Shown here: positions 1-64,000 of the stretch, piece after piece | Layout of the letters: each line of letters starts with the position of its first letter | How positions within the stretch are numbered: the stretch's first letter is position 1 | Source: Candidatus Latescibacterota bacterium | GTDB taxonomy: Bacteria > Latescibacterota > UBA2968 > UBA8231 | Reading direction: 5' to 3' | NCBI GenBank assembly: GCA_036336855.1 | Contig: JAYZFI010000014.1 | Span: forward strand, 44,734-108,733 | DNA length: 64,000 bases | Program-made: the position numbers and the translations under genes | Notes under the pieces: model-generated | What the model saw: only the letters and a program-made list of their open reading frames with translations | Database searches by the model: none | What the model was told of the DNA's origin: nothing

Positions 1-2
1 TT

Positions 3-227
3 AGTCGCGCAGACAGCCTCAGCTACGGCCTTGGAGATGACCTCGACCTGCAGGCTTTCCGCGGTTACGTGTCGCTGGCGAATCTCTATTTGGGCATGAG
101 CCTCGACGAGCTGGGCAGACGCGCGGAAGCAATGCGTCGGTATGATCGGGTTCTACGCCTGCCAGCGAAAGGTAGCAGCCACAAGCGGGCCGAGGGTTAT
201 AAGCGCGAACCCTTCACGCGCGAGTGA
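3..227 (+). CDS. C-terminal fragment of a TPR-like repeat protein (5' end outside window)
   Basis: Open frame 3 from the window edge to TGA at 225-227 (...AFRGYVSLANLYLGMSLDELGRRAEAMRRYDRVLRL...), which reads as helical TPR-like repeats. It is absent from the ORF track because there is no in-window start. Overlaps the convergent trmH-like gene by 14 nt. Confidence 0.3.
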   Translation, partial: SRADSLSYGLGDDLDLQAFRGYVSLANLYLGMSLDELGRRAEAMRRYDRVLRLPAKGSSHKRAEGYKREPFTRE

Positions 228-801
228 GTCCTGGCTCGAAGCCCCACTGGCGTAGTGCTTCGAAAACCACGACTGCGGCGACACAGGCGACGTTGAGGGA
301 GTTCTTGTAGCCGAAGACGGGTACTTCGACGATGCCGTCGCAGGTCCCCAGTACCTCTCTCTCTACCCCCAGGGCCTCATTTCCCAAGACGAGAGCCAAT
401 GGCTGTGGATACGACACCTCATGGTAGGGACGGCTCTGTGACGTCGTCTCCATGGCCCACACCGCGATTCCTCGAGCGGTGAGGCTCGCTATCGCCTCGA
501 CGGTCTTGTCGAAGTGCTCATGGGGGACGTAGTCGAGAGCGCCGAGGGCGGTCTTTTCCAGGCGGGGATGGGGTGGGTGGGCGGTGTATCCGCAGGTTAT
601 GACGCCAGCGAGCCGGGCGGTGTCAGCGGAGCGGAAAATGGAACCCACATTGAAGGCGCTCCGCAGGTTGTCGAGCACCAGGTACAGAGGAAATTTCTCA
701 AGGGCGGCAAAGCGCTCCTGCGGCATGTCGAGATCCCGACTGCGGACGTCGAGTCGGGTCTCCTCGCCCGTGGTCGGGTCCCCACATCGGGGCGAGATCA
801 C
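214..801 (-). CDS. SpoU/TrmH-family RNA 2'-O-methyltransferase
   Basis: 195 aa. SpoU motifs LVLDNLRSAFNVGSIFRSADT, GNEALGV and VPVFGYKNSLNVACVAAVVVFE. Confidence 0.85.
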   Translation of the reverse strand: MISPRCGDPTTGEETRLDVRSRDLDMPQERFAALEKFPLYLVLDNLRSAFNVGSIFRSADTARLAGVITCGYTAHPPHPRLEKTALGALDYVPHEHFDKTVEAIASLTARGIAVWAMETTSQSRPYHEVSYPQPLALVLGNEALGVEREVLGTCDGIVEVPVFGYKNSLNVACVAAVVVFEALRQWGFEPGLTRA

Positions 802-1865
802 GCCGCGATGAATCCGTCGAGAGTGACTGATTCTCCAGTCCGAGCAGAGCGCTTGGCGGCGTCGAGAACGTCCATGACGCGACAGGCGCTCTCTGAAGTG
901 ACGGTGAGCTCAGCCTCACCGCGAATCGCCGCGGCGACGTTCTCGTAGTAGGAGCGCCAACGTCCGGATATCGGCTCCAGCACCTCCTGCCGCGTACCGT
1001 CGTCACCGGTGACGAACAGCCGGGGCCAGTTGTCACGTTTTTCCTGTGCCGAATCGATGTCGCCGGCGACCATGGCCGCCTCCTGAGGATCAAGACCCTC
1101 CTTCACTAGCGCCGCCTCGGTTCCAAGGAGGTACCAGCGTGGCATCTGCGCTCGTGCCATGGAAGAGGTGATGACGTGGATGTCCAGCCCGCCTGGGAAG
1201 GAGAGAGTGCAGTGGGCGTGGTCTTCCACATCATTCTCCCAGCCGCCGTCGTAGAACCGCGCGAAGACCCGCTCAGGAAGTCCGTCGGCCAGCTGCAGTG
1301 CCTGGTCGATCATGTGGGCGCCGAGGTCGACGAACTTACCGCCACCGCGGTCACACTCACCGCGCCAGGAGCGCGGAGGTCCGTATTGGCCCCAGGCCAG
1401 CTGTACGTAGGCGAGATCGCCGAGAAGGCCGTCGTCCAGAGCCTTGAGGACGGTAAGGTAGTCACCGTCCCAGCGACGGTTCTGGAAGACGCTCAGCCGT
1501 CGGCCGCTGGCGCGTTCCGCCGCCATCATGGCTCGCGCTTGGGCGCCATCCAAGCACATGGGCTTGTCCGTCACAACATGACGCCCCGACTCCAGTGCGG
1601 CGATCGCTTGGGATGCGTGCACGTCGTTGGGGGTGGCGAGAACGACGAGCTCTACCGCCTCGTCATCGAGGACTTGCTCGAAGCGCTCGTAAGCGCGCAC
1701 GCCGAGGTCATTTTCGATGGCAGTGCGGGCTTCGGTGCGACTGGACACGACGCCTATCAAGCGCAGACTGGGCTCGGCGAGACCTACGAGATAGGAGTGG
1801 AAGCAGCGGCCGGCATAGCCATAGCCGACCACAGCTGTGCCGATGGGCTCAGGGCTCGATGCCAT
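798..1865 (-). CDS. Gfo/Idh/MocA-family NAD(P)-dependent oxidoreductase
   Basis: 355 aa. N-terminal Rossmann segment GTAVVGYGYAGR followed by the typical Gfo/Idh/MocA C-terminal dimerisation region. 4-nt overlap with the upstream trmH-like gene. Confidence 0.85.
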   Translation of the reverse strand: MASSPEPIGTAVVGYGYAGRCFHSYLVGLAEPSLRLIGVVSSRTEARTAIENDLGVRAYERFEQVLDDEAVELVVLATPNDVHASQAIAALESGRHVVTDKPMCLDGAQARAMMAAERASGRRLSVFQNRRWDGDYLTVLKALDDGLLGDLAYVQLAWGQYGPPRSWRGECDRGGGKFVDLGAHMIDQALQLADGLPERVFARFYDGGWENDVEDHAHCTLSFPGGLDIHVITSSMARAQMPRWYLLGTEAALVKEGLDPQEAAMVAGDIDSAQEKRDNWPRLFVTGDDGTRQEVLEPISGRWRSYYENVAAAIRGEAELTVTSESACRVMDVLDAAKRSARTGESVTLDGFIAA

Positions 1866-1963
1866 TGATCAGACGTGTCCCGTAAAGGTTTCAACGCAGT
1901 GGTTGGAATTGTAGCCGAGGGTGTATTTTCCAGCAACCGAGACTCGGAGGAGGAAGGCGCGCG

Positions 1964-2335
1964 ATGACGAGAATCCATTTGAGATGGCCCGACGGCGAGG
2001 TCTACGCCGAGCTTCACGACACCCTCACGACCCGGGCCCTGATGCAGGCACTGCCGTTGTGCGCCCGGGCTAACATCTGGGGCGACGAGGTCTACTTCGA
2101 TACCGGCATCGCCGTGGAGTTGGAAGAGGACGCGCGCCAGGTCGTGGATCCGGGAACGGTGTGTTTTTGGGTGGAAGGCAAGTCGCTGGCACTGCCCTAC
2201 GGACCCACGCCGATGTCGCAGGGAAACGAGTGCCGATTGGTCTCCGACGTCAATATCCTAGGTCAACTGGAGGAAGATGCCCGGATACTGGCCTCCATCT
2301 GTGCCGGAGACGAAGTAAGGGTCCAGTCCGCCTGA
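1964..2335 (+). CDS. small cyclophilin-like-fold protein (DUF3830-like), function unknown
   Basis: 123 aa, single clean ORF. Family assignment is from memory of DUF3830-type sequences (WPDGEV..., CFWVEGKSLALPYGPTP); weak. Confidence 0.45.
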   Translation: MTRIHLRWPDGEVYAELHDTLTTRALMQALPLCARANIWGDEVYFDTGIAVELEEDARQVVDPGTVCFWVEGKSLALPYGPTPMSQGNECRLVSDVNILGQLEEDARILASICAGDEVRVQSA

Positions 2336-2424
2336 GCGCTCGATCAGGGAACGACTCGGTTTCGAGATCAGTCTGCATCAATGGCATGCACCGCTCGATC
2401 TGAGCACAACACACACCGTTAAGC

Positions 2425-3801
2425 ATGACTGATCCCCCCCGAAGATCATGGGGCCTGTACGGGCTTCTGCTGTTGGTGCTGAGCGTCGAGTTCGGATGCG
2501 CCGCCGCTTACACTCGGCTCATAAGCAGCACCCTGCGCCGTCTCGAGTACAGGGACTACGAGGGAGCCCTCGCTAAACTGGAGAAGAAGTCGGAAGAGAC
2601 TGATCGGCTACTCTACCGCCTAGAAAAGGGGCTCATTCTCCACTACGCCGGTGGGTGGAGCGCCTCGAACGGGCAGTTCGAACGTGCCGAACGTCTCATC
2701 GACAAGCGTTACACGCGCTCCGCCAGTCGGGAGATAGCCGCCTTACTGACCAACGACGCGATTCGCCCATACCGTGGGGAAGAGTTCGAGCGCACGCTCA
2801 TTCACTACTACCGAGCGATGAATTATTACAAACTGGGACTGAACACGGACGCCCTCGTAGAGTGCCGCAAGGCAAACCTGCGGCTGGCTGATTTCGCCGC
2901 GAAGGCGGAGTACGAACTCAGTTACAACAACGACGCTTTTCTGCAATATCTCACGGGGGCGTTCTACGAAGCGGAGGGCGAATGGAACGACGCTTACATT
3001 TCCTATCGTGACGCCATCAAGGGCTTTGCTGCGTACCGGATCAGCCTCGGAATGGAGTTCCCCGAGGCCGCCGCCGCCGATTTGCAGCGCTCGGCGGTGC
3101 GCCTGGGCTTTGACGAAGAATGGGACCAGCTGGCGGACCGCTTCGATCTGCCCTCGGCTAATCCTCCCGCTGAGCGGGCGAGCGTAATCGTCATTGCAGA
3201 GAGCGGCTTTATAGGTCGCAAGGTGAAGAGGGAAATCAGCGTTCCGATCCTCGAGGATGACGACATCCGCCACGTTTGGATGGTTTCCGACCGACTCGTG
3301 CATCGTTACCACTACGGGTATCACAGCGGCGAGGTGGACTACTGGCTGCGCATTGCCCTGCCGGAGTACCGCCCTCGACCCCGCCGTGTGCACGGCGTGC
3401 AGTTGCGCGCACGCGGCCGGAAAAGTCGCGGCTGGATGGTGGAGGATCTCGACGCCATCGCGCAGCGCAGTTTCGCAGAAAAGGAGAATGCCGTGCTCAC
3501 TCGCACCGCCGTCCGGGCACTGGCCAAGTACGTCGCAACCGAGCTCGCCGAAGAGAAAAGCGACATCCTCGGATTTCTGGTGAACCTCTTCGGGGCAGGT
3601 ACCGAAGCGGCGGACACACGCAGCTGGCAGTCCTTGCCGGCGACGATCTGGATGGCGAGAATGCAGATTCCGCCGGGAACGACCGACGTGGTTCTGGAGT
3701 TTCTAGATGCAGGCGGATTTGTCGTGGCCGAGCACTTGTTCCCTGCCGTCGAGGTAAGTGCCACCCGGCCTCTTTTCCTCAGCCACCGTAGCTTCCGTTA
3801 G
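2425..3801 (+). CDS. secreted/envelope hypothetical protein with a helical-repeat N-terminal half
   Basis: 458 aa. N-terminal hydrophobic signal-like segment (LYGLLLLVLSVEFGCAAA). Repeat-like helical region (YRLEKGLILHYAGGW..., YYRAMNYYKLGLNTDALVECRKANL). First gene of a four-gene co-directional secreted module. Confidence 0.55.
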   Translation: MTDPPRRSWGLYGLLLLVLSVEFGCAAAYTRLISSTLRRLEYRDYEGALAKLEKKSEETDRLLYRLEKGLILHYAGGWSASNGQFERAERLIDKRYTRSASREIAALLTNDAIRPYRGEEFERTLIHYYRAMNYYKLGLNTDALVECRKANLRLADFAAKAEYELSYNNDAFLQYLTGAFYEAEGEWNDAYISYRDAIKGFAAYRISLGMEFPEAAAADLQRSAVRLGFDEEWDQLADRFDLPSANPPAERASVIVIAESGFIGRKVKREISVPILEDDDIRHVWMVSDRLVHRYHYGYHSGEVDYWLRIALPEYRPRPRRVHGVQLRARGRKSRGWMVEDLDAIAQRSFAEKENAVLTRTAVRALAKYVATELAEEKSDILGFLVNLFGAGTEAADTRSWQSLPATIWMARMQIPPGTTDVVLEFLDAGGFVVAEHLFPAVEVSATRPLFLSHRSFR

Positions 3802-3846
3802 CTACGACAGGGGAAATCAGGGAGAGGACACGAAAATAAGGGAAAT

Positions 3847-4680
3847 ATGAAGCGACTTCCGATTCATCTGGCGTTGGCTGCGCTGCTCACAAGTGCCGTA
3901 GCCGGGGGTCAGGAGGTGAGCGATCCTCCCCAACCCCTGGAAGACAGACTCGTCTTCAACATCGTCGATTGGGAGGGCGGGGAACTGCCTCCGATCTACG
4001 AGCGATCCGTCCAGCTTCCTCTCGCCCTGGAAGAAGTACTCGAGCTCAGTAAGGCAGAGTTTAGTGACGAGGCGATTGTCGAGATGCTGGAACAACGGCG
4101 CTGCGCCTGCGATGCCTCCGTATCGTCTATTGTCCGCCTTAAGAAAGCGGGGGTCTCCGAGCCGGTGATTCAAGCCACTTCCCTGCACTCCATACGTCCC
4201 AATCGCCACGTGAATCTCGCCGTCCACCTAGATTTCGAGGGACGCGGACAGGCGACAGAGGTGTCGCGGCGATCGCGTCGGTCCTACCTCTACCTGATCA
4301 TCCCCGACGGCGATCGCGAGCGCGTGTTCTTCGGCAATCTCCAGGCCATCCTCGCGGGCCGCTGGCACCAGGACGCTCTGCTGGACCATACCGATCTGCT
4401 GTTGCCAAAGAAGACACGTCGCGTCTCCTTCACCGCCCGGGTACCGCTGAAGACGCACGGGATCCGCAAGGCCTTGGTGTTCACCTCGACCCGCCCCAAC
4501 ATTTACACTTCCGCCGACATTCCCGGCGCGGATCGCAGTGCCGCGCAGGAGTTCTCCTTCGATTATCCGGTTGCCTCCCTGCGACAGGACTGCTCTCTGC
4601 AAATTCTGCAGCGCCAGGATGCGCTGCTCGATGATCGCTGGCATCTCGAACGGTCCCACTTCGAGTGCGAATGGGACTGA
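3847..4680 (+). CDS. secreted hypothetical protein
   Basis: 277 aa. Clear Sec signal peptide (MKRLPIHLALAALLTSAVAGG). Purine-rich GGAAAT about 6 nt upstream of the start. No recognisable domain. Confidence 0.55.
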   Translation: MKRLPIHLALAALLTSAVAGGQEVSDPPQPLEDRLVFNIVDWEGGELPPIYERSVQLPLALEEVLELSKAEFSDEAIVEMLEQRRCACDASVSSIVRLKKAGVSEPVIQATSLHSIRPNRHVNLAVHLDFEGRGQATEVSRRSRRSYLYLIIPDGDRERVFFGNLQAILAGRWHQDALLDHTDLLLPKKTRRVSFTARVPLKTHGIRKALVFTSTRPNIYTSADIPGADRSAAQEFSFDYPVASLRQDCSLQILQRQDALLDDRWHLERSHFECEWD

Positions 4681-4695
4681 AGGATAGAGTTCAAC

Positions 4696-5343
4696 ATGAC
4701 CACAGAGGACAGTAACATGGCACGCAAACCCGCTGGCCGCCGTAGTGTAGGGCGTGTGGCCATGCTCTTCGGGTTGGTGGCGATGACGACGGTCGCTTGC
4801 GCCGGCAATAGAGCCTTCACCCGGGGCACCTACGAGGATCCGCAAGAGATCGCCATGCTGGACGACGACTGGAACCAGAACGACATGCAACTGGTGGCCA
4901 AGAAGATTGTCTCTTCACTGCAGCAGTGGATCGTCCGCGACGAGTTGGGGAGCAAGCCTGTGATTGTCGTGGAGACGCCGCGGAATCGTACGACCGAGCA
5001 CCTTGATCTCGACGCGTTATACGATCACGTGAAGACAGCGCTGATCCGCAGCGGTCAGTTCGCCTTTCTCGACAAGGCCGCGCGGCAGGAGATCGCCCAA
5101 GAATACGAATACCAGGGCTCGGGCTACGTGGATCCCAACCACGCTATTGGTCCGGGCAATCAGCGCGCTGCGGAATTCCTCCTCGGGTTGGAGATCACTT
5201 CCGAGGTGCAACAGGTAGGCAGCCGAAAGGTCATTTACTACAAGGCCACCTTCGAGCTCACCGACATCGAGACCACTGAGATTGTGTGGACGGACCAAAA
5301 GGAGATCCGCAAGGACTTCCGCAAGCGCAGCATCGGATTCTGA
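4696..5343 (+). CDS. LpoB-like outer-membrane lipoprotein (COG3417 / penicillin-binding-protein activator LpoB family)
   Basis: 215 aa. Signal plus probable lipobox (LVAMTTVAC|AGN). C-terminal domain aligns by eye with E. coli LpoB: VIVVETPRNRTTEHLDLDALYDHVKTALIRSGQFAFLD versus LLVDSVNNRTNGSLNAAEATETLRNALANNGKFTLVS, and YKATFELTDIETTEIVWTDQKEI versus LQMQLMLVQTGEIIWSGKG. Confidence 0.6.
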   Translation: MTTEDSNMARKPAGRRSVGRVAMLFGLVAMTTVACAGNRAFTRGTYEDPQEIAMLDDDWNQNDMQLVAKKIVSSLQQWIVRDELGSKPVIVVETPRNRTTEHLDLDALYDHVKTALIRSGQFAFLDKAARQEIAQEYEYQGSGYVDPNHAIGPGNQRAAEFLLGLEITSEVQQVGSRKVIYYKATFELTDIETTEIVWTDQKEIRKDFRKRSIGF

Positions 5344-5355
5344 GGGGAGAGGAAT

Positions 5356-5916
5356 ATGACACGTTGGACTGTAGCGTTGGTGTTGACCCTCCTCATCGCT
5401 TCCTCGGAGCAGGCAGAGCCCACCGCGGGGCGAACCGACGGACCGGAGGGCAGCGAGATCGGCACGGGGGGATACGCGAACTGGCGCACGCCGGGCTCGT
5501 CCTACGTGGAAGGATACTTCGGAGCAGCGGGGGTGGATGTCGAGGTCGACAATGGACCTAACAATTCCGAGACCGAGCTGCTATCGGGGGTCAATGGCGG
5601 CTACCTGATCGAAGATTGGCTCGCCTTCCAACTGGGATTCGGCCACATCGGTGGAGACCTCAATGTTAATCTGTTCACCGCAGGCATGCGCAATTCGGTG
5701 GAACTGGAACCCTTCAACTACTTCTTCAGCTTCGATGCCGAGCTTTACTCACCGGACGTTGGAGACAGTCACTTCGGAATCGTGCCAGGCGTGGGAGCGG
5801 AGATGGTGCTCAACAAGCACTTGCGCGTAGGTCTGCGCTTCCAGCACGACTTCATTTTCGCCGACAACACCATCGGTATCAACCGGTTCACGGCTCGCGT
5901 ACAGTTCAAATTTTAA
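5356..5916 (+). CDS. small outer-membrane beta-barrel protein (OmpW/OmpA-like)
   Basis: 186 aa. Signal peptide (ALVLTLLIASSEQA). Alternating hydrophobic beta-strand pattern, aromatic-rich. Terminal ...RVQFKF-COOH, with C-terminal Phe as in OMP sorting signals. Confidence 0.55.
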   Translation: MTRWTVALVLTLLIASSEQAEPTAGRTDGPEGSEIGTGGYANWRTPGSSYVEGYFGAAGVDVEVDNGPNNSETELLSGVNGGYLIEDWLAFQLGFGHIGGDLNVNLFTAGMRNSVELEPFNYFFSFDAELYSPDVGDSHFGIVPGVGAEMVLNKHLRVGLRFQHDFIFADNTIGINRFTARVQFKF

Positions 5917-6503
5917 CCGGCGCATGTCCGTACCATCTTCAGGAAGTAGTCGTGCACCTGGGTGTCATCACTGGATAGTTCCGGGTGGAAGGTAGCGACG
6001 AGGACGTTGTCCTGCCGTGCTATGACCGTGTCGCCCTCGCACTCGCCCAGGGCGAGCACATTCGCCCCTGTACGGACGATTCGCGGCGCCCGGATGAAGA
6101 CCATGGGAATGCGGGTGCCCTCTGCGCTGAACACGCCTTCACCTTCGAAGCTCTCGCGTTGCCGACCGTAACCGTTGCGTTCGACGGCGACGTCGATGAC
6201 GCTGAGACTGCGCTGTCGTGGGTTCAGAACCTCCGAAGCTAGAATAATGAGCCCAGCGCAGGTGCCGAACACGGCGGCACCTGATCGGACGAACTCACGC
6301 AGGGGATCCCAGAACTCGAAGACATCCATTAACTTAATCAGCGTGGTCGACTCGCCGCCCGGTATCACCAACCCGTTCAAGCCTGTCAGCTGCTTAGGCT
6401 GACGAACGACGCGCACCTCGACGCCACGTCGCCTCAGCACCTGACCGTGAGCGGCAAAGTCCCCCTGTAGTCCGAGGACGCCAACGATAGGGGTGTTGTG
6501 CAT
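5913..6503 (-). CDS. pdxT: pyridoxal 5'-phosphate synthase glutaminase subunit PdxT
   Basis: Start trimmed to MHNTPIVGVLGLQGDF. Motifs GLVIPGGESTT, GTCAGLI (catalytic Cys) and FHPE. Its stop codon overlaps the stop of the convergent OMP gene. Confidence 0.9.
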   Translation of the reverse strand: MHNTPIVGVLGLQGDFAAHGQVLRRRGVEVRVVRQPKQLTGLNGLVIPGGESTTLIKLMDVFEFWDPLREFVRSGAAVFGTCAGLIILASEVLNPRQRSLSVIDVAVERNGYGRQRESFEGEGVFSAEGTRIPMVFIRAPRIVRTGANVLALGECEGDTVIARQDNVLVATFHPELSSDDTQVHDYFLKMVRTCAG

Positions 6504-6522
6504 AGTGAGAAGCCCCAGGCGC

Positions 6523-6556
6523 AAAAAAGAAGGCGTCCCGCTACGGAGACGCCTTC
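6523..6556 (-). terminator. Rho-independent terminator on the minus strand between pdxS and pdxT
   Basis: Perfect 9-bp stem gaaggcgtc / gacgccttc (6529-6537 and 6548-6556) with a 10-nt loop, followed on the minus strand by a TTTTTT run (plus-strand AAAAAA at 6523-6528). Sits 36 nt downstream of the pdxS stop and about 20 nt upstream of the pdxT start. Confidence 0.5.
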
Positions 6557-6592
6557 TGGATTTGAGCTGGGTCGGCTGATGCCGCCGAAAAC

Positions 6593-7501
6593 CTACCAGC
6601 CGCGCGTCTGCAGTAGCTGACCCTCGTCCAAGGTCCCCATCTCAATGCCCGGCATGGCCTCGCCGAGTTGCTCAGAGACCTGCACTAGGATCTCGGGATC
6701 ATCGTAGTTCGTCGTCGCTTTGACGATAGCTTCAGCGCGGTTCTTGGGATCGCTGGACTTGAAGATCCCGGAGCCCACGAAGACTGCCTCGGCGCCCAGC
6801 TGCATCATGAGCGACGCGTCAGCGGGAGTGGCGATGCCGCCGGCAGCGAAGTTTGGCACGGGCAGATTGCCGCTCTCGGCGGCCATGCAGATGAGCTCAT
6901 AAGGAGCGCCTAGATCCTTGGCAGCAGTCATCAACTGATCGGATCGGAGCGTCGTAAGGCGCCGCATCTCGTCGGTGACCGCGCGCATGTGACGCACCGC
7001 CTCGACGATGTTGCCGGAACCCGCCTCGCCCTTGGTTCGAATCATGCAGGCGCCTTCACCGATGCGGCGCAGTGCCTCGCCGAGGTTGCGAGCTCCGCAG
7101 ACGAAGGGAACCTCGAAGGCGAACTTGTCGACGTGGAAGTGCTCGTCGGCGGGGGTGAGAACCTCGCTCTCGTCGATGTAGTCGACGCCGAGGGCCTGCA
7201 GCACCTGCGCCTCGGCGAAGTGGCCAATGCGGACCTTGGCCATTACCGGAATCGACACCGCTTCCATGATTTCGCGGATCTTGGTGATGCTGGCCATACG
7301 AGCGACACCGCCCTCTTTACGAATGTCGGCGGGGACACGCTCTAAGGCCATGACCGCGGTTGCACCCGCATCCTCGGCGATCTTGGACTGAGTGGCGTCG
7401 GTGACGTCCATGATGACGCCGCCCTTCAACATCTCCGCCAGGCCGGTCTTGAGACGAATGGTGCCGCTGATGTGCTTGCCGTTGCCCTCTTGGGGATCCA
7501 T
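6593..7501 (-). CDS. pdxS: pyridoxal 5'-phosphate synthase lyase subunit PdxS
   Basis: 302 aa, highly conserved PdxS sequence (GGVIMDV..., [13 protein letters not shown]..., [12 protein letters not shown]..., [15 protein letters not shown]...). Confidence 0.95.
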
Positions 7502-7607
7502 CGCTGCTACTCCTGAGAATACTTCCGCAGACCGTATTTTTGACCTTTATACCCTCAAGGTACGCGTCACCTTGCTCACCGCAAACCAGGACTTTCTGCG
7601 CCTCAGT

Positions 7608-9053
7608 CTAGCCGCGCGCATTGTGCCAAAGTGCGAGACAGGCCTGCCAGGCGAACAGCCGCAGGGCGAGGGCGACCGCGACGGTGGTGGTTACGACGGC
7701 GGTCAGTAAAGCGCCGACAGGTGCCGAAGGGGCCCAAGGGTGCAGGAGCCAGAGAGTGCCCAGAACGAAGGCGGTGACGAGCGCCGGACGCAGCAGAGCG
7801 CCTAGGTAGTCGCCGAAGGAAAGGCCGATGAGGCGGTTGGTCAGATGCTGCGAGAGAGCGAGGAAGACCACCGCCGTCACCGCCACTGTTGCACTCACAC
7901 TGGTCACACCGAAGGCGACCGCGAAATAAAGGCTTGGAAGCAGCACGACCAAGGTGAACATCGACCAGTAGAGGGCCCAGTTCGAGCGCCCCTTGGCGAG
8001 AAAGACGGATCCCACGGTCATACCTACCGCTTTGATCAAGGTCGCGACGGCCAACAAGCGAAGCGGCCACAGGGCCGGAACCATCTCTTCGCCGGACAAG
8101 GCGACCACATCGGGGGCGAAAATGAAAAGTGCTGCCAGAGCCGGCCAGTACACCAGTGCCACTGCTTGTACGGTGCGCAGATAGGCGCGCCGCAGCAGCG
8201 GGTCGTCCTCCTGGACTACCGAAAAGGTCGGGAAGAACACGCGAGTGATGACGGTGGAGGCCCGCACTAGAGGTTGCAGCGTCAAGCGATACGCGAAGTT
8301 GTAGTGGCCGTTGGCGGCATCACCGAGGACGGGGAAGATCAACAGACGCGCCAGGTTGCTACCCATGAAGTTCAAGCACCGTGCGCCGGTGAGCTCGAGC
8401 CCGAAGCGGAGGATGCGCCGCAACGCGTCAAGGTCTAGTTGCAGGCGCGGCAGCCAGCGGGTGGCGACGACCAGGCCCAGCAGCAGACCCGCTTCGCGCG
8501 CCACCGCGCTCCACACCGGGCTCATCAGGGAATAGCCCGTGATCAGCAGCGCCCCCGCAGAGGCGAAATGCAGAAGGCCGGAGGCGATCTCGGCCAGCGA
8601 AATGCGCCGAAAATCAAGCTCTCGCTGAAGGCGGGCGCGGAAGATGCCCGACACGGAGGCAAAGGGTACCATCCAGATCAGCGAGGACAGCACCCGGTGG
8701 AAGGTCTCCGGATCCTTGCTCGCCAGCAGCTGGGAGAGCTGATTGGCACTGATCAAGACCACCGCGGTGACGGCGCCCCCGGTCAGCAGACTGGCGCAGA
8801 ACGCTGCGGAGAAGTGACGCTCCTCCGCTTCGTGAAACTGGACGAGGGCGCTGCCCAACCCGAGGTCGGTGAGCAGCGACAGCAGCATGACGAGGATCAG
8901 AGCGAACTCGAAGTTGCCCATCTGTCCCACAGGGATGAACCGGTAGAACAGCAGGGTCGCCAAGAGTTGTAGGACGAAGGGGCTGCCGGTCCAGAACACG
9001 CCTCGAACAGCGAGGGTGGCCAGAGAATGGGACGACCGGGACGACTCGCTCAA
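7608..9053 (-). CDS. polysaccharide biosynthesis protein / Wzx-like oligosaccharide flippase (MOP superfamily)
   Basis: 481 aa, about 12-14 predicted TM helices, typical PST-family composition. 4-nt overlap with the upstream isomerase gene. Confidence 0.7.
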   Translation of the reverse strand: MSESSRSSHSLATLAVRGVFWTGSPFVLQLLATLLFYRFIPVGQMGNFEFALILVMLLSLLTDLGLGSALVQFHEAEERHFSAAFCASLLTGGAVTAVVLISANQLSQLLASKDPETFHRVLSSLIWMVPFASVSGIFRARLQRELDFRRISLAEIASGLLHFASAGALLITGYSLMSPVWSAVAREAGLLLGLVVATRWLPRLQLDLDALRRILRFGLELTGARCLNFMGSNLARLLIFPVLGDAANGHYNFAYRLTLQPLVRASTVITRVFFPTFSVVQEDDPLLRRAYLRTVQAVALVYWPALAALFIFAPDVVALSGEEMVPALWPLRLLAVATLIKAVGMTVGSVFLAKGRSNWALYWSMFTLVVLLPSLYFAVAFGVTSVSATVAVTAVVFLALSQHLTNRLIGLSFGDYLGALLRPALVTAFVLGTLWLLHPWAPSAPVGALLTAVVTTTVAVALALRLFAWQACLALWHNARG

Positions 9054-9991
9054 GAGGGCGACGACGCCAGCAGCTGACGCAAACCATGGAGGTTGTGCAG
9101 CGAGTTCGCCTCCAGCGTGCTCAGCCCATCTCCAGCATCCACGTTGGGGAAGGGTGCATTTGTGTGGGTTTCGATGACGAGGAAGCCGGAGTAACTGTCA
9201 GCGGCCAGCAACCCAAGCTGTTGCTTCCAGGAAACGACGCCTCGGTCGATCAAAGACCAAGAGTTCGATGCGGAATCGAAGTTCTTCACGTGTACATGCT
9301 CGGTGACATCACACAGCCCAGAGTACTCGGTGACGAGATCCTCAGCGCCGGCGCGGGCGGCGTTACCGGGATCCCAACAGAGCCGAAGTCCCTCGACCTG
9401 ACGGACCAGCCGGGTGGCCTCCGTACCGGTGTTGCCCCAGCAGCCGGCCTCATTCTCCAACACTAGTCGGCATCCCGCCGCGAAGGCGACCCGTGTCATA
9501 TCGCCGAGACAGTCCACAACCCGGGCTGGCAGCTCGGTGGTGTTGCGCAAGAAGGCGAAACAGGAGACAAGATCACACCCCCACTTCAGAGCCCACTCGC
9601 ATGACCGCGGCAGCAGCTCGGAGAGCGCCTCATCGACCTCACTTGCTCTGATGTCGCACTTGAACAGGCCCGGCGAGACTCCCGAGACCTCGAGACCATG
9701 GTCGCGAATGCGCCTGCCGAGCTCGTCGAGCTCGGCATCGGATTGGCGAGGAAAGCGGGTGCCAAAAGCGGAGCGAATCTCGACGTGACCGATACCCCAG
9801 TCCACGAGCAGGGACAACGCCCGGGGTAGATCCTGGCGATTGACCTCGTCGGTAAAAGCAGCGATTCGCAACGAAAGCAGACCTGGAAAGCGTTGAGGGT
9901 GTGGTTCCGCTTCCCCTAATATAGACCCGAGTGGTTCTCCCTCGACGTTTTCTGTCATGAAGCGCGATCTGGTTCTCCACAACGACCGCAT
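9050..9991 (-). CDS. sugar phosphate isomerase/epimerase (xylose-isomerase-like TIM barrel)
   Basis: 313 aa (start possibly at internal MTENVEGE). TIM-barrel isomerase pattern with conserved acidic and His metal ligands (VLENE..., HVKNFD). Confidence 0.7.
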   Translation of the reverse strand: MRSLWRTRSRFMTENVEGEPLGSILGEAEPHPQRFPGLLSLRIAAFTDEVNRQDLPRALSLLVDWGIGHVEIRSAFGTRFPRQSDAELDELGRRIRDHGLEVSGVSPGLFKCDIRASEVDEALSELLPRSCEWALKWGCDLVSCFAFLRNTTELPARVVDCLGDMTRVAFAAGCRLVLENEAGCWGNTGTEATRLVRQVEGLRLCWDPGNAARAGAEDLVTEYSGLCDVTEHVHVKNFDSASNSWSLIDRGVVSWKQQLGLLAADSYSGFLVIETHTNAPFPNVDAGDGLSTLEANSLHNLHGLRQLLASSPS

Positions 9992-10132
9992 TTACACGAT
10001 GGATCCGGAATGCCCGTCAGCACCGGCCGCGCTCGTCACGCCTACGCCTTCCGCAGCCTGGCGCAGGAGGGAGCGACCTTGGCCGTCGGATCCGACAACC
10101 ATCGATGGGGACCGTCGGATCTGAGTCGGAGC

Positions 10133-10894
10133 CTACTGCGCGGCCGGCTGGTCCGCTCCGACATCGGCGAAGATGGCGGAAACGCCAGTGCCACATGCCG
10201 ATTCCGCGACGATGACGCCATCAAACCCGGCGAGCAGAGCCTTCACCGCATCCAACGGGAGCGCCCCGGTTCCTAGCGCAACACCATCTCCGACGTCGTT
10301 CACGTCGCCCACGCGAACGACGTGAGCACGATCTATTTCGGCTTCGAGAACCGCTGCAACATCTTCACCGGCCCCCAGCAAGCTCGCCGTATCCAGCGCC
10401 CAACGCACGCTGTCCGGCAGTTCTGCTCTAAGTTCTGTGAAGTCGTTGGCGACTTCTAGGGGAGTGTCGACCTCGGGCGCTAGACAGAACACAACATCGG
10501 GAATCCGCTCGACGAGCTCACCAAGCCCAGCTATCAAGTCCTCCCGTGCCTCGCCGTTGCGCGCGCCGCCGCGCACCACCACGTGGCGGATTCCGAGGGC
10601 GCGCCCCAGGTGTACATCCCACTCCAACTGCCTAAGGTTGTAGGCGCGATTACGCTCATCAGAGTCCCCCTTGCGTCCGGTGAGGGGCCGAATCTCGTAG
10701 TTGCCGAGGGTGATGCCCGCAGTGGCTAAGGCTTTGCGGATTCCGGTTACCGACCAGTCAGACTGATCGACGCTGCTGGTGGTACGGTGGCGGAAGAGTT
10801 CCACCGAGCCGCATCCGGACGCTACTGCTGCGGCGATAAGTTCGGGCAGGGCAGCACCTGGGTCGCAGGCGGCGCTGTAGACGATGCCCGTCAT
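10133..10894 (-). CDS. sugar phosphate isomerase/epimerase (xylose-isomerase-like TIM barrel)
   Basis: Start trimmed to MTGIVYSAA (beta-1 directly after Met), abutting the stop of the upstream PhyH gene. TIM-barrel pattern. Confidence 0.65.
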   Translation of the reverse strand: MTGIVYSAACDPGAALPELIAAAVASGCGSVELFRHRTTSSVDQSDWSVTGIRKALATAGITLGNYEIRPLTGRKGDSDERNRAYNLRQLEWDVHLGRALGIRHVVVRGGARNGEAREDLIAGLGELVERIPDVVFCLAPEVDTPLEVANDFTELRAELPDSVRWALDTASLLGAGEDVAAVLEAEIDRAHVVRVGDVNDVGDGVALGTGALPLDAVKALLAGFDGVIVAESACGTGVSAIFADVGADQPAAQ

Positions 10895-11637
10895 GAGGGG
10901 ATGCCATCCCAGTATTGCCACATGTCGTCCGGGGTCTCGAAGCGAATGTCATTGAGATCGCGACGTGATTGCCGAGCGATGAGGGCCATGCGGATGTTAC
11001 GCGCGCAGTTCTTACTGCCCGAATGCATGAGTTGGCCGTGCCAGAGGCATACCGTGCCCGCCAGTCCGGTGACTTCGAGTGCCTCGGGGAGCTCGAAAAG
11101 GTCTTTGGAGCTGCCGCCGGGGACGCTGAGCAAGGAGTGGGTGCGGAAGTATTCCGCCGCCTGCTGGTGGGTACCCGGCCACAGAGTGAAGCCACCGCCA
11201 CGGGGCTCGATGTCCTCCACATAGATGGTAGTACCGACGTGGAAAATCCCGACAGTGCCCTCGGGAACGCCGTTGGTCGGCGTGTAGTAGCCGTCCAAGT
11301 GACCGTGAACCGGCATCGTCCACTCGTCGTCCCCAGAAGGAAAGACGAGGTGCGGCCCTGGTGCGCCCGGGGTCAGCTGGCCCTTGCCCACTAGCTCCTC
11401 GGTGACTTCAAACACGGCGGATTCCATCACCGTCGACCGGATCGCCGGATGACTGCTTGGCACCGGCACTCGCGGTCCGGCTCCGACCCAGCTGTTGGGA
11501 TCGTCGCGGTCAGCCTCGATGCCCTCCCACAAGGCGTCACGGGCGGTGTCGATCTGTTCCTGGGAAAGCAGGTCGGTACGAGTGAGGTAGCCGTTTTCCT
11601 TGAAGAATGCGCGGTCGTCGTCGGTCAAGAAAGCCAT
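10891..11637 (-). CDS. phytanoyl-CoA dioxygenase (PhyH) family Fe(II)/2-oxoglutarate-dependent oxygenase
   Basis: Start trimmed to MAFLTDDDRAFFKENGYL (typical PhyH N-terminus). HxD...H facial-triad context (PVHGHLDGYY, LWHGQLMHSGS). Confidence 0.8.
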   Translation of the reverse strand: MAFLTDDDRAFFKENGYLTRTDLLSQEQIDTARDALWEGIEADRDDPNSWVGAGPRVPVPSSHPAIRSTVMESAVFEVTEELVGKGQLTPGAPGPHLVFPSGDDEWTMPVHGHLDGYYTPTNGVPEGTVGIFHVGTTIYVEDIEPRGGGFTLWPGTHQQAAEYFRTHSLLSVPGGSSKDLFELPEALEVTGLAGTVCLWHGQLMHSGSKNCARNIRMALIARQSRRDLNDIRFETPDDMWQYWDGIPS

Positions 11638-11825
11638 GGAAGCTCCAAGTGCAGCAATAGAGGCTATCATTGCTGATGTAGTAGGCGTATTAGACTATTG
11701 AATTAGCTCAACGACGCGTCCGCCGCCACTACGGAGTTCCGTCTACGCGTTTACACGCCCCCTGATCAGAAAGGCGATCCACTCATGCCCGAATCGGACG
11801 ACCCTCTCTTAGCCCGGAGTGAGCC

Positions 11826-12869
11826 ATGACGGAACTGATCATCGCAGTGAGTGCCGCCGTGGGGATCTCGGCGATGTGCTCGCTATTCGAGGCGGTTCTC
11901 TACTCCACTCCCATCGGTCATCTCGAATCCCTGGCCGAATCCGGCAGCCCCACGGGACGGATCATGCGCTCCCTGCGTTCGAACGTGGATCGACCGATCG
12001 CTGCGATCCTGTCGCTGAACACGATCGCGAACACAGCGGGGGCGGCCGTTGCGGGTGCGGCGGCGGCGCAAGTCTTCGGCGATGCCAACGTGGGCTACTT
12101 CTCTGCGTTCTTCACGCTGGCGATCCTCATGTTCTCTGAGGTGATTCCCAAAACGACGGGCGTCGTCTACAACCGGGTCCTGGTGAAGCCGGTGGCACGG
12201 CCGCTACAGCTAATGGTGTGGGTGTTCTCGCCGTTGATCTGGTTCACCGGTGCGGTGACCCGACTCATTGCTCGAGGTCGCACCCAAGAGGACGTGTCTC
12301 AGGACGAGTTATTGACGATGGCGCGCCTAAGCCGAGAATCGGGCGTCATTGAGTCGTCCGAGGCGATGGTCATCGAGAACATCCTCTCCCTCGAGGGCAA
12401 GGCTGTCAACGAGATCATGACGCCGCGGACTGTCGTTTTCTCCATGGCGGCCTCGATGAAGGTGGAGGAAGTGCGCGACCGCATTCACGTGCTCAACCAT
12501 AGCCGCATCCCGATATACGACAAAGACGCCGACGATGTGGTGGGCATGGTGCTACGCCATGAGCTGCTCACCGCGCTTGCCGAGGGCAAAGGCGAGCAGC
12601 GCCTGGACCAGATCATGCGTCCTGTGGATTTCGTCGCCGCCACGTTGAGCGCCGATCGGTTGCTGCGGCGGCTGCTAGAGCGCCGCGAGCACATGGTCCT
12701 GGTGGTGGATGAATTCGGCGGATTGTCCGGTCTGGTCACCCTCGAAGACGTGCTCGAGGAGATTCTGGGTACAGAAATCGTCGACGAGTTCGACACCGCC
12801 ACCGACATGCGCGAGCTCGCTCATCGTCGTCGATTGACCCTGGGCGACGAAGGCGCGCGATCCTCGTGA
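11826..12869 (+). CDS. CNNM/DUF21 transmembrane domain plus CBS-pair protein (CorC/TlyC hemolysin-family; putative Mg2+/Co2+ efflux)
   Basis: 347 aa. N-terminal four-TM DUF21 region, then a CBS pair (IMTPRTVVFSM..., IPIYDKDADDVVGMV..., MVLVVDEFGGLSGLVTLEDVLEEILG). Confidence 0.85.
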   Translation: MTELIIAVSAAVGISAMCSLFEAVLYSTPIGHLESLAESGSPTGRIMRSLRSNVDRPIAAILSLNTIANTAGAAVAGAAAAQVFGDANVGYFSAFFTLAILMFSEVIPKTTGVVYNRVLVKPVARPLQLMVWVFSPLIWFTGAVTRLIARGRTQEDVSQDELLTMARLSRESGVIESSEAMVIENILSLEGKAVNEIMTPRTVVFSMAASMKVEEVRDRIHVLNHSRIPIYDKDADDVVGMVLRHELLTALAEGKGEQRLDQIMRPVDFVAATLSADRLLRRLLERREHMVLVVDEFGGLSGLVTLEDVLEEILGTEIVDEFDTATDMRELAHRRRLTLGDEGARSS

Positions 12870-12888
12870 GCTCGAGCCCCCTTAGCCC

Positions 12889-14109
12889 TTGAAGACCTCC
12901 CTCACCCGGCCGGTAGCGGCGGCCCTCACCATGGCCGTCGCCGGGCTGTTCTTACTGTTCAGCTACGAATTTAGTCGGAGCGCTTCGGTGTCGCTGTTTC
13001 TCGACGCCTACGGCGCGGAGCAATTGCCGGTGGTACTCGCCTTGGGGCCGGTGGGGACCTTCGTGCTGATTTACCTGTATGGAACTGCCTTATCACGGTT
13101 TGGCGGACGACGGACGTACGCTCTGACGACCCTGCTCAGCGGCGGTGCTTTTGTTGTCGGCCACGAGTGGCTGGCCACGGGATCAGCGCTGGCGACGGGT
13201 GCCATCTACGTGTTCCGCGAGGCCTACATCGTGTTGCTCATTGAGCAGCTATGGGCCTTCATAGATTCCTTGCTGAAGCAGCGGCAGGCGCGCAGCCTCA
13301 ACGGCCTGGTGTGCGGCATTGCCGGTCTCGGCGGCGTCGTCGGTGGGATGGCGGTTCGCTCCCTCGCGACCACAGTAGGTACCGGTAATCTTCTACTGGT
13401 CGCCGCCGCGACGCTAATTCCCGCGGCCGCCTGTGGCTTGATCGCGTACCAAATCGGCGGGGAGCCGCAACGGGAGGAGGGCAGCGAAAGCAAGAGCGCT
13501 CTGGGCATAGAGCTATTTCGCCGGCATTCGGCGTTGCCGCGCCTGGCGATCATCATCGTCTGCACCCAGGTGATCGCCGCCGTGCTCGAGCTGCGATTCG
13601 CCGGTCTGCTGGCGGCGGAGTATCCGGAGACCGATCTCCGGACCGCCTACCTAGGCGGCTTTTGGTCCGGGGTGAACATCGCCGCCATGACCATGCAGTT
13701 TGTCTGCGTTCCTTTGATTCTTCGTTATGCCAGCCTGCGCGCTGTGCACTTGGCCATTCCCGTCTTCCACATCGCCACCGCTGTCGTTCTGTTCGTCTAT
13801 CCGTCGCTGACCACGGCGACCATCGCATTCTTCGCCTTCAAATCGGTAGACTACTCCATCTTCCGTGCGGCGAAGGAGATCCTCTATATCCCCTTGCCCT
13901 TCGATGCCCGTTATCGGGCGAAAGAGGTGATCGACGCCCTTGGCTATCGCGTGGCCAAGGGTAGCATCGCTGGAGCGTTGGCGGTGGCCGGTGGTCTCAT
14001 GGGCCGCCTGCCCGGCGGGCTCTTCCCGGTACTGGCCATGGCGGCTGGCTTAAGCTGGTGGGGCTCTGCTCGGGGTCTCGTCAGCCCCCAAGAACTTGAG
14101 GAGGGGTAA
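12889..14109 (+). CDS. TLC/Npt1-Npt2-family transporter (ATP/ADP-translocase-like MFS-type permease)
   Basis: 406 aa, TTG start, about 10-12 TM helices. Signature KSVDYSIFRAAKEILYIPLP resembles the TLC motif K..LFD.TK.MAYIPLD of Rickettsia Tlc. Shorter than classical Tlc (about 500 aa). Confidence 0.55.
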   Translation: MKTSLTRPVAAALTMAVAGLFLLFSYEFSRSASVSLFLDAYGAEQLPVVLALGPVGTFVLIYLYGTALSRFGGRRTYALTTLLSGGAFVVGHEWLATGSALATGAIYVFREAYIVLLIEQLWAFIDSLLKQRQARSLNGLVCGIAGLGGVVGGMAVRSLATTVGTGNLLLVAAATLIPAAACGLIAYQIGGEPQREEGSESKSALGIELFRRHSALPRLAIIIVCTQVIAAVLELRFAGLLAAEYPETDLRTAYLGGFWSGVNIAAMTMQFVCVPLILRYASLRAVHLAIPVFHIATAVVLFVYPSLTTATIAFFAFKSVDYSIFRAAKEILYIPLPFDARYRAKEVIDALGYRVAKGSIAGALAVAGGLMGRLPGGLFPVLAMAAGLSWWGSARGLVSPQELEEG

Positions 14110-14310
14110 ATTGCTGCCGCATTGGCAGTATCGGTTGGCGAAACGACCCCCCGTGCCGATGTGAACTGCTGTTTAGGCAGCAAAACGGGCTTTCTCAGCG
14201 AAAGTCTCAGAGACAAACGATGTGGTACGGTCATTGCGATGTCCGGCTCAACTAACGAAACGAATACTGACTCCGACCCGAAGCTCAACCATTCACAGGA
14301 GGCATGAGCA

Positions 14311-14751
14311 ATGACACTCATCAATCAGCCTAAAAATCTCTTCCACCTGCGGCGCGACTTTAGCCGTCTTTTCGATAGCTTCCGGGGGCACATTATTAGT
14401 GAGAACGAGACGCCGGTTGCCAATTGGCGGCCGGTGGTCGACATCGATGAGAAGTCGGAGGAGTACATCATCGCCGCCGAGCTCCCCGGTATGGAGAAGG
14501 ACAGCATCGACGTCACCGTCGCCGACGGTCGACTTACCATCAAGGGGGTGAAGAAGCAGGGGACCCAGTCGGAGTACGAAAATGTCCACCGCGTGGAACG
14601 ACGCTACGGCAGCTTCGTCCGCTCCTTCGATCTCCCCAATGCGGTCGACGCCGAGAGCATCTCCGCCGAGTATCGCGACGGCGTCCTCAAGGTGATGGTG
14701 CCGAAGGCGGAAGAGGCCAAGGCACAGCAGATTGAGGTTTCTATGGCGTAA
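14311..14751 (+). CDS. hsp20: Hsp20/alpha-crystallin-family small heat-shock protein
   Basis: 146 aa. Alpha-crystallin domain (WRPVVDIDEKSEEYIIAAELPGMEKDSIDVTV..., GVLKVMVPK). AGGAGG SD 8 nt upstream of the ATG. Confidence 0.9.
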   Translation: MTLINQPKNLFHLRRDFSRLFDSFRGHIISENETPVANWRPVVDIDEKSEEYIIAAELPGMEKDSIDVTVADGRLTIKGVKKQGTQSEYENVHRVERRYGSFVRSFDLPNAVDAESISAEYRDGVLKVMVPKAEEAKAQQIEVSMA

Positions 14752-14863
14752 CCGCGTCGCGCGTAGGCGGCAGGTAGATTGCTACTGAGCCTGACAAGTG
14801 GCTTGACCAACTGTCAGCATGGGAGCACGCCAACGATTGACCGAATCTCGCCCCAACGCACTC

Positions 14864-14895
14864 AAAAACGAAAAGAGGCCCTCTAAGAGGGCCTC
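14864..14895 (-). terminator. Rho-independent terminator downstream of tRNA-Glu (minus strand)
   Basis: Perfect 9-bp stem gaggccctc / gagggcctc with a 3-nt loop (14875-14895), followed on the minus strand by a TTTTCGTTTTT tract (complement of 14864-14874). Begins 8 nt after the tRNA 3' CCA. Confidence 0.5.
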
Positions 14896-14902
14896 CTCCA
14901 GC

Positions 14903-14977
14903 TGGTACTCCCACGGAGAATCGAACTCCGATTGCCAGGTTGAAAACCTGGAGTCCTAACCGTTAGACGATGGGAGC
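14903..14977 (-). tRNA. tRNA-Glu: tRNA-Glu (anticodon UUC)
   Basis: Reverse complement folds as a cloverleaf: acceptor GCTCCCA/TGGGAGT (G1-U72 wobble), D arm GTCT-AACGGTTA-GGAC, anticodon stem CCAGG/CCTGG with loop TTTTCAA (anticodon TTC), 4-nt variable loop, T arm CGGAG-TTCGATT-CTCCG, discriminator A, encoded CCA. Confidence 0.85.
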
Positions 14978-15029
14978 ATGCAACTCGCACAACGCCTTCG
15001 AAAAAGGCGCTAAGTCCATCGACGAGACG

Positions 15030-15058
15030 AAGATATCAGAGACTCGGAATTTTCGCAA
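15030..15058 (-). promoter_or_regulatory. candidate sigma70-type promoter for tRNA-Glu
   Basis: On the minus strand TTGCGA-N17-TATCTT, about 45 nt upstream of the mature tRNA 5' end. Manual pattern match only. Confidence 0.25.
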
Positions 15059-15081
15059 TATGTTGGTGGTGTTACATGCGT

Positions 15082-16548
15082 TCATTCGAAATCGCCCAAA
15101 TCCGGGTGCCACTGGTGCCACTCAGTAGCCGACTCGAAAGCCTGAGCCAGACGCAGAAGCCGATGCTCCTCGAAAGGTCGCCCGATGAGTTGCAGCCCTA
15201 TGGGCAGGCCGTTGTCGGTGAAGCCGCAAGGTAGAGAGATGGCGCAGAGCCCCAGCAGATTGGCAGCGCTGGTATTGCGCAGACAAAGCCCGTTGACGCG
15301 GAAGTACTCTGAGCCGGAGTCGTCAATCTCAGCCACCGGAGCTGGAGGGATCGGTGTCGTCGGGGTCAGCAGGGCATCGACATCCTCCATGGCCCGCCAG
15401 GTGTCGCGACAGAGCTCTTGCCACAAACGCAATAGTCGGAGGTAGTCCGCGGCGGAGATCTCCCGTCCGTCGAGCATGCGCCGCGATACGATGGGATCGA
15501 AGTCGTCGATCCTTTCGGTGAGTTCACGCTCGAAGTGGGCGTAGGCCTCGGCGGCCGTGAGGCTTTTCTCCTCCCGCAGCTCCGCGAGTCGGTTCAGCTC
15601 GTCCATGGAGATCTCGTCCACGTACACGCCGAGGTCGGCGAAAACCTGCGCGGTGGCGCGCACCGAGGCTTCCACCTCGGGATCTACCTCGTCCCAGAAG
15701 TACTCTCTGGGAATGCACACGCGACAGCCTGCGATCTCGGCGTGGAGATCGTCTACCGGGCCCTGGATGGGCTGTTTCAGAGTCTTGGCATCGTCGGCGT
15801 CCGGGCCGGAAATGATGTTGTAGAGCAGCATCGCGTCGGCGACACTACGGCACATGGGTCCCACGGAATCTAGGCGTGGATCCAGGGGCATGACGCCGGC
15901 ATTGCTCACGCGGCCGTAGGTCGGCTTGAGCCCGACGAAACCGCCGAATGCGGCAGGGATGCGCACCGATCCACCGGTGTCGCTGCCCAACGCCGCCGGC
16001 GCAAGATCGGCGGCGACGGCGACGCCTGAGCCGCTGCTGGAGCCCCCTGGCAGTCGTGGCGTCGACGCATCCCAGGGATTCCAGGGTGTTCCGTGGTGGT
16101 GGTTGATGCCGGCTCCACCATAGGCGAACTCCACCATGTGAGTCTTGCCGAGCAGGACGGTTCCCGCGTCGAACAGTCTTCGGGCCACCGTGGCATCGCG
16201 AACTGCGCCGGGCGCGTTCTGAAAGATGCGCGAGCCTCCTGACGTCGTCAGCCCTTGCACATCGATCAGATCCTTCAATGCCAGCGGCACCCCGTGTAGG
16301 GGGCTACGTATGTCGCCAGCGGCCAGCGAGGCCTCCGCCGCATGGGCGGTAGCGCGCGCCCGCTCGGCGGTGACCTCGATGTAGGCGTTGAGCGTCGGGT
16401 TGTACTGCCCGATGCGATCAAGGTAGTGCTCGGTAAGCTCTACCGGACTGAGCTCTCCACGCCGCAGAAGCGCGGAGAGCTCGATGAGGGTGGGGAACTC
16501 GAGGCGGGCCACAGGGCTAAATAGAGGGGGGGGCGTCGAAGTGGGCAA
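15082..16548 (-). CDS. amidase (amidase-signature family, GatA-like fold)
   Basis: 488 aa. AS signature GGSSSGSGVAVAADLAPAALGSDTGGSVRIPAAFGGFVGLKPTYGRVS with Ser-cisSer-Lys triad context. No gatB/gatC nearby, so not called GatA. Confidence 0.85.
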   Translation of the reverse strand: MPTSTPPPLFSPVARLEFPTLIELSALLRRGELSPVELTEHYLDRIGQYNPTLNAYIEVTAERARATAHAAEASLAAGDIRSPLHGVPLALKDLIDVQGLTTSGGSRIFQNAPGAVRDATVARRLFDAGTVLLGKTHMVEFAYGGAGINHHHGTPWNPWDASTPRLPGGSSSGSGVAVAADLAPAALGSDTGGSVRIPAAFGGFVGLKPTYGRVSNAGVMPLDPRLDSVGPMCRSVADAMLLYNIISGPDADDAKTLKQPIQGPVDDLHAEIAGCRVCIPREYFWDEVDPEVEASVRATAQVFADLGVYVDEISMDELNRLAELREEKSLTAAEAYAHFERELTERIDDFDPIVSRRMLDGREISAADYLRLLRLWQELCRDTWRAMEDVDALLTPTTPIPPAPVAEIDDSGSEYFRVNGLCLRNTSAANLLGLCAISLPCGFTDNGLPIGLQLIGRPFEEHRLLRLAQAFESATEWHQWHPDLGDFE

Positions 16549-17362
16549 TGGACCGCAGGTAGGCGGCAGAGCGTCGTGCCGCCTCTTCGGCGCCGCTCAA
16601 TCCCGCCGAGGCCTGATGGATGGTTACGAAGCCATCGTAGCCGATCTCATCAAGGGCGGCGAAGATGGCAGGGAAGTTCACGCCGCTACTTTCCCAGACG
16701 GGAATCTGATCGAAGGGTACCCGTCCGCGACACCAGGTTTCGAGAGAGTCGGCACCGTCGGCGGTCAGTTTTTGGTTCTGCAGATAGACGTTGAACATCC
16801 ACGGGGCGAATTGGCGGATGGTGGTGGCCCCGTAGTCCTGGCCACAGAGCTCCAGGTTGGCGGGCTCATAGATAAGTCCGAATCCCGGCCGTCCGATGGC
16901 ACGCAATACCTCAAGAGTTTCGTTCATGGTCTCGAACAGCGATTGCGTATGGCTCTGGTGGGCCAGCCGCAGGCCGCGCTCGCCAGCCTCGTCGCAGGCC
17001 TGTTGCGCCCAGACGATGTCATCAGCGCTTTTTATGGCGACGCGTAGCAGATCGCATCCGAAAGCTTCCGCCAAGTCCAGGTACGGGGTGATGTCGCGCA
17101 GGGCCAGGGGTCCCTCTTCGTTGTTCTCGGGTATGGTGAAGTCGCCGGTGACCATGGATACCGAAAGGGACATCTCCCGCAAAGTGGCAATCGCCTTGTT
17201 GCGTTTGCTCTCCGGGGTATGTACACCGATCTGCGACGCACGCATGCACAGGGCGTGATAGCCGTTGAGCTGCGCCAGATCGGCGAGATCCTCGAGCTCC
17301 ATAGTGGCTCGGCGCTTGTCGAGAAAGCTCTCGGCGACACGCACTGAGAGAGAGAGTTTCAC
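16517..17362 (-). CDS. sugar phosphate isomerase/epimerase (xylose-isomerase-like TIM barrel)
   Basis: Start trimmed to a GTG (VKLSLSVRV...) that overlaps the upstream gene stop as GTGA. TIM-barrel isomerase pattern. Confidence 0.7.
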   Translation of the reverse strand: MKLSLSVRVAESFLDKRRATMELEDLADLAQLNGYHALCMRASQIGVHTPESKRNKAIATLREMSLSVSMVTGDFTIPENNEEGPLALRDITPYLDLAEAFGCDLLRVAIKSADDIVWAQQACDEAGERGLRLAHQSHTQSLFETMNETLEVLRAIGRPGFGLIYEPANLELCGQDYGATTIRQFAPWMFNVYLQNQKLTADGADSLETWCRGRVPFDQIPVWESSGVNFPAIFAALDEIGYDGFVTIHQASAGLSGAEEAARRSAAYLRSIAHFDAPPSI

Positions 17363-18363
17363 GCCAACGCTCCTTTGTGACCAGCGCAAATCGCCTCGCA
17401 TAGGCACATGGTGTGCACGGCGTCATCGAGGGGCGACCAGGGGGGCCGATCTTCCAGGATGCAATCGACGAAGTGGCAGACCTCATTGAAGAAACCCCCA
17501 CCCACCGACTTCAAATCGAGCGCGTCTTCGTGCTCTCCCGAGGTCGTATTGTCGCCGTTGTCACGGGCGCGGTAGATCTCCACCTCAGGAGGGGATTCAG
17601 TAAGCTCAAGGTACGCGGAGAGATCTTCCGCGTGAGCCTCGGCGCGCTGAATGCGATACCCCACTCCGTATTGACTCATGAGCACCCCTATGGCGCCGGT
17701 GTCAAAGCGAACGATGGCATTGCGTCGATACGCTCCTGACCGGTCGCCTTGGGCAGACTCGGCATGGACTTCCACGGGGACGGCGGCGCATTCTGCCTCC
17801 CCAGCGAGCCAGCGAAGGAGATCGACGTGATGAATGGCGTCGCAGATCAGTGGATCGGGAGTCGTCGGCATGGCCGGTGTGCCAATGAGGCTCAGGGGCT
17901 TGTTGTATGTGGCAGCGACGTGGACGGCTCCACCCTGAGCCTGAAGGAGTTGCCGGAGGGCCAGTACCTGAGGGAAATAGCGACGGTTGAAGGAAACCAT
18001 GGCCTTGCCAGAGCTGGCGGCAGCGATCTCTGCCATGCGCTTGGTCTCCTGCGAGCTCATGCCCGGTGACTTCTCTACCGACACGTGCAATTCTCGGTTC
18101 AGACACTCCTCGACGATGGGAAGCAGGTGGCCCGGCATGGTGATGACGTGGACGATGTCGAGATCATCCACGACGTCGAGCATGCGACTGTAGTCTTCGA
18201 ACGCCGCCTCCGGGCTATGCTTCGCAATGGCTCGCTGGCGACGCTCGTCATCGAGCTCGGCAATGGCAGCCAACTGCAGGCGCGGCTCGTCAGCGATCAT
18301 GCGGAAGTGTGACTGCGCGTGAGCGCCACAGCCGATGACGGCGATTCGCAGGGGATTTGTCAT
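17359..18363 (-). CDS. Gfo/Idh/MocA-family oxidoreductase
   Basis: 334 aa. Rossmann segment LRIAVIGCGAHAQSH and the family C-terminal domain. Confidence 0.85.
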   Translation of the reverse strand: MTNPLRIAVIGCGAHAQSHFRMIADEPRLQLAAIAELDDERRQRAIAKHSPEAAFEDYSRMLDVVDDLDIVHVITMPGHLLPIVEECLNRELHVSVEKSPGMSSQETKRMAEIAAASSGKAMVSFNRRYFPQVLALRQLLQAQGGAVHVAATYNKPLSLIGTPAMPTTPDPLICDAIHHVDLLRWLAGEAECAAVPVEVHAESAQGDRSGAYRRNAIVRFDTGAIGVLMSQYGVGYRIQRAEAHAEDLSAYLELTESPPEVEIYRARDNGDNTTSGEHEDALDLKSVGGGFFNEVCHFVDCILEDRPPWSPLDDAVHTMCLCEAICAGHKGALA

Positions 18364-18383
18364 GGCACGCTCGGCTCCTCAGT

Positions 18384-20216
18384 TCATGCGATCGAAGACG
18401 GAGTGGCCCAAGGGGTCTCTTCGCCCTCGACGTTTCCGTCGGGGAAGTACTCCGGCCAACGTCGAGTCACTCGAGCCACGGTGTCGTCGTCGGCGATGAG
18501 CTCCTTCGGGAAACCAGGCTTGAGGCGGCAGTCGAAGACCACGGGCTCTGTGAGCATTTCGTGATGGCGGTGCAGTCGACTGCTGGCGGCGTGAATATCG
18601 GCGGCGGGCTCGAAGCGGGTGAAGGCGGCCCACAAAAAAGAGACGTTGCGCTCGAGCAGTTCCAGGTCATCGAGCAGGAAGATCAGCCGCCACTCGGCGA
18701 CGACGGGATCCGTGGCGATCGTTCGGGCGTATTCAGGGTCGTCCGCGTACGTCGGTGATTCCACCACCAGCGCGCCGGGACAATAGGTGCCGGCGGCTCG
18801 GGCCCCGGCGGGTAAGGCACCACGAAACTCGCTTGGTAGTGAATGGCGGGCTTCCCCGATGCCGAGCAGAATGCCCTTGCTACCCTCATTAATTGCCGGT
18901 CCGGAGTAGTCGAGGGTGTCCATGGCGAGATTGGCGAGCACGAACAGGTCGGTCTCGAAGCGGCAGCGAGCCAATACGTAGGCCAGGACCTGGCGGAAGT
19001 CCCGCTGGTCGAGAGCGGGATCGTCGACGACGACGAGGAACTTGGTTAGCGCCAGCTGCCCACCGTCCTCGCCCAGGATGCGGAAGGCGAACTTCATTGC
19101 CTCTCGCGGGTAACGCTCCTCGACGACGATGGAGGAGAGACAGTGGTAGCCTGTCTCACCGTAGCTCCAGATCGAACGGATCGCCGGCATCACGAGCCGG
19201 CTCAGGGGGGCCATGAGGTCCTGGATGTAGTTGCCGAGCCGAAGGTCCTCCTGGGGCGGCTTGCCTACCACGGTGGCCGGCCATATCGCGTCGCGGCGGT
19301 GGTACACGCGCTCGACCTGCAGCACGGGATAGTCGTGCTGCAAGGAGTAGTAGCCGTAATGATCGCCGAAGGGTCCTTCCGGACGTCGCTCCTTGGGGGC
19401 AACACGACCCTGGATGGCGAATTCGGCCTCGGCGATGAGAGCATGTGGGTGGGAACCCGGGTTGCGAACCCGACGTAGCTTCTCGCCCTGTAACAACGAA
19501 GCGAGGATGAGCTCGGGCATGTTCTCCGGGAGAGGTCCAATCGCCGAAAGAATGAGAGCCGGCGGACCGCCGACGAACACAGTGAGAGGCAGCGCTTCAT
19601 CACGCTGTTCGGCGACGTGGTAGTGGAAGCCTCCGCCCTTCTGAATCTGCCAGTGCACGCCGGCATGGGTGCCGTCGTAGCGCTGGATGCGGTACATGCC
19701 CAGGTTGTGATGACCGGTCTCTGGATGCTCGGTGTAGACCAGCGGCAGGGTGGCGAAGGCGCCGCCATCCTCCGGCCAGGTCTTGAGCAGCGGAAGGGAT
19801 TTCAGATCGGGAGGATCCTGGATTCGATCCACCACGGGTCCCGATTCCACCGTCTTCATCCCCAAGCGCAATCCTTCTCGAGCCAGGCCGCGATGGCCCC
19901 ACAGCTTACTGGGTGACAGGTAGGGGAGATCCTGCGCGACCTCGACGAGCTCGCGGATGACGCGCTCGGGGCGCGGGCCGAATGCCATGTCGACGCGGCG
20001 CGAAGTGCCAAAGAGGTTGGTGACACAGGGGAAGCGAGTGCCCTCCACATTGCGGAACAGCAGCGCGGGCCCCGCGGCGGCGATGACGCGACGGTGGATC
20101 TCGGCGATTTCGAGATCAGCGGAGACCGGTGTGTCGACTTCCACGAGCTCTCCCTCGCGCCGCAGCGCTTCGAGGAAGGGACCGAGAGCAGTATATGTGG
20201 GGTTCGCGTCAGCCAA
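18384..20216 (-). CDS. UbiD-family (prenylated-FMN-dependent) decarboxylase with a C-terminal extension
   Basis: 610 aa. N-terminus aligns with UbiD (LRDFLEALRREGELVEVDTPVSADLEIAEIHRRV...GPALLFRNVEG). About 110 residues longer than E. coli UbiD. Confidence 0.8.
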   Translation of the reverse strand: MADANPTYTALGPFLEALRREGELVEVDTPVSADLEIAEIHRRVIAAAGPALLFRNVEGTRFPCVTNLFGTSRRVDMAFGPRPERVIRELVEVAQDLPYLSPSKLWGHRGLAREGLRLGMKTVESGPVVDRIQDPPDLKSLPLLKTWPEDGGAFATLPLVYTEHPETGHHNLGMYRIQRYDGTHAGVHWQIQKGGGFHYHVAEQRDEALPLTVFVGGPPALILSAIGPLPENMPELILASLLQGEKLRRVRNPGSHPHALIAEAEFAIQGRVAPKERRPEGPFGDHYGYYSLQHDYPVLQVERVYHRRDAIWPATVVGKPPQEDLRLGNYIQDLMAPLSRLVMPAIRSIWSYGETGYHCLSSIVVEERYPREAMKFAFRILGEDGGQLALTKFLVVVDDPALDQRDFRQVLAYVLARCRFETDLFVLANLAMDTLDYSGPAINEGSKGILLGIGEARHSLPSEFRGALPAGARAAGTYCPGALVVESPTYADDPEYARTIATDPVVAEWRLIFLLDDLELLERNVSFLWAAFTRFEPAADIHAASSRLHRHHEMLTEPVVFDCRLKPGFPKELIADDDTVARVTRRWPEYFPDGNVEGEETPWATPSSIA

Positions 20217-20293
20217 GGCGGCGAGGATTGTACGGTGGATGACACAGAGCGTAAAGGTTTGGAGTGCCGCCGATTCGGGGGTAGCTTGTCGGT

Positions 20294-21178
20294 ATGCGAC
20301 TGATGCTACTGGGCACCGGAACCCCGTCGCCGCTGGTACACCGCGCCGGTTCCAGCTACCTCGTCAACATCGCCGGTCAGAATCTGCTCTTCGACTGCGG
20401 CCCGGCGAGTGTAAGGCGATTATTGGAAGCCGGCCTCTCCCCGGTCGATGTGGACCGGCTGTTTCTGACCCATCTGCACTACGACCACTTCGTCGACTAC
20501 GGCTATCTCACCCTGACCCGCTGGGATCAGGGCGTCGGCAAGATCCCTGAGCTTCAGGTCTGCGGTCCGGCACCAATTACTGCCATGACGCGACGACTGT
20601 TCGGCGAGGACGGGGTGTACGGGCCCGATCTGGCAGCTCGTACTCAACATCCTGGAAGCCACTTCATATACGAGAAGCGCGGCGGCACGCTACCTCGAAA
20701 GCCGCCCCTTCCGGAAACAAGCGAAGTTGGAGACGGAGACCTCATCGAAGGTGACGGTTGGTCGGTGCAGGTCGCCGAGGTCATGCACTGTCAGCCCCAG
20801 ATCATCTGCTTGGCCTACCGGCTCAACGCCGGCAAAAGCAGCATCGTCTTTGGCGGTGACACCGCGCCTGTCGAGACGCTGACGAATCTGGCCCGGGGTG
20901 CGGATGTGCTGCTCCACATGTGCCATTTCATCAACGGCGTTGTCAACGACGAGCGTCTTACCACTTGTTGCTCTGGCCACCAGGATGCGGCGCGCACCGC
21001 ACGTGATGCCTGCGTGCGGACGCTGGTACTGGTCCATCTCACCGAGCAGCTGGAGACCGTCGGTGTGCGCGAACGTGTCGTACGAGAAGTCGGGGAGATT
21101 TTCGACGGTCAGGTGATTCTGGCAAACGATCTGCTTGAGGTTCCCGTGGGCGCTATTGAGACAGAGGCGATTCGATGA
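20294..21178 (+). CDS. MBL-fold metallo-hydrolase
   Basis: 294 aa. HxHxDH motif (LTHLHYDHF) plus downstream His/Asp ligands. ATGA overlap with the next gene. Confidence 0.8.
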   Translation: MRLMLLGTGTPSPLVHRAGSSYLVNIAGQNLLFDCGPASVRRLLEAGLSPVDVDRLFLTHLHYDHFVDYGYLTLTRWDQGVGKIPELQVCGPAPITAMTRRLFGEDGVYGPDLAARTQHPGSHFIYEKRGGTLPRKPPLPETSEVGDGDLIEGDGWSVQVAEVMHCQPQIICLAYRLNAGKSSIVFGGDTAPVETLTNLARGADVLLHMCHFINGVVNDERLTTCCSGHQDAARTARDACVRTLVLVHLTEQLETVGVRERVVREVGEIFDGQVILANDLLEVPVGAIETEAIR

Positions 21179-22896
21179 CGAGGAAGGCTTCGCGAGGAGC
21201 TCTCGGCATCGTCACCGATCGCGACGTGGCCGTGCCCATGCGCGATGACGTCGTGCTCCGGGCCACCGTCTTCCGCCCGGAAGCAGAAGGGCAGTTCCCC
21301 GGTATTTTGCTACGCACGCCTTACTGCAAACCGGAATCGGGATACGAACGCTACGTGCGTGCCGGATACGCGGTGGTCACCCAGGACAGTCGTGGCCGCT
21401 ACGCCTCCAACGGAGAGTGGATTCCCTTCACTGTGGAGAATACGGGCGACGCAGAAGACGGCTACGACTCGGTGGAGTGGCTCGCTGCACAACCCTGGTG
21501 TGACGGCCGCGTGGGCACTTTGGGCGCATCCTACAACGCCTGGATGCAGTGGCAGCTGGCGAAGCTGCGTCCTCCGCATTTGGTGGCCATGTGCGCCTAC
21601 ACCATTCCCCTCGAGATCACCGCCGTCGACTGGACCGGAGGATTCCGGCCGGGACGGCGCATCAAATGGTGGCTGACTTCAATGGCGCCCGACTTGCGAC
21701 GTCGCCACGGTCTCCCCGAGCCGCACACCCCCGAGCAGGCGCGCCAACAGTGGGATGAGGTGGCCGGTGAGGGTCACTGGATCGGCTACCTGCCCTGGCA
21801 CGACTTCCCGCGTCACCTTCCGCCCGGATTGGCGGAGTACGCTGTGGACTGGCTCGAGAACCCGAGTCGTCGAGCCTGGCGTTTCGATGAGGTGCACAAG
21901 GAGGTCGAGGTACCCAACCTCGATGTCAGCGGCTGGTTTGATCACTGCAACGACTCCATGCGGCATCTGACACTCATGCAACGCAACGCTGCCACGGAGA
22001 CGGCGAGGACGCAGACCAAGCTCGTTGCCGGGCCATGGAACCACCCTGGTCTAGGCAAGCGCAACATCGCGGGAATCGACTTCGGCCCGGAGGCTGAGGT
22101 TGACCTCACCGATCTTATCGTGCGCTGGTTCGATCACTGGTTGAAAGGGATCGACAACGGCGTCGACAAGGATTCGCCAGTGCGCTATTTCGTCATGGGC
22201 AGCGGGCAATGGCGCCACAGCGAGGCTTGGCCTCCGGCGGCGAAGGATCTGGTTTGGTACCTGTCGAGCGGCGGTTCTGCAGGGCGGGCCTGCGGTGACG
22301 GGCAGCTGTGCGAGACCCCGACTGAAAGCGGAGGAACCGACACCTTCACCTACGATCCCCGTAATCCGGTACCCACGCTGTGGACGAAGGAGTGGTTCAC
22401 CGGTCCCGGCGATCGCCGTCGACTCGAGGGGCGGACGGACATTCTCTACTACCGCTCCGAGCCGTTGAACCAGCCCGTGGAGCTTGCCGGCTATCCGCAG
22501 GTTGTCATGCACGTGTCCACCACGGCGGCGGACACCGACTTCTTTGCTCGCCTTGTCGATGAAGAACCCGATGGCGAGGAGGGACGGGCGCTGGAGGTGA
22601 GTTACGGCATGGTGCGACTGCGCCACCGAAACGGACTGGATCGAGACGATCCTGTGCCCGCTGGGGAGTGGGTGGAAGTGAGAATCGAAATGAGCCCTAC
22701 AGCCTGTTGCTTCCAGCCTGGTCATCGCATCCGGTTGGAGATCACGAGTAGCGACTTTCCCAACCACGATCGCAATCACAACACCGGCGGTGATGACCTG
22801 CGCGAAGTTGAGTTGGTGACGGCGCAGCAGAGTGTGCATTGGGGAGACGCCTCGGATTCATGTCTCATTCTGCCAGTTCCCGACAATCGCGGCTGA
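21175..22896 (+). CDS. CocE/NonD-family alpha/beta hydrolase (S15 X-Pro dipeptidyl-peptidase-like)
   Basis: 573 aa. N-terminal hydrolase region (PGILLRTPY..., DSRGRYASNGEW) and C-terminal beta-sandwich domain. Confidence 0.85.
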   Translation: MTRKASRGALGIVTDRDVAVPMRDDVVLRATVFRPEAEGQFPGILLRTPYCKPESGYERYVRAGYAVVTQDSRGRYASNGEWIPFTVENTGDAEDGYDSVEWLAAQPWCDGRVGTLGASYNAWMQWQLAKLRPPHLVAMCAYTIPLEITAVDWTGGFRPGRRIKWWLTSMAPDLRRRHGLPEPHTPEQARQQWDEVAGEGHWIGYLPWHDFPRHLPPGLAEYAVDWLENPSRRAWRFDEVHKEVEVPNLDVSGWFDHCNDSMRHLTLMQRNAATETARTQTKLVAGPWNHPGLGKRNIAGIDFGPEAEVDLTDLIVRWFDHWLKGIDNGVDKDSPVRYFVMGSGQWRHSEAWPPAAKDLVWYLSSGGSAGRACGDGQLCETPTESGGTDTFTYDPRNPVPTLWTKEWFTGPGDRRRLEGRTDILYYRSEPLNQPVELAGYPQVVMHVSTTAADTDFFARLVDEEPDGEEGRALEVSYGMVRLRHRNGLDRDDPVPAGEWVEVRIEMSPTACCFQPGHRIRLEITSSDFPNHDRNHNTGGDDLREVELVTAQQSVHWGDASDSCLILPVPDNRG

Positions 22897-22913
22897 CGAT
22901 GGAGAGCAAGGTC

Positions 22914-23447
22914 ATGAAACCCACCTTCAAGGAGATCACCGAATTCTTCGACCGCGAGGGCGCGTCGCGAGTGAGTCATACAGAAAAGACCTATCTCGCA
23001 CACGCAATCGGTGTGTACAACGACCTCAAGAGGTGGGGCTTCGACGAAGAGATCGCGCAGGTCGGGCTGTTCCATTCGATATACGGCACGCAGATCTTCC
23101 AAGGTTTCACTTTGCCGCTGGAGCGTCGCGACGACGTTCGGGCCCTTATCGGTGAGCGTGCCGAGCGACTCGCTTATCTCAACTGCGCCCTGGATCGGCC
23201 GAGTTTCGACAACCAAGTAACATGCTGCGAGGCAACGTATTTCATAATCGACCGCTTTACTGAAGAGACGGTAGAAGTCGACGAGGAGACCTTCACCGAC
23301 CTCGTCAACGTCCACCTGTGCGACTGGCTCGAGCAGGTGGGCCGGTCAAGAAAATGGGACTATCGCCGTCAGGCCTACGGGGACATGGCCCGGCGGCTCG
23401 GAGGGATCGCACTGGAGTCCTTCGAGCGGGCGTACGCGGGACATTGA
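22914..23447 (+). CDS. hypothetical protein
   Basis: 177 aa from MKPTFKEITEFF, with a GGAGAG SD upstream. No domain recognised. Confidence 0.45.
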   Translation: MKPTFKEITEFFDREGASRVSHTEKTYLAHAIGVYNDLKRWGFDEEIAQVGLFHSIYGTQIFQGFTLPLERRDDVRALIGERAERLAYLNCALDRPSFDNQVTCCEATYFIIDRFTEETVEVDEETFTDLVNVHLCDWLEQVGRSRKWDYRRQAYGDMARRLGGIALESFERAYAGH

Positions 23448-23480
23448 TACCAGATATCGCCGGTTTGGGAGGTCGTCGCG

Positions 23481-24302
23481 CTATAGAGCGCGGTTGTCCT
23501 CCGCGTAATTCACGTTGTTACCACCAATCTGCCAGGTGCCGCGGAACAGGGTACGTCTCAGCGGCGGCATGGACTCAATCTGCTCGTGACTGAGCCCGGT
23601 GCGGTGCCACTGCGCCCACAGAGAGTTGTAGCAATTGAACACGGCGCAGCGCGGATTATGAGAACCGGTCCAGCTGTTGGCAGCGTGCAATAGGCTCTCC
23701 GTGAAGATCACTGCGGAGCCGGCGGGACAGCTGTAATCCTCCATGGCGTTGTCAAGACTCTGCTGCCAGAGTGACCCCCCGATATTCGGCGTGTAGGGGT
23801 CAGGGCCACCGTAGTTGAAGTGCGCCTTGTGGGAGCCGGACAGAAACGATGTGCCTCCATGTCCCGACTTCACCTCTTCCAGCTCCCAAACCACTCGGGT
23901 CAGACCAGAGTATATCTTGCCGCCCGCGACTTGGTAGCGCATGGCGTTGGCCTGTTGCGGCGGTCTCACCACGTGTGCTAGTCCGGTGCCTGCGTCGGCA
24001 CTCCATCCCGCTGGGCGCACGGTGGTGAAGGAAGATTCGCAGCGGAAGCCGTAGCAGTCCTCATGTAGGAATGGGGGCTCGCTCAGAAGCGCGGACAGGA
24101 TATCGACGATGGTGGGATGATCGAGTAGTGTCTGCAGGTGTCCCCTGTAGCTGTTCTTGGCGCCGTCGTAGACCTCGGCTTTCATCTCCGCGATCTCCGA
24201 ATCCGAAAGAACGGCCGGCAGCAGAATCCAACCGCGCAGGTCGAAGAAGAACATCTGCTCGTCCGTTATGGGGTAGGCGCCGGTTGGGCCGGAGGCAGTC
24301 AT
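23481..24302 (-). CDS. phytanoyl-CoA dioxygenase (PhyH)-like Fe(II)/2OG oxygenase
   Basis: 273 aa. N-terminal (TDEQMFFFDLRGWILLPAVLSDSEI) and C-terminal regions with a PhyH-like pattern. Confidence 0.65.
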   Translation of the reverse strand: MTASGPTGAYPITDEQMFFFDLRGWILLPAVLSDSEIAEMKAEVYDGAKNSYRGHLQTLLDHPTIVDILSALLSEPPFLHEDCYGFRCESSFTTVRPAGWSADAGTGLAHVVRPPQQANAMRYQVAGGKIYSGLTRVVWELEEVKSGHGGTSFLSGSHKAHFNYGGPDPYTPNIGGSLWQQSLDNAMEDYSCPAGSAVIFTESLLHAANSWTGSHNPRCAVFNCYNSLWAQWHRTGLSHEQIESMPPLRRTLFRGTWQIGGNNVNYAEDNRAL

Positions 24303-24399
24303 GACGATCTCGCTGGCGAAGTAGGTGGGTTATCCAAGGCTCAAACGATAGCAAAGAGCACGACCGGATCGAGGTAGGCAAGGCATTTGAAGCAAACGT

Positions 24400-25767
24400 T
24401 TGCTGAAACAGTCTCCGTCCAGGCAGGAGACGAGGAGCGAAAGCAGGGCCGAATTCCTCATGCCACTTGGTAGAGCAAGGTCCGTGCTCACAGCTCTCCA
24501 GCAAGCGCACTTCACCAAGTCCACACAAGTTTCAATCTGCCGCACACCGCCGTACTTTGTTTCCCCCTCGAAGGTCAGGAGCCACGCCTTGCAGACCCCG
24601 AGCTTCGATGCCCTCGTCATCGGTGGGGGCATCAATGGGCTTTCTTCCCTCTATCACCTGACTCGCCGCGGTCTGAACCGCGTCGGTTTGGTAGAGCGCT
24701 TTCGCCTGTCCCACGGCCGCGGCAGCTCGCACGGACACTCGCGCATCACGCGTAGTGCTTATGTCGATGCAAGATACGTGCGGCTGATGCAGCGATTGCA
24801 AAAAGTCGACTGGCCGGAGTTGGAGGCGGTGGCCGGGCAAAGGTTGATCCATCCCACGCCGGGCTGCTTCTTCGGTTCGCCCGGGGGCAAGTGGGAGAGC
24901 TATGCCCGTGCAGTGACCGAAATCGGCGCCGACTGCGAGGTGATCGACCTCGCTGAGGCGAGGCGCCGTTTCCGCATGTTCCGTTTCGTTTCCGCTGTGG
25001 GTGCCGTCGACGACCGCACGGCGGCAGTCGTCGCTGCGGCGCGGACAATTCAGGCGCTTCTGCGGTTGTCTCTATCTAGAGGCGCAGAGGTGCTCGAAGA
25101 GACCAAGGTCGCCGCTATCGACGCCACCCGATCTCCCATCCACGTGGATCTGGAGGACGGTCGACAGCTCATCACAGAGCGGCTCATCGTCACCGCGGGC
25201 GCCTGGGCGGGCGACCTGCTCCCCCCGGTGCGTCCTCAATTGCAAGTGGCTCGCCAGACTGTGGGTTACTTCCGACTTGCTGGCGACCCCCGACAGTTCG
25301 AGGTGGGTCAGTTTCCTGTGTGGGGGAATTTGGGCGGCACCCCGGGCCAGGAGTTCTACGGCTTGCCCAGTTTCGGCCAGCCCGGAATCAAAGTCGCCCG
25401 TCACATCGTCGCCGGGGCGGATGACGATCCGGACGAGGTGCCCGAGGAGGTGCCCGAGCAGGAGCTGACTCGACTCGAGCAGTATGTGACAGAGGAGTTC
25501 ACGGCACCCGTTGAGGGAATGATTAGCTATGAGCACTGCCTCTACACCAACACGGCGACAGAGGACTTCGTTATCGACCTCCACCCGGACAGCGACGCCA
25601 TCGCCATCGGTGCCGGGTTTTCTGGCCATGGCTTCAAGTTCGGACCCTTAATCGGCCGGGTACTAGTCGAGCTCGTCTGCGACGGTGCCTCGAGCATTGA
25701 GGAGTTCAACATCATGCGAAAGACGTTCTCGGGGTGTACGGACCGAAACACACACCGTCCCAGTTAA
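24400..25767 (+). CDS. FAD-dependent oxidoreductase (monomeric sarcosine oxidase / N-methyltryptophan oxidase-like DAO family)
   Basis: GxGxxG dinucleotide fold DALVIGGGINGLSSLYHL about 70 residues into the ORF, so the true start is probably downstream of 24400. The remainder has a DAO-family pattern. Confidence 0.75.
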   Translation: MLKQSPSRQETRSESRAEFLMPLGRARSVLTALQQAHFTKSTQVSICRTPPYFVSPSKVRSHALQTPSFDALVIGGGINGLSSLYHLTRRGLNRVGLVERFRLSHGRGSSHGHSRITRSAYVDARYVRLMQRLQKVDWPELEAVAGQRLIHPTPGCFFGSPGGKWESYARAVTEIGADCEVIDLAEARRRFRMFRFVSAVGAVDDRTAAVVAAARTIQALLRLSLSRGAEVLEETKVAAIDATRSPIHVDLEDGRQLITERLIVTAGAWAGDLLPPVRPQLQVARQTVGYFRLAGDPRQFEVGQFPVWGNLGGTPGQEFYGLPSFGQPGIKVARHIVAGADDDPDEVPEEVPEQELTRLEQYVTEEFTAPVEGMISYEHCLYTNTATEDFVIDLHPDSDAIAIGAGFSGHGFKFGPLIGRVLVELVCDGASSIEEFNIMRKTFSGCTDRNTHRPS

Positions 25768-26206
25768 TGCACCGTTCCCTTCTGCGCTCTTCGCTGATGG
25801 CATGACAGCCAACCAAAGGGGCTATACGACCCGTAGCGCTGGATGAAGTGTCGAGCTGGATGACTGTTACGAGACGGTGTGAAAGGGCCAACTGGCGTTG
25901 TTGACCCGGTATCTCAAAGCGGACGCGGAGACGGAATGGGTAGAGGCAATGACGGGGCGAGAGCGGAAGCTGTCGCTGCGTCATTCTGCGTCCGCCTGAC
26001 CCCAAATCGGTTCGTGGCGAAGGTGGCTTTTGCTTGCCCCACAGTGACTTGCGAGCCTGTTCAAGTAGCCGATTACGTTGACAGGGAAGCCGTCCCCAAC
26101 GAGCTTTTTCAGGTTTGACAGTACCGCCTACCCATAGCTGTCAGACCACTCGTATGCCAGCTACAAACCCCGCAACACGGGCTCGAAAACCGCAAGGGAT
26201 GTCTCG

Positions 26207-28888
26207 ATGAGCAAGGACATGTTTGGCGCCCGCACCGCCCTATACGCGGGTGGCGCCCAGGGTTCGTTCTACCGCATTCAGAAGCTGGAAGAAGATGGGA
26301 TCGCCGAGATCTCTCGCCTGCCCTACTCCATCAAAATCTTGCTGGAGGCGGCGTTGCGGCAGTGCGACAACTTTGAGATCACCAAGGCCGACGTCGAACG
26401 CATCGCGCGGTGGAGCCCGGAAACCGCGGGCAAAGAAGAAATTCCCTTCAAGCCGGCGCGAGTCGTGATGCAGGATTTCACCGGCGTTCCAGCCGTCGTC
26501 GATCTCGCCGCAATGCGGGAAGCGATGATCGAGCTCGGCGGTGCCCCCAATAAGGTGAACCCGTTGATCCCCGTTGACCTCGTCATCGACCATTCCGTGC
26601 AGGTCGATTACTACGGGCTGAAGCAGGCCCTCGATCTCAACGCCGAACGCGAGTTCGAGCGCAATCGCGAACGCTATGAATTTCTGCGCTGGGGCCAGGA
26701 GGCCTTTGACAACTTCAGCGTTGTTCCTCCCGCAACCGGGATCGTGCACCAAGTCAATCTCGAGTACCTCGCATCTGTCGTGCAGGCCAAATCCGGAGAT
26801 GACGAGGACGTCTTCCTCCCTGACAGCCTGGTGGGCACCGACAGCCACACCACCATGATCAATGGTCTTGGCGTGGTCGGATGGGGGGTGGGGGGCATCG
26901 AAGCGGAAGCGGTCATGCTCGGCCAGCCCATCTACATGCTTTTGCCCCACGTGGTTGGCTTCAAGCTTGAAGGTGAGCTACCCACGGGGACCACGGCGAC
27001 CGACCTCGTACTCACCATCACCCAGATGCTGCGCCAGCACGGAGTGGTGGGCAAGTTCGTTGAGTTCTACGGGCCTGGGCTGAGTAAGATGGGTCTCGCC
27101 GACCGCGCCACCATTGCCAACATGGCGCCAGAGTACGGCGCAACCGTGGGTTTGTTTCCCGTGGACGAAGAGACCTTGGCCTACCTGCGGCAGACCGGCC
27201 GCAAGCCCGGTGTCGTCGAGCGGGTACGCACCTTCATGGAGGCGCAGGGCACGTTCTACACCCCGGATTTGCCGGACCCAGTGTTCTCTGAGACCTTGTC
27301 CCTCAACATGTCGACGGTGGTGCCGTCGCTGGCGGGTCCGACCCGACCCCAAGATCGGGTGGCTCTGAGCGACATGAAGAGTTCCTTCAAGACCACACTG
27401 ATCGAAACCCTGGACCGGGACGCCGCGGGCAGGACCGTGTCCGTCGACCTCGGCGACCGCGGTACCACCGACCTTCCGGAAGGCGCAGTGGTGCTGGCGG
27501 CAATCACTTCGTGCACGAACACGAGCAACCCGTCGGTGATGCTGGGAGCGGGTCTGCTGGCGCGCAAAGCTGTGGCCAAGGGGCTGACCGTTCCCGCGTA
27601 CGTGAAAACGAGCTTGGCGCCCGGATCCAAGGTGGTTACCCGCTACTTGGAAGCAGCCAACATGATGGAAGACCTGGAAACCCTCGGCTTTCACACCGTG
27701 GGTTACGGCTGCACCACCTGCATCGGTAACTCCGGACCCCTGCACCAGAATATTGAGAACGCGATTGCCGACGAGGATCTTGTGGTCTGCTCTGTACTGT
27801 CAGGCAACCGCAACTTTGAAGGTCGCGTGCACCCGCAGACGCGGGCGAACTATCTGGCATCGCCGCCGCTGGTGGTCGCCTTCGCATTAGTGGGTCGTGT
27901 TGACATCGACTTTGATAACGAGCCCATCGGGACCGGAAACGACGGAGACGTCTATCTGCGCGACATCTGGCCCACCCCGGACGAAATTCGCGAAGAGATC
28001 GCTCGCTCGGTGCAGCCCAAGATGTTCGAGGAGGAATACGGCAACGTGTTCTCCAGCAACGAGACTTGGAATCTGATCCCGGTACCGGAGGGCGAGCGCT
28101 ATGCTTGGGACGAGGCGAGTACGTATATCCGCCTGCCCTCATTTTTCCAGGAACTCAGTAAGGAGGCCGACAACATTGAGCCCATCACTGGCGCCCGAGT
28201 GCTGGCGCGTCTCGCCGACAGCGTCACCACCGACCACATCTCGCCGGCGGGTTTCATCGCCCCAGGGTCACCCGCCGCGCAGTATTTGGAGAGCAACGGC
28301 GTCGAAAGCGAAGACTGGAACAGTTACGGATCTCGCCGGGGGAACCACGAGGTGATGATGCGCGGAACCTTCGCCAATATCCGCATTCGCAACGAATTGG
28401 TGCCGGGCGTGGAAGGCGGCTACACCCGTCACCTGCCGTCCAATGAGCAGATGACGATCTATGACGCCGCCATGAAGTACGTGGAAGAGGGCGTTCCTAC
28501 CATTGTTCTCGCCGGTGCGGAGTACGGCACGGGCTCGAGTCGCGACTGGGCGGCGAAAGGTCCATACCTGCAAGGTGTGAGGGCGGCGATCGCCGAGAGT
28601 TTCGAGCGGATCCATCGATCCAACCTCATTGGCATGGGGATCCTTCCTCTGCAGTTCGAGAGCGGAGAGACTCGAGACAGCCTCGGTTTGACCGGCGAGG
28701 AACTGTACGATATCGCCATCGTTGAGGATCTCGCTCCGGGGCAGAAGGTGGAAATTGTAGCACGGGGCGGCGACGGCGGCGAAGAGAAGTGCTTCACAGC
28801 GGTATGCCGCATCGACACTCCGGTGGAGCTGGAGTACTACCGCAACGGCGGCATTCTGCAGACCGTGCTGCGACGAATGGCGTCGTAA
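26207..28888 (+). CDS. acnA: aconitate hydratase A
   Basis: 893 aa. Conserved aconitase/IRP family sequence throughout, including Fe-S cluster cysteines ([18 protein letters not shown]) and the swivel domain. Confidence 0.95.
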
Positions 28889-29069
28889 GTCAGGCCACAG
28901 CTGTCCCACGATCGTCTCTGCACATTGGCGCAGCACGGTCTGCGACTGGGAAACTGCACGGCGGCAGCGGCTTCTCTGCGGGCAGCTGTCAGACTCGATT
29001 CCACCAATCGGGTCTTCCGGCAGTCCCACCGTCGAAGGATGTGACGACTCTCACCCACAGGCGAAAACC

Positions 29070-30317
29070 ATGAGCTTGAATCACGCGCCTTTCTTGATTC
29101 GGGAAATCCGGAGTCAACGGCTCAACGTGCCCTTCCACCCGCGCAGCGCTCACACCGTGGATGTGCGCGTGCCCACTTGGTCGGTTGTCGATCTCTATCG
29201 TGTGACGCTGAGCTCAGGAGCGGTGGGGATCGGCGAGACCATCGACAACTACACCTTCGGCACGATCAGCTGTGAGCGTGCCCAGGCCCTGGTCGGTCGC
29301 AACGCCATGGAGCTGTTGTGGGACGACAGCTTGGGTGCAGGCGTACAGATGGCGCTGTTCGACGCCGTGGGCAAGACGGCAGGAGTGCCCTGTCATCGTC
29401 TCATGGGAGTGCAGCACCGGGAAACATGCCCGGTTTCGTGGTGGGCTCAGGATATGCCGCCGGAGTTGTGGGCGGCGGAGGCGCGTAGCGCCGTGGAGCA
29501 CGGCTTCACCACTATGAAGGTGAAGGCGCGTCCCTGGTTTGACATTGACGCCCAGCTGGCCGCGGTGTCCGACGCCGTTCCCGACTATTTCCGCCTCGAC
29601 GCTGACTTCAATGGACTGCTGCTCGGAGTCGACCACGCCGCCCACATCATCGGATCCCTGGAAGAGAAGTATCCCGTACTGGCGATTGTGGAATCGCCGA
29701 TTCCGCAGGAAGACGTTGCCGGCAACGCCCTGCTGCGGAGCAAGGTTCGCAGTCCAATCGCCATGCACTTCGGCAATCCGCCCGCGATGACAGCGATTCG
29801 CGGGGGTGTGTGCGACGGCTTCGTAATCAGCGGTGGCGCGGGTCGGGTGATGAGTCAGGGGACGCTGGCCGAACACGCGAGCATGCCCTTCTGGCTGCAA
29901 TTGGTGGGTACGGGGCTCACGACAATCTGGAGTTGCCACCTGGGCTCGGTGCTGAAGCAAGCGCGCTGGCCAGCCATTCCCGGTGTCAACATCTACGAGC
30001 ACACTCTGGTTTCTCTCGAGTTCTCGGGAGGGCATCTACGTGTACCCAAAGGCCCTGGGCTGGGCGTGGAACTCGACGAGGAGGCTATCGCTCGCTTCGA
30101 GGTAGCGGCAGATTTCCAGAAGCAACTGCCAAGAGAGATCCACACGATTCATTGGCCCGACGGCCGCCAGGATCATTACCCGGACGGCAGCTATCGTCAG
30201 GACTTTCTCGAGGGTAAACTACATCCTGGGTTCCTCCCCGGCATCCACACTGATCGAGTCCTCGACAACGGCAGTGCCGAGTTCGACAAGCACTGGCGAG
30301 AGCTGTTCGCTAGGTGA
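29070..30317 (+). CDS. enolase-superfamily enzyme (mandelate racemase / muconate lactonizing enzyme subgroup)
   Basis: 415 aa. KxK (TTMKVK), metal ligands (LDADFNG, ESPIPQED) and capping domain. Stop overlaps the GT-C start. Confidence 0.75.
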   Translation: MSLNHAPFLIREIRSQRLNVPFHPRSAHTVDVRVPTWSVVDLYRVTLSSGAVGIGETIDNYTFGTISCERAQALVGRNAMELLWDDSLGAGVQMALFDAVGKTAGVPCHRLMGVQHRETCPVSWWAQDMPPELWAAEARSAVEHGFTTMKVKARPWFDIDAQLAAVSDAVPDYFRLDADFNGLLLGVDHAAHIIGSLEEKYPVLAIVESPIPQEDVAGNALLRSKVRSPIAMHFGNPPAMTAIRGGVCDGFVISGGAGRVMSQGTLAEHASMPFWLQLVGTGLTTIWSCHLGSVLKQARWPAIPGVNIYEHTLVSLEFSGGHLRVPKGPGLGVELDEEAIARFEVAADFQKQLPREIHTIHWPDGRQDHYPDGSYRQDFLEGKLHPGFLPGIHTDRVLDNGSAEFDKHWRELFAR

Positions 30318-32728
30318 ACCGCATGGCCGTCGGCGGCGTGCTGCTGCTCGCCTTTCTATTGCGAGTCTGGGGCCTGCTGTCGGGGAATCTTGTCCCCCAC
30401 CCCGACGAGATCTTTATGGTCATCTACCCGCTGGGCCTATTCAGCGGCGACCTCAATCCCCACCACTTCCACTACCCCAACTTCCACTTCTACGAGCTCG
30501 GCCTCGTCTACGGTCTGCACTTCATCGTGCAGTACTTATTCGGAGAGGGGCGCTCCCTGATCGATTGGGCGGCACATCACTTCTTCTGGGGTGCCGAGTC
30601 CATGATGGATGTGGCTCGCCTGATCGGAGTTGCTTACTCGATGGGAACGGTGGCATTAGCGGGATTGCTGGCGCGGGAGCTGGCAACCTGGCGGGGCCAT
30701 TCGGGCAGCGCTGAAAGGTGCGACATTGGCCAGACAGCGGTAGCCACCTTCCTGGCGATGCTACTGATGGCAGTGAATGTTCTGCACGTTCGGCAGTCGC
30801 CGATCGCCTCAGTGGACGTGCCTCTTGCGTTCTGGTTCGGCATGGCTACTTGGGGAGGCTTGCGGCTGCTCACCAGGCACGAGGTGCGTGACTATCTGAT
30901 CGCCGGAACACTGGTGGGACTCTCCGCGGCTTGCAAGTACCCCGGCGTGATGTCATGTGCTGCGGTGATGACTGCCCACCTGATTGCAAGGCGACGTGTC
31001 CTGGACAGCCGTCTCTGGCTGGCAGGCCTGGCATCGATCGTCACTTTCTTAGCGCTCTCTCCCTATATCGCTCTCGACTTCGAGACCTTCAGGGCTCATT
31101 TCCTGCATCAGATCGTGCATGTGGAGGAGGGGCGCGACTTCATCCCAGCGCCCTTCTATCACCACCTGTGGATCAGCCTGCGCTTGGGATCAGGCCACCT
31201 GGTCTGGGTGGTTTCCCTTGCCGCATTCGGAGTCGCGCTCTGGGAACGAAGATCGGCTCACCTGGCCGTGGTGGCACCGATCGTCTGCGGCTATGCTATG
31301 GTCAGTTGGGGAGAGCTTGTCTTTTTGCGCTACGCGTTGCCCCTCCTGGCTCTGCAGGCCGCGCTTTCCGCGGATCTGGTGGCTCGTTTTCTCTCGTGGG
31401 TTCCCGTCCGTACCCCGCAGCTGAAGTGGGCCCCTTACGTTTGTGCCCTCTTGCTCACGGCGGAACCGCTGCACGAATCCCTGCACACGGTACGCTTGCA
31501 GTCTATGGCTGACACTCGCCGACAGGCGCGGGCGGATCTGACCGAGATAATTCCCGATGGCAGCGTCTGCTGCAACTTCGGCGGATGGGCGGGCGATGTA
31601 CCGCTCTGGACGTACGAGGAGCTGTGGTGGCGCTCCGCGCGGTTCGTGTCGCGCTTCGGCATGCAACAGCTCGCTGACGCGATTCCGGATTTGACGGCGA
31701 ACCGGCCGGACGAACCCTTCGTAAGCTACGCCCTGCAGGGGCGCAATCGCCATCTCAGCGAAGGATCGATGGAGCTGTTGCACGGTCGCGAATGTCGCTA
31801 CGTGCTGATGCATCGACATTCGCTGGTATATTCCGCCGTCGATTCCGGCTTCGTGCCCCAACTCGAGCGCATCGCCGAACGTTTTGCCGTCTGGGGACCG
31901 CCGATCGCTGAAGATTCTGCCCACTACGATCCAATGGACGGCTACTATTTGCCTTTCGACGGGGGCAGAAGTGTGGCGCGGACGGGGCCGACGATTGAGG
32001 CGTGGAGGGTTCGTGGTTACGAACGACGCTCGAATCGGCCCGACAATCCGTTTTCGCAGGCCTTCGCGGTGTGGGCGGCTGTGCTCATGCGCGAGGGCAG
32101 ACCCAAGGATGCGCGCGTCGCCCTGGAGGCCGCGCGAGTTTTGGAGCCCAAGAGCCCGTACGTTGCCATGTTTCTTTCCGCCTGGGAAGGCGAGAACGGC
32201 GATCTCGCACAAGCGTTGGAGATGGCCCAGTACGTTGCAGAGGGTGCGCCCTGGCTGACTGGGGCTAAGACCCACTACGGGCGCCTGCTCCGTCAAGCCG
32301 GACGGCTCGCCGAGGCGGAACGTCAGTTACTCCAGGCGAGAGGTCACAATCCCATGCAGGGCGAAGTTTGGCACGAGCTGGCAATGTGCTATTTCGAGAG
32401 TGGCGCCTATGCGGAAGCGGCGGAGGCTTGGACGCGAGCCATTGAATTGAGACCGACGCGGGCAGACTACTCCTTCAACCTTGCCTACACCTACCTGGAG
32501 TATCTCGACGCGCCCGAGCGGGCGGTGGCACCGCTTCGCACCGCGATGGCGAAAGGTCACGATGTCACTGACGCGCAGATCAAGCTCGCACAGGCTTATC
32601 TGAAGACAGGAAATCGAGCCGAGGCGATGCGGTGGTACGAGGAAGCCCTCCTGGGCAATCCGGACGAGGAGCAGAAGTCAGACCTTGCAACGGTCCTTTT
32701 GCAGCTAAATAGGGAAAGCTCGTTGTAG
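30314..32728 (+). CDS. ArnT/PMT-like GT-C family membrane glycosyltransferase fused to a C-terminal TPR domain (paralog 1)
   Basis: 804 aa. About 11-13 TM helices. First-loop HPDE motif (LVPHPDEIFMVIYP) as in the ArnT LPDETRY and PMT DE motif. C-terminal third shows TPR repeats (WHELAMCYFESGAYAEAAEAWTRAIEL...). Confidence 0.75.
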   Translation: MNRMAVGGVLLLAFLLRVWGLLSGNLVPHPDEIFMVIYPLGLFSGDLNPHHFHYPNFHFYELGLVYGLHFIVQYLFGEGRSLIDWAAHHFFWGAESMMDVARLIGVAYSMGTVALAGLLARELATWRGHSGSAERCDIGQTAVATFLAMLLMAVNVLHVRQSPIASVDVPLAFWFGMATWGGLRLLTRHEVRDYLIAGTLVGLSAACKYPGVMSCAAVMTAHLIARRRVLDSRLWLAGLASIVTFLALSPYIALDFETFRAHFLHQIVHVEEGRDFIPAPFYHHLWISLRLGSGHLVWVVSLAAFGVALWERRSAHLAVVAPIVCGYAMVSWGELVFLRYALPLLALQAALSADLVARFLSWVPVRTPQLKWAPYVCALLLTAEPLHESLHTVRLQSMADTRRQARADLTEIIPDGSVCCNFGGWAGDVPLWTYEELWWRSARFVSRFGMQQLADAIPDLTANRPDEPFVSYALQGRNRHLSEGSMELLHGRECRYVLMHRHSLVYSAVDSGFVPQLERIAERFAVWGPPIAEDSAHYDPMDGYYLPFDGGRSVARTGPTIEAWRVRGYERRSNRPDNPFSQAFAVWAAVLMREGRPKDARVALEAARVLEPKSPYVAMFLSAWEGENGDLAQALEMAQYVAEGAPWLTGAKTHYGRLLRQAGRLAEAERQLLQARGHNPMQGEVWHELAMCYFESGAYAEAAEAWTRAIELRPTRADYSFNLAYTYLEYLDAPERAVAPLRTAMAKGHDVTDAQIKLAQAYLKTGNRAEAMRWYEEALLGNPDEEQKSDLATVLLQLNRESSL

Positions 32729-32738
32729 AGGCTTCCGT

Positions 32739-33275
32739 TCAGCGGACGAGACGAGCAACTTCTTTGAAGGCCGGATCTTTCGCGTCCCGCAGTAATTCGA
32801 AGAGAGCCATTTCCACCGAAGTAATGCTCGTCCCCACTTCCGCCATACGCCGAAGCCCCAACCGGCAGTTGCTCTCCGTTCGCGAAGAGACCGCGTCCGA
32901 GACCACCTCAACGGCAAAACCGGCGGCGAGAAGGTCGCGCGCTGTCTGATACACGCAAACGTGGGATTCGATGCCCACGATGAAGACAGTTTCGGCTTCC
33001 GTCTTTCGCAAGTCTACGAGGAATTGCTCCGCTCCACAGGCACTGAAGCTCGTCTTGGCGATTGGTTGAAGACCTGCCAACAGCTCAGCGATCTCGGGAG
33101 CCGTCGGCCCGAGACCCTGGGGGTATTGCTCCAGCCATAGGGTGGGAATCTCCAAAGCTCGCACCCCGCGCAGGAAGATCTGCAGCTGCCGGTACAGGTT
33201 GTCACGCTCATACATCAGGTCGGCGAGCTTACCCTGCACGTCGATAACGACGACGGTCGACCGGTCCCGTTTCAC
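32739..33275 (-). CDS. isochorismatase-family cysteine hydrolase
   Basis: 178 aa. D-K-C triad context (VVIDVQ, AKTSFSAC, GIESHVCV). Confidence 0.85.
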   Translation of the reverse strand: MKRDRSTVVVIDVQGKLADLMYERDNLYRQLQIFLRGVRALEIPTLWLEQYPQGLGPTAPEIAELLAGLQPIAKTSFSACGAEQFLVDLRKTEAETVFIVGIESHVCVYQTARDLLAAGFAVEVVSDAVSSRTESNCRLGLRRMAEVGTSITSVEMALFELLRDAKDPAFKEVARLVR

Positions 33276-34054
33276 ACGCTCTGCTCACGATGATATCTTC
33301 GCACAGCGCCCGCGCCGCGCAGGCGGATCCGAATCATGTCGATGGGGTCCTGCGCCAGGCAGCGCAGGGGGTTGATCGTCGAACCCGGCGCGTTCTTCCA
33401 GGCAACCAGGACGAAAGCGATGCGCAGGTTCAGGCGGTGGGCGAAGTAGAAAATCTCCACGTCAATGGTACCCCCGTTGATTTCTGACAGAGAGAAGATC
33501 TTGCGGGCCGCATCTCGCGTGAAGACCTTGAACCCGCACTGGCTGTCGACGACCGCTTGGCGGAACACGATGAGGTGGGCGAGCCAGAGAAAGCCCAGGC
33601 CCATGACCCGTCGCGCCCAGCTTTCACGGGTCTCCACGGTTCGCACACCTGCGGCGACGTCGTAGCCCTCGTCAATGCGGGCCAGGAAATTCTCGAGGTT
33701 CTCGATGCGCGTGGAGTGGTCGGCATCCATGAAGATGATGCGCTCGCCGCAGGCTTCGAGGCAGCCCCGGCGCACGGCAGCCCCTTTGCCCTGGTTCTGC
33801 CCCTGTGCCAGCACCCGTAGCGCGGGCCAGTCCGCGGCAATCCGGGAGACTTTTTCTACGGTGTCGTCGCGGCTGCCATCATCGACGACGATGACCTCAC
33901 AGGTGTAGTCCTGACGGTTCAGATACTCCTTGCATTCACATAGGGTGCCCTCAATGCGGTGTGACTCGTTGTACGCCGGGATGACGATGGACAGGTCGAC
34001 GCTGTCGCTCAAGACTCGAACTCCACCGTCATCACCACATTCGAGCACTGCCAA
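33272..34054 (-). CDS. GT2 polyprenyl-phosphate sugar synthase (DPM1/ALG5/ArnC-like)
   Basis: GT-A fold motifs LSIVIPAYNE, VVDDGSRD, QGKGAAV and DADHS (DxD-type). No C-terminal TM helices, so DPM1-like. True start probably at an internal GTG, since the ORF 5' end overlaps the upstream methyltransferase by 46 nt. Confidence 0.85.
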   Translation of the reverse strand: MAVLECGDDGGVRVLSDSVDLSIVIPAYNESHRIEGTLCECKEYLNRQDYTCEVIVVDDGSRDDTVEKVSRIAADWPALRVLAQGQNQGKGAAVRRGCLEACGERIIFMDADHSTRIENLENFLARIDEGYDVAAGVRTVETRESWARRVMGLGFLWLAHLIVFRQAVVDSQCGFKVFTRDAARKIFSLSEINGGTIDVEIFYFAHRLNLRIAFVLVAWKNAPGSTINPLRCLAQDPIDMIRIRLRGAGAVRRYHREQSV

Positions 34055-34764
34055 CGAAAGAACGGCACCCGCTCAATGATGTGATTGAATAGAATGAGAG
34101 GCTGTAGAAGAGGTTTGGGGGTGCCTCCGGGCAAGGGAAAGAGGAAAGGCCGAATCCGGAAGTCGCGCAGGGGGCCGGCTTTGGCAAAGAAGCGCCGGTA
34201 CTGGCGGGGAGTGTAAGAGCGTTCCCCTGTGGCACGATGCCCCTCGGTCTGCTCCATGAGCTTGCGACCGACGCTCAACCCGTTGGATTCGGTCAGGAAC
34301 AGTCGACCCCGAGAGACGCGGGCCATTTCTCGCGCCATAAGAAAGGGATCGGACACGTGGTGGAGGACATCGTAGGAGATGACGGCATCGAAACTGCGGT
34401 CACGAAACGGAAGGTGCAGGGCATCGGAGGAAAGGCTTGGCAGCCCCACGGATCGTAACCATCGAGCCCCTTCCGGAAAGATCTCCGATGTGGTATACCG
34501 AGAGACGCACTCCGGATCACGATCGAGGACGCGTCGCGGAACCTCGCCGTTCCCCGCACCTACCTCGAGAAAAGTGAGGGCACGGTCTTCACCGAAAGTC
34601 TCGAAGAACAGATCGACGTAGCGGGGAATGGCAAAGGCTGTGGAGAGGTCACCCAACAGCCGCGTCCGCCAGCTTTCGTCTTGGGAGTGAAAGCGGGTCC
34701 AATCTACCTCTGCGTCGGACTGGGGCCTGTTATCGCTCACAACCAACCCTGCTGACGGGCCCAC
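34009..34764 (-). CDS. class I SAM-dependent methyltransferase
   Basis: 251 aa. Motif I LEVGAGNG and post-I/II acidic residues (AVISYDVLHHV). Confidence 0.8.
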   Translation of the reverse strand: MGPSAGLVVSDNRPQSDAEVDWTRFHSQDESWRTRLLGDLSTAFAIPRYVDLFFETFGEDRALTFLEVGAGNGEVPRRVLDRDPECVSRYTTSEIFPEGARWLRSVGLPSLSSDALHLPFRDRSFDAVISYDVLHHVSDPFLMAREMARVSRGRLFLTESNGLSVGRKLMEQTEGHRATGERSYTPRQYRRFFAKAGPLRDFRIRPFLFPLPGGTPKPLLQPLILFNHIIERVPFFRWQCSNVVMTVEFES

Positions 34765-35753
34765 TGCACGGCAGTGCGCATTCCCGCAGAGATGCCCGTC
34801 TGTGGGTCAAACCCCAATTCCCGGCGGGCTCGATCGTTACGGCACCCCATATGCCGAGTGCCCTCACCGGCGACATGGATCATCATGGAGTACAGGCCGA
34901 ACGCGGAGAGGCCCCGATCGAGCCAGTGACAGAGCTGTGCACCAAAACCCGGCAGGTAACGGGGCCGTACGTGAGCACCTTGGGCCTCACCCATTTCCCG
35001 GAGCACTTGAGCCCAGTCATAGATCTCGTTGTCAGCGATGAAGTAGGTGCCGCCGGCGGCAACGGGAAGCACCAAGGCACGACCCACGGCGTCGATGAGA
35101 TCGTCGATATAGATCATGCTCACCCGATTGTGTCCATCGCCTAGAATGGGAGGCCGCCCTCCGCCGGCAAGTTGGTAGGCCCGTAGTTGGCGGCGCGGGA
35201 AGAACGGACCATAGAAGGTCGTCGGCCGCAGCACTACTCCCTCTGTGGAGGAGCCCTCCAGACGCTCCCATAGAGCTCGCTCACCCCGCAGCTTGCTGCG
35301 ACCGTAGTGGCTCCTGGGCTTGGGTGGGTCTGTCTCTCGCATATCCAAGGTGGCGGAACCAAAGCCGGCGGCAGCATTGCTGCTGATGAAGACCAGTCGC
35401 TGAACGCCTGCCTGCACCGCAAGGTCGGAGAGATTGCGACAGGCATCACCATTGATCTCGTAGAGCTTCCGAATTCGTCGGGGATGAATGATGCCGCCGG
35501 CGTGGAGGACAAGCTGAGCACCCGACACAGCCTTTTCGATCACCGCTACATCGCGGAGGTCACCCTCGACAATCTCATCTACAATCGGCAGACGAGAATG
35601 CTTGGAGTAACCCGGAGCAACGAGTGCGCGCCAGCGATAGCGCGATAGCTCCTTCGACCAGTTGCCGGCTGTGCTTCCTGCTTGGAGCAGGCGCAGCAGG
35701 TGTTCGGTTAACCAACCCGGATAGCCGGTCATCAGCGCCAAGGGCGCCGTCAC
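34737..35753 (-). CDS. NAD-dependent epimerase/dehydratase (extended SDR)
   Basis: 338 aa. N-terminal Rossmann and a YxxxK-type region. Typical nucleotide-sugar epimerase/dehydratase length. Confidence 0.8.
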   Translation of the reverse strand: MTAPLALMTGYPGWLTEHLLRLLQAGSTAGNWSKELSRYRWRALVAPGYSKHSRLPIVDEIVEGDLRDVAVIEKAVSGAQLVLHAGGIIHPRRIRKLYEINGDACRNLSDLAVQAGVQRLVFISSNAAAGFGSATLDMRETDPPKPRSHYGRSKLRGERALWERLEGSSTEGVVLRPTTFYGPFFPRRQLRAYQLAGGGRPPILGDGHNRVSMIYIDDLIDAVGRALVLPVAAGGTYFIADNEIYDWAQVLREMGEAQGAHVRPRYLPGFGAQLCHWLDRGLSAFGLYSMMIHVAGEGTRHMGCRNDRARRELGFDPQTGISAGMRTAVQWARQQGWL

Positions 35754-35786
35754 TGGCCATCTCCCACTAAACTCATTCGCGACAAG

Positions 35787-36932
35787 CTATATATAACCGG
35801 TAGAGCCATCCGGGCGAACCGGACAGGTGCGTTGCCAATGAATGTACTCGTTGTCGGTGATCGCATCCTCGTTGATTTCGATGCCGAGACCTGGTCGATC
35901 GACTCGGAGCTCTAGGTAGCCGTCTTTGGGCATATAGGGCTCATCAACCCAGTTGTTCCATTCGGTGTCGGTCGGTAGGAGGTATTCGAGGATCTTGAAA
36001 TTGCAGGTCGATGCGGCGAAGTGGACGTTCACTGCAGTCGCAAGGGGACCCATGGGGTTATGAGGAGCGACACTGACGTAATGGGCTTCCGCGATGTGGG
36101 CGATCTTCTTCATCTCCAGCAGACCGCCGCAGATACAGACGTCAGGTTGTACAATGTCGGCTCCATTGCTAGCGATGAGATTGAGAAACTCGAAGCGGCC
36201 ATACAGACTCTCGCCCGTGGCCAGGGGGACGCGCATCTGCTCACGCAGTCGCGACCACTGCGGAATGTGCTCAGGTCGTAGCGGCTCCTCGTAAAACAAT
36301 GGATCGTAGGGCGCCAAGGCATCAGACAGCTGGAGGGCGCGAATGGGTTCAAAGATCTTGGCGTGGGGGTCGAAGGCAAATTCCCACTCTCCTGGAGTGT
36401 TGAGACGCAGCTCTTCGAAGTATTTCGCCGCCGCGGAGCAAACACGACCCCAGCGATCGGAGTCCGGATCGAGCTGGTATGGGCTTGTCTTGAAAGCGGT
36501 GAAGCCCCAATCCTCGTGGAGCCGACGCGCCTGATCTGCTGCCTCTTTGCCGTCGCGCCCCCCGATGCCGCGGTAAACGCGAATGCGATCCCGGGCATTC
36601 CCGCCCAGCAACATGTACACCGGGAGTCCCGCCGCTTTGCCGGTGATGTCCCACAGGGCGTGATCGAGAGCGGATATGGCGGGCAGCCCCACGCCTCCAG
36701 GCGGGAAGCGAAACTGCTGATGCAGCTTCATCATGATGTATTCGATGCGCCGAGGATCCTCACCTTGAATCATCTCGAAGAGGTAGTCGGCGATGGGCTC
36801 CACTGAAAGGTCAGGACCAGTGGAGTAGGCCTCGCCCCAACCATGGATGCCCTCATCAGTCTCAACCTTCAGAAGGGCCCGGGGGCGATTGCCGAAGCGA
36901 GCGACGAACGTTTTAATCGCGGTAATCTTCAT
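35787..36932 (-). CDS. enolase-superfamily sugar-acid dehydratase (D-galactonate/D-mannonate dehydratase-like)
   Basis: Start trimmed to MKITAIKTFVARFG, 5 nt after the GH88 stop. Barrel metal ligands and conserved His (...WGEAYS..., ...LLEMKKIAHIAEAHY...). Confidence 0.8.
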   Translation of the reverse strand: MKITAIKTFVARFGNRPRALLKVETDEGIHGWGEAYSTGPDLSVEPIADYLFEMIQGEDPRRIEYIMMKLHQQFRFPPGGVGLPAISALDHALWDITGKAAGLPVYMLLGGNARDRIRVYRGIGGRDGKEAADQARRLHEDWGFTAFKTSPYQLDPDSDRWGRVCSAAAKYFEELRLNTPGEWEFAFDPHAKIFEPIRALQLSDALAPYDPLFYEEPLRPEHIPQWSRLREQMRVPLATGESLYGRFEFLNLIASNGADIVQPDVCICGGLLEMKKIAHIAEAHYVSVAPHNPMGPLATAVNVHFAASTCNFKILEYLLPTDTEWNNWVDEPYMPKDGYLELRVDRPGLGIEINEDAITDNEYIHWQRTCPVRPDGSTGYI

Positions 36933-36937
36933 GATCG

Positions 36938-38311
36938 TTAACCAAAGAATGTCGGATACGGTTCGCCCAAGGCCTCGCGGCGGATCAGCAGAACCAGCTC
37001 CATGGTGTGATAGTCGCCCCACATGGCGGACTCTCCGCAAGGGATCTTGCGGCCGCGGGGGGTGTGATCCCAACCGTTGGGACGGTGGTAGATGGCATGC
37101 AGGGTGAGCCCCTGATGGCGCGCTGTCGTAGAAAGGTAGGGCTCTGTGAGCAGCGCGGCGGCAATGGTGAAGGCTGCGGCGCGGTAGCGACGACCCCGGG
37201 TGAGGTCACCTTTATCAACAAAGTAGTTGCCCAGTCTCAAGTAACCTTGGGCGCAGATAGCGGCGGCCGACGAGTCTAGGGGTTCGACGTCATTGTAGGG
37301 ATCAGACGTAGACCGCGAATAATCGCCAAAAGACGCGACGCTCGGTGCGCCCGTGTCCCAAAAGGGGACGCCGTCGGCAAAGCTGTGATGAATGTGGAAG
37401 TCGGCGGTGGCAACGGCGGCTTTCTCCATCATGGCCAGGAGTGGGAGGCGCTTTGCGTGGGGTTCGAGATCGGAGCTCTTCAGTTTTCGGATGAATTCCA
37501 GCTGCTCGGCGTAGCCGCATAGAATCCAGCTCAACCCCCTTGTCCAAGTGGAGAACGGCGAGTAGCCCTGTTGGGTGCTGGGGCAGCGATAGTTGCCGTC
37601 GTTGGCATTGAAGATGGATTCATGGACGACGCGGCCGGGCCGGTCGTAAGCATCGCGACCTTCTCCGTAGTAGACGTTGAAATTCGCTGTCGTCGTGGTG
37701 TGCTCGATGGCGCGACCGAGCAACGAGATCGGTTGATCTCCTTCGCCCATGAGCACGTGGCCGAGCTGGTGGGCAAGGTACAGGATGCGCAGAGTGCGAA
37801 TGGTATCGGAAAACAGGGAATGGGACCCGTTGAAGGAGTGGATGAAACCGCCTCCAGAGGCGATCTGTGTCCAGCGCGCAGCCTGAATCGCACCCGACAG
37901 TTTGATTGCCAGCTCGTAGAAGTCAAGCTCGGTTCGGTCCCCTGTGATACGCCCCTCGCGTATGAGACGGCGGAGGTTGCCGTACGTGGAAAGGTTATTG
38001 AAGCCGTGGTCGTGAACTCCGACGTGGGAAACATGTGGAGCCATGTTCCGAATGGTGTGACGGCGTCCGAGCTCGAGAAAGCTATCGTCGTCCGTCATGT
38101 CGTACTGGAGAATTGCGCATCCGTACTGAAACCCCTGAGTCCACTCCGTCCAGCCCCGGGTAGTGTAACGACCGTTGGTGGTGAAGACCGGAGTGCCGTA
38201 CTGCGGATTCCAAGTCGATTCCAGTGAACGGATCTTCTTGCCCGAGAGCTTGAGAAACCGATCGGTGGCGGGCAGGAGTTTCTTCGCAGTCTGGCGTTTG
38301 TCGATTTTCAC
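36938..38311 (-). CDS. glycoside hydrolase family 88 unsaturated glucuronyl/uronyl hydrolase
   Basis: 457 aa. Matches remembered Bacillus UGL signatures: HDHGF (UGL HDIGF catalytic Asp), STWTRGLSWILCGYA (UGL STWTRGQAWGIYGFA) and WGDYHTMELV (UGL WGDYYYLEAL). Confidence 0.65.
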   Translation of the reverse strand: MKIDKRQTAKKLLPATDRFLKLSGKKIRSLESTWNPQYGTPVFTTNGRYTTRGWTEWTQGFQYGCAILQYDMTDDDSFLELGRRHTIRNMAPHVSHVGVHDHGFNNLSTYGNLRRLIREGRITGDRTELDFYELAIKLSGAIQAARWTQIASGGGFIHSFNGSHSLFSDTIRTLRILYLAHQLGHVLMGEGDQPISLLGRAIEHTTTTANFNVYYGEGRDAYDRPGRVVHESIFNANDGNYRCPSTQQGYSPFSTWTRGLSWILCGYAEQLEFIRKLKSSDLEPHAKRLPLLAMMEKAAVATADFHIHHSFADGVPFWDTGAPSVASFGDYSRSTSDPYNDVEPLDSSAAAICAQGYLRLGNYFVDKGDLTRGRRYRAAAFTIAAALLTEPYLSTTARHQGLTLHAIYHRPNGWDHTPRGRKIPCGESAMWGDYHTMELVLLIRREALGEPYPTFFG

Positions 38312-38324
38312 TGTGCTCTCTTTG

Positions 38325-39650
38325 CTATTGATAGGACACGTTATAGATGGGCTTAATCCCTTCTGTCAACCACTGCGAGTGGGATTCCCTCATTCGGCGT
38401 AGCTGATCTGGGTAGACCTTTGCGACGTTGCGCTGTTCGCCGGAATCTTCGAAGAGATCGCTCAGGTGAACACCTTCTGGTGTAGCGGAAAGTTTCCACC
38501 TGCCCTGACGCACCGCCCAGTAAGAGCCCAGCATCCAGTGAAGAGCTTGGTGCGGACTGGGCGCGTCATCGATCAGCACGCCAGTGAGGTTTTTGCCGTC
38601 CACTGTTCCGGCCTGAATTCCGCAGAGTTGGCAGAGAGTAGGAAACCAGTCGAGGCCACTGGAGATCTGTTGGCGAATCTTGCCCGCTGGGAATCGCGCC
38701 GGCCACGAGGCGATGCAAGGCACGCGAATACCCCCCTCCCAAAGTGTGCCCTTGTGGCCGCGATGAGGACCTGACCACCCTCCTCCACTCCCAGCTGCTT
38801 CCTCCTCTGAATGGCCGTGATCGCTGAGGAAGATGACGATAGTCTTTTCGGTAAGAGACGCTTGGTCCACTGCATCCAGAATTTGGCCAATCTTGTCGTC
38901 CATGGACTGCACTGTAGCTGCGTAGGCGCGTCGATTCGCGGATGACAGGGACAGATTCTCATCCACAAAACGTTTCTCGGGCTGAAGGGGGTAGTGAGGC
39001 ATGTTGAAAGAGGCACAGAGAAAGAAGGGACGAGATCTGTTTCTCTCAACGAACTGACCGCACTCCCGCGCCAGGATGTCGGGGAAGAACACCCCGTCCT
39101 CACGATAAGGCTGCCGTTTCTTCCACAGCGCGTGCCTCGGAGCCCCTCCCCAGTAGTTGTAGTGCGAATAGTTGTCGATGGCCCCGACCAGGTGTCCGAG
39201 GAATTCATCGAAGCCCTGCGACAACGGATCCCAGTCGTCAAATCCACCGAGATGCCACTTGCCGAAAAACCCAGTGCGGTAGCCCCCAGCGCGAAAGGTT
39301 TCCGCGATGGTGGTCTCGTCAGGGGCAATTCCCTTGCCGGGAACGAGGCAGCGCTGGAAGTGGCGGCCCGTCATCAGGCCCGCCCTCGAGGCTGTGCACA
39401 GAGGGGCGGGCGCGTAGAAGCTGGTTAAGCGTACTCCGCGGCGCGCCAAATCGTCCAAATGCGGTGTCTTGAGATCGTCGGCCCCGAAGCAGCCGACGTC
39501 TCTACTTCCCAGATCATCTGCCACAATCAGCACGACGTTGGGCCGGACCGGGGCCTGCGCCCGTACGGCCGGAACCGCGAGGGCTGTCGCCCCCCAAGCC
39601 AATCTCTGAAGAGCTTGGCGCCTCGAGAGCACACGTGTGGATCCCGCCAT
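38325..39650 (-). CDS. formylglycine-dependent sulfatase, Tat-exported
   Basis: 441 aa. Twin-arginine signal (SRRQALQRLAWGATALAVPAVRAQA). Sulfatase N-terminus VVLIVADDLGSRD, FGly motif CTASRAGLMTGR (a C-x-A-x-R variant), GKWHLG. Confidence 0.9.
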   Translation of the reverse strand: MAGSTRVLSRRQALQRLAWGATALAVPAVRAQAPVRPNVVLIVADDLGSRDVGCFGADDLKTPHLDDLARRGVRLTSFYAPAPLCTASRAGLMTGRHFQRCLVPGKGIAPDETTIAETFRAGGYRTGFFGKWHLGGFDDWDPLSQGFDEFLGHLVGAIDNYSHYNYWGGAPRHALWKKRQPYREDGVFFPDILARECGQFVERNRSRPFFLCASFNMPHYPLQPEKRFVDENLSLSSANRRAYAATVQSMDDKIGQILDAVDQASLTEKTIVIFLSDHGHSEEEAAGSGGGWSGPHRGHKGTLWEGGIRVPCIASWPARFPAGKIRQQISSGLDWFPTLCQLCGIQAGTVDGKNLTGVLIDDAPSPHQALHWMLGSYWAVRQGRWKLSATPEGVHLSDLFEDSGEQRNVAKVYPDQLRRMRESHSQWLTEGIKPIYNVSYQ

Positions 39651-39653
39651 AGC

Positions 39654-40985
39654 CTACTGGTAGTCGACGGTATACACCGGCGTCATTCCCTTTGCAAGCC
39701 AACGCTGGTGGAGAGACTCGAGTCGCTCCACGACGTCGGGTCGACTGTTGAGCTGGTTGGTGCCTTCGCCCGGATCGGCTTGCAGGTCGCTGAGTATCTG
39801 TCCCGCGGGTTCGGTTATGAGCTTCCATCGTCCTTGGAGGACAGCCCAATGCGAGCCCACCATCCAATGCATGCTGGCGTGGGGACTGTCGGCATTAGCG
39901 GCAATGACGTCGGCAAGGTCACGGCCGTCGAAGGAAAACGAGGAAAGGGAGATGCCACAGTAGCCTGCCAGGGTCGGCAGGAGGTCCATACTTGATGCTA
40001 TCTGTTGGCGTACCTCACCACGCGGAAAGGTTCCCGGCCAGGAGATGAGGGCGGGAACCCGCAGGCCTCCCTCGAACAAAGTTTTCTTGTGGCCGCGAAA
40101 CACACCTGTCCACCCCCCGCCACTCTCGGCTGCCTGCTCTACGGAGTGGCCGTTGTCGCTTAGCAGAACAACGATAGTGTCACGCTCTATGCTTAGCTCT
40201 TGAACACGGTTGACGATCTGCCCCACTTTTTCGTCCAGGGAAGCGAGGACAGCTGCATAGCGTCTGCGGGCCGGATCCTGGATGTGATCGAAGGCTCCTG
40301 AGAACTCGGACTCCACCTGCAAGGGGTAGTGGGGCATGTTGAAAGAGGCACAGACAAAAAACGGCCGACCGACAGATTCGCCAATGAAGCGTATGGTCTC
40401 CTGGGTGACGATGTCCGGGAAGAACTTACCGGGGCGGTGCAGAGGTTGCTCGTTGTACCAGAGGTCGTGCTCCGGTGTTCCCGACCAATAGTGGTAGTGG
40501 GAGTAGTTGTCGATGGCACCTGTCTTGTGACCAATGAACTCGTCGAAGCCACGGTCGGTGGGAATCATCCCGGGCCTGCCTCCCAGGTGCCACTTGCCGA
40601 ACATCCCGGTTCGGTAGCCGGCGTCTCGAAAGACCTCCGCCATGGTCACGAATCTAGGATCGATTCCGTGCTCGGTGAGCACGCGCTGGAAGTAATGACC
40701 AGTAAATAGCGACGCCCTCGATGCCGAGCACAGGGGAGCGGCTACGTAGAACTGAGTGAAGCGCACCCCCGCACTCGCGAGTGCATCCATGTTGGGAGTA
40801 CGCAGGTCAGCGGCTCCGTAGCAACCCATGTCTAGCGTTCCCTGATCATCCGTAATGATCAGCAGCACGTTTGGGGACGGAGTTGCCATCGCTCCGGGCG
40901 CGATTCCACTGAAAGCAGCAGCAGCGCCTCCGCCGACTAGCGTGCGGAGGGCCTGACGGCGCGTGATCTCGGCTGAACCCGGCAA
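39654..40985 (-). CDS. formylglycine-dependent sulfatase, Tat-exported (tandem paralog)
   Basis: 443 aa, TTG start. Tat signal (TRRQALRTL...AMA). CSASRASLFTGH and GKWHLGG. C-terminus collinear with the neighbouring sulfatase. Confidence 0.9.
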   Translation of the reverse strand: MPGSAEITRRQALRTLVGGGAAAAFSGIAPGAMATPSPNVLLIITDDQGTLDMGCYGAADLRTPNMDALASAGVRFTQFYVAAPLCSASRASLFTGHYFQRVLTEHGIDPRFVTMAEVFRDAGYRTGMFGKWHLGGRPGMIPTDRGFDEFIGHKTGAIDNYSHYHYWSGTPEHDLWYNEQPLHRPGKFFPDIVTQETIRFIGESVGRPFFVCASFNMPHYPLQVESEFSGAFDHIQDPARRRYAAVLASLDEKVGQIVNRVQELSIERDTIVVLLSDNGHSVEQAAESGGGWTGVFRGHKKTLFEGGLRVPALISWPGTFPRGEVRQQIASSMDLLPTLAGYCGISLSSFSFDGRDLADVIAANADSPHASMHWMVGSHWAVLQGRWKLITEPAGQILSDLQADPGEGTNQLNSRPDVVERLESLHQRWLAKGMTPVYTVDYQ

Positions 40986-41115
40986 TTGACTTCGTTAGGA
41001 GGGAATTAGAAGGGCGGCAAAGATACGCGACCCTGCTCTCGGGTCAATCAGCCTGGGTACAACAACAGTGACGCCCTAGGTTCTTCCACTTCACCGAGCC
41101 CGTACGGAGAGGAAC
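40986..41115. promoter_or_regulatory. divergent intergenic control region between the two operon arms of the sulfatase/GT-C locus
   Basis: 130-bp gap between divergently oriented sulfatase genes. Contains direct repeat TAGGAGGG-aat-TAGAAGGG and the palindrome CAATTG. GGAGAGG SD sits before the plus-strand ATG at 41116. Confidence 0.3.
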
Positions 41116-42618
41116 ATGACGACGGCCAATAGGCCCAACCTCATTTTTATCATCACCGACCAACAGCGTGCAGATACGATCCGCGCCTGGGGCCATTCCC
41201 ACATGGTGACACCGGCCATGGACAAGTTGTGCAAGGATGGGCGCTCTTTCCGGCAGGCGTTTTGCCCGGGAGCGACCTGCGTCGCCTCCCGCGCTGCTAT
41301 CTTCACCGGCATGTACCCGCACACGACGGGAGTGTACAGCTTCGATGCCTGGGCGGGGCATCGAAGCTGGGTGGAAGATCTCGCCGACGCCGGCTATCGC
41401 TGCATTAACATTGGCAAGATGCACATCACTCCACAGAGCGAGAACGGAGGATTCCATGAGCGGATCATCGTCGAAAATCCGACCAATAAGGAATTGATCA
41501 ACGGTGGCGCCGACGACGATTGGGGGCGTTACCTGACTCATCACGGTGAGTCCAGACCCAACGACCGCCACGAAACTGATTCCGACTGGATCGACAAGGT
41601 GCAAGGCGTGCCGTGGCATCTGGAGGAGCGTTTCCACAGCGATGTGTTCATTGGCGACGCGGCAGTTTCGTGGATCCGTAGTCATCGGGGCGACGACCCG
41701 CTGTTTCTCCAGATCGGGTTCGCCGGACCCCACGAGCCCTGGGACCCACTACCGCGACATCTCGAGCTCTACCACGGAGTGCAGCTACCTGATCCGGTCT
41801 TTCGGGAGAGCGAGCTCGACAGCAAGCCGCCGCAGCACCAAGCGCATCACCGCACTCATGCCGAGGCCGATCACGAATCCCGGATCGACGTCCAGAATAC
41901 GTCCCCGGAGCAGATCGATCACATGCGTCGCCACTATTATGCGAAGATCACCACCGTCGATGAGCAGATCGGCCGAGTGTTGGAAGCACTGGACGAGCGC
42001 GGCTGGAGGGACAACAGCCTCCTCGTGTTCTGCTCTGATCACGGCGAGCTGCTGGGAGATCACAACCTCGCGTACAAATGGCTGATGTACGATGCCATCA
42101 CTCGAGTTCCCCTCGTCGTTTGTGATCGTCGCGAGGGTGCGGATTCGCAAGGCGGCGGCGTCTGCGACGAACTGGTCTCCCTGATCGATCTGGGACCGAC
42201 CTTTCTCGAAGCAGCGGGGATCGACCGGCCGGATTATCTGGAGGGGTGTTCTCTGCTGCCCTGCTCGAACAGCGGTAGATACTCCCGAGATCGCGTGTAT
42301 GCGGAAGACAACTACCAAATCATGATGCGCACCCACGATCTCAAGATCGTGTATTACATCGGCCAGGAGCTTGGCGAGCTCTACAACCTGAGTGAGGATC
42401 CAGACGAGCTTTGGAATCTTTGGGAAGACCCGGCGCATCGAGAGACGCGCGATCGCCTGCTACGGGAGTTGCTCGACTGGTTGGCATCGAGCACATACTG
42501 GAACGCAGGTTATCGCCGCGACCGCAGCGCGAACTACCGGATGCGCTGGCCCGCCCCGGATGACCCCTACCTCCATGGGCGCTACTCGCGACCACGGAAG
42601 AGGCAGGCTGATCTGTGA
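41116..42618 (+). CDS. formylglycine-dependent sulfatase, no signal peptide (predicted cytoplasmic)
   Basis: 500 aa. Starts directly with the sulfatase fold (NLIFIITDQQRAD). FGly motif CVASRAAIFTGM, GKMHI. No N-terminal hydrophobic segment. Stop overlaps the start of the next gene. Confidence 0.9.
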   Translation: MTTANRPNLIFIITDQQRADTIRAWGHSHMVTPAMDKLCKDGRSFRQAFCPGATCVASRAAIFTGMYPHTTGVYSFDAWAGHRSWVEDLADAGYRCINIGKMHITPQSENGGFHERIIVENPTNKELINGGADDDWGRYLTHHGESRPNDRHETDSDWIDKVQGVPWHLEERFHSDVFIGDAAVSWIRSHRGDDPLFLQIGFAGPHEPWDPLPRHLELYHGVQLPDPVFRESELDSKPPQHQAHHRTHAEADHESRIDVQNTSPEQIDHMRRHYYAKITTVDEQIGRVLEALDERGWRDNSLLVFCSDHGELLGDHNLAYKWLMYDAITRVPLVVCDRREGADSQGGGVCDELVSLIDLGPTFLEAAGIDRPDYLEGCSLLPCSNSGRYSRDRVYAEDNYQIMMRTHDLKIVYYIGQELGELYNLSEDPDELWNLWEDPAHRETRDRLLRELLDWLASSTYWNAGYRRDRSANYRMRWPAPDDPYLHGRYSRPRKRQADL

Positions 42619-45056
42619 AAGCCACCCGGATCCTGCTGCTCGTCATCATAGTGGCAGGGTTCTCACTGCGTGCAGCAGGCTTCACTCGCGGCGACACGGA
42701 TTTCGTACTGCCAGAGGATCGCGCGAAGGGATACGAATCGTCGTTCCACAGCTTTCATCCCGATGAGCTAACGCTGATCGAGTCGGCGTTGCGACCAATC
42801 GACCTCCTTAATCCTCCGTTCACGGTCTACGGAGCGCTCCCGGTGTACATGCTACGTGGCGTGCTGCTCACGGTCAGCGCCATCGGCGGATGGAACAAGT
42901 TAGAGTTGGAGACACCGGATTCAAGGCGTCGGATCTACTTTACAACACGCGCCGTCGCTCTGCTGTTCAGTCTAGGCGTATTGGCGCTGACGGCGATGAT
43001 CGCGCGTCGGTTGGCCGGTGAGTGGGGGGCATTGGTTGCTGTGTTCGCCGTCGCTTTTGCCCCCGGGGCGATTCAGCAAGCCCACTATTACATCGTTGAC
43101 GGGTTGTTCAGTCTTACATCGCTGGCGACTGTCTGGGCCATCTCTACTGTTCGCCGGGATGATCGTTGGGGGCGCTTCTGTGTTATCGGCGTCATGATCG
43201 CCATCACCATGGCGATCCGACAGAACGGCGGTCTTCTCGGTCTGTTACTCTTTGTCCAACTTGCGATTCAGGAATCATCGCCCGTGTGGCGGCAAACGAT
43301 AGCCACGATACGCTTTCGAGGCTTGTGGATAGCGGCCGGGGTCTCAGCCCTGCTATTTCTCTGTATGCATCCGTTCGTGCTTATTCGGCCGGAGATCCAA
43401 ATCGCGAAAACCGGCTATGGCAGCTTCGGCAGCGCCCTCGACACGGCCAGCCTGGCGCTGCTGCAGCCCTGGACCTTGGCGGATGTGCACACGAGCGCAT
43501 TCATCGACCACTGGTTTGGGATGATGCCCGATGTTACCGGTTGGCCCTTGACAATCGTGTTCCCTGCCACACTGGTCTGGGCCTTGTGGAAGGGGGGACC
43601 CACGGCCCGAATCATCGCCGTTTGGTGTGTTCTTTACTTCTTACCTATCGGTTTTCTCAAGGCGCGTGCAGTGCGGCACACAATCCCGCTGCTGGCACCG
43701 CTAGCGATCCTGCTGGCACTCGCTGCCCGCCATCTGTGGCCCACCATGTCCAAGAAGATCAGCATCGCGGCCATCGGTGCGGCAGCTCATTTGGTGGTAT
43801 TCGGTTGTGCTTTTACTCGGATTTATACAATTGAGGACAGCAGGCTGCAGGCGGCCAGATGGCTACAGGCGAACGCGCCGCCTGGCTCTCGAATCGGTGT
43901 CGAGGGCGGAGCGTACACGATGTCACGCTTAGTCAGCAATCGCGAGCACCAAACGCGGGGTCTGGAAACGCCGTGGGTGTTTTACTCTGGGCCTTTCATG
44001 CTGTGCGAAGATCGCGCACGTTTACTCCTTCGTCGCCTGTTGCCAACAGATTATGTTGCCGTAGTAGATGCCAATCGGCACCTCCAATACCACAAAGTTC
44101 CCGAGATCTATCCGGTAGTTGCTGATTTCTACAACCGTCTTCTCGCAGGACAATTAGGTTACGATGTAGTAGCGATCTACAAAGTGGAACCGAGGTTAGC
44201 GGGGGTACACTTTGACGAGACGTCGGCGGAGCCTTCCTACCTGGGCTACGATCACCCCACCGTATACTTGTTGCAACGGAGGTCACAGCCACTGCTTGCC
44301 GCCAATCTGTGGGCGAATGAGGTATCTATCGGGCCGCACTGTCCCGACGAGTCTTTGAGACGACTCAGTCGTAGGCTGGTAGCGGGCGATTTCGAAGCGG
44401 TGATCTCGGAGATGCCAGAGCATCAAGCAGCATATCCCTGGAACCTGCTCGGCGATCGTCTCGAGGCTGAGGCGGGGTGGCGACAAAGCCCAAAGGGAGA
44501 CCGCCCGCCCTTCACCCCCGGTGAAACCGGCGGACGACTACAGCACGTGCGCAACCCGGCGATGGTCCATCTTTCCTATGCCTCCGCTGCAACCTCGGTT
44601 GCACGACTTGGCCTGCCGGGGTTGGCCGTTGCCACTCTCAAGGACGGCGTTGGGACCCGGACCTTGCGCTCTCGTGACTTGGTCACACAGGCGGAATCTT
44701 ATATGGAGACCGCCATCATTCTTGGCGAACTGGGTCATGATGAGGAAGAGGTGCAAGCCGCGCGACTTTCTCTGGAAGTCACGCCCACTACTGCTGTGGT
44801 AAACGCACTGGCGGGTATCGCTGCCAGGCGTGACGACAGCGAGGCGGTTCGTCGGCATCTGGAGCACTCGCTTTTACTTGACGCGAAGCAAGCGGACGTT
44901 CACGTCGGTTTGGCCGAGGTCTACCTGAAATCGATGAACAACCCGGAAACCGCGCTGCGGCATGTCGAGATCGCCCTTGGCATCGATTCCGGGCTCGCGG
45001 AAGAGGCGGAGCCGCTGCGAGCCCGAGCCCTGCAGGAGTTGGGTAGCGGTCCTTGA
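42615..45056 (+). CDS. ArnT/PMT-like GT-C membrane glycosyltransferase with C-terminal TPR domain (paralog 2)
   Basis: 813 aa. TM-rich N-terminal two-thirds with FHSFHPDE loop motif. C-terminal TPR-like helices (VHVGLAEVYLKSMNNPETALRHVEIAL). GTGA/ATGA overlaps on both sides. Confidence 0.7.
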   Translation: MKATRILLLVIIVAGFSLRAAGFTRGDTDFVLPEDRAKGYESSFHSFHPDELTLIESALRPIDLLNPPFTVYGALPVYMLRGVLLTVSAIGGWNKLELETPDSRRRIYFTTRAVALLFSLGVLALTAMIARRLAGEWGALVAVFAVAFAPGAIQQAHYYIVDGLFSLTSLATVWAISTVRRDDRWGRFCVIGVMIAITMAIRQNGGLLGLLLFVQLAIQESSPVWRQTIATIRFRGLWIAAGVSALLFLCMHPFVLIRPEIQIAKTGYGSFGSALDTASLALLQPWTLADVHTSAFIDHWFGMMPDVTGWPLTIVFPATLVWALWKGGPTARIIAVWCVLYFLPIGFLKARAVRHTIPLLAPLAILLALAARHLWPTMSKKISIAAIGAAAHLVVFGCAFTRIYTIEDSRLQAARWLQANAPPGSRIGVEGGAYTMSRLVSNREHQTRGLETPWVFYSGPFMLCEDRARLLLRRLLPTDYVAVVDANRHLQYHKVPEIYPVVADFYNRLLAGQLGYDVVAIYKVEPRLAGVHFDETSAEPSYLGYDHPTVYLLQRRSQPLLAANLWANEVSIGPHCPDESLRRLSRRLVAGDFEAVISEMPEHQAAYPWNLLGDRLEAEAGWRQSPKGDRPPFTPGETGGRLQHVRNPAMVHLSYASAATSVARLGLPGLAVATLKDGVGTRTLRSRDLVTQAESYMETAIILGELGHDEEEVQAARLSLEVTPTTAVVNALAGIAARRDDSEAVRRHLEHSLLLDAKQADVHVGLAEVYLKSMNNPETALRHVEIALGIDSGLAEEAEPLRARALQELGSGP

Positions 45057-47545
45057 GTTCACACTGGCGCCTGGCTCTGCTCAGTGTCCTGCTCCTTGCC
45101 ACGGGTCTTCGCCTGGTCGGCTGGCAGCGAGGCGATACGGATTTTCTCAAGCCCGAGCAGGCGAGAAGCGGTCTGCAGCGCGCTTTCCACTCTTTCCATC
45201 CTGACGAGAACACTCTAATCAGAGCGGGGGCGCAGATGAGCTCCCCTCTCGATCCTCCACTCACCGCGTACGGCCTTCTGCCAATCTACCTCTCGCGCAT
45301 GGCGACCGATCTTGGCGGCTGGCTCACCGGCGTGTCCAGCTACACAGGCAGTCTTGAAAGCCATCGTCAGGATGTGTTTTCCGTCAGGCTGCTGTCGGTC
45401 GCTGTCTCCATCGCGGCGCTACTCGCGCTCTATACCATTGGCCGACGACACTTTGGTGCACCGTCGGGTGTTCTGGCAACTGCACTCGCCGCAGCGCCCC
45501 CCCTCTTCCTACAGACCGCCCACTTTTACACAGTCGATGGGGTTTTTGCGTTACTCTGCCTGGCAACGATCGGATCCGTCCTGCGAGTCGATGAGCGCTC
45601 TGGGCCCCTCTGCTACACACTAACAGGTGTTCTCGTGGGTCTGACAGCGGCTGTTCGGCTCAACGGCCTGTCTCTGGGAATCCTTCTCGTGGCGACGCAC
45701 CTATGCCGGCGCACCCCTAACTCGCGGGCATTCGGCCGCGCCTTGTTGCAGCCGTCGCTTTGGCTTGCCGGAGCTGCCACCGTTGTGACCTTGCTTGCGT
45801 TGATGCCGTATGTCGCCGTCAGCCCCGAGCTGTTGTGGCAAGAGAACAACACCAACGACTTCAGTTATTCCGTAGGCGTGGCGGATGGACGGATCTTGCG
45901 GCCATGGTCCCTGGCAGACACACACACACCGCCATATCTGCACTACCTGACCAATCTTCTTCCGCTCAGCGTTGGATGGCCGCTGGCTATTGCTTTCATC
46001 GTGGCTCTGCCATCAGCTGTGGCGACAGGAGGTCGGAGTCGCTGGTTGCTGCTGGCGGCAACGGCGTTACTGTTCGTGCCTGTCGGGGCGTTACACACAA
46101 AGCACGTCCGTTATCTGCTGCCGGTATTGGCTCCTCTCACACTCTTGACTGCCGATATGTTTGTACGTCTGCAGACGGGACAGGTAGCTATCCGGCGTCT
46201 GACAGCCAGAGTGTTGCTGATCGGCGTTCTCTCTGCAACCCTCGTGGAGGGAATCGCCTTCGCGCACATCTACACCGTTGAGGATGCCCGTCTACAAGCG
46301 GCCCGCTGGATTCAGGGGGAAGTGCCGTGGGGGACTCCCATCGGTGTCGAAACGGGCGGCTTTTCCATGAGGGGACAGGTGAGCGAGGAGGTCTACCCCG
46401 TACGGACACTGAACACGAGCTCGATCTTCTCCACACGCGGACATCTAACCTGTCAATCCGTGGCATCCTACATGGGAGCACGATTGCAGTCTGCACAGTA
46501 CGTTGCTCTCCTTGACGTCAATCGCTATCAGCAGTACGTGGGAGCGCCGGTGATCTATCCTGGACTGGCACGGTTTTATCGGGACTTTATCGCCGGAGAG
46601 CTGGGGTTTTCACTGGTGCGCACATACAAGCGCAATCCTCAGTTGCTTGGTCTCAAGATGAGCGACGATGGTGCCGAAGCTTCCTTCCTCGGCTACGATC
46701 ATCCCAGAGTGCGGATCATGGCTAAGGATCCAGGCTTCGAAGCTCGGTTTGTGGCCTGGGAGGGCGCCCTTCCCTCGCACGAACATTGTGGAGACGAAGT
46801 CGTCTTCGATCTCGTTCACCACATCAAGAGCGGATCCTATGAAGAAGGTTTGCGGCTGGCCCTGCAAAATTCAGCGCGTCACCCGCAGAGCCTCATCACA
46901 TTCATAACCGCCCATCTGTACGGTCTGCTCGGTGAGACGGAGCTGCAACAGCAATTCCTAGATCGATGGGCTGACACCTACACGGACAAATCCCTGAGCG
47001 CGTTCCTGCTACCCTGGGCGAATTCCAGTTCTCTTGTCTTGGCCGGTCTACCAGAACTCGGCGTACAGGCATTGAGATTCGGGTGGCGAAAAAGGGGCGC
47101 GTTCTCGGACGACAAGGCGAACATGGCTGCCTCGTACAGGCATGTTAGTGAGCTCTTGCTGAGTGTGGAAGAGGGTACCCTCGCTGAAGAGGCGACTCTG
47201 ATGGCGCTCGATATCAATCCTAGCGTCGAAGGTTATAACCGAGCTGCGGAAATGCTACTGTCTCGGGGAGAATACGGGCACGCGGTGGCTCTCTGGGAAA
47301 GATCTCTTCAGGATCAGGAGCAGATCGGAGTCCGGTGGCAGCTGGGCAGAACTGCGGAGGAGCGGGGCGACTGGGAGCGCGCTGTTCGTCACTTGCTCCA
47401 TGCCGTATTCCTAGACGATCAGATATCGTCAGACCGTCGAACTCTTGAGCTCGATAGGCTCACGCGTATCGCTGAGCACAATGGCCTAGCCGATCTGGCG
47501 CGAAAAGTCCGAGCGCAGCACGAGTCCAGGCAGGCACCCCTGTAA
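45053..47545 (+). CDS. ArnT/PMT-like GT-C membrane glycosyltransferase with C-terminal TPR domain (paralog 3)
   Basis: 830 aa, TTG start overlapping the preceding stop. Collinear with paralog 2 (GWQRGDTDF, FHSFHPDE, YTVDG, IYTVEDARLQAARW). TPR tail. Confidence 0.7.
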   Translation: MSSHWRLALLSVLLLATGLRLVGWQRGDTDFLKPEQARSGLQRAFHSFHPDENTLIRAGAQMSSPLDPPLTAYGLLPIYLSRMATDLGGWLTGVSSYTGSLESHRQDVFSVRLLSVAVSIAALLALYTIGRRHFGAPSGVLATALAAAPPLFLQTAHFYTVDGVFALLCLATIGSVLRVDERSGPLCYTLTGVLVGLTAAVRLNGLSLGILLVATHLCRRTPNSRAFGRALLQPSLWLAGAATVVTLLALMPYVAVSPELLWQENNTNDFSYSVGVADGRILRPWSLADTHTPPYLHYLTNLLPLSVGWPLAIAFIVALPSAVATGGRSRWLLLAATALLFVPVGALHTKHVRYLLPVLAPLTLLTADMFVRLQTGQVAIRRLTARVLLIGVLSATLVEGIAFAHIYTVEDARLQAARWIQGEVPWGTPIGVETGGFSMRGQVSEEVYPVRTLNTSSIFSTRGHLTCQSVASYMGARLQSAQYVALLDVNRYQQYVGAPVIYPGLARFYRDFIAGELGFSLVRTYKRNPQLLGLKMSDDGAEASFLGYDHPRVRIMAKDPGFEARFVAWEGALPSHEHCGDEVVFDLVHHIKSGSYEEGLRLALQNSARHPQSLITFITAHLYGLLGETELQQQFLDRWADTYTDKSLSAFLLPWANSSSLVLAGLPELGVQALRFGWRKRGAFSDDKANMAASYRHVSELLLSVEEGTLAEEATLMALDINPSVEGYNRAAEMLLSRGEYGHAVALWERSLQDQEQIGVRWQLGRTAEERGDWERAVRHLLHAVFLDDQISSDRRTLELDRLTRIAEHNGLADLARKVRAQHESRQAPL

Positions 47546-47607
47546 CGGTTCTTGACGCTCAACAAACACCCAGTATTTCGTACAGGCACTGTACAACGGA
47601 GACCCCG

Positions 47608-49254
47608 ATGAATGGAGCCGACACCTTCACTGCCGCCCTGCGTGCCCACGATGTCGAGTGGGTCAGCACGTTGTGCGGCCATGGGCTCAACGAAGTGTAC
47701 GCCGCTTGCGAGCGCACCGGATTGCGCATAGTCGATACGCGCAATGAACAGACGGCCTCGTATATGGCAGAGTGCTGGGGCCGGCTCAGCGGCAAAGTCG
47801 GCGTCTGCGCAGTGAGCAGTGGCGTCGCTCATGCCAACGCACTGAGTGGCATCGCCAACGCCTACTTCGATGGCGCTCCCATGTTGCTGGTGACCGGCAG
47901 TGGTCCGCTCTCCACGGCGGGCAAGGGTCACTTCCAAGATTTCGACCAAGTGGCACTGGTGCAGTCGGTCTGCAAGTACGCCCGCACCATCGACGTGGCC
48001 GAGCGTATTCCGGAGATCGTACACGAGGCCATGGCGACGGCGGTGAGTGGTCGCCCCGGGCCCGTGCACTTAACCTTCCCCACGGATATGCAGGAACAGA
48101 TGGTGGCGGACTCCACGCCTCCCTCACCGCAGCCCGATAAGGCTCGGCCGATCCTGCCGTCGGATGATGCCGTTCGGCAGGCGGCGCGCTTGTTGGCGCG
48201 CAGTGAACGTCCCCTAATGATCACCGGGAGCGGCGTGTTCTACGCCTCGGCGGGAAAGGCCGTCGCGGACTTTGCGGCTGCGTACGCCGTGCCGTTTGCC
48301 ATTCCCATCTGGGATCGGGGTTGTGTGGCTCAGCCCCTGCCGGAATACCTCGGCGTCGTGGGCGCCGCAAGTGGCGGACCGCGTCTGCTGGAGGACGCAG
48401 ATTTAATCTTGCTGCTGGGAGCCGCTGCGGACTACCGAGTAAGCTACATGCAGGCGCCAGCCATCGACGTGCAGACCCAAGTCATTCGTGTCGATGTCGA
48501 TCCCGATCGCCTACACCATATGGGTCGGGCCACTCTCTCCGTGCTGGCTGATCCCGCCATGTTCCTGCAGCGTCTCATCGACGTGTGCGCGAAGGAACAG
48601 ATCGAAGGTTTCGAAGACTGGCTGCACGAAACGCAAAGGCGCAAGGAGGAGTTCAGTGCGGCGATCCGAACCAGCGGCCATGGCGGGTTGGATGCGCTCC
48701 AGCTGTGCGCGGCTTTGGACGAAGCACTGCCCGAGGACGCCGTCGTCGTAATCGACGGCGGTAACATTGGCCAGTGGGTGCATCAGACGTTGGGCCGGGC
48801 CCGATATCCGGAATCCTGGCTCACCTGTGGCGCCAGTGGCGTCGTCGGCTACGGGATCGCAGGGGCCATGGCTGCACGGGCTGGCTTCCCCCAGCGTCCT
48901 GTGGTTGTCATCTCCGGGGACGGCTCGGCGACTTTCAACCTCACCGACCTCGAACGCGCTGTTCGGCAGCAGCTGCCCTTCGTGATGATTGTGGCCGACG
49001 ACGAGGCCTGGGGGATCACAGTCTCCGGCCATCGCCAACACTACGGCAAGGCGATGAGCAGCGAACTCGGCCCCGTGGACTTCGCCGCCGCCGCTGAGGC
49101 TTTCGGTGCCATCGGCGCCCGCGTGGAGAGCTGCGAGGAGCTGATCCCGGCTGTTCGCCGTGGAGTCGCTGAGAGTCGTCCCGTTGTCATCCATGTGCGA
49201 ATTCCCGGCGGCATGCCGGGTGAGCAGGGCGCACACTCGGAGGCGTTGACATGA
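47608..49254 (+). CDS. thiamine-diphosphate-dependent enzyme (acetolactate-synthase / 2-ketoacid decarboxylase-like)
   Basis: 548 aa. N-terminal Pyr domain (VSTLCGHGLNEVY..., TRNEQTASYMA), central domain, C-terminal PP domain with the ThDP motif GDGS...N (ISGDGSATFNLTDLERAV). Confidence 0.85.
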   Translation: MNGADTFTAALRAHDVEWVSTLCGHGLNEVYAACERTGLRIVDTRNEQTASYMAECWGRLSGKVGVCAVSSGVAHANALSGIANAYFDGAPMLLVTGSGPLSTAGKGHFQDFDQVALVQSVCKYARTIDVAERIPEIVHEAMATAVSGRPGPVHLTFPTDMQEQMVADSTPPSPQPDKARPILPSDDAVRQAARLLARSERPLMITGSGVFYASAGKAVADFAAAYAVPFAIPIWDRGCVAQPLPEYLGVVGAASGGPRLLEDADLILLLGAAADYRVSYMQAPAIDVQTQVIRVDVDPDRLHHMGRATLSVLADPAMFLQRLIDVCAKEQIEGFEDWLHETQRRKEEFSAAIRTSGHGGLDALQLCAALDEALPEDAVVVIDGGNIGQWVHQTLGRARYPESWLTCGASGVVGYGIAGAMAARAGFPQRPVVVISGDGSATFNLTDLERAVRQQLPFVMIVADDEAWGITVSGHRQHYGKAMSSELGPVDFAAAAEAFGAIGARVESCEELIPAVRRGVAESRPVVIHVRIPGGMPGEQGAHSEALT

Positions 49255-50231
49255 ATCTCCCTTCTGAGGACTTCGAGTCTGTCCCCCATACTCGGCTGCA
49301 CGACTTCGTCGTGTCCGCCACTACTGAGGTGGGATTGCCGGAGGTACGTGCCCGGCTACTGGCGGACATGCTCATCGGCAACGATCTGCGCGGCGTGTTC
49401 AGCCACGGCACTGTGCAGGTGGCGACCTACGCCATCTTGATGCGGGATGGGACCTTGAATCCCCAGCCCGCTATCAGCGTGGTGCAGGAGACGGACGTGA
49501 GCGTGCTCATCGATGGCGATGGAGGCTTGGGTTACTTCCCCGCCCACGAGGGCACGCAACGCGCCATCCTAAAGGCTAAGGAGCGCGGCATGGCGGTCAT
49601 GATGACCCGTAATCACGGTCACTTCGGTGCCGCCGGACTGTACTCCAGGATGACCCCGGAACACAACTTGATTACCTATGTAACCTCCGGGGTGCAGTTG
49701 CACCTGAAGCCAGGAGACAAGATTTACTCTGCCGCCGGCGGGTCCCCCATGTCCTTTAGCACTCCCGCCGGCGAGGAAGCGCCACTGGTGCTCGACTTCG
49801 GGACTATGCATGACCTCTACGCCAGCAGTCCCCATCGGGACGAGATCGCACGCCTCGCTCCCGGTTTGGTGCTGCGCTGCATTGGCATGGGTGAAATCTG
49901 CCAGGCTTGGGGAGGCCTGTTGTCCGGCCTGACTTTGCACGCCGATCCCCCGCGGTGGGAGTGGCCGGGGGCGAACCAGGGCTCGATGGTCATAACCTTC
50001 CGCATCGACCTGTTCCACGACCCGACGCAGTTCCGGCAGCAGATGGACGAATACGTGCGCGCCGTAAGTGAGCTGGACCCCCTTGAGGGTTTTGAGCAAT
50101 CCTATGTGGCCGGCGGCGTCGAAGCCGATCGCGAGGTGCGATTCCGGGAGGAGGGCGTTCCCGTGGGCGTTGAGCACCGAAAGGCGCTGGAGGGATTGGC
50201 GAGCCAGCTCGGTATCGACGCACCTTTTTGA
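49251..50231 (+). CDS. Ldh_2-family (malate/L-sulfolactate/ureidoglycolate dehydrogenase-type) 2-hydroxyacid dehydrogenase
   Basis: 326 aa. ATGA overlap with the ThDP enzyme. Ldh_2 signatures (GNDLRGVFSHGTVQV, NHGHFGAAG). Confidence 0.8.
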   Translation: MNLPSEDFESVPHTRLHDFVVSATTEVGLPEVRARLLADMLIGNDLRGVFSHGTVQVATYAILMRDGTLNPQPAISVVQETDVSVLIDGDGGLGYFPAHEGTQRAILKAKERGMAVMMTRNHGHFGAAGLYSRMTPEHNLITYVTSGVQLHLKPGDKIYSAAGGSPMSFSTPAGEEAPLVLDFGTMHDLYASSPHRDEIARLAPGLVLRCIGMGEICQAWGGLLSGLTLHADPPRWEWPGANQGSMVITFRIDLFHDPTQFRQQMDEYVRAVSELDPLEGFEQSYVAGGVEADREVRFREEGVPVGVEHRKALEGLASQLGIDAPF

Positions 50232-50260
50232 TTCGATATCCGTCATTCAGAGGCGATCCA

Positions 50261-50422
50261 ATGTTGGTAGGTATCTCTCCGCTGTTGAGCCCGGATCTGC
50301 TGTCCATTCTCTGTCGAATGGGTCACGGTGATGCGACCGTGCTCGCCGGCGCCCATTTCCCCGGAGAGACAGCGAAGCACGGTAATATTAATCTGAAGAA
50401 GGGAGTGTCCCAGGTATCATGA
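50261..50422 (+). pseudogene. internally deleted remnant of L-fucose mutarotase (FucU/RbsD family)
   Basis: 53-aa ORF. N-terminal 35 aa (MLVGISPLLSPDLLSILCRMGHGDATVLAGAHFP) match FucU (E. coli [34 protein letters not shown]). C-terminal GETAKHGNINLKKGV matches the FucU C-terminus GERAKYGNILLKKGV. The roughly 85 central residues are missing in frame. Stop overlaps the start of the next gene (ATGA). Confidence 0.5.
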
Positions 50423-51441
50423 GCCAGATCTATGAGCCCGTGGCTGTACCGCGAGCGGACCGTTACCGAGTCTCGGTGGCGGACTATAAGAGCTATCAAG
50501 AGAACGGTTTCATAGTGGTAAAGGGCTTGGTGCCGGAGGCGGAGCACGCCGAGTTGCGGCAGCACGCCATTGACATCTTCGACGGCAAGACGCCGGTAGA
50601 AGGGGTGGAGTCGCCTGATCCGCAGGCGACGCCCCAGGAGCGGCAGGTGCGCATGACCCGAGTGCATATGCTGCACCGCGTTGACGCCCTGAGCGAGCGA
50701 TTCCTACTACACCCCCGGGTGCTCGACGTACTGGAAATCCTCATCGGTCCCGACGTGCTGGCGTTGCAGACCATGATGTTCTTCAACGCGCCCGGATCGG
50801 GAGGTCAGGGCTGGCACCAGGACGCTTACTACATCACCACTTACCCGGAAACCCTCATCGGCGCTTGGTTGGCCCTAGAACGGGCCGACGAGGGCAACGG
50901 CTGTTTGTGGGTGGCGCCGGGTTCGCACAAGGAGCCGATCCATCCCGATGCGGGCCGGGGTGCTCTGGTGCACACCAAAGGGGGATTCTCCGACGCCGAT
51001 CTCGTCACCGGGATTAGCGATCTTGACGATGAAGTGAACACTCTGTCTCGAGTCGCCCGCCAGCATGAGCCCAACATGCCGGTGGAGGTGCACGCCGGAG
51101 ATGTCATCTTCTTCCACTCTCACCTGTTGCACCGCTCGCATCCCAACCCATCTGACGCGCGATGGCGCCGAGCTTTCGTCTCCCACTACTGCAACGCCCG
51201 TTCGTGGGTGCCGTGGAACCACGGTGCCTCCTTCGAGGGGGACGCCGCCAACTACCTGCACATATTGGCGCGAGGCGCGACACAACTGCCTTTTGCCAAG
51301 CCGCGATTCGACACCCCCTGCGCCGCGCTCGAGGATTGGGAACCGACCGGACCCCAGCAGGTAGTTGCCAGCGGCGGCGACATGGAGATGCTGCCGGCGG
51401 GGACATCGGTATCGTTGGGTGAGGAGGGCCGGGTCGAGTGA
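50419..51441 (+). CDS. phytanoyl-CoA dioxygenase (PhyH) family Fe(II)/2OG oxygenase
   Basis: 340 aa. Strong SD AAGGGAG upstream. PhyH pattern (YQENGFIVVKGLV, WHQDAYY, HSHLLHRSHPN). Confidence 0.8.
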   Translation: MSQIYEPVAVPRADRYRVSVADYKSYQENGFIVVKGLVPEAEHAELRQHAIDIFDGKTPVEGVESPDPQATPQERQVRMTRVHMLHRVDALSERFLLHPRVLDVLEILIGPDVLALQTMMFFNAPGSGGQGWHQDAYYITTYPETLIGAWLALERADEGNGCLWVAPGSHKEPIHPDAGRGALVHTKGGFSDADLVTGISDLDDEVNTLSRVARQHEPNMPVEVHAGDVIFFHSHLLHRSHPNPSDARWRRAFVSHYCNARSWVPWNHGASFEGDAANYLHILARGATQLPFAKPRFDTPCAALEDWEPTGPQQVVASGGDMEMLPAGTSVSLGEEGRVE

Positions 51442-51906
51442 GGCAAGAGGCATCGAAGGCCTACGAAGAAGGATGGAGGGTTGAGACAGCACTAGAGAAT
51501 CGTTTTCTCGGCGTGTCCGATGCCAAGTCGGGAGCCGGGGAGAGATCAGCTTGCTGTGATGAACGGGAGCATCCTCGTCGACACCGAGAAGAACGAACGC
51601 GGTGGTAAGTCTGCAGGCCTGCGAGGTGAGCCCCACTGACGTCGATCTCGAGCCGCTGACCTACTGCCACCCGGACCGCACCCTCGGGCTGTCCGGGGCC
51701 GCTGTTCGGTAATCGCTAGCGCCGTTGTGACCGGCATGTCTCGGCGCGGTGGCGTCCCTGAGCACCCTCACCCTGATGCACTACGAGGCGAGTCGGTTGG
51801 CGGCGATCAAGGGGTGCTTCCTCAGCGCAGGGCTGGCCAATAAGGGAGTGCTGGGTCCGGAACAAAATGGTTGAGTGTAAAGGGAGCCGCCCAAGCGAGC
51901 GCGACT

Positions 51907-52803
51907 TCAGTAGAGCGTGCGGTAGAGCCTCTGAGGGTAGTCGCCTACCGCAGGATGCTGCCGTCCGAGGAGGTGGAAAACTGACACCATAGCATCCTTG
52001 GCTGCGCCGTTCCGGAAGTTGCGGTCCTTCTCGACGACTCCGAACCAGGCGACTAGTGCGGTGTCGTAGTCACCCTCCATGGCGGCGCAGCAACCGAGCA
52101 GGTACTGGGCCTCGGGATCATTCGGATTAACCTGGGCACGCTCGGCGCAGGCGGCGCGGCCCCCGGCGTCGTGGCACTGACGCACGAACTCGGTATGGGT
52201 CAGCAAGGCCTTGCCCTGCTCCCACTCCGTTGTCCCCTCCTCGATCTTTCCCACCCATTCCCTGACTTCCTCTTCGTCGCCACCTTGAAGTAGGCAGATG
52301 CGCGCGAGGCCAAGCAGGGCACCGCCATTTTCTTCGTCTTCCTCGAGGGCCTGATGAAAGAGCTGCCCGGCGCCGGCAAGGTCGCCGGAATCCATCCGTT
52401 GCCGGGCGGAATCGACGAGATTTGCCATCTCCTCAGCAGCGTTGGGCGGAGCCTCTGGCACGTGGCGGCGCAACATTTCCTCCACCTGCTCGCGGGGTAG
52501 GGCGCCGGTGAACTCGTCCACGAGTTGACCGTCCTTGATGATCTTGATCGCCGGGATGCTCTGCACCCGCAACGCCCTGGCGAGATCTTGGTTGGAGTCG
52601 ACATCGACCTTGGCCAGCAGCACGCCGGGTCCCAGTTCGGAGACAATCTCTTCGAGGACGGGACCCAAGGTCTTGCAGGGTTCGCACCATTCGGCCCAGA
52701 AGTCGACGACGACGACCTTGCCCTGCGACCCCTGAAGCACGACCTGCTCGAAATTGGAGGAGTCGACGTCGATGACGTTGCCCGGCGTGGTGTTCAGTTC
52801 CAT
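51907..52803 (-). CDS. thioredoxin-domain plus TPR co-chaperone (YbbN/CnoX-like)
   Basis: 298 aa. Thioredoxin fold with WCEPCK active site. C-terminal TPR-like helical region. Confidence 0.8.
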   Translation of the reverse strand: MELNTTPGNVIDVDSSNFEQVVLQGSQGKVVVVDFWAEWCEPCKTLGPVLEEIVSELGPGVLLAKVDVDSNQDLARALRVQSIPAIKIIKDGQLVDEFTGALPREQVEEMLRRHVPEAPPNAAEEMANLVDSARQRMDSGDLAGAGQLFHQALEEDEENGGALLGLARICLLQGGDEEEVREWVGKIEEGTTEWEQGKALLTHTEFVRQCHDAGGRAACAERAQVNPNDPEAQYLLGCCAAMEGDYDTALVAWFGVVEKDRNFRNGAAKDAMVSVFHLLGRQHPAVGDYPQRLYRTLY

Positions 52804-52830
52804 GCTCAGATCTTCTCCTGCTCACTCCTG

Positions 52831-53886
52831 TTACTGGGTCCTGCCTCTTCCGGCAATGGGCCAGTCGCCGATTACTTCTCCGGTACTGTCAAGGATGAAG
52901 AGGCGGTCGTAAAGATTCGTCGTCATCCCTCCGTGCAGGGGGATGAAGGAGAGGATCTCTCCCACCAAGAATCTATGTCCGGACTCGGTGGTGTCCACGT
53001 GTCCGTGCTCCACCGACATGCTCTTGATGAAAATTTCGGGGTGCTCGAGACAGTAACCGTAAGGCGTCGGAGGGTAGCTGGCGAATGCCTTCTGGCCGGC
53101 GTCCACGATGACCTGGTCCGGCACCGAAGTAGAGACCACAGTCACCACCAGACGCAGGGGACAGCGGTCCGGGTGCAGGTCGTCGCGCTTGCCGACCCGG
53201 GTCATGCCCTCCCAGGCGTAGGAGCCGATGCGTGTCTCGGTGCAGCCCAGAGACTTGGAGATTTGCTCCGAGCCGGTGCCGCCGCCGCTGATCATCTCCA
53301 ACTCAAGGCCGGCGCCCTCCATAAGGTTGCGCACCTCGTCAAGGAAGGGGCGCACCCGCTCGTTGCTGGGGTAGGTCATGACGCCGGCGAAGTGGGTGCC
53401 AGGGATGCGGTCGATGAGCTGTGCAAGCTCAAGAGCGGCGGCGGGCGACTGTACGCCGCAGCGATGGCTCCCGATGTCCATCTCGACGATGAGGGGCACT
53501 GTACAACCCGCAGCCTCGGCGGCGACGGAGATGCCCTTGACAGTGGTGGCGGAATCGGCAGCGACGGTGAGGGTGAGGGTCGGAAAACGGCTCAGTAAAT
53601 CGGTGAGGCGACGCAACTTGGGGGCACCGACGAGGTTGTACGGGATGAGGATGTTCTCTACACCTGCTTCGGCCATGGCCTCGGCCTCGCCGAGCTTCTG
53701 CGAGACGATGCCGATAGCGCCGGCCTCGATCTGTCGATGGGCGATGGCGGGAGTTTTGTGGGTCTTGGTGTGAACTCGCAGGTCGATGCCGAGTTCGTCA
53801 CAGGCGCTCTGCAAATTGCAGATGTTGCGGTCGAGGGTGGTCAGGTCAACACACAGGGCGGGCGTGTCGAGTTCAGTGAAGTGCAT
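52831..53886 (-). CDS. alanine-racemase-domain PLP enzyme (D-serine dehydratase-like / D-threonine aldolase family)
   Basis: 351 aa. N-terminal TIM-barrel PLP region with the Lys motif VHTKTHKTP. C-terminal beta-domain. Confidence 0.8.
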   Translation of the reverse strand: MHFTELDTPALCVDLTTLDRNICNLQSACDELGIDLRVHTKTHKTPAIAHRQIEAGAIGIVSQKLGEAEAMAEAGVENILIPYNLVGAPKLRRLTDLLSRFPTLTLTVAADSATTVKGISVAAEAAGCTVPLIVEMDIGSHRCGVQSPAAALELAQLIDRIPGTHFAGVMTYPSNERVRPFLDEVRNLMEGAGLELEMISGGGTGSEQISKSLGCTETRIGSYAWEGMTRVGKRDDLHPDRCPLRLVVTVVSTSVPDQVIVDAGQKAFASYPPTPYGYCLEHPEIFIKSMSVEHGHVDTTESGHRFLVGEILSFIPLHGGMTTNLYDRLFILDSTGEVIGDWPIAGRGRTQ

Positions 53887-53912
53887 GGAGGGAGTGCCTC
53901 CGATCCGGGCGG

Positions 53913-55064
53913 TCAGGTGTCGTTAAGGTGGACGGCGCGGAACAGCGCTTCGTAGCGCGACGCACTGGTGTCCCAGCCGTATTCACGGAGCACATAGGCA
54001 CGAGCGTCTTCGCCTTCCTGCAGGCGCCGTTCTTCCGGTTGATCGTAAAACCGCCGCACCGACTCGGCAAACCCCTCGTAATCCCCCGATTCGATGAGCC
54101 AGCCTCCTTCGCGGACGGCCTCGACGAGGGCGTCCACGGCAAAGGAGACCACGGGCGTACGGTTGTACATCGCCTCCAGAGGAGCGATACCGTAGCCCTC
54201 GACGTCGCCCGGAGTGGGGACGTTGGGCATGACGAAGAGGTCGCAGAGCGTGCGCAGAGCAGAGCAGGTGTCGTCGTCGACGGAGCCGAGGATGATCACC
54301 TGGTCGGGGTCGGGTAGGCGATCACGCGCTGCCAGGATTTCGGCAGCCATGGGACCGGTGCCGACGACGATGAGGCGCACGCCCTCGAGCCTGGCCACAC
54401 CGTGCTTGATGAAGTCGGCGATGCCTTTCCGCCGTACCTGGCGGCCTACGTTGACAATCAGACGGTCCCCACCGAAGCGGACGCTGAGTTCGCTCTCCAG
54501 AGAGCGCCGCATTTCGGTGAGTCGGTCGGCGGACAGCTCGACGGGTTCGACGCCCACATAAATTAGCCGGATGCGCTCGTCCGGCAGGCCACAGTCCACG
54601 GCGATGCGTCTGGAGTTGGCGCTAATCACGGCGATCCCCGCGCACTGCAGAGCTCCCTCCCGTATGAGACCTTGGGCCAATCGATTCCCAAGAGTCATCT
54701 CCAGGCCGAAGATGCTGCACACAAGTTGGGCGGGGCCGCGCACCAGCCCTAGGCCGGAGGCAACAGAGGCAGCGACGCCATCGGCGAAGTAGATGATATC
54801 CACGCGACGGAACAGCAACAGGAAGAATGCCCGCAGCCAAGCCCAGGGCAGGAACCAGGCCAGGTGCAGAATTGACTCGCGACGCAGGGCAATGAGGGTC
54901 AACGGCATGCGCTGACGGAGGTACTGGTAAAGTTTAAACGCGTGGGTCTGGGCACCGCCTCGACTGGGGGGAAAGCGGCGAGTTACGAACAGCACCCGAA
55001 GGGGCTTCTGGCGCGCCGTGGTGGGCTGGTTAGTGGGCGTTTCTTCGGCTGAGGTTCGTTGCAT
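53913..55064 (-). CDS. GT4-family (GT-B fold) glycosyltransferase
   Basis: 383 aa. RVLFVTRRFPPSRGGAQTH N-terminus and C-terminal E-x7-E context (GIAPLEAMYNRTPVV). Confidence 0.85.
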   Translation of the reverse strand: MQRTSAEETPTNQPTTARQKPLRVLFVTRRFPPSRGGAQTHAFKLYQYLRQRMPLTLIALRRESILHLAWFLPWAWLRAFFLLLFRRVDIIYFADGVAASVASGLGLVRGPAQLVCSIFGLEMTLGNRLAQGLIREGALQCAGIAVISANSRRIAVDCGLPDERIRLIYVGVEPVELSADRLTEMRRSLESELSVRFGGDRLIVNVGRQVRRKGIADFIKHGVARLEGVRLIVVGTGPMAAEILAARDRLPDPDQVIILGSVDDDTCSALRTLCDLFVMPNVPTPGDVEGYGIAPLEAMYNRTPVVSFAVDALVEAVREGGWLIESGDYEGFAESVRRFYDQPEERRLQEGEDARAYVLREYGWDTSASRYEALFRAVHLNDT

Positions 55065-55518
55065 CCGATCTGCCTGATCTGTTAATTCGTTGGTCCAAAC
55101 CGGACCATTAAAATCAACCCGAATGACCGTGCACGACGAAGGCGCGAGGGGAGAAAGAGATGATCCCGATCCGTAATGTCATTCACACATCGAACTGGAA
55201 GCATGCCACGAAGGCGGGTGACTTTCGCTGCGTGGTCCCTTCGTTACTGACCAAAAAGGGTGCCCAAGACCATCAAGATCTGCGACGACAGCAACAGCCG
55301 TCCCACCAAGGAACTGCCGCGCAAGCTGCGCGCCGCAAGATTCGTCGCCGAGCACGGTAACTGAGTCTGTCCGGCGAACTGGGAGCCGGGCGCCGGCCCA
55401 CTGAAGCCGGTTGGGCCTGGTCGGCAAGATATAGCCACCTTTTCGTACCATGCCAGTTCGCAGGGCGGTGAGGGTCCCTCTTCGCCGGCCCTGTCGTGTA
55501 TAGTCGAACATCTGGGTC

Positions 55519-56595
55519 ATGACGAACTCCGCCCAAGCGGTAGCCTGCACACCCTCGCCTAGACGCCTGAAATGGCTGGATCGGTTCCTGACGTTGTGGA
55601 TCTTCTTGGCCATGGCCCTCGGGGTGGGGTTGGGCTACGCGGTTCCCCGGGTGACCGATCTGCTCATGCAGTTCCAGGTGGGTACTACTTCGGTGCCAAT
55701 TGCCGCCGGGCTCATTCTGATGATGTATCCGCCGCTATCGCGGGTACGCTACGAGAAGCTCGGCGAGGTCTTCCGCGACAGGCGGATTCTTGGCTTGTCG
55801 CTGGTGCAGAATTGGATCGTAGGACCGATCCTCATGTTCGGCCTAGCCGTGGTCTTTCTACAGGACTATCCCGAGTACATGATAGGACTGATTATGATCG
55901 GCCTGGCGCGCTGCATCGCCATGGTGATTGTGTGGAACGAGCTGGCCGATGGCGACACCGATTATGCGGCGGGACTAGTGGCTTTCAACTCGCTGTTTCA
56001 GATCCTTTTCTATTCTTCGTACGCCTATGTTTTCGTAACAGTGCTTCCGCCCCTGCTGGGCGTGCAGGGCGCGATCGTCGCGGTCACCATAGGACAGATC
56101 ACCAAAAGCGTAATCATCTACCTGGGCATTCCGTTCCTTGGCGGGATGGCGACGCGTTTTGTGTTGCGCAACGCCAAGGGCGAGGAGTGGTACGACGAAG
56201 TGTTCGTGCCGTGCACGGGCCCCATCACCCTGTTGGCCCTGCTATTCACCATCGTCGCCATGTTCTCCCTGAAGGGGGAGTATATTGTCACGCTACCCGG
56301 CGACGTGATGCGCATCGCCATCCCGCTTCTCATCTACTTTGTGGTGATGTTCGTCATCTCCTTTTTCATGGGAAAACGGGTCGGGGCGGACTATTCGAAA
56401 TCGGTGACTCTGTCCTTCACTGCGGCGAGCAACAACTTCGAGCTAGCCATCGCTGTCGCCGTGGCCGTCTTTGGGCTCGATTCCGGAGCCGCTTTTGCTG
56501 CCGTAATCGGCCCCCTGGTCGAGGTCCCCGTGCTCATCGGACTTGTGAACGTGGCTCTGCGCTGGCAGAGGCGCTATTTTCCTGTCCCTGCCTGA
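55519..56595 (+). CDS. acr3: ACR3-family arsenite efflux permease
   Basis: 358 aa. ACR3 signatures ([20 protein letters not shown], conserved Cys in [11 protein letters not shown]). 10 TM helices. Confidence 0.9.
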
Positions 56596-56598
56596 GCG

Positions 56599-57018
56599 AT
56601 GACGACGACACGAGGGCTGTTTCTGTGCACGGGCAATTCCTGCCGTAGTCAGATGGCCGAGGGCCTGCTGGCTGCCGTGGGCGATGATTTCTTCACCTTA
56701 AGCGCCGGCGTCGATCCCCACGGCCTGAACCCGCTGGCCGTGAAAGCGATGGCGGAGATCGGCCTCGACATCTCTGGCCAGAGTTCCGATCACATCGATG
56801 ACTACGTGGACCAGAGCTTTGACTACGTGATCACTGTTTGCGACCACGTGCGCGAGGCCTGCCCCGTCTTCCCCATCGGCCAGCAGGTGTACTGGAGCTT
56901 CGACGATCCCGCGCAGGCGGGGGGCACCGAGGAGGAGCGCATGGCTGTGTTCCGGAGGATACGGGACGAGATTCAGCGTCAACTGCAGGAATTCGCATCG
57001 GGATTGCGAGACCCATGA
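56599..57018 (+). CDS. arsC: arsenate reductase ArsC (LMW-PTP, thioredoxin-coupled type)
   Basis: 139 aa. P-loop CTGNSCRS and downstream Cys residues (ITVCDHVREAC). Confidence 0.9.
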   Translation: MTTTRGLFLCTGNSCRSQMAEGLLAAVGDDFFTLSAGVDPHGLNPLAVKAMAEIGLDISGQSSDHIDDYVDQSFDYVITVCDHVREACPVFPIGQQVYWSFDDPAQAGGTEEERMAVFRRIRDEIQRQLQEFASGLRDP

Positions 57019-58487
57019 GAGTCGCCGTCGCCGGCTTCGCCCACGAATCGAACACCTTCGCTATCCACCCCACCGGGCTGAGTGATTTCGGCGTGATCGA
57101 GGGAGCCACCGTCCTCGAGCGCCACGCCGTGACTTACCATGAGATCGCCGGTTATGTTGCTGCTGCCGAGGAGCTCGACATCGAGTTGTTGCCCACGCTG
57201 TCGGCATCGGCTACTCCTGCGGGGCCGGTCACTTCCGAAGCGTACGAAGAGTTCACCGGACGTATTCTGTCCGGAATCGAAGCGCTCGGAGAGATCGACG
57301 GAGTGCTGTTGGCCCTGCACGGGGCCATGGTGGCTGAAGAGTTTCCCCATGGAGACGCGGAGACAACGCGGCGGGTGCGCGAGTTGGTGGGCGAGCGGAT
57401 CCCCATCGTCGTCACCCACGATTACCACGCCAATGTGGCACCCGAGCTTGTGGACGTCGCCGATGCCCTCATCATTTACAAGACCAACCCCCACATCGAT
57501 CAGAAAGAGTGCGGCATTCAAGCGACCCGGATTTTGCACCGTACAATCCGTGGAGAGATAACGCCGAAGATGGCGCTGGCCAAGCCGAGGCTGGTTTTCA
57601 ACATCTACTTTCACAATACCAGTGTGGCGCCCATGGCACCGCTCATGCAGCGGGCCATCGCGCTGGAGCAGGAGCAGGGCATTATAGGTTGCTCCATCGC
57701 TGCCGGCTACCAGTACGCCGACGTGGAGTGCATGGGCCCTTCAATTGTTGTTGTTACCGATAGCACTCAGGAGCGTGCTGATTCTGAGGCGCAGCTCCTG
57801 AGCGAGGAGATGTGGGCGATTCGCGATCAGCTGATTCCCGACGTGCCCGACCCTGCTGAGGCTGTGGCGCAGGCGCGAGCCAGCGGGGAGAACCCAGTGG
57901 CTCTGCTCGACTTCGGTGACAACATTGGTGGCGGCTCGGCGGGCGATTCAACCTTTGTGCTGCACGAGCTGGTGAATCAGCAGGCCGACGGTTGGGTGGT
58001 GACGATCTACGACCCGCAGTCGGTGACTCGCTGTGTTGATGGAGGGATCGGCGTCGAAGTTTCCCTGAAGGTAGGCGGCCACCTCGACAATCAACACGGC
58101 TCACCGGTGGCGATCGCGGGGACGGTTCGGTCGATCAACGACGGCCGCTACGAGGAGAGGGAACGACGCCACGGTGGTGGGCGCTTCCACAGCCAGGGCC
58201 TGACTGTGGTGGTGCGGGTGCCTTGTGGAGACGGTGAAGGCACGCTGATCCTGAACAGCGAGCGCTCGAGCCCGAATAGCATTCACCAGATTTTCAGCTG
58301 CGGCGTGGTGCCAGAGCAGCAGAAGATCCTCGTTGCAAAGGGGGCGGTGGCCCCCCGTGCGGCGTATGAGCCAGTGGCGGCACGTCTCATCGAAGTCGAC
58401 TCGGGTGGCGCCTGTTGGATCGGCCGCGGTCCCGAAGAATACCACAACGCGAATCGAGAACTGTACGAGTGGACGCAACAAAGGTGA
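57015..58487 (+). CDS. M81-family metallopeptidase (microcystinase MlrC-like; DUF1485/DUF1446)
   Basis: Start trimmed to MRVAVAGFAHESNTF (ATGA overlap with the arsC stop). M81/MlrC-like N- and C-terminal domains. Confidence 0.75.
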   Translation: MRVAVAGFAHESNTFAIHPTGLSDFGVIEGATVLERHAVTYHEIAGYVAAAEELDIELLPTLSASATPAGPVTSEAYEEFTGRILSGIEALGEIDGVLLALHGAMVAEEFPHGDAETTRRVRELVGERIPIVVTHDYHANVAPELVDVADALIIYKTNPHIDQKECGIQATRILHRTIRGEITPKMALAKPRLVFNIYFHNTSVAPMAPLMQRAIALEQEQGIIGCSIAAGYQYADVECMGPSIVVVTDSTQERADSEAQLLSEEMWAIRDQLIPDVPDPAEAVAQARASGENPVALLDFGDNIGGGSAGDSTFVLHELVNQQADGWVVTIYDPQSVTRCVDGGIGVEVSLKVGGHLDNQHGSPVAIAGTVRSINDGRYEERERRHGGGRFHSQGLTVVVRVPCGDGEGTLILNSERSSPNSIHQIFSCGVVPEQQKILVAKGAVAPRAAYEPVAARLIEVDSGGACWIGRGPEEYHNANRELYEWTQQR

Positions 58488-58500
58488 AGGAGATGAACCC

Positions 58501-59520
58501 ATGAGTTTGCGCATCGGCATCGTCGGCGCTGGGGCCAATACCAAGACGCGCCACATCCCCGGTTTCCAGGCAATCGATGGCGTCGAAGTAGTAGCGGTCT
58601 GCAATCGCAGCCGCGAGTCGGGACAGAAGGCGGCGGAGGAGTTCGGTATTGCTACGGTGTACGACCACTATAAAGAGCTGGTCAACGCCGATGACGTGGA
58701 TGCTGTCTGCGTGGGTACGTGGCCGTACATGCACTGCGAGATCAGCATCGCCACGCTGGAAGCGGGCAAGCACATCCTCACTGAGGCGCGCATGGCGATG
58801 AATCTGGAAGAGGCCCGCGAGATGCAGGCGGCGGTTAGGTCGGACAAGGTCGCCATGATCGTGCCGGCACCGTTTTACCTGGAGACCGAGCCGCGCCTGC
58901 TGCAGATGGTGAAGGCGGGATTCTTCGGCGACTGGCTGGAGGTGCACGTCAACGCCCTGGGCGGGGCCTACGCGCCGGATGCGTTGCTGCACTGGCGGCA
59001 GCGGCGCAATTTCTCCGGTCAGAACATTATGACCATGGGGATCCTCAACGAAACGGTGCGCCGCTACGCCGGACATGACCGCGCCGTTATCGCATCTGCC
59101 ACGACCTTCACGAAGGAGCGGGTGGAGGAGGAGTCGGGCAGCAAGCGCGCGGTGGACGTGCCGGAGAGCCTGGGCGTCGTCTCTGAGTTGGAGGGCGGGG
59201 GTACCTCTGTCTATCACTTCAGCAGTGTCGCCGAGCACGGCCGCGGCGGTGTCCTCGAGATGCACGGAACCAAGGCGACCTTCAAGCTAGAAGACGATTC
59301 GGCCTTCGTTGCTGAGAACGGTGGCAACTTCCAAAAGCTGGAGGTGCCCAAGAAGGAGCAGTGGGGCTGGACGGTGGAGAACGATTTCGTCGATGCCATT
59401 CGTGACGGCAAGCCGGTGACCCACACCAACTTCGACGATGGTGTGAAGTACATGGAGTTCACCGAAGCGGTGCAGGTTAGTCTCGCCGAGGGCCGCAAGG
59501 TGGAGCTGAGCAGCCTCTGA
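58501..59520 (+). CDS. Gfo/Idh/MocA-family oxidoreductase
   Basis: Start trimmed to MSLRIGIVGAGANTKTRH with AAGGAG SD upstream. Family C-terminal domain. Confidence 0.85.
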   Translation: MSLRIGIVGAGANTKTRHIPGFQAIDGVEVVAVCNRSRESGQKAAEEFGIATVYDHYKELVNADDVDAVCVGTWPYMHCEISIATLEAGKHILTEARMAMNLEEAREMQAAVRSDKVAMIVPAPFYLETEPRLLQMVKAGFFGDWLEVHVNALGGAYAPDALLHWRQRRNFSGQNIMTMGILNETVRRYAGHDRAVIASATTFTKERVEEESGSKRAVDVPESLGVVSELEGGGTSVYHFSSVAEHGRGGVLEMHGTKATFKLEDDSAFVAENGGNFQKLEVPKKEQWGWTVENDFVDAIRDGKPVTHTNFDDGVKYMEFTEAVQVSLAEGRKVELSSL

Positions 59521-59582
59521 GCAGGCAGGGCGAAGTAGCGCTCATCGTACTGGCCGGGCTCGCGCTGTTCTGCGGCGGTTTC

Positions 59583-61343
59583 TTGGTCCTTCACGGTCGC
59601 GAGGCGAAAATTTCCGGATCGTGGGACTACGTGCTGACCCACGATGACGAGTACGTAGCCTGGGTCATGGCCGACGGTGCCAGCGAGATCCCCTCTTCTG
59701 ACGCCAATCCCTTCTACCTGCAGTATCGGGGTGTGCAGAACCCGATCCTTTACTATCCAACCGTAGTCCTCTTCGGCCGCCTGGCGCGGCTCTTGGGCGA
59801 TCGGGCAATCGGGCTGCTTCCTCTTTGGAAGATCGGGATGCCGTTCGTGTGCTGGCTCACTCTGTGGTGGTGTCTAACGCACTTCTGGGGAGCGAATCAA
59901 CGCGCCGCTGCCTGTGCAAGCCTGGCGGTGCTGTCGGCCACACTGTTGTTGCACGGCGGTGCTCAGTTCGGCCTGTTGAGGTTCAGTCGGCCCGGGGATG
60001 CACTGTGGCTGGTCGCCGTGTGGGTTTCGGCGGTGTTCAACCCTCAAAGGATCCGCGCAGCCGTTGTCCCTATTGTGGGGTCAGTAGCCGTGGCCACCGT
60101 CATCCTTTCCCCCTATTACGCGGTCTTCGGCACTTGGGCGACGATTTATGCGGGCGTGGAGAGATCCGTGACGCAACGTGACCGGGTCGGGGCCGGGGTG
60201 CTGATCTTTGGCCTCGGGTGCGCGGTGTTCGGATTTGCCGTGATGGTGCTGACTCTGCAGGGGACCGACGAGAGCGGGTGGATGCAGTCGGCAGTCGGGG
60301 AGGCGACGGAGGGAAGGCAGGTAAGCCCCTGGCCCGCTGCTCTTTTCCTCATCGCCGTCGTCGCTGTCCTCGTGAAGCGGTTGCGAAGGGGAATGGAGCC
60401 GTGGGCTCTCGATGCTGTGTTGATAGGCACGCTCGCCATCGAGCCTCTGGCGGCGAGCGTCAACGTATTCCTCGGGAAGGGCTATGGATTCGACGCCCAC
60501 CGCTACTACTACCTCCCCTTCGAGCTGCTCGCCCTCGGCTCTTGGATCACTACTGTGATGCGCCCACGAGGGGTGAGCACGGGGAGACCGGTCTGGGAGT
60601 GGCTGGCCGCGGCTTCCGCCCTGGCGCTGGAAGTGGTCATCGTCCTCTCGCCAAGCTGGAACTTCCTGCGCGTATTGCCTCGGGACGATCCTAGCTCATG
60701 GACCTTTGACAATAGCCTATTGCTGTTGGAGCTGGTCCCGATCCTGGCGTTGGTATGCTGGATCGTGAGACGTCCCCCACGCTGGCTTCCATCGCCGGCC
60801 AAACTGCCGGTGGCGGTGGCCGCTGCCGTGGCGATGTGTCTCGCTGGTTATGCCACCAGGCCCTCACAACTGGAGAAATACAACCGGGAGATGCCCTTCG
60901 TCGGGGCGCACGGATGGCTCTCCGAACACGCCAGCGCCGACGATGTAGTCCTTACGCTCCCGCCTCAGCACAGTGTCGTCGACTATGTTCCCCTGTTGAC
61001 GAAGGCAAAGGTCTACTACAACGCCTTCGGACAGGACCACGTACCGCCGAAGCCTACAGAGCGATACCGGAAGGCGTTCTACTTCAATCTCTATTTGGAT
61101 CTGATCGCCTCCCCGGATGTGCCGATTGTCGCTACGATCGAAGAGAAGCTCGACGTGCTTGAGCTCGACTACATTCTGATATCGCGGGGCGAGATCAACG
61201 ATGGCTGGAGGCGGTTTGTGGCTCCGAACCGAACCCCGGTGACTGGTACACACGAAGCGTTGATTCGAAGACAGCTCGGAAGCGTGCTGACCACTGTGTA
61301 CGAGGATGAACGCAGCATTCTCTGGCTCGTAGAAAGGGGATAG
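59583..61343 (+). CDS. polytopic integral membrane protein, function unknown
   Basis: 586 aa (TTG start; an alternative ATG lies at 59657). About 12 or more hydrophobic helices. No recognisable catalytic motif. Confidence 0.5.
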   Translation: MVLHGREAKISGSWDYVLTHDDEYVAWVMADGASEIPSSDANPFYLQYRGVQNPILYYPTVVLFGRLARLLGDRAIGLLPLWKIGMPFVCWLTLWWCLTHFWGANQRAAACASLAVLSATLLLHGGAQFGLLRFSRPGDALWLVAVWVSAVFNPQRIRAAVVPIVGSVAVATVILSPYYAVFGTWATIYAGVERSVTQRDRVGAGVLIFGLGCAVFGFAVMVLTLQGTDESGWMQSAVGEATEGRQVSPWPAALFLIAVVAVLVKRLRRGMEPWALDAVLIGTLAIEPLAASVNVFLGKGYGFDAHRYYYLPFELLALGSWITTVMRPRGVSTGRPVWEWLAAASALALEVVIVLSPSWNFLRVLPRDDPSSWTFDNSLLLLELVPILALVCWIVRRPPRWLPSPAKLPVAVAAAVAMCLAGYATRPSQLEKYNREMPFVGAHGWLSEHASADDVVLTLPPQHSVVDYVPLLTKAKVYYNAFGQDHVPPKPTERYRKAFYFNLYLDLIASPDVPIVATIEEKLDVLELDYILISRGEINDGWRRFVAPNRTPVTGTHEALIRRQLGSVLTTVYEDERSILWLVERG

Positions 61344-61451
61344 GCGGCCGCGTGTTTGAACTCGGCGCCTGAAGTGCCGCAGGCGAGAAGGCTGTACACG
61401 CCGGCGTTCAGCAGCAGATAGTTGGGGAGCGAGGGTCGGGTCAGGCTGGAG

Positions 61452-62405
61452 CTACCGAGCGGATCTATTCGTGCGTCCCAGCGACCCGAAACCGCTGCCG
61501 ACCACGACGAGAAGGGCACCGATCAGGCTCATCGGGGGCAGGTACTCCGGCTCCAGTATGCCTGGGCGAAGCCACAGCAACAGCTCCATGGCCCCGAAGA
61601 CAATCAACGGCGTCAGAGCGATTAGCACGCCGATGCGGGAGGCCTCTACATGGTGCAAGGCCATGGCGAAGGTGAAGTACGAGACCATGGTCATCATCGC
61701 CGACGCGACTAGCAGCACCACACCGAGCAGCGGCAGATGAAGCAGATCGGTGATCTTGATCCAGGGCGACAGTAGCAACGACCCACCCAAGTAGATGCAG
61801 AGGAGGATCACCTCGGGACGCAGATCTTGGAGCAGCTGTTTCTGGGTCACCATGTATAGGCCCCAGAGCACAGCGGCGAGGACAATAAGGAGGACGCCAA
61901 CTCCCTCGGTGGAGAAGTCGTCGATGAGTTGCTCATAGCGTGGATGGAAGAACAGGGCGAAGCCAGCGAGCAGCACGGCCAGTCCCAGCCATTGCAGGCG
62001 GCTGAAGTGTTCGCCGAAGATGAACAGACCGGCGAGCAGCATGCACAACGGCGACAGCTGTACGACGACCTGAGCCGTGCCTGGCGAGATGAAGGTCAAG
62101 CCTCCCATGAAGGTCAGGTAGTTCCCAGTGAGCCCGAGAACGCTGAGGAAGAGCAGCAGCCGGGAGATCGCACCGAGCCCACGCCCTCTGAGCGCACCGA
62201 TGAACGCACCGAAGCTGCGTGAACGTAGCGCAATGGGCAGCGTGAGCAGACCAGCGAGGAGGAAGCGCGCAAAAGCAATGGTGTAAACGTCGAGCCACTC
62301 GACGACGAGCTTTAGGATCACCGGCAGGGTGCCCCACACCAGGGCCGTAAACAGGCCGAGGGCGAGCCCGGTTAGGGCACGGCCCGTAGGCCGATGCAGC
62401 TTCAA
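61452..62405 (-). CDS. DMT-superfamily transporter (two EamA domains)
   Basis: 317 aa, 10 TM helices, duplicated EamA pattern. Confidence 0.85.
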   Translation of the reverse strand: MKLHRPTGRALTGLALGLFTALVWGTLPVILKLVVEWLDVYTIAFARFLLAGLLTLPIALRSRSFGAFIGALRGRGLGAISRLLLFLSVLGLTGNYLTFMGGLTFISPGTAQVVVQLSPLCMLLAGLFIFGEHFSRLQWLGLAVLLAGFALFFHPRYEQLIDDFSTEGVGVLLIVLAAVLWGLYMVTQKQLLQDLRPEVILLCIYLGGSLLLSPWIKITDLLHLPLLGVVLLVASAMMTMVSYFTFAMALHHVEASRIGVLIALTPLIVFGAMELLLWLRPGILEPEYLPPMSLIGALLVVVGSGFGSLGRTNRSAR

Positions 62406-63562
62406 GCGCGCCTGCTGGCGCGCGCGCTCTGGAAGGCGTGAGTAGTGCGCTCAAGCACCCGGGGGTGGAAACCCTCCGGCGACGGAGAGTCGTTGATCAC
62501 GGAGCCCTCGGGACTGAGCACCCAGTCCTCGCGAGCGATCTGATAGCTACGAATGTGCGCCATGGGCGCATCGTCGTTGATGTACTGGACGGCGAAAATC
62601 TCCCCCGAAGGCAGCTGTACCCAGCTGGAGTAGGCGCCATCGGGATGGGGGCTGCGGTCATGATCGACAAAGAAGTAGCGATGGCCGTCGGTGTGGCGAG
62701 AAGAGAGATTGGCGACGCAGTCGGGATCAGCGGCGATGGCTTGACTCTCCACGTGCATGACCAGGTTGCGAGGCGGCGAGTTGCCCTGGAATCCGTAAAA
62801 GATGACGACCTCTCCGGAGGCGAGGATCCCCGCCTTGGGCCGGCCCACGCAACAAGTCATGTAGGTTGGGGTGGGGCTAGACCAGTTCTGGCCGCCATCT
62901 GTGGAGATCGTCTTGAAGGCACGCAGGCGTTCGCGATCCTCGCGGATGTAGCAGACCAGAGTGCCGTCGTCAAGCTCGACGAAGCTGCATTCGTTGAGCC
63001 AGCGGTCGGGATCGTGAGCGACGAGCACGGCCTTGTCGAAGGACTGCCCACCGTTGGTCGAGAAGAACGCATTTACATACCAGGCATCGTCGGGCTGGCT
63101 GCTGTCGCCTACGTCGTCGGTGCCGATGATGATGGTGCCGTCGCGTTTGCGGAAGAGGCAGGGGCAGATGTGACCGGTAATGCCGGTGTCCTCAGGGCCG
63201 TCCCATGTTTCTCCCCCGTCATGCGAGCGCCAGCTGACGATGTGTGAGTCCGGTATGTGCTCGGGCTCGTCGCCGGGGATGAGATCACAGATCATGTACA
63301 GGTCGAGACCGCCCAAGTGTAGGATCCGTGGATTGTTGAGACGGTCTTGAACGGTGTGGTCGGGATGGTCGTGGATGATCCGCTTGACCGACCAGTTGCG
63401 GCCGCCATCGCGACTGATGTGGCAGGCGATGCGACCGAAGGGCTTGGCGGAGTGGCGCAGGCTCTCGCGATAGATGCAGACGAGGCTACCGTCATCGCAC
63501 CGTGCCAGATCGGGAAAAGCCTTGTAGACGTTGTCCTCGCGGGACAGGGTACGCCGGATCAT
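62402..63562 (-). CDS. BNR/Asp-box repeat glycoside hydrolase (sialidase-like, GH33-type beta-propeller)
   Basis: 386 aa. Four Asp-box motifs (SRDGGRNW, SHDGGETW, STNGGQSF, STDGGQNW). No signal peptide. Confidence 0.75.
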   Translation of the reverse strand: MIRRTLSREDNVYKAFPDLARCDDGSLVCIYRESLRHSAKPFGRIACHISRDGGRNWSVKRIIHDHPDHTVQDRLNNPRILHLGGLDLYMICDLIPGDEPEHIPDSHIVSWRSHDGGETWDGPEDTGITGHICPCLFRKRDGTIIIGTDDVGDSSQPDDAWYVNAFFSTNGGQSFDKAVLVAHDPDRWLNECSFVELDDGTLVCYIREDRERLRAFKTISTDGGQNWSSPTPTYMTCCVGRPKAGILASGEVVIFYGFQGNSPPRNLVMHVESQAIAADPDCVANLSSRHTDGHRYFFVDHDRSPHPDGAYSSWVQLPSGEIFAVQYINDDAPMAHIRSYQIAREDWVLSPEGSVINDSPSPEGFHPRVLERTTHAFQSARASRRA

Positions 63563-63594
63563 GTGGGGCAGAGCTTTACGAGGTCGGGTGGAGT

Positions 63595-64000
63595 TCAGAG
63601 CACATGGCCGACGATCTCTTCAGCCAGACCAAAGGCGGTAGTCATGCCGGCACCACCGACGCCGTTGATGATTGTGACGCCATCCGACGGATGGGCGATA
63701 TAGTCGGCGCGCTCGGGGTGGCGTGGATAGACGCCGTGCCAACGTTCGGAGATGTGCAGATCGGGCAGATTCACGAAGCTCCGAAGGTAAGCGAGAATGA
63801 GCTCGTCCACCTCGCTATGGTCGAAGGGAGTGATAGCGTCGCCGTATTCGTGGGAATCACCGATGGTGACCTCGCCGACGCCGTTCTGCGACGCCATGAC
63901 ATGGATGCCCCAACGGTCGAAATCGGGATACTCTTCACGGACCCGGTCGCGCACCGCCTGCAGGCTGTCACAGATTCGAAAGGCGGCGTAGTGACGCAAG
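63595..64000 (-). CDS. FAD-dependent oxidoreductase (DAO / glycine-oxidase-like), C-terminal part; 5' end outside window
   Basis: Open to the window edge on the minus strand. C-terminal DAO-family motif GHGGAGMT-like (VTIINGVGGAGMTTAFGLAEEI). Confidence 0.65.
   Translation of the reverse strand, partial: LRHYAAFRICDSLQAVRDRVREEYPDFDRWGIHVMASQNGVGEVTIGDSHEYGDAITPFDHSEVDELILAYLRSFVNLPDLHISERWHGVYPRHPERADYIAHPSDGVTIINGVGGAGMTTAFGLAEEIVGHVL

Follow-up and report, generated by a model that had tools for sequence, protein, structure and literature searches.

The 64,000-nucleotide stretch of DNA that we analyzed (hereafter, the window) comes from an uncultured Latescibacterota bacterium and contains, at positions 2425-5916, a four-gene operon for exported cell-envelope proteins (Table 1). 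All four ORFs are co-directional, and their intergenic gaps of 45, 15 and 12 nt were recovered exactly as the initial annotation had given them. A scan of the + strand in the module interior found no promoter-like or terminator-like sites, and ORF4 has a strong Shine-Dalgarno sequence; these features are compatible with a single operon. At the downstream end, the ORF4 stop codon overlaps pdxT, a convergent gene. The export signals previously proposed for all four products were also borne out: ORF1 and ORF3 carry lipoboxes, ORF2 a Sec-type signal, and ORF4 a signal peptide. Judged from their sequences, the exported products comprise two lipoproteins, one disulfide-rich periplasmic protein, and one small outer membrane β-barrel.

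Table 1. Features of the four-gene module, in window coordinates.
Feature	Positions	Strand	Size or residues	NCBI record or basis
ORF1	2425..3801	+	458 aa	VX733_03055, 'hypothetical'
ORF1 TPR-like helical domain	2443..3141	+	residues 7-239	DSSP of AF2 model; Foldseek
ORF1 signature A-D-T-R-S-W, within TEAADTRSWxSLP	3610..3627	+	residues 396-401	alignments
ORF2, secreted	3847..4680	+	277 aa	VX733_03060, 'hypothetical'
ORF3	4696..5343	+	215 aa	'penicillin-binding protein activator LpoB'
ORF3 short linker (RAFTRGxYxDPxEIxMLDDxW)	4801..4869	+	residues 36-58	alignment
ORF3 LpoB globular domain (PF13036)	4882..5307	+	residues 63-204	PF13036, PDB profile matches
ORF3 basic/hydrophobic C-terminal tail (K..FRKRSIGF-COOH)	5311..5340	+		alignment
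ORF4	5356..5916	+	186 aa	VX733_03070, 'hypothetical'
ORF4 near-invariant peptide after signal (xGRTDGPEGSExGxGGY)	5425..5475	+	residues 24-40	21-sequence alignment

The order ORF1-ORF2-ORF3-ORF4 was kept in all 74 of the species-level Latescibacterota-type genomes whose contig reached far enough to be counted. The flanking genes vary: pdxT/S occurred at 33 of 80 loci and spoU at 61 of 80, and the 12 most distant loci had no flanking gene in common. This four-gene order, fixed across the phylum while its flanks change, agrees with the earlier description of the locus as a conserved envelope operon.

ORF1 begins with a hydrophobic segment that ends in a G-C lipobox, evident in both sequence and alignment, and its lipobox Cys25 was invariant among 27 aligned homologs. 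In the AF2 model (pLDDT 82, pTM 0.82), the N-terminal half is TPR-like and helical and the C-terminal half is a mixture of β-structure and long helices. Foldseek searches with this model returned only TPR proteins (KLC, Rap, MamA and BamD; ~220 aligned columns), which upholds the initial reading of ORF1 as a helical-repeat protein. ORF1 matched no Pfam or NCBIfam profile, and it belongs to a large family that is without a Pfam model: the family profile search recovered 6,131 clusters (50% identity) at E≤1e-3, and 1,727 at ≤1e-30. In and beside the signature sequence, D397, R399, W401, L404 and P405 were invariant or nearly so, likewise in members from Aeromonas, Azospirillum and a metagenome clade; the Marinobacter homolog carries the variant ANTRADIRYWAGLP.

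ORF2, correctly described from the outset as secreted, carries a Sec-type signal that is cleavable and lacks a Cys (read from sequence and alignment) and four Cys residues that were invariant in the alignment (86, 88, 249 and 274). In its AF2 model (pLDDT 72.6), residues 61-111 form a pair of short helical hairpins and residues 121-276 a β-sandwich; Foldseek gave weak matches only (TM≤0.25). None of the 27 family members scanned matched a Pfam family, PF07233 (YcfL/DUF1425) included; with an hhalign probability of 0.7% as well, kinship to YcfL was ruled out. ORF2 is a clade-specific protein that stands in the position held elsewhere by YcfL.

ORF4 itself scored 25.4 bits against PF13505 (OMP_b-brl), under the gathering score of 28.7, and 21 of 21 members of its family matched that profile at E≤0.01 (best 2.4e-9). 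The C-terminal Phe was invariant among orthologs. ORF4 is, as the initial annotation proposed, a small β-barrel ending in Phe, of the outer membrane. Within the peptide that follows the signal, G25, R26, T27, D28, G29, E34, G36, G38, G39 and Y40 were invariant in 21 sequences that are merely 29-62% identical overall.

Profile searches identify ORF3 as a true LpoB-family lipoprotein, well outside the enterics. The HMMER comparison with PF13036 suggested at the outset gave a match across the full domain (profile positions 1-147 of 147; 117.3 bits against a cutoff of 22.3, E=6.7e-34). Against TIGR02722, an NCBIfam 'equivalog' model, ORF3 scored 120.6 bits, narrowly over the cutoff of 110.55, compared with 218 bits for the E. 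coli and Aeromonas LpoB proteins. A profile of 12 family members, all non-enterobacterial, reached the solved LpoB structures in the PDB (4Q6L, 2e-11; 4Q6Z, 9e-11; 2MII, 3e-10), which neither the single ORF3 sequence nor a narrow clade profile did. The ORF3 lipobox reads TVAC, and its Cys35 was invariant in 22 sequences and in 10 diverse family members. An alternative ORF3 start, with its own AGGA Shine-Dalgarno sequence, lies at 4717.

An exact NCBI match of ORF3, in a Candidatus Latescibacterota MAG, is already named LpoB, and the match is therefore not a discovery. The 'block by block' correspondence to E. coli LpoB claimed earlier holds for motifs that are family-wide (DWN, NRT, GKF and EIxW), but pairwise the two proteins match only weakly, at 20% identity across 158 aa (E=3e-6, counted for that one comparison). 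The accompanying view of LpoB as a gammaproteobacterial innovation is true of the enterobacterial PBP1b activators alone, a form that Typas 2010 (PMC3060616) delimited with a strict threshold of 100 bits and jointly with UB2H; as a family, LpoB is widely distributed. An LpoB-family lipoprotein outside the enterics does suggest, as had been proposed, that outer-membrane-tethered regulators make up a wider family.

Across phyla, the constant partner of LpoB-family genes is the TPR lipoprotein family to which the 458-aa ORF1 belongs, a central feature that the initial annotation had overlooked. A gene of this family adjoins an LpoB-family gene in at least five gene arrangements in unrelated bacteria. 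On the Aeromonas caviae chromosome, the arrangement is hinT-ORF1hom-ycfL-lpoB-thiK; the equivalent E. coli locus, hinT-ycfL-lpoB-thiK, is without an ORF1 homolog. The Aeromonas cluster thus provides a positional link between the E. coli lpoB locus and the module described here. Plasmids carry the arrangements ORF1hom-YcfL-lpoB-DUF6844 (Azospirillum sp. TSH100 p1) and LpoB-ORF1hom-YcfL (Marinobacter adhaerens pHP-187), and a metagenome clade has LPP20-LpoB-ORF1hom-LPP20 at 72 of 80 loci, the upstream sequence being missing at the other 8. The third component differs: it is YcfL/DUF1425, LPP20-type lipoproteins, DUF6844 or, in Latescibacterota, ORF2 plus ORF4.

The proteobacterial clusters resemble the present module in their ORF1-family protein (ADTRSW motif, lipobox and TPR half), in the short linker and aromatic C-terminal tail of their LpoB-family protein, and in having genes tightly linked on one strand. 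They differ in that YcfL/DUF1425 replaces ORF2, the ORF4 barrel is lacking, and gene order varies. The C-terminal tail ends in a K[KR]SIG[F/L/I]-type sequence in 74 of 74 Latescibacterota-type genomes and in RS.L.[F/Y] in a second clade. It is also present in the Aeromonas, Azospirillum and Marinobacter LpoB-family proteins and absent from E. coli LpoB. The correlation between tail and partner comprises one independent loss only, in the enterics.

Published synteny in Campylobacter and Helicobacter looks like the same pairing. In the cj0089-cj0090-cj0091 operon of Campylobacter jejuni, Cj0089 is a TPR lipoprotein of the inner membrane and Cj0091 is located in the outer membrane (PMC3100323). 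Helicobacter hp0018 is syntenic with hp1457, an LpoB homolog; mutation of hp0018 in H. pylori causes hypervesiculation and a change in shape (less helical cells), and HP0018 co-immunoprecipitated with MltD and AmiA, partners that are unconfirmed (PMC11394524). These proteins have been proposed to help maintain the cell envelope (PMC3100323, PMC11394524). As in the module described here, a TPR lipoprotein of ~450-470 aa is combined with an LpoB-family lipoprotein of ~207 aa, all of them envelope proteins. ORF1 may be homologous to Cj0089 and HP0018, as judged from size (453 and 469 aa), from TPR and lipoprotein nature, and from the same neighbor. Campylobacter and Helicobacter have a small third gene in between, whereas here there is an unrelated 277-aa middle gene and an added outer membrane barrel gene, in a free-living organism from an uncultured phylum.

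How, then, might the module function? It is unlikely that ORF3 acts as LpoB does in E. coli, passing from the outer membrane through the sacculus to activate a class A PBP, with ORF1, ORF2 and ORF4 accessory or unrelated. The full-domain match, the family profile's match to LpoB crystal structures, and an above-cutoff equivalog score would all speak for such a role, but that score is barely over the cutoff. Typas 2010 (PMC3060616) argues that LpoB must extend through the peptidoglycan to get to its target domain, UB2H, which was reported there as confined to enterics. The E. coli linker is ~59 aa long, Pro-rich and disordered, whereas that of ORF3, from lipid Cys to domain, is 22-23 aa in 64 genomes and about half invariant (F41, T42, G44, Y46, D48, P49, I52, M54, L55 and D57). 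The listed PBP1b contacts of E. coli LpoB are loop 1 (residues 110-117), S157, A164, Y178, S180 and E201 (bioRxiv 10.1101/2024.12.13.628440). ORF3 keeps NRT in loop 1 and E195, the counterpart of E201. However, loop 1 reads TEHLD rather than NGSLN, Y178 aligns with the invariant Gly164, S157, A164 and S180 lie where ORF3 aligns unreliably, and loop 2 is not alignable. This reading also fails to explain why three other genes are linked to ORF3 throughout the phylum. We consider it probable that ORF3 does not activate PBP1b through UB2H in the E. coli manner. Because its linker is short, its tail conserved, and most PBP1b-contact residues apparently not conserved, 'PBP1b activator' is for ORF3 a transferred and unproven name.

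The module could instead encode a surface-exposed, adhesive lipoprotein complex, in which ORF3 would function like the adhesin Cj0091 or the antigen Lpp20, ORF4 would aid its display, and wall synthesis would not be involved. A cj0091 mutant shows reduced adherence to INT407 cells and poor colonization of chicks (PMC3100323), the ORF1/LpoB pair is flanked in one clade by LPP20-type lipoproteins, and Lpp20 is shed in vesicles (PMC12029599). We nevertheless regard this as improbable: the C. jejuni adhesion defect could follow secondarily from an envelope defect, and the 65-79% identity of ORF3 to its 120 closest database homologs is unusually strong purifying selection for a surface adhesin of free-living, environmental bacteria. 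Moreover, the phylum-wide presence of the module, together with the pair's occurrence in free-living Azospirillum, Marinobacter and Aeromonas, suggests housekeeping envelope biology. Very improbable, in our estimate, is a device for export across or insertion into the outer membrane, akin to PelC/PelB, CsgG or GNA1162, with an LpoB-fold ring under the barrel and a TPR scaffold. The architecture is parallel, since PelC/PelB, LptE/LptD and CsgG likewise involve a small α/β outer membrane lipoprotein beside a β-barrel and a TPR protein (PMC13631591). ORF3 and ORF4 adjoin in 74 of 74 genomes, and the PelC-like structures 5T11 and 5T10 (PMC13631591) came next after LpoB in the PDB search with the ORF3 family (E=0.015-0.026). 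Yet family-level homology is lacking, the four proteins having no Pfam match to the DUF799, DUF4810, CsgG or PelC families. The ORF4 barrel (~145 residues, OmpA/OMP_b-brl type) is much smaller than those of the known devices and, by its size, too narrow to export a polymer. The neighborhood of the module contains no conserved glycosyltransferase, amyloid or substrate genes, and ORF4 was absent from all other versions of the ORF1/LpoB pair. The likeness to PelC, LptE and CsgG is one of analogy, not membership. The GNA1162/DUF799-DUF4810-CsgG module that the initial annotation had offered as an alternative was rejected, as none of the four proteins matched these families at E≤1; a CsgG match was seen only with Aeromonas LpoB, and it was sub-threshold (0.012).

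With slightly more confidence than doubt, we lean toward the view that the four genes specify one envelope complex, the Latescibacterota version of an ancient core made up of a TPR lipoprotein and an LpoB-family lipoprotein. In such a complex, ORF1 and ORF3 would bind each other, and the TPR groove of ORF1 might accept the 22-aa linker of ORF3, its K-R-S-I-G-F tail, or the GRTDGPEGSE..GGY peptide of ORF4. Lipoproteins with PelC-, LptE- and CsgG-like α/β cores dock onto a barrel or assemble into a ring (PMC13631591); by analogy with LptD-LptE and PelB-PelC, ORF4 may be the outer membrane anchor or docking site for the LpoB-fold lipoprotein. ORF2 would serve as a periplasmic adaptor, filling the place of YcfL elsewhere. 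The complex as a whole could couple the outer membrane to peptidoglycan remodeling through control of a synthase or hydrolase, a proposal made because of E. coli LpoB and the H. pylori HP0018 mutant phenotype, both from distant relatives. The ten largest ORFs of the window beyond the module were scanned, and none encodes a class A PBP. The published Cj0091 phenotype, which is host-cell adhesion and not a cell-wall defect, counts against a peptidoglycan function.

E. coli and Salmonella LpoB (YcfM; 4Q6Z, 4Q6L and 2MII) are, like ORF3, lipoproteins with one α/β globular domain, but E. coli LpoB has no ORF1-family partner gene. With 125 bits against ORF3 and 61 bits against E. coli LpoB, Aeromonas LpoB lies nearer to ORF3. 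The enterobacterial protein has the look of a derived offshoot, in which the TPR partner and the tail were lost and a long disordered linker was acquired. The ORF1-family and LpoB-family lipoproteins together form an ancient and widespread pair.

The initial annotation had proposed a four-gene secreted or envelope module, and all four of its ORFs were recovered exactly as placed, each on the + strand, with gaps of 45, 15 and 12 nt (see table). All four products are exported. GC content stays at ~0.58-0.63 throughout the block with no compositional break, and no promoter-like or terminator-like sites were found on the + strand inside it. GGAGAGGA precedes ORF4, and ORF3 has two candidate starts, at 4696 and 4717, with an AGGA-type Shine-Dalgarno sequence before each. 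Given the spacing, the ribosome-binding contexts, the even GC content and the lack of internal promoter-like or terminator-like sites, the block is compatible with a single operon. Downstream, pdxT converges on ORF4, and its stop region overlaps the ORF4 stop codon by 4 nt; pdxS and pdxT are separated by a strong terminator-like hairpin. Directly upstream of ORF1, in the same direction, is a cyclophilin-like gene (PF04126-type).

Positions in the window of the module genes and of other features discussed in the text
Feature	Position	Strand	Length
Cyclophilin-like gene (PF04126-type)	1964-2335	+	123 aa
ORF1, TPR lipoprotein	2425-3801	+	458 aa
ORF2, secreted protein	3847-4680	+	277 aa
ORF3, LpoB-family lipoprotein	4696-5343	+	215 aa
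ORF4, outer-membrane beta-barrel	5356-5916	+	186 aa
ORF4 N-terminal peptide (residues 24-40)	5425-5475	+	
pdxT (SNO glutaminase) and pdxS (SOR_SNZ)	5913-7501	-	
Hairpin between pdxS and pdxT	6557-6528		
PMT_2 gene with C-terminal TPR array	30314-32728	+	
PMT_2 gene, first of adjacent pair	42615-45056	+	
PMT_2 gene, second of adjacent pair	45053-47545	+	

With each species represented by one genome, a scan yielded 80 loci with ORF1 homologues (42-62% identity), all in Latescibacterota-type MAGs. These MAGs carry the same module, often with the same flanks, and are labelled inconsistently (Latescibacterota, Gemmatimonadetes/Gemmatimonadaceae, 'Gemmatimonas phototrophica', Planctomycetota or Handelsmanbacteria). 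Because the scan was saturated by Latescibacterota, it gives no taxonomic breadth. HMM searches of all ORFs at these loci found the order ORF1-ORF2-ORF3-ORF4 on one strand at 74 of the 74 loci with sufficient contig; at the other 6 of 80, left out of this count, the contig ends after ORF2. The flanks vary: pdxT/pdxS follow the module in 33/80 loci, spoU/GFO-oxidoreductase genes precede it in ~60/80, and the 12 most divergent loci have an intact module with none of the window's neighbours. Since order is kept where flanks are not fixed, the four genes behave as a selected unit, bearing out the suspicion in the initial annotation that the neighbourhood is conserved. The cyclophilin-like gene occurs at only 30/80 related loci and is therefore probably not part of the module. 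The module in the window is an ordinary, well-conserved housekeeping envelope operon, and the linkage of its genes is invariant.

ORF1, earlier described as a helical-repeat protein, has a G-C type lipobox with an invariant Cys25 and matches nothing in Pfam or NCBIfam. Its AF2 model is confident (pLDDT 82): the N-terminal half (residues 7-239) is helical, and the C-terminal half mixes beta and long-helix elements. All Foldseek matches were to generic TPR proteins, which obscure the C-terminal domain, and a sequence search of the PDB gave nothing meaningful. The family is marked by the motif TEAADTRSWxSLP (residues 393-405). An exhaustive profile search collected 6,131 clusters (at 50% identity) at E≤1e-3 and 1,727 at ≤1e-30; ORF1 thus represents a very large family that lacks a curated model.

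LpoB is a textbook case of cell-wall synthesis controlled from the outer membrane, and it is commonly regarded as a recent enterobacterial invention. The resemblance of ORF3 to LpoB seen in the initial annotation holds across the entire Pfam profile (PF13036; E=6.7e-34, 117 bits) and, at NCBIfam TIGR02722, narrowly exceeds the cutoff (120.6 bits versus 110.55). The label is not new, as NCBI already holds an identical sequence so named; this match also places the window in a Latescibacterota MAG. ORF3 is 65-79% identical to the 120 closest homologues listed, and its lipobox Cys35 is invariant. It shares 20% identity over 158 aa with E. coli LpoB; a narrow ORF3 clade profile aligned to the latter with an hhalign probability of 33%, and PDB searches with the single sequence or with the narrow profile did not find LpoB. 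A profile of 12 diverse non-enterobacterial members retrieved 4Q6L (2e-11), 4Q6Z (9e-11) and 2MII (3e-10), followed by 5T11 and 5T10 (0.015-0.026), identified as PelC-like (PMC13631591).

Outside the phylum, tblastn searches of PLSDB records, together with a scan that started from more distant members of the ORF1 family, provided four informative contexts: Aeromonas, Azospirillum, Marinobacter and a metagenome clade of 80 loci. In Aeromonas caviae the order is hinT, ORF1 homologue, YcfL, LpoB-family gene and thiK-like gene, which is the E. coli hinT-ycfL-lpoB-thiK-nagZ locus plus an ORF1-family gene. The ORF1 homologue (26% identity, E=5e-18, 150 bits against the ORF1 profile) carries the ERADTRSWLTLP motif and a lipobox; YcfL matches PF07233 at 94.7 bits, and the LpoB-family protein matches PF13036 at 176.7 bits and ORF3 at 36.6% identity (E=1e-30). 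The source record (NZ_AP026896.1), named 'plasmid pKAM479_3', is evidently a whole chromosome of 4.94 Mb with a gene table of only 18 features. It has LpoB-family matches at two places, so Aeromonas may possess two paralogues. Plasmid p1 of Azospirillum sp. TSH100 encodes an ORF1 homologue, a "YcfL family protein", "lpoB" and a DUF6844 protein; the last occupies a downstream position equivalent to that of an LPP20-type lipoprotein in the metagenome clade. In Marinobacter adhaerens pHP-187 the order is LpoB-like gene, ORF1-family gene, YcfL. The ORF1-family gene there spans the record origin (416 aa, 74.9 bits, E=2.5e-25), and a 457-aa gene upstream of the LpoB-like gene, considered as the homologue, proved unrelated. 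A literature search found no functional study of YcfL/DUF1425/TIGR02722.

In the metagenome clade, 72/80 loci have an LpoB-family gene as the direct upstream neighbour of the ORF1-family gene, in the same orientation; the remaining 8 are without upstream sequence, and no homologues of YcfL, ORF2 or ORF4 were found at these loci. LPP20-type lipoproteins bracket the pair, recalling the lpp20-hp1457 neighbourhood of H. pylori, where lpp20 adjoins hp1457 (PMC12029599). The bracketing lipoproteins are paralogous, of 189 aa and ~336 aa (for example L150:3771-4340 and L150:6417-7427, in one locus of this clade). Published work adds a fifth lineage. In C. jejuni, an operon comprises cj0089 (a TPR lipoprotein of the inner-membrane fraction), cj0090 and cj0091 (outer-membrane fraction) (PMC3100323). 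The Cj0089 homologue of H. pylori is HP0018, whose gene is syntenic in enterohepatic Helicobacter with hp1457, an LpoB homologue and cj0091 orthologue; cells deleted for hp0018 are hypervesiculated and no longer keep their helical shape, and co-IP with HP0018 recovered MltD and AmiA (PMC11394524). From its size, its TPR and lipoprotein nature and this common neighbour, we infer that ORF1 belongs to the Cj0089 family. Another co-IP partner of HP0018 is the PMT_2 protein HP1235 (PMC11394524); the window holds three large PMT_2 (PF13231, GT-C/ArnT-like) membrane glycosyltransferase genes.

Together, these arrangements indicate that the constant element is the ORF1-family/LpoB-family pair, with interchangeable third and fourth components. 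They support the view that the LpoB fold and family are old and widespread, and that outside enterics an LpoB-family gene is almost always accompanied by an ORF1-family gene.

An alignment of ten diverse LpoB-family members separated the partner-linked proteins from the enterobacterial activator. Between lipid Cys and domain, 64 Latescibacterota proteins have 22-23 residues and those of the second (metagenome) clade 18-20; the E. coli linker has ~59 Pro-rich residues. The short ORF3 linker is conserved as strongly as the domain (F41, T42, G44, Y46, D48 and P49 are invariant). Partner-linked members all have a C-terminal extension that finishes with basic residues and a hydrophobic or aromatic terminus; the final residues are K[KR]SIG[F/L/I] in 74/74 proteins from Latescibacterota, and the second clade has RS.L.[F/Y]. 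E. coli LpoB, which has no ORF1-family neighbour, ends before this tail. Aeromonas LpoB scores 125 bits against ORF3 and 61 against E. coli LpoB, so the enterobacterial protein looks like a fast-evolving, derived form, and greater conservation of the family outside enterics than within is supported.

ORF2 and ORF4 distinguish the Latescibacterota form. ORF2 carries a Sec-type signal, and four of its cysteines are invariant. The 175 homologues that could be detected all apparently belong to the same clade, and none of 27 family members matched Pfam. The AF2 model (pLDDT 72.6) is a beta-sandwich with two short helical hairpins, for which Foldseek found no convincing neighbour, only low-TM beta-sandwich matches (fimbrial, TssJ; TM≤0.25); a sequence search of the PDB gave nothing meaningful. 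A dedicated test for a divergent YcfL was negative. The hairpins (residues 42-103), which include an invariant C-x-C (Cys86, Cys88), match the designed toroid repeats dTor_12x31L (PDB 5BYO; phmmer E=1.7e-6), probably reflecting idealised helical-hairpin composition and not homology. ORF4, noted earlier as a small beta-barrel ending in Phe, is just that: 21/21 orthologues tested match PF13505 (OMP_b-brl), the window's own copy falling slightly under the gathering threshold, and the terminal Phe is invariant. A signal peptide is followed by the near-invariant GRTDGPEGSExGxGGY and a ~145-residue barrel. The Gly/Glu-rich peptide GRTDGPEGSEYGKGGY, almost invariant, stands at the mature N-terminus and may be a docking peptide; the rest of ORF4 is only 29-62% conserved.

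These features suggest a composite model towards which we lean slightly. ORF1 and ORF3 would form a complex in which the ORF1 TPR groove holds one of three peptides, all conserved and probably extended: the linker or the tail of ORF3, or the N-terminal peptide of ORF4. The latter protein would dock the alpha/beta lipoprotein at the outer membrane, by analogy with LptE/LptD and PelC/PelB (PMC13631591), and ORF2, disulfide-bonded and periplasmic, would be a clade-specific adaptor in the YcfL position. By the precedents of E. coli LpoB and the HP0018 phenotype, the likely role is outer membrane-peptidoglycan coupling through control of a synthase or hydrolase. We are highly confident of the architectural part and much less so of the peptidoglycan role.

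We consider it unlikely that ORF3 activates a PBP as its annotation says. Working at a 100-bit cutoff, Typas et al. found that LpoB and UB2H, its docking domain on PBP1b, are restricted to enterobacteria, and they reasoned that contact with UB2H requires LpoB to extend across the sacculus (PMC3060616). Among the E. coli PBP1b-interface residues (loop 1, 110-117; S157, A164, Y178, S180 and E201; bioRxiv 10.1101/2024.12.13.628440), those recognisably kept in ORF3 are just the NRT motif, common to the whole family, and a counterpart of E201, and Y178 aligns with an invariant Gly. Ten large ORFs in other parts of the window were searched for a class A PBP, and none was found. A surface adhesin complex would fit the Cj0091 phenotype, but strong conservation and free-living hosts argue to the contrary, making it improbable. 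A PelC/CsgG/GNA1162-like export device is very improbable, as it lacks profile support and the ORF4 barrel is too small; the GNA1162/DUF799 alternative raised in the initial annotation had no profile match at all and is rejected.

Beyond the composite model, we tentatively suggest, as a substantial possibility, that an ORF1-family TPR lipoprotein and a tail-bearing, short-linker LpoB-family lipoprotein constitute an ancient envelope machine, shared across phyla, that gave rise to LpoB. Its range would include Latescibacterota, Alpha- and Gammaproteobacteria and probably Campylobacterota. The enterobacterial PBP1b activator would be a recent offshoot, shorn of the TPR partner and the C-terminal tail and with a newly acquired long linker, Latescibacterota would have recruited their own periplasmic subunit (ORF2) and outer-membrane barrel (ORF4), and the whole might be a trans-envelope tether regulating peptidoglycan enzymes or vesiculation. 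The LpoB-family annotation of ORF3 and the TPR-lipoprotein/LpoB synteny of Campylobacterota were already known. New are the pairing across phyla in five gene orders, the linker and tail, whose divergence from the enterobacterial activator parallels loss of the partner gene, and the Latescibacterota form, which swaps YcfL for a clade-specific protein and adds an outer-membrane barrel. Should the two lipoproteins be one machine, the label 'PBP activator LpoB' that automated annotation gives to non-enteric proteins probably overstates their function, and the machine's ancestral job, which to judge by the hp0018 mutant of H. pylori may involve outer membrane-peptidoglycan coupling and vesiculation, becomes a well-defined question.

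Follow-up and report, generated by a model that had tools for sequence, protein, structure and literature searches.

The Arn pathway comprises ArnA, ArnC, ArnD, and ArnT. In the Rhizobium Rgt system, rgtE encodes a bactoprenyl-phosphate GalA transferase, and rgtD and rgtF encode GalA transferases (PMC7663294). The Streptococcus mutans Pgf operon, which serves protein O-glycosylation, encodes the GT-A enzyme PgfS, the epimerase PgfE, and the GT-Cs PgfM1 and PgfM2 (PMC12041528, PMC5856776). From Latescibacteria SAGs, loci for glycosaminoglycan, ulvan, or rhamnogalacturonan utilization have been inferred that combine a lyase with GH88/GH105 enzymes and S1 sulfatases (PMC4454575).

The locus described here lies in a 64,000-nucleotide stretch of Candidatus Latescibacterota DNA (the window). 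Around its core, genes of two classes are intermixed inside shared operons, in both arms. One class combines a GT2 of the polyprenyl-phosphate-sugar synthase type with one or more methyltransferases and a sugar-tailoring enzyme, either an SDR or a split transketolase accompanied by a TylF-type methyltransferase. The other comprises three formylglycine sulfatases, of which two are Tat-exported and one is cytoplasmic, together with an enolase-superfamily dehydratase, an isochorismatase-like hydrolase, and an Ldh_2 protein, to which related loci add a cytoplasmic PL26-like protein.

As in Pgf, a single locus encodes a polyprenyl-phosphate-sugar synthase of the GT2/GT-A type, an SDR epimerase, and a pair of GT-Cs, and PgfS is the top NCBIfam match for both versions of the GT2 (82 bits in the window and 238 bits over the full length in the related locus L013, both under the cut-off of 500). 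In contrast, PgfM1 and PgfM2 are YfhO-type GT-Cs without TPR, whereas those of the window are PMT_2/GT39-like with TPR; Pgf also lacks sulfatase, GH88-like, and enolase genes, is Gram-positive, and has known adhesin acceptors. The gene content likewise resembles Rgt and Arn, in which a nucleotide sugar altered by an SDR is loaded onto polyprenyl phosphate by a GT2 and then transferred in the periplasm by an ArnT-type GT-C. Relatives by structure or sequence include ArnT and ArnC, and the ArnD hydrolase, which works on a lipid-linked sugar, may be compared with the co-operonic isochorismatase-like hydrolase. The uronic acid carried by Rgt would fit the uronate flavor of the neighboring genes. 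Unlike Rgt and Arn, the locus has no lipid A/LPS context and no detected ArnE/F- or GtrA-like flippase gene, and it features TPR domains and tandem paralogues. Compared with eukaryotic and actinobacterial PMTs (GT39) and the TPR-bearing TMTC proteins, the window GT-Cs have an alpha/beta periplasmic domain instead of a MIR domain.

Formylglycine sulfatases and a GH88-related hydrolase are shared with the utilization loci, as are PL26-like and PL22 proteins in relatives. However, the window has no SusC/D or other importer, no backbone-cleaving or secreted lyase, and no regulator; the hydrolase, which falls under the GH88 Pfam threshold, shares a cytoplasmic location with the PL26-like protein and one sulfatase; and GT2 and GT-C genes are interleaved, which is unusual for such loci.

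Architecture of the locus

The features are collected in Table 1. A preliminary description placed two strings of genes on either side of a 130-bp gap (40986-41115), and the ORF map agrees with it for every gene listed, for the 33-nt (35754-35786) and 62-nt (47546-47607) gaps within the arms, and for the 10 nt (32729-32738) between the converging GTC_A and isochorismatase genes. The 4-nt start/stop overlaps were given as ATGA or GTGA. This is correct for GTGA at 42615, where the cytoplasmic sulfatase gene overlaps GTC_B, and for ATGA at 49251 and 50419, but the overlap at 45053 is TTGA. The resulting TTG start of GTC_C agrees with NCBI protein MEE2657490.1 ("glycosyltransferase family 39 protein"), to which GTC_C is 100% identical. 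Pfam and NCBIfam profiles back the assignment of two MR_MLE proteins, three PMT_2 proteins, the isochorismatase, GT2, Methyltransf_11, and extended SDR proteins, three PF00884 sulfatases, the ThDP enzyme, Ldh_2, PhyH, and the FucU remnant.

Table 1. Genes and other features of the locus, in window coordinates.
Feature	Coordinates	Strand	Evidence
Aconitase; with MR1, the syntenic backbone	26207-28888		
MR1, divergent enolase-superfamily protein	29070-30317	+	MR_MLE_C 79 bits, N domain below cut-off (Pfam)
GTC_A, third GT-C/TPR paralogue, converging on the minus arm	30314-32728	+	PMT_2 33.8 bits; strong TPR_2/TPR_19
Isochorismatase-family hydrolase, final minus-arm gene	32739-33275	-	PF00857 94.8 bits
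GT2, candidate DPM1-like polyprenyl-phosphate-sugar synthase, soluble type	33272-34054	-	PF00535 107 bits
Class I SAM methyltransferase	34009-34764	-	Methyltransf_11 48.7 bits
Extended SDR, nucleotide-sugar epimerase/dehydratase-like	34737-35753	-	PF01370 90.9 bits
MR2, enolase-superfamily acid-sugar dehydratase	35787-36932 (ORF extends to 37073)	-	MR_MLE_C 181 bits, MR_MLE_N 66 bits
GH88-like hydrolase (unk457), cytoplasmic	36938-38311	-	Distant homology to solved UGLs; Pfam GH88 sub-threshold
S1 sulfatase 1, Tat-exported	38325-39650	-	PF00884 191 bits; CTASR, RRQAL
S1 sulfatase 2, Tat-exported, first minus-arm gene	39654-40985	-	PF00884 203 bits; CSASR, RRQAL
Predicted sigma-70-type promoter of the minus arm	41020-41047	-	TTGACC-N16-TATCTT
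Cytoplasmic S1 sulfatase, first plus-arm gene	41116-42618	+	PF00884 149.5 bits; CVASR
GTC_B, GT-C (PMT/GT39-like) with periplasmic alpha/beta domain and TPR	42615-45056	+	PMT_2 32.5 bits
GTC_C, ancient tandem paralogue of GTC_B	45053-47545	+	PMT_2 41 bits
ThDP enzyme, acetolactate-synthase-like	47608-49254	+	TPP_enzyme_N/M/C
Ldh_2-family oxidoreductase	49251-50231	+	PF02615 174 bits
FucU (RbsD/FucU mutarotase) remnant, 64 codons	50228-50422	+	Partial L-fucose mutarotase match
PhyH-family Fe(II)/2-oxoglutarate dioxygenase	50419-51441	+	PF05721 139.7 bits
Thioredoxin-TPR, Ala-racemase-N/D-Ser-dehydratase-like, and GT4 glycosyltransferase genes; co-conserved downstream block	51907-55064	-	Pfam

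Two gene starts are adjusted. MR2 most likely starts at 36932, giving 381 aa as in its homologues and PDB 4jn7, and therefore does not overlap the GH88-like gene. Given homologues of 238-239 aa, the GT2 probably starts near 33991, some 21 codons after the listed TTG.

Since the arms are divergent, they are separate transcripts. The predicted promoter of the minus arm is the sole match to its motif in the window (0.03 expected), and 13 of the 14 matches in the 4.9 Mb searched (both strands) immediately precede the first gene of the GH88-like operon. The form conserved ahead of the minus arm is TTGACC-N16/17-TATYTT. The predicted promoter also accompanies the GH88-like operon where no GT-C adjoins it (L080, L161).

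By ORF map and Pfam, the window locus holds no flippase, sulfotransferase, sugar kinase, nucleotidyltransferase, importer, regulator, or acceptor gene. A dedicated flippase (GtrA, ArnE/F) is likewise absent from 29070-51441, a region with no unassigned gap or small multi-span ORF; the closest EamA-type gene (61452-62405) lies beyond the block.

Glycosyltransferases and sugar-tailoring cassettes

The GT-C calls of the preliminary description hold under profile- and fold-based annotation. PMT_2 (PF13231) scores 33.8, 32.5, and 41.0 bits for GTC_A, GTC_B, and GTC_C against a cut-off of 26.1, and the multi-span N-terminal domain has the GT-C fold of active PMT/ArnT/STT3 enzymes, at a sequence identity to solved GT-Cs of only 10-14%. 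An acidic catalytic motif of the DE/DxD type is present in the first extracytoplasmic loop, and its HPDE residues (H48-P49-D50-E51) are invariant in 23 family members and all three window paralogues. The TPR call stands at Pfam level for GTC_A, the only one with a strong match; in GTC_B and GTC_C the repeats are seen at the profile level and in the AF2 model. A Pfam search with the periplasmic alpha/beta domain returned no match. Clades B and C are each old, and across loci the two genes overlap or stay at most 20 nt apart. GTC_A groups in a clade of its own with L034 and L050 and is found together with the GT2-MT-SDR cassette in the window, L009, L034, L050, and probably L002.

The best NCBIfam matches of the window GT2 are PgfS, ArnC, and dolichyl-P-hexose types, every one below its cut-off (ArnC, 54 bits against 529). 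Its best solved relatives are DPMS 5mlz (4e-15), GtrB 5ekp (1.5e-13), and ArnC (2e-12). The C-terminal TM hairpin of the GtrB/ArnC/PgfS subtype was not found in this protein of about 239-260 aa, which would be of the soluble DPM1-like subtype. The GT-Cs, encoded in one locus with a GT2 of the DPMS/GtrB/ArnC type, may use a polyprenyl-phosphate-linked donor and transfer its sugar to an extracytoplasmic acceptor.

The SDR best matches an HpnA-like model, below cut-off, and has 3wj7, dTDP-glucose 4,6-dehydratase, and MoeE5 as solved relatives. Orthologues of the SAM methyltransferase are 67-72% identical in L001, L002, and L009, and a weakly similar methyltransferase fills its slot in L034. The GT2-MT-SDR cassette lies between the isochorismatase and enolase genes in the window, L001, L002, and L009, and directly adjoins the GH88-like gene in L034 and L050. 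In L012, L013, L019, and L030, a second, non-orthologous cassette shares an operon with the GH88-like gene, encoding a GtrB/PgfS/ArnC-type GT2, a Methyltransf_23 methyltransferase, a split transketolase, and a TylF-type methyltransferase. This GT2 has two C-terminal TM helices, with the hairpin present in L013 and L030. In L013, the end of the GH88-like ORF runs 8 nt into the beginning of the TylF ORF. As in three-component periplasmic glycosylation systems of the Gtr, Arn, Rgt, or Pgf type, GT2 synthase and GT-C are thus encoded together in the window, L001, L002, L009, L034, L050, L013, L019, L030, and, in part, L012, and GT2 genes of the polyprenyl-phosphate-sugar synthase type are co-operonic in 10 loci.

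Sulfatases, GH88-like hydrolase, and other enzymes

The formylglycine motifs of sulfatases 1 and 2, which both have a twin-arginine N-terminus, are centered on C85 and C86; that of the cytoplasmic sulfatase, which has neither a signal peptide nor a hydrophobic N-terminus, is at C55. The latter scores 307 bits with arylsulfatase model PRK13759, under the cut-off of 481, and its best PDB match is the choline-sulfatase 7oz8 (2e-62). No FGE/anSME maturation enzyme is found among the annotated window genes.

The hydrolase, 100% identical to NCBI MEE2657485.1, had been called GH88. As a profile assignment this fails (19.7 bits against the PF07470 cut-off of 26.6, no NCBIfam hit, and PF07470 in 3 of the best 120 homologues), but the distant homology is real. 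Solved UGLs are matched by phmmer/hmmsearch (1vd5, E = 9e-11 and 5e-11; 2zzr/3vxd, about 5e-9), and D101 of the invariant HDHGF pairs with UGL Asp88; around the second catalytic Asp no alignment was obtained. As to the (alpha/alpha)6-barrel fold of GH88 enzymes, the AF2 model has a pLDDT of 71.6, with 105 residues below 50, and its top Foldseek matches are weak (5noa, "Polysaccharide Lyase BACCELL_00875", and the GH88 protein 4q88; TM 0.43-0.54). In 76 loci of other lineages (56-65% identity), the GH88-like gene is without GT-C, sulfatase, and enolase genes in every case, and its neighbors include a PRK12745-type SDR in 26 and an OYE-like flavoprotein in 15.

MR2 scores 278 bits with a galactonate-dehydratase model, under its cut-off of 311, and matches the "enolase" 4jn7 with E = 1.7e-144; its orthologues are 71-90% identical in related loci. 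Isochorismatase orthologues (52-67%) close the GH88-like operon in most loci. In plus arms, Ldh_2, ThDP, AKR, and O-MT genes come after the GT-C pair. The ThDP enzyme reaches no NCBIfam equivalog and has 59-63% identical orthologues downstream of the GT-C in L044 and L047, and Ldh_2 orthologues (57-74%) lie downstream of the pair in eight loci; solved Ldh_2 relatives are type-2 malate/L-sulfolactate dehydrogenases. Residues 12-47 of the FucU remnant align to the first 36 of the 140 positions in the L-fucose mutarotase model, and L002 has an intact 144-aa FucU gene in this position. PhyH is specific to the window, with no orthologue of at least 40% identity in any related locus. The PL26-like (PcRGLX) protein, which has no signal peptide, is encoded between the GH88-like gene and a sulfatase in L046, L047, L056, L065, L070, and L161. 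L079 encodes PL22 and an SSF symporter, the latter beside the cytoplasmic sulfatase.

Conservation and interpretation

Conserved within its lineage, the locus forms a supra-operon found in Latescibacterota and in allied MAGs that were deposited as Gemmatimonadota or Handelsmanbacteria. Its fixed core pairs a GH88-like gene, in divergent orientation, with one or two GT-C/TPR genes, with sulfatases, the enolase-type dehydratase, and the PL26-like protein frequent yet optional. The divergent pair occurs in 17 of about 43 GT-C-bearing MAGs and in five metagenome contigs (L001, L002/3, L082, L162, L163), spanning at least five architectures; about 20 related genomes carry the block. The arrangement is therefore more than chance. 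The adjacency originally proposed as conserved was that of sulfatase and GT-C. This junction is found in 13 loci, with the cytoplasmic sulfatase orthologue (59-70%) directly upstream of GT-C, and is absent from types II, III, and V; what recurs is the pairing of GH88-like and GT-C/TPR genes. In L019 and L030, the GH88-like gene stays by GT-C at about 7 kb from the enolase gene. In L013, it lies beside GT-C with an unrelated far flank (PrkA/SpoVR) and no sulfatase, enolase, or lyase-like gene within the 20.6 kb covered. In L079 and L159/L160, the GH88-like/enolase/isochorismatase operon persists without a GT-C beside it, in L161 the GT-C is about 6 kb off, and distant GT-C paralogues (L004, L006, many complete chromosomes) occur in unrelated contexts. 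The link is thus lineage-specific, neither obligatory nor reciprocal.

We tentatively read the locus as lipid-carrier-based glycosylation in the periplasm, expressed together with desulfation and acidic-glycoside cleavage in the cytoplasm, which may form one functional system for a sulfated/uronate glycoconjugate; it is the GH88-, PL26-, and PL22-type relatives that suggest a uronate. The SDR/ThDP enzymes and methyltransferase would modify a nucleotide- or lipid-linked sugar, the GT2 would put the tailored sugar onto polyprenyl phosphate, and a putative flippase would expose it. The GT-C pair, perhaps heteromeric by analogy with Pmt1-Pmt2, would then hand the sugar to an acceptor in the periplasm or envelope, which the TPR domain would hold. 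The sulfatases, GH88-like hydrolase, and dehydratase would remove sulfate and cut acidic (uronate-type) glycosides in periplasm and cytoplasm, either recycling the same envelope glycan class or processing an external glycan.

It is somewhat less likely that two unrelated functions, cytoplasmic and periplasmic catabolism of acidic oligosaccharides that carry sulfate (sulfatases, GH88-like, PL26-like, enolase dehydratase, isochorismatase-like, Ldh_2) and an independent envelope glycosylation module (GT2-MT-SDR with GT-C/TPR), adjoin through inherited synteny in a slowly rearranging neighborhood, with no common substrate or product. Aconitase and MR1 are kept beside the isochorismatase gene in L027, L046, L056, L082, and L161-L163, and the Trx-TPR, Ala-racemase-like, and GT4 block beside the locus in L001, L002, L009, L027, L034, L043, L050, L162, and L163. 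Co-conservation extends over about 30 kb, so that part of the signal is inherited synteny, and because aconitase, MR1, Trx-TPR, and the Ala-racemase-like gene have no obvious relation to the locus, slow rearrangement in the lineage explains part of the pattern. The loci without GT-C (L079, L159/L160), the independence of both families outside the clade, and a conserved promoter that belongs to the GH88-like operon alone point the same way. Against separate functions, the classes are interleaved inside operons rather than merely abutting, two non-orthologous GT2/MT cassettes share an operon with the GH88-like gene, and this gene keeps its GT-C pair when it is parted from the enolase gene and when all its other flanks differ (L013, L019, L030).

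Two single-purpose readings are weaker. That the locus is wholly biosynthetic appears improbable: the GH88-like, enolase, isochorismatase-like, and Ldh_2 proteins would tailor an unusual acidic sugar (deoxy, keto, or branched, and methylated, on a nucleotide or polyprenyl carrier) for the GT-C pair, with the sulfatases as late accessories. The operon of L012, L013, L019, and L030, in which the GH88-like gene heads only the biosynthesis-type genes of the second cassette, and the gene content of L013 would agree, as would a conservation of the GH88-like and enolase proteins (67-90%) far above that of the GT-Cs (31-46%). However, close GH88-like orthologues adjoin PL26-like, PL22, SSF-symporter, and sulfatase genes, across other phyla the family is common but unaccompanied by a GT, and no biosynthetic role of a GH88-type enzyme is known to us. 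A wholly catabolic locus, in which GT-C/TPR proteins serve uptake, sensing, or transglycosylation of an external glycan then degraded by the cytoplasmic enzymes, is very improbable. The GT-Cs are the sole membrane proteins beside a cytoplasmic sulfatase and GH88-like hydrolase in a window locus without importer, and the GT-C-less L079 has its symporter next to the cytoplasmic sulfatase; on the other hand, to our knowledge no GT-C-fold protein acts as a transporter or sensor, the fold and invariant HPDE motif are those expected of active enzymes, and the synthase-type GT2 is repeatedly co-operonic.

Gene content of the two arms

An ORF map reproduces exactly the two-arm layout and coordinates of the preliminary description, including the 130-bp divergent gap (40986-41115), the intra-arm gaps of 33 and 62 nt, and the 10-nt gap at which the isochorismatase gene converges with that of GTC_A, the GT-C/TPR paralogue outside the arms. 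The 4-nt overlaps described as ATGA or GTGA are present as GTGA at 42615 and ATGA at 49251 and 50419, but the one at 45053 is TTGA. The longest ORFs probably overstate the genes of GT2 and of MR2, the enolase-type dehydratase; with the later probable starts, their apparent overlap with the genes upstream becomes an ORF-calling artifact. The database entries identical to the GH88-like protein and GTC_C are five accession steps apart, in agreement with the gene order. A horizontally acquired island is unsupported because the GC content of the locus (0.59-0.64) is similar to that of its flanks.

Coordinates of features in the window and in two GH88-like loci of other lineages (L087, L113)
Feature	Coordinates	Strand	Remarks
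Aconitase-MR1 (enolase superfamily)	26207-30317	+	Co-conserved flank, upstream
GT2	33272-34054 (longest ORF)	-	Probable start ~21 codons later; homologues of 238-239 aa
Enolase-type dehydratase MR2	35787-37073 (longest ORF)	-	Probable start 36932 (381 aa), from homologues and PDB 4jn7
GH88-like protein, 457 aa	36938-38311	-	Identical to MEE2657485.1
Periplasmic alpha/beta domain, GTC_B residues ~400-600	43815-44420	+	Equivalents in GTC_C and GTC_A
GTC_C	45053-47545	+	Identical to MEE2657490.1
Thioredoxin-TPR, Ala-racemase-N/D-Ser-dehydratase-like, GT4	51907-55064	-	Co-conserved flank, downstream
Examples from GH88-like loci of other lineages	L113:8096-8896; L087:10173-11654		

All domain calls are confirmed by Pfam/NCBIfam with the exception of "GH88", for which the protein scores 19.7 bits, under the Pfam threshold of 26.6. 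Its homologues include solved unsaturated glucuronyl hydrolases (UGLs; E=9e-11 and 5e-11), and the UGL residue Asp88 corresponds in the alignment to D101, part of an invariant HDHGF motif. Its AF2 model is only moderate, and the structures that match it best, polysaccharide lyase 5noa and GH88 4q88, do so weakly; on these combined grounds it is referred to as GH88-like. The family is large, with at least 8,000 matches (every candidate that was scored), the best 120 of which are each at least 66% identical. The catabolic character predicted for this enzyme is well supported by PL26-like and PL22 neighbors in relatives.

The three sulfatases harbor Cys-type formylglycine motifs (CTASR, CSASR, and CVASR); two have a twin-arginine leader (RRQAL), and the third has no signal peptide. 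A predicted catabolic role is well supported by the formylglycine motifs, Tat export, and the absence of a sulfotransferase. The nearest solved relatives of GT2 are DPMS, GtrB, and ArnC, all polyprenyl-phosphate sugar synthases. MR2 is very close to PDB 4jn7 (E=1.7e-144), which was deposited merely as "enolase" and on which a literature search found nothing relevant. FucU is reduced to a 64-codon remnant (50228-50422) that matches L-fucose mutarotase over its first 36 residues only, and an intact 144-aa FucU gene occupies this position in the related contig L002. The MBL gene that follows FucU in relatives is replaced in the window by a PhyH dioxygenase gene, for which no related locus has an orthologue at 40% identity or more.

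The assignment of three proteins as GT-C stands, as all three pass the PMT_2 model (32.5-41 bits vs a cut-off of 26.1). Their first loop contains an HPDE motif that does not vary among 23 family members, and the C-terminus is TPR at the profile level. The TPR is separated from the membrane domain by an alpha/beta domain of ~150 residues with many invariant positions (Y404, E407, D408, R410, E430, N487, R488, D546, H547, P548, and the cysteines C464 and C576). A Pfam search with this periplasmic domain returned no match even at E<=1; it could serve as a second catalytic or an acceptor-binding domain. Shorter relatives of ~570 aa have the periplasmic domain and lack the TPR.

The GT-C/TPR family is rare: 1.84 billion representatives contain ~80 full-length clusters at 50% identity and, at E<=1e-30, 1,419 clusters. 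GTC_B itself has few homologues, and these are distant (45% identity at best). In a neighbor-joining tree, GTC_B-like and GTC_C-like proteins form two old paralogue clades and GTC_A a third. The GTC_B-like and GTC_C-like genes stay adjacent, overlapping or lying at most 20 nt apart, and this tight tandem of ancient paralogues suggests that their products may form a heteromer, as in Pmt1-Pmt2. A distant tandem pair (35-38% identity; L004/L005:10001-15605) occurs in an unrelated context, followed by a PF04029 (2-phosphosulfolactate phosphatase family) gene; the tandem arrangement therefore predates the link with the GH88-like operon. On L050, a complete Latescibacterota chromosome, an insert at ~11100-12700 parts the two genes and GTC_B is recovered as two separate tblastn segments; the insert may represent disruption of the pair by a mobile element.

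Conservation of the neighborhood

The two-armed locus is shared by L001 and L002/L003, the metagenome contigs closest to the window. In one arm the order is isochorismatase-GT2-MT(-MT)-SDR-enolase-458 aa-sulfatase, where MT is a methyltransferase, and in the other it is sulfatase-GT-C-GT-C-Ldh_2-(FucU)-MBL. A wider GT-C alignment scan, with one genome per species, yields 72 loci from ~43 MAGs named Latescibacterota, Gemmatimonadota, or Handelsmanbacteria, plus one "Planctomycetota". The coupling of catabolic and glycosyltransferase genes emphasized in the preliminary description recurs among them, the GH88-like gene (67-75% identity) adjoining GT-C in 17 of the ~43 MAGs, but it is not obligatory. 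In tblastn comparisons of all window proteins with the 72 loci, identities are 71-90% for the enolase, 59-70% for the cytoplasmic sulfatase, 57-74% for Ldh_2, 52-67% for the isochorismatase, and 31-46% for the GT-Cs; the cytoplasmic enzymes are much better conserved than the GT-Cs.

The related loci fall into several layouts. Type I is that of the window (also L001, L002, L009, and, in part, L008), and type I' (L027) has a single GT-C and no GT2-MT-SDR cassette. In type II (L034, L050), GTC_A converges on an isochorismatase-GT2-MT-like-SDR-GH88-like operon that diverges from GTC_B-GTC_C. In type III (L012, L013, L019, L030), the operon divergent from GTC_B-GTC_C is headed by the GH88-like gene and encodes a TylF-type methyltransferase, a split transketolase, a GT2, and a Methyltransf_23 methyltransferase, to which L019 and L030 add an 851-aa unknown and a GDP-mannose-dehydratase-like SDR. 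The type III GT2 belongs to the GtrB/PgfS/ArnC type, carries two TM helices at its C-terminus, and matches the PgfS model over its full length (238 bits); GTC_B-GTC_C are followed by two AKR, an O-methyltransferase, and an Ldh_2 gene. Type IV (L046, L047, L056, L065, L070, L161) combines a cytoplasmic PcRGLX/PL26-like protein of ~850 aa with the cytoplasmic sulfatase, followed by GT-C except in L161. In type V (L043, L082, L162, L163), aconitase(-MR1) converges on isochorismatase(-enolase)-GH88-like, which diverges from GT-C.

The reverse test, a metagenome scan anchored on the GH88-like gene, yields 80 loci, 76 of which come from other lineages at 56-65% identity (L083-L158). GT-C, sulfatase, and enolase genes are absent from all 76. 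The GH88-like gene is instead accompanied by an SDR (26 loci), an OYE-like flavoprotein (15 loci), GFO/IDH/MocA oxidoreductases, and AraC regulators, and this neighborhood looks like a very conserved small module of its own. The recurrent SDR is not KduD, since a tested representative scores 324 bits with PRK12745, above the cut-off, and 136 vs 339 with KduD; the KduD-based argument for unsaturated-uronate catabolism is therefore dropped. Within the clade, counting only loci with adequate flanks, a divergent GT-C is present in L082, L162, and L163 and lies ~6 kb off, beyond aconitase, in L161. GT-C is absent from L159/L160 and from L079, where the neighbors are PL22, an SSF symporter, and a metallophosphatase. 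The association is thus lineage-specific, frequent, and asymmetric: B/C-type GT-Cs are mostly found beside the GH88-like operon, while the operon can occur without them.

One glycan or two functions

The predicted combination of GT2, tailoring enzymes, and GT-C/TPR as a lipid-carrier glycosylation module of the PMT/ArnT type is well supported. Its parts list parallels those of Arn and Gtr. The same holds for Pgf (PMC12041528, PMC5856776) and Rgt (PMC7663294). The locus is best filed as a variant of polyprenyl-phosphate-dependent periplasmic glycosylation systems, set apart by two features: TPR-bearing tandem GT-Cs with a periplasmic domain without a Pfam match, and fusion within operons, specific to this lineage, with genes for a GH88-like hydrolase, sulfatases, and acid-sugar enzymes. 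A literature search turned up no account of such a combination of genes.

The uncultured Latescibacterota are widespread and degrade glycans from algae and detritus; we know of no work on their envelope glycobiology. A literature search for Latescibacterota glycosyltransferases with sulfatases returned nothing relevant. An in-silico study of Latescibacteria names GH88s and sulfatases among the enzymes for breaking down algal glycans, and its text contains neither "glycosyltransferase" nor "mannosyltransferase" (PMC4454575).

The tight coupling had been read as one functional system, a reading that is partly supported. That both modules act on one glycan, via synthesis plus turnover or salvage, is tentatively proposed as a reading somewhat short of even probability. 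Pure co-inheritance of two unrelated functions is rather unlikely. It would account for the retention of aconitase-MR1 and of MBL/Trx-TPR/Ala-racemase-like/GT4 in many loci, distant ones included; the conserved neighborhood spans ~30 kb and several transcription units, so part of the synteny signal must reflect slow rearrangement. However, the gene classes are interleaved inside the operons of both arms, two non-orthologous GT2/methyltransferase cassettes landed in the GH88-like operon, and in L013, L019, and L030 the GH88-like gene remains 90-110 nt from GT-C while the enolase and sulfatase genes are separated or lost.

An entirely biosynthetic locus is improbable, and an entirely catabolic one more improbable still. 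Any complete pathway is weakened because flippase, importer, sugar-activating enzyme, regulator, and acceptor genes are missing from the locus. A sulfonate (sulfolactate/coenzyme-M-like) reading, prompted by Ldh_2, the ThDP enzyme, and the PF04029 gene in L004, is rejected, as no model reached an equivalog score and the genes are inconsistently present.

A bolder reading, improbable even with its two versions taken jointly, would make the GH88-like enzyme an integral step of lipid-carrier glycosylation and not a nutritional hydrolase. It might make or trim the sugar that a heteromeric GT-C/TPR pair puts on envelope proteins; alternatively, in an "eat-and-wear" scheme, sugars of sulfated algal glycans, freed by the sulfatases and hydrolase of the locus, might decorate the surface directly. 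In both versions, a GH88-type enzyme and sulfatases would, for the first time, be seen hard-wired to a GT2/GT-C pathway. The block brings the rare GT-C/TPR family together with polyprenyl-phosphate-sugar synthases, a very conserved GH88-like enzyme, and sulfatases. A functional link would join glycan catabolism to surface glycosylation and provide a testable function for three unassigned families, namely the GT-C/TPR proteins, including their novel periplasmic domain, the GH88-like proteins of 457 aa, and the enolase of the 4jn7 type; if the link is not functional, the locus remains a clean case of a new PMT-like glycosylation module in bacteria.

A promoter in the divergent gap

The divergent gap harbors a sigma-70-type sequence, TTGACC-N16-TATCTT (minus strand, 41047->41020), the sole match in the window (0.03 expected). 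When both strands of all 4.9 Mb of DNA in the analysis are searched for TTGACC-N16/17-TATYTT, 13 of the 14 matches lie just upstream of the first gene of a GH88-like operon, at a distance of 30-80 nt (window, L012, L013, L015, L019, L030, L046, L047, L056, L065, L070, L080, and L161); loci without GT-C are included. This conserved promoter supports the prediction that the minus arm is a single transcription unit starting in the divergent gap; it is silent on co-regulation with the plus arm. In a generic promoter and terminator scan of the locus, counts are at or below chance and the intra-arm gaps contain no terminators; the specific motif is the only informative promoter signal. Its canonical -35 and -10 boxes may be notable for a lineage of the FCB superphylum.

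Follow-up and report, generated by a model that had tools for sequence, protein, structure and literature searches.

A conserved SDR-methyltransferase-GT2 cassette convergent with a TPR-containing GT-C gene in Candidatus Latescibacterota: a candidate lipid-linked sugar system

The locus reported here comes from a Candidatus Latescibacterota metagenome-assembled genome. Within the window (the whole 64-kb stretch of DNA that was analyzed), a run of minus-strand genes converges on a GT-C gene, with two further GT-C genes on the plus strand. The features were as follows.

34737 to 35753, minus strand: extended SDR, first gene of the cassette (Pfam Epimerase, 90.9 bits)
34009 to 34740, minus strand: class I SAM methyltransferase (MT) of the "MTa" type (Methyltransf_11, 48.7 bits)
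33272 to 34012, minus strand: GT2 without transmembrane (TM) helices, of predicted polyprenyl-phosphate glycosyltransferase type (Glycos_transf_2, 107 bits)
32739 to 33275, minus strand: isochorismatase-family cysteine hydrolase, ISO (Isochorismatase, 94.8 bits)
30314 to 32728, plus strand: GT-C with PMT_2 and TPR domains (PMT_2, 33.8 bits, cut-off 26.1; several TPR families, each over its cut-off)
42615 to 45056 and 45053 to 47545, plus strand: tandem PMT_2 GT-C paralogues (PMT_2, 32.5 and 41.0 bits)
35787 to 36932, minus strand: enolase-superfamily dehydratase (Pfam/NCBIfam; start at ATG 36932)
36938 to 38311, minus strand: GH88-like protein (Pfam/NCBIfam; GH88 relatives in the PDB, 9e-11)
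38325 to 39650 and 39654 to 40985, minus strand: two sulfatases (Pfam/NCBIfam matches)

ORF calling returned the SDR, MT, GT2, and ISO ORFs on the minus strand where they had originally been placed, and their Pfam scores all exceed gathering scores. The likely start of MT is GTG 34740, over the SDR stop (the mechanical ORF reaches 34764), and that of GT2 is TTG 34012 (mechanical ORF to 34054); both were chosen by sequence reading and from homologue lengths (MT, 242 to 247 amino acids; GT2, 236 to 240 amino acids). With these starts, all three junctions become 4-nt start/stop overlaps (GTGA, TTGA, and GTGA). An earlier note on this DNA had described a four-gene operon; the overlapping minus-strand genes are real, but the co-directional string is longer, running from 40985 to 32739 (sulfatase, sulfatase, GH88-like, enolase-family, SDR, MT, GT2, and ISO), with gaps of 3, 13, 5, and 33 nt in its upstream part, sulfatase through SDR. 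As that note had it, the GT-C gene ends 10 nt away on the opposite strand (GT-C stop, 32728; ISO stop, 32739; convergent). Its start overlaps the stop of a preceding enolase-family gene by 4 nt. Since the SDR-MT-GT2-ISO order with a convergent GT-C was seen again in several other assemblies, the layout is not due to chance. The SDR and ISO proteins are 100% identical to NCBI MEE2657483.1 and MEE2657480.1, respectively.

GT2 had been proposed to be a polyprenyl-phosphate sugar synthase rather than a processive synthase, and both sequence and structure comparisons agree. Its best PDB sequence matches are DPMS, GtrB, and ArnC, and the best 25 Foldseek matches of its AF2 model (pLDDT, 93.3) in the PDB all belong to these three groups (TMq, 0.62 to 0.80; most 0.72 to 0.80). 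The next class reaches a TMq of 0.61 or less; GpgS-type soluble GT-A enzymes, among the more distant neighbors, lie at 0.61 to 0.66. The DAD motif (residues 96 to 98) is invariant in the family alignment, a VVDSQCGFK motif is present, and the family-invariant R124 aligns with GtrB R122, a ligand of the UndP phosphate (PMC12698845). The model contains a hydrophobic juxtamembrane-type helix (132 to 148) and a basic C-terminal helix (215 to 245); hydropathy and the AF2 model agree that no TM segment follows the GT-A domain, as the first reading of the gene had stated. Human DPM1 is likewise TM-less, and by this likeness the missing helices are compatible with polyprenyl-phosphate glycosyltransferase activity. 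Assignment to the polyprenyl-phosphate glycosyltransferase type is well supported by the modeled fold, the activity itself being a prediction. The best NCBIfam model is PgfS (82 bits; cut-off, 500), and the ArnC model NF007986 gives 54.3 bits (cut-off, 529); GT2 and ArnC share a fold but, judged by the latter score, are not orthologous. JGI names GT2 homologues dolichyl-phosphate beta-glucosyltransferase, an ALG5-type name that points to UDP-glucose as donor instead of the GDP-linked sugar discussed below.

The SDR carries a non-canonical glycine motif (TGYPGWLT) together with SSNAAAG and YGRSK, and the same motifs are found in orthologues across phyla. No NCBIfam equivalog was reached (best, HpnA at 73 bits; cut-off, 368). 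The family profile matches NDP-sugar enzymes in the PDB, and the Foldseek neighbors of the AF2 model (pLDDT, 96.9) are NDP-sugar epimerases, decarboxylases, and dehydratases (TMq, 0.72 to 0.78). The earlier note had taken the gene for an epimerase/dehydratase resembling the C-terminal part of ArnA. Profile and Foldseek keep it among nucleotide-sugar enzymes, but in SSNAAAG no acidic residue follows the catalytic Ser, where dehydratases and decarboxylases have acids, and the ArnA-like part of the assignment falls. For the proposed choice between UDP-GlcA decarboxylase and 4-epimerase clades, the decarboxylases proved structurally no closer than the 4-epimerases. By profile and model, then, the SDR resembles NDP-sugar epimerases/reductases and is not specifically ArnA-like. 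A dehydratase or decarboxylase function was considered and rejected, as SSNAAAG lacks the acidic residues of those enzymes.

By analogy with DprE1/DprE2, which epimerize decaprenyl-phosphoribose, the SDR might, like MT, work on the lipid-linked sugar instead of the nucleotide sugar, a variant of the model proposed below. The family's TGxPGWL motif is unusual, and the only full-length PDB sequence match, which is also the top Foldseek match, is Gox2253, whose PDB entry names only a "putative oxidoreductase" and assigns no sugar function. SDRs of the HpnA, OleD, and SdmB types, which act on lipidic substrates, give the highest NCBIfam scores, but all these scores lie far under their cut-offs. 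Since profile and Foldseek neighbors are overwhelmingly NDP-sugar enzymes, no membrane segment is predicted in the SDR, and a Planctomycetota GT2 orthologue is paired with a clear GDP-sugar SDR, we regard this variant as improbable.

MT shows only generic similarity to methyltransferases in the PDB and NCBIfam. Its orthologues (44 to 73% identity) lie beside GT2 in five phyla.

ISO matches the Caenorhabditis elegans structure PDB 2b34 end to end (3e-27, residues 6 to 177) and 8rkz (8e-26). Its Cys lies within a conserved ESHVCV motif, and the Asp-Lys-Cys triad columns are conserved in 10 of 10 aligned homologues. On this similarity, ISO is a member of the ISOC1/2 ("MAR1") family, for which no established substrate was found in the literature searched. 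The Latescibacterota backbone consists of GH88-like, enolase-family, and ISO genes on one side and convergent enolase-family and aconitase genes on the other. The GH88-like/enolase-family/ISO synteny persists without the cassette in the compared loci, where ISO directly follows the enolase-family gene. The two sulfatases upstream are counted with the backbone as well. Accessory parts flanking ISO are gained and lost together, namely, SDR-MT-GT2 between the enolase gene and ISO and the convergent PMT_2 and TPR GT-C. Among the compared loci, some Latescibacterota cassettes lack ISO, as do those of all the other phyla (Acidobacteriota, Verrucomicrobiota, Planctomycetota, and Eremiobacterota). In the ISO tree, proteins from loci with and without the cassette are intermixed, and more than 45 additional homologues of ISO lie among unrelated genes. 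From its gene context, ISO is probably a backbone gene and not a cassette member. The better reading of the four genes is a cassette of three, with ISO as a backbone gene beside it.

These distributions bear on whether the locus is an Arn (arnBCADTEF) operon built from other parts, with MT and ISO in the places of the ArnA formyltransferase and the ArnD deformylase, as had been suggested. In such an analogue, MT would mask the sugar, GT2 load the lipid, ISO unmask it in the manner of ArnD, and GT-C transfer it. Lipid-linked sugar deacylases do occur in Arn-like systems (ArnD and NaxD), the ISO triad is intact and typical of superfamily amidohydrolases, and the order GT2 then ISO, with its 4-nt overlap, is kept in about ten distinct loci, wherever both genes occur. 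With that conserved overlap, ISO may have a facultative role in the pathway. Its position beside GT2, which sets it apart from other ISOC1/ISOC2 ("MAR1") proteins, is confined to a subset of Latescibacterota. Against the analogue stand the persistence of ISO beside the enolase-family gene without the cassette, its absence from the cassettes of the other phyla and of some Latescibacterota, its interleaved tree and unrelated neighborhoods, and its membership of a superfamily different from that of ArnD. Moreover, a methyl group is not removable as a protecting group by a cysteine hydrolase, nothing ties MT to a transient protecting-group role, and the SDR lacks decarboxylase residues. The absence of an aminotransferase reported earlier was borne out among the scanned window ORFs (at least 150 amino acids), which implies that there is no amino sugar needing masking. 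In the same ORFs, no Pfam domain of the ArnB aminotransferase, a formyltransferase, or a polysaccharide deacetylase (ArnD) was found, and the window holds no ArnE/F-type small multi-TM ORF. The locus resembles Arn in its nucleotide-sugar SDR step, its ArnC-like GT2 (one of whose best structural matches is ArnC), and its ArnT-like GT-C; it differs in the TPR repeats of the GT-C and in having an ISO that is dispensable for the cassette. With these parts missing, an SDR that is not a decarboxylase, and a GT2 that is not an ArnC orthologue, the specific Arn mapping is not supported, and a masking-unmasking cycle of this kind is very unlikely.

The cassette (SDR, MT or MTs, and GT2) recurs in Latescibacterota, Acidobacteriota, Verrucomicrobiota, Planctomycetota, and Eremiobacterota and frequently adjoins PMT_2/TMTC-type GT-C genes; in most cases it includes two MTs. 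In the GT-C at 30314 to 32728, TM1 is followed by an HPDE motif; hydropathy predicts about 7 TM segments, and the C-terminal part is a TPR domain. The tandem paralogues (42615 to 47545; 7 to 9 predicted TM segments; 31% mutual identity) are candidates for further users of the same lipid-linked donor. Among Latescibacterota-type loci, a convergent GTC1-type gene was present in 7 of 7 cassette-bearing versus 1 of 14 cassette-less loci (Fisher p = 7e-5, on locus counts without phylogeny correction); L072 is a cassette-less locus that keeps the GT-C. As Latescibacterota are rich in PMT_2 paralogues, part of this adjacency may be background. In Acidobacteriota/Verrucomicrobiota, PMT_2 matches lie beside the cassette at L020 (36.9 and 41.8 bits) and L038 (28 bits). 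TMTC_DUF1736 (27.2 bits) plus TPR was found beside the cassette at L027, and the membrane protein at L061 has a sub-threshold GT-C match. Several other-phylum loci have polytopic membrane proteins beside the cassette without detectable GT-C similarity, and in Opitutaceae genes for polysaccharide O-acetylation (MBOAT and AlgX-like) accompany the cassette.

Heterogeneous polytopic neighbors of this kind, some without GT-C signal, are what would be expected if the cassette worked independently of the neighboring GT-C, supplying a polyprenyl-phosphate sugar to another pathway or making a methylated glycoside, soluble or lipid, in the cytoplasm. The other pathway might decorate lipopolysaccharide or capsule, and the cassette would then lie beside the GT-C by coincidence. 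The Opitutaceae grouping, the abundance of PMT_2 genes (three in the 64-kb window), the TM-less GT2, and the GpgS-type soluble enzymes among its more distant structural neighbors all fit this reading. It has to contend, however, with polyprenyl-phosphate glycosyltransferases as clearly the nearest structures of GT2, with the juxtamembrane-type helix and the arginine aligned to the UndP-phosphate ligand, with the strong cassette/GT-C co-variation in Latescibacterota, and with PMT_2/TMTC-type genes beside the cassette in two other phyla. We judge it unlikely, though still credible. Of the earlier proposal that a tailored sugar is delivered to the TPR-GT-C enzymes, the comparison thus favors the link between cassette and GT-C, but not the route by way of Arn.

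Hints to the donor come from neighborhoods in other phyla, as the 64-kb window holds no nucleotide-sugar synthesis genes (heptose-like and Fcl-like included). HddA-, GmhA-, and GmhB-like, NTP-transferase, and transaldolase genes adjoin the cassette in 10 loci (L020, L021, L022, L024, L025, L029-L032, and L062), and at L035 heptose-like genes adjoin a GT2 orthologue that has neither MT nor SDR beside it; all these heptose-pathway matches, transaldolase excepted, lie far under NCBIfam equivalog cut-offs. The SDR paired with the Planctomycetota GT2 orthologue is Fcl-like. From these GDP-D-glycero-D-manno-heptose-like and Fcl-like neighbors, our best guess at the donor class is a GDP-linked mannose-configured hexose or heptose.

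SDR epimerases, GtrB-type GT2s, and GT-C-type membrane glycosyltransferases are combined in mycobacterial PpgS/Rv3634c/Rv3779 and in Francisella FlmF/NaxD/FlmK. The Streptococcus mutans Pgf system (PgfS GT2, PgfE epimerase, and PgfM1/PgfM2 membrane proteins; PMC12041528) likewise pairs an SDR epimerase gene with these two enzyme types. Unlike the Pgf, PpgS, and FlmF systems, the present locus has a methyltransferase, a TM-less GT2, and an SDR of a distinct clade with the TGxPGWL motif. GtrA-GtrB-Gtr* and CsbB-GtcA-YfhO are three- or multi-component transmembrane glycosylation systems (reviewed in PMC8035078, extended in PMC11127046), in which a GT2 polyprenyl-phosphate glycosyltransferase charges the lipid with a monosaccharide for use by a polytopic GT-C enzyme outside the cytoplasm. 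The locus shares with them a GT2 of this fold (best fold match, GtrB) and an adjacent, co-varying GT-C. In contrast to Gtr systems, GT2 is here without the two TM helices, no GtrA/GtcA-type flippase lies in the window, GT2 is constantly accompanied across phyla by a dedicated SDR and by one or two SAM methyltransferases, and the GT-C is of PMT_2 type with a TPR domain. The locus is an uncharacterized variant of these multi-component systems. It also resembles the eukaryotic DPM1/ALG5-to-PMT/TMTC route (TMTC O-mannosyltransferases are analyzed in PMC7801869) in its TM-less, DPM1-like catalytic subunit and in a GT-C that combines a PMT_2/TMTC-type domain with TPR. It differs from that route in being bacterial, with no DPM2/3-like anchor identified, and its dedicated SDR and MT partners point to a sugar that is tailored, not plain.

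We propose, with slightly better than even confidence, that the SDR-MT-GT2 cassette attaches a modified and methylated sugar to a lipid carrier in the membrane, for use by periplasmic glycosyltransferases. The SDR, a predicted epimerase or ketoreductase by its fold and catalytic S-Y-K, would interconvert a nucleotide sugar via C4 oxidation/reduction. [quoted passage not shown] MT may O-methylate the sugar, probably in lipid-linked form, in the cytoplasm, a step suggested by its conserved co-occurrence. A flippase would carry the product to the periplasmic face; the whole window has no ORF of 80 to 220 amino acids with at least 3 hydrophobic segments, and the flippase gene could lie elsewhere in the genome. 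The TPR PMT_2 GT-C would finally transfer the sugar to a protein or glycan in the periplasm, and the two GT-C paralogues 10 kb away possibly act likewise. ISO, translationally coupled to GT2, would be co-transcribed with the cassette, yet be no obligate part of the pathway.

On this reading, the system is an undescribed form of a known lipid-linked sugar strategy and not a rebuilt Arn pathway. In its most specific form, which we offer as a long shot, the cassette, which occurs in at least five bacterial phyla, would make a methylated polyprenyl-phosphate heptose or a different mannose-configured donor derived from a GDP-sugar, and this donor would serve O-glycosylation of proteins in the periplasm or at the surface by TPR-bearing PMT_2/TMTC-like GT-C enzymes, with facultative editing by ISO in Latescibacterota. 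If true, the cassette and its GT-C would parallel, in bacteria, the DPM1-to-TMTC route of eukaryotes, working with a donor not yet described.

Four overlapping minus-strand genes and a convergent plus-strand gene were confirmed as open reading frames, with Pfam matches all above threshold; start sites of the MT and GT2 genes were placed from sequence and homologue lengths.

34737-35753, minus strand: SDR (Epimerase/SDR, 90.9 bits)
34009-34740, minus strand: SAM methyltransferase, MT (Methyltransf_11, 48.7 bits; start GTG at 34740)
33272-34012, minus strand: glycosyltransferase GT2 (Glycos_transf_2, 107 bits; start TTG at 34012)
32739-33275, minus strand: isochorismatase-family cysteine hydrolase, ISO (Isochorismatase, 94.8 bits; start GTG at 33275)
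30314-32728, plus strand: GT-C (PMT_2, 33.8 bits against a cut-off of 26.1, plus TPR repeats)

Given these starts, every junction among the first four genes is a 4-nt start/stop overlap. The GT-C gene, with approximately seven hydrophobic segments and an HPDE motif following TM1, ends 10 nt from the ISO stop, as the earlier note had described. The tight minus-strand string exceeds four genes: two sulfatases, a GH88-like gene, and an enolase-superfamily dehydratase lie upstream of the SDR gene (gaps of 3, 13, 5, and 33 nt through to SDR). A promoter and terminator scan of 32 to 42 kb performed no better than on shuffled sequence, so the operon limits are set by gene spacing only. ISO and SDR were 100% identical to NCBI MEE2657480.1 and MEE2657483.1, respectively, and the nearest GT2 loci were Latescibacterota MAGs, some labelled Gemmatimonadetes.

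The best PDB sequence matches of GT2 were Pyrococcus furiosus Dol-P-Man synthase, GtrB, and ArnC. An AlphaFold model built from 60 homologues (pLDDT 93.3) was searched against the PDB with Foldseek, and the best 25 matches were all GtrB, ArnC, or DPMS (TMq 0.62 to 0.80), followed by a class comprising WrtF, chondroitin polymerase, and GpgS (TMq 0.5 to 0.66). The GT2 family profile ranked chondroitin synthase first among PDB sequences, an artefact of summing two N-terminal nucleotide-binding-domain matches; the class was therefore judged from structural comparison, which set GT2 apart from processive synthases. GT2 contains DAD and VVDSQCGFK motifs; throughout the family, both aspartates of DAD and six residues of VVDSQCGFK (D, S, Q, C, F, and K) do not vary. 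R124, likewise invariant, aligned with R122 of GtrB, a residue among those that bind undecaprenyl phosphate (PMC12698845). No TM helix was detected in GT2 by hydropathy or in the model, which instead has a hydrophobic helix (132-148) and a basic C-terminal helix. No curated NCBIfam equivalog was reached (PgfS, 82 bits, cut-off 500; ArnC, 54 bits, cut-off 529), so GT2 forms a clade of its own among polyprenyl-phosphate-GT-like enzymes. JGI names GT2 homologues dolichyl-phosphate beta-glucosyltransferase, and a literature search for bacterial ALG5-like clusters found nothing relevant.

SDR orthologues across phyla share TGxPGWL(T/A/S) replacing TGxxGxxG, SSNAAxG, and YGxSK. In our alignment of the SDR family (A1), TGxPGWL(T/A/S) was invariant where the TGxxGxxG dinucleotide-binding motif is canonical, and Latescibacterota SDRs had an extra insertion of approximately 8 to 10 residues past the first helix. 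The first matches of the family profile were nucleotide-sugar enzymes (DesIV [2.6e-30], MoeE5, UDP-GlcNAc and UDP-GlcA 4-epimerases, and GalE), and the SDR model (pLDDT 96.9) matched Gox2253, then a continuum of NDP-sugar epimerases, decarboxylases, and dehydratases (Foldseek, TMq 0.72 to 0.78). Assignment to a nucleotide-sugar clade, and not to one acting on non-sugar substrates, stood. The ArnA-like label lacked specific support. Acidic residues were absent after the catalytic serine, which makes a 4,6-dehydratase or ArnA/UXS-type decarboxylase unlikely; our best guess is an epimerase or ketoreductase. The top NCBIfam matches (HpnA, OleD, and SdmB) would suggest a hopanoid- or sterol-type role, rejected as the main reading because they scored far under cut-offs and because NDP-sugar enzymes were the neighbours by both profile and fold.

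Window proteins were compared by tblastn with 60 loci fetched from other assemblies (L numbers). SDR, one or two class I methyltransferases, and GT2 (hereafter the cassette) were adjacent in Latescibacterota and in four further phyla.

Acidobacteriota: L017, L019, L020, L022, L023, L025
Verrucomicrobiota: L021, L024, L027, L028, L031, L032, L034, L038
Planctomycetota: L029
Eremiobacterota: L030

Methyltransferase content differed: the window has a single type (MTa), most loci have MTa and a second type (MTb), and a complete Latescibacterota chromosome (OZ244235.1; L014) has MTb alone. A GH88-like gene directly upstream of SDR in L014 was rejected as a cassette member because it is kept with the enolase gene and ISO where the cassette is missing. 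In L038, a single ORF (4726-6759) combines two parts in frame, a PMT_2-type membrane domain (28 bits) and the C-terminal two thirds of GT2, beginning at the DAD motif and missing the nucleotide-binding N terminus; this could be a real deletion/fusion or a misassembly. No description of an SDR-MT-GT2 cassette was found in the searchable literature.

Co-occurrence with GT-C was counted at those Latescibacterota-type ISO loci whose flanks extended far enough. A convergent gene of the window GT-C type was present in 7/7 cassette-bearing loci versus 1/14 cassette-less loci (Fisher p = 7e-5, uncorrected for phylogeny). PMT_2/TMTC-type membrane proteins also flanked the cassette, independently, in Acidobacteriota and Verrucomicrobiota: two in L020 (36.9 and 41.8 bits), one in L038 (28 bits), and, directly after SDR in L027, a TMTC_DUF1736 protein (27.2 bits) with TPR. 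A Terriglobia cassette had a sub-threshold PMT_2 protein nearby. A universal GT-C partner was not upheld, because hhalign detected no similarity of the Opitutaceae 688-aa and L062 729-aa membrane proteins to the PMT_2 GT-C alignment, and the polytopic proteins adjoining the cassette in other phyla were heterogeneous (all-against-all BLAST). The co-occurrence and cross-phylum neighbours give real comparative support to the proposal that a lipid carrier brings a tailored sugar to GT-C enzymes with TPR repeats; this logic holds, with the sugar, its tailoring order, the flippase, and the acceptor all putative.

Other genes near GT-C and the cassette were recorded. In the window, an enolase-superfamily gene (29070-30317; weak N-terminal domain match only) lies downstream of an aconitase gene (26207-28888), and its stop overlaps the GT-C start by 4 nt; the order aconitase, enolase, GT-C was repeated in related loci, which is unusual operon company for a glycosyltransferase that faces the periplasm. 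Overlaps of 4 nt chain a sulfatase gene (41116-42618) to two tandem plus-strand PMT_2 GT-C paralogues (42615-45056 and 45053-47545), placing all three GT-C genes of the window inside 17 kb. In an Opitutaceae isolate (L021:4813-9246), MBOAT, AlgX-like SGNH, and 688-aa polytopic (no Pfam match) proteins precede the cassette in the same operon, which suggests that an exported polysaccharide is O-acetylated in that isolate.

ISO is a full-length ISOC1/2 ("MAR1") member (2b34, 3e-27; 8rkz, 8e-26) with an intact Asp-Lys-Cys triad; our literature search found no established substrate for the family and nothing relevant on PDB 8RKZ. In 80 metagenomic loci, supplemented by look-ups, ISO was preceded by GT2 in approximately 10 distinct loci, directly by an enolase-family gene in 10 others, and by a GH88-like gene in 1, and more than 45 more distant homologues had an unrelated upstream gene. 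GT2-adjacent and enolase-adjacent states were interleaved in a neighbour-joining tree of ISO, and ISO was missing from the cassettes of every other phylum and of part of Latescibacterota. The simplest reading is a backbone of GH88-like, enolase, and ISO genes, facing a convergent enolase and aconitase pair, that gained the cassette and GT-C, or lost them, on either side of ISO; ISO would be co-transcribed with the cassette in the window but is not an obligate pathway member. Adjacency alone is not grounds for pathway membership of the isochorismatase gene, and the analogy that put ISO at the position of the ArnD deformylase is weak, since ISO is kept without the cassette and absent from cassettes elsewhere.

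In a cassette-less locus, a DDE_Tnp_1_4 transposase gene (L067:5137-5886) lies exactly at the enolase/ISO junction, and another (L002:867-2167) adjoins the PMT_2 genes on a 6.7-Mb Latescibacterota chromosome, which fits the idea of a gain/loss hotspot at the junction. The genes that surround the cassette in the window, at 35787-42618, resemble a set for the utilisation of sulfated uronate polysaccharides: three sulfatases, a GH88-like protein (36938-38311; cytoplasmic, without signal peptide; PDB 1vd5, 9e-11), and an enolase of the galactonate-dehydratase-like kind (278 bits, cut-off 311). GH88-like, enolase, and ISO form a conserved trio.

Outside Latescibacterota, the cassette was set among genes for a GHMP kinase (best match HddA, 160 bits), a SIS_2 protein (best match GmhA), a HAD-IIIA phosphatase (GmhB type), an NTP-transferase, and a transaldolase (above cut-off), all scores but the last lying under equivalog thresholds. 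This HddA/GmhA/GmhB-like neighbourhood was found at 10 cassette loci (L020, L021, L022, L024, L025, L029-L032, and L062), for example flanking an MT-GT2-MT-SDR cassette (L021:12441-16104), and in L035 around a GT2 orthologue without MT and SDR genes; no such neighbour genes were found within the window. In Planctomycetota, a GT2 orthologue was paired with an Fcl-like GDP-sugar SDR (293 bits). From these heptose-like and Fcl-like neighbours, the likely donor is a hexose or heptose that is GDP-linked and mannose-configured. Their resemblance to an NDP-heptose-type pathway hints that the GT2 clade may make polyprenyl-phosphate heptose, on which a literature search found nothing relevant.

The Arn-like interpretation is thus partly supported overall. 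Its assignment of MT and ISO to Arn counterparts does not hold: placing MT at the ArnA formyltransferase position had no support, and the scanned ORFs of the window encode no formyltransferase, ArnD-type deacetylase, or small multi-TM flippase and, as the earlier note had observed, no aminotransferase. The sole flippase-like gene noticed in the window, of Wzx type (7608-9053; Polysacc_synt_3, 165 bits), is 24 kb from the cassette, with no link to it found. The closest known kind is multi-component transmembrane glycosylation, in which a GT-C uses a polyprenyl-phosphate monosaccharide made by a GtrB-type GT2 (PMC8035078, PMC11127046); such systems with an SDR epimerase added are known too, Streptococcus mutans Pgf being one (PMC12041528). 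In combining a TM-less, DPM1-like synthase with PMT_2/TPR enzymes, the locus resembles the DPM1-to-TMTC route of eukaryotes (PMC7801869). New elements are SDR and methyltransferase as fixed partners, TM-less GT2, distinctive SDR clade, cross-phylum spread, and heptose-like context.

Latescibacterota, Planctomycetota, Verrucomicrobiota, and Acidobacteriota are rich in PMT_2/TMTC-like GT-C proteins that bear TPR repeats. A compact, portable cassette of three soluble or peripheral proteins that travels with them offers a concrete entry to their donor sugars. If the heptose link is true, it would represent a new class of polyprenyl-phosphate sugar and tie the enzymes of bacteria to TMTC O-mannosylation in eukaryotes.
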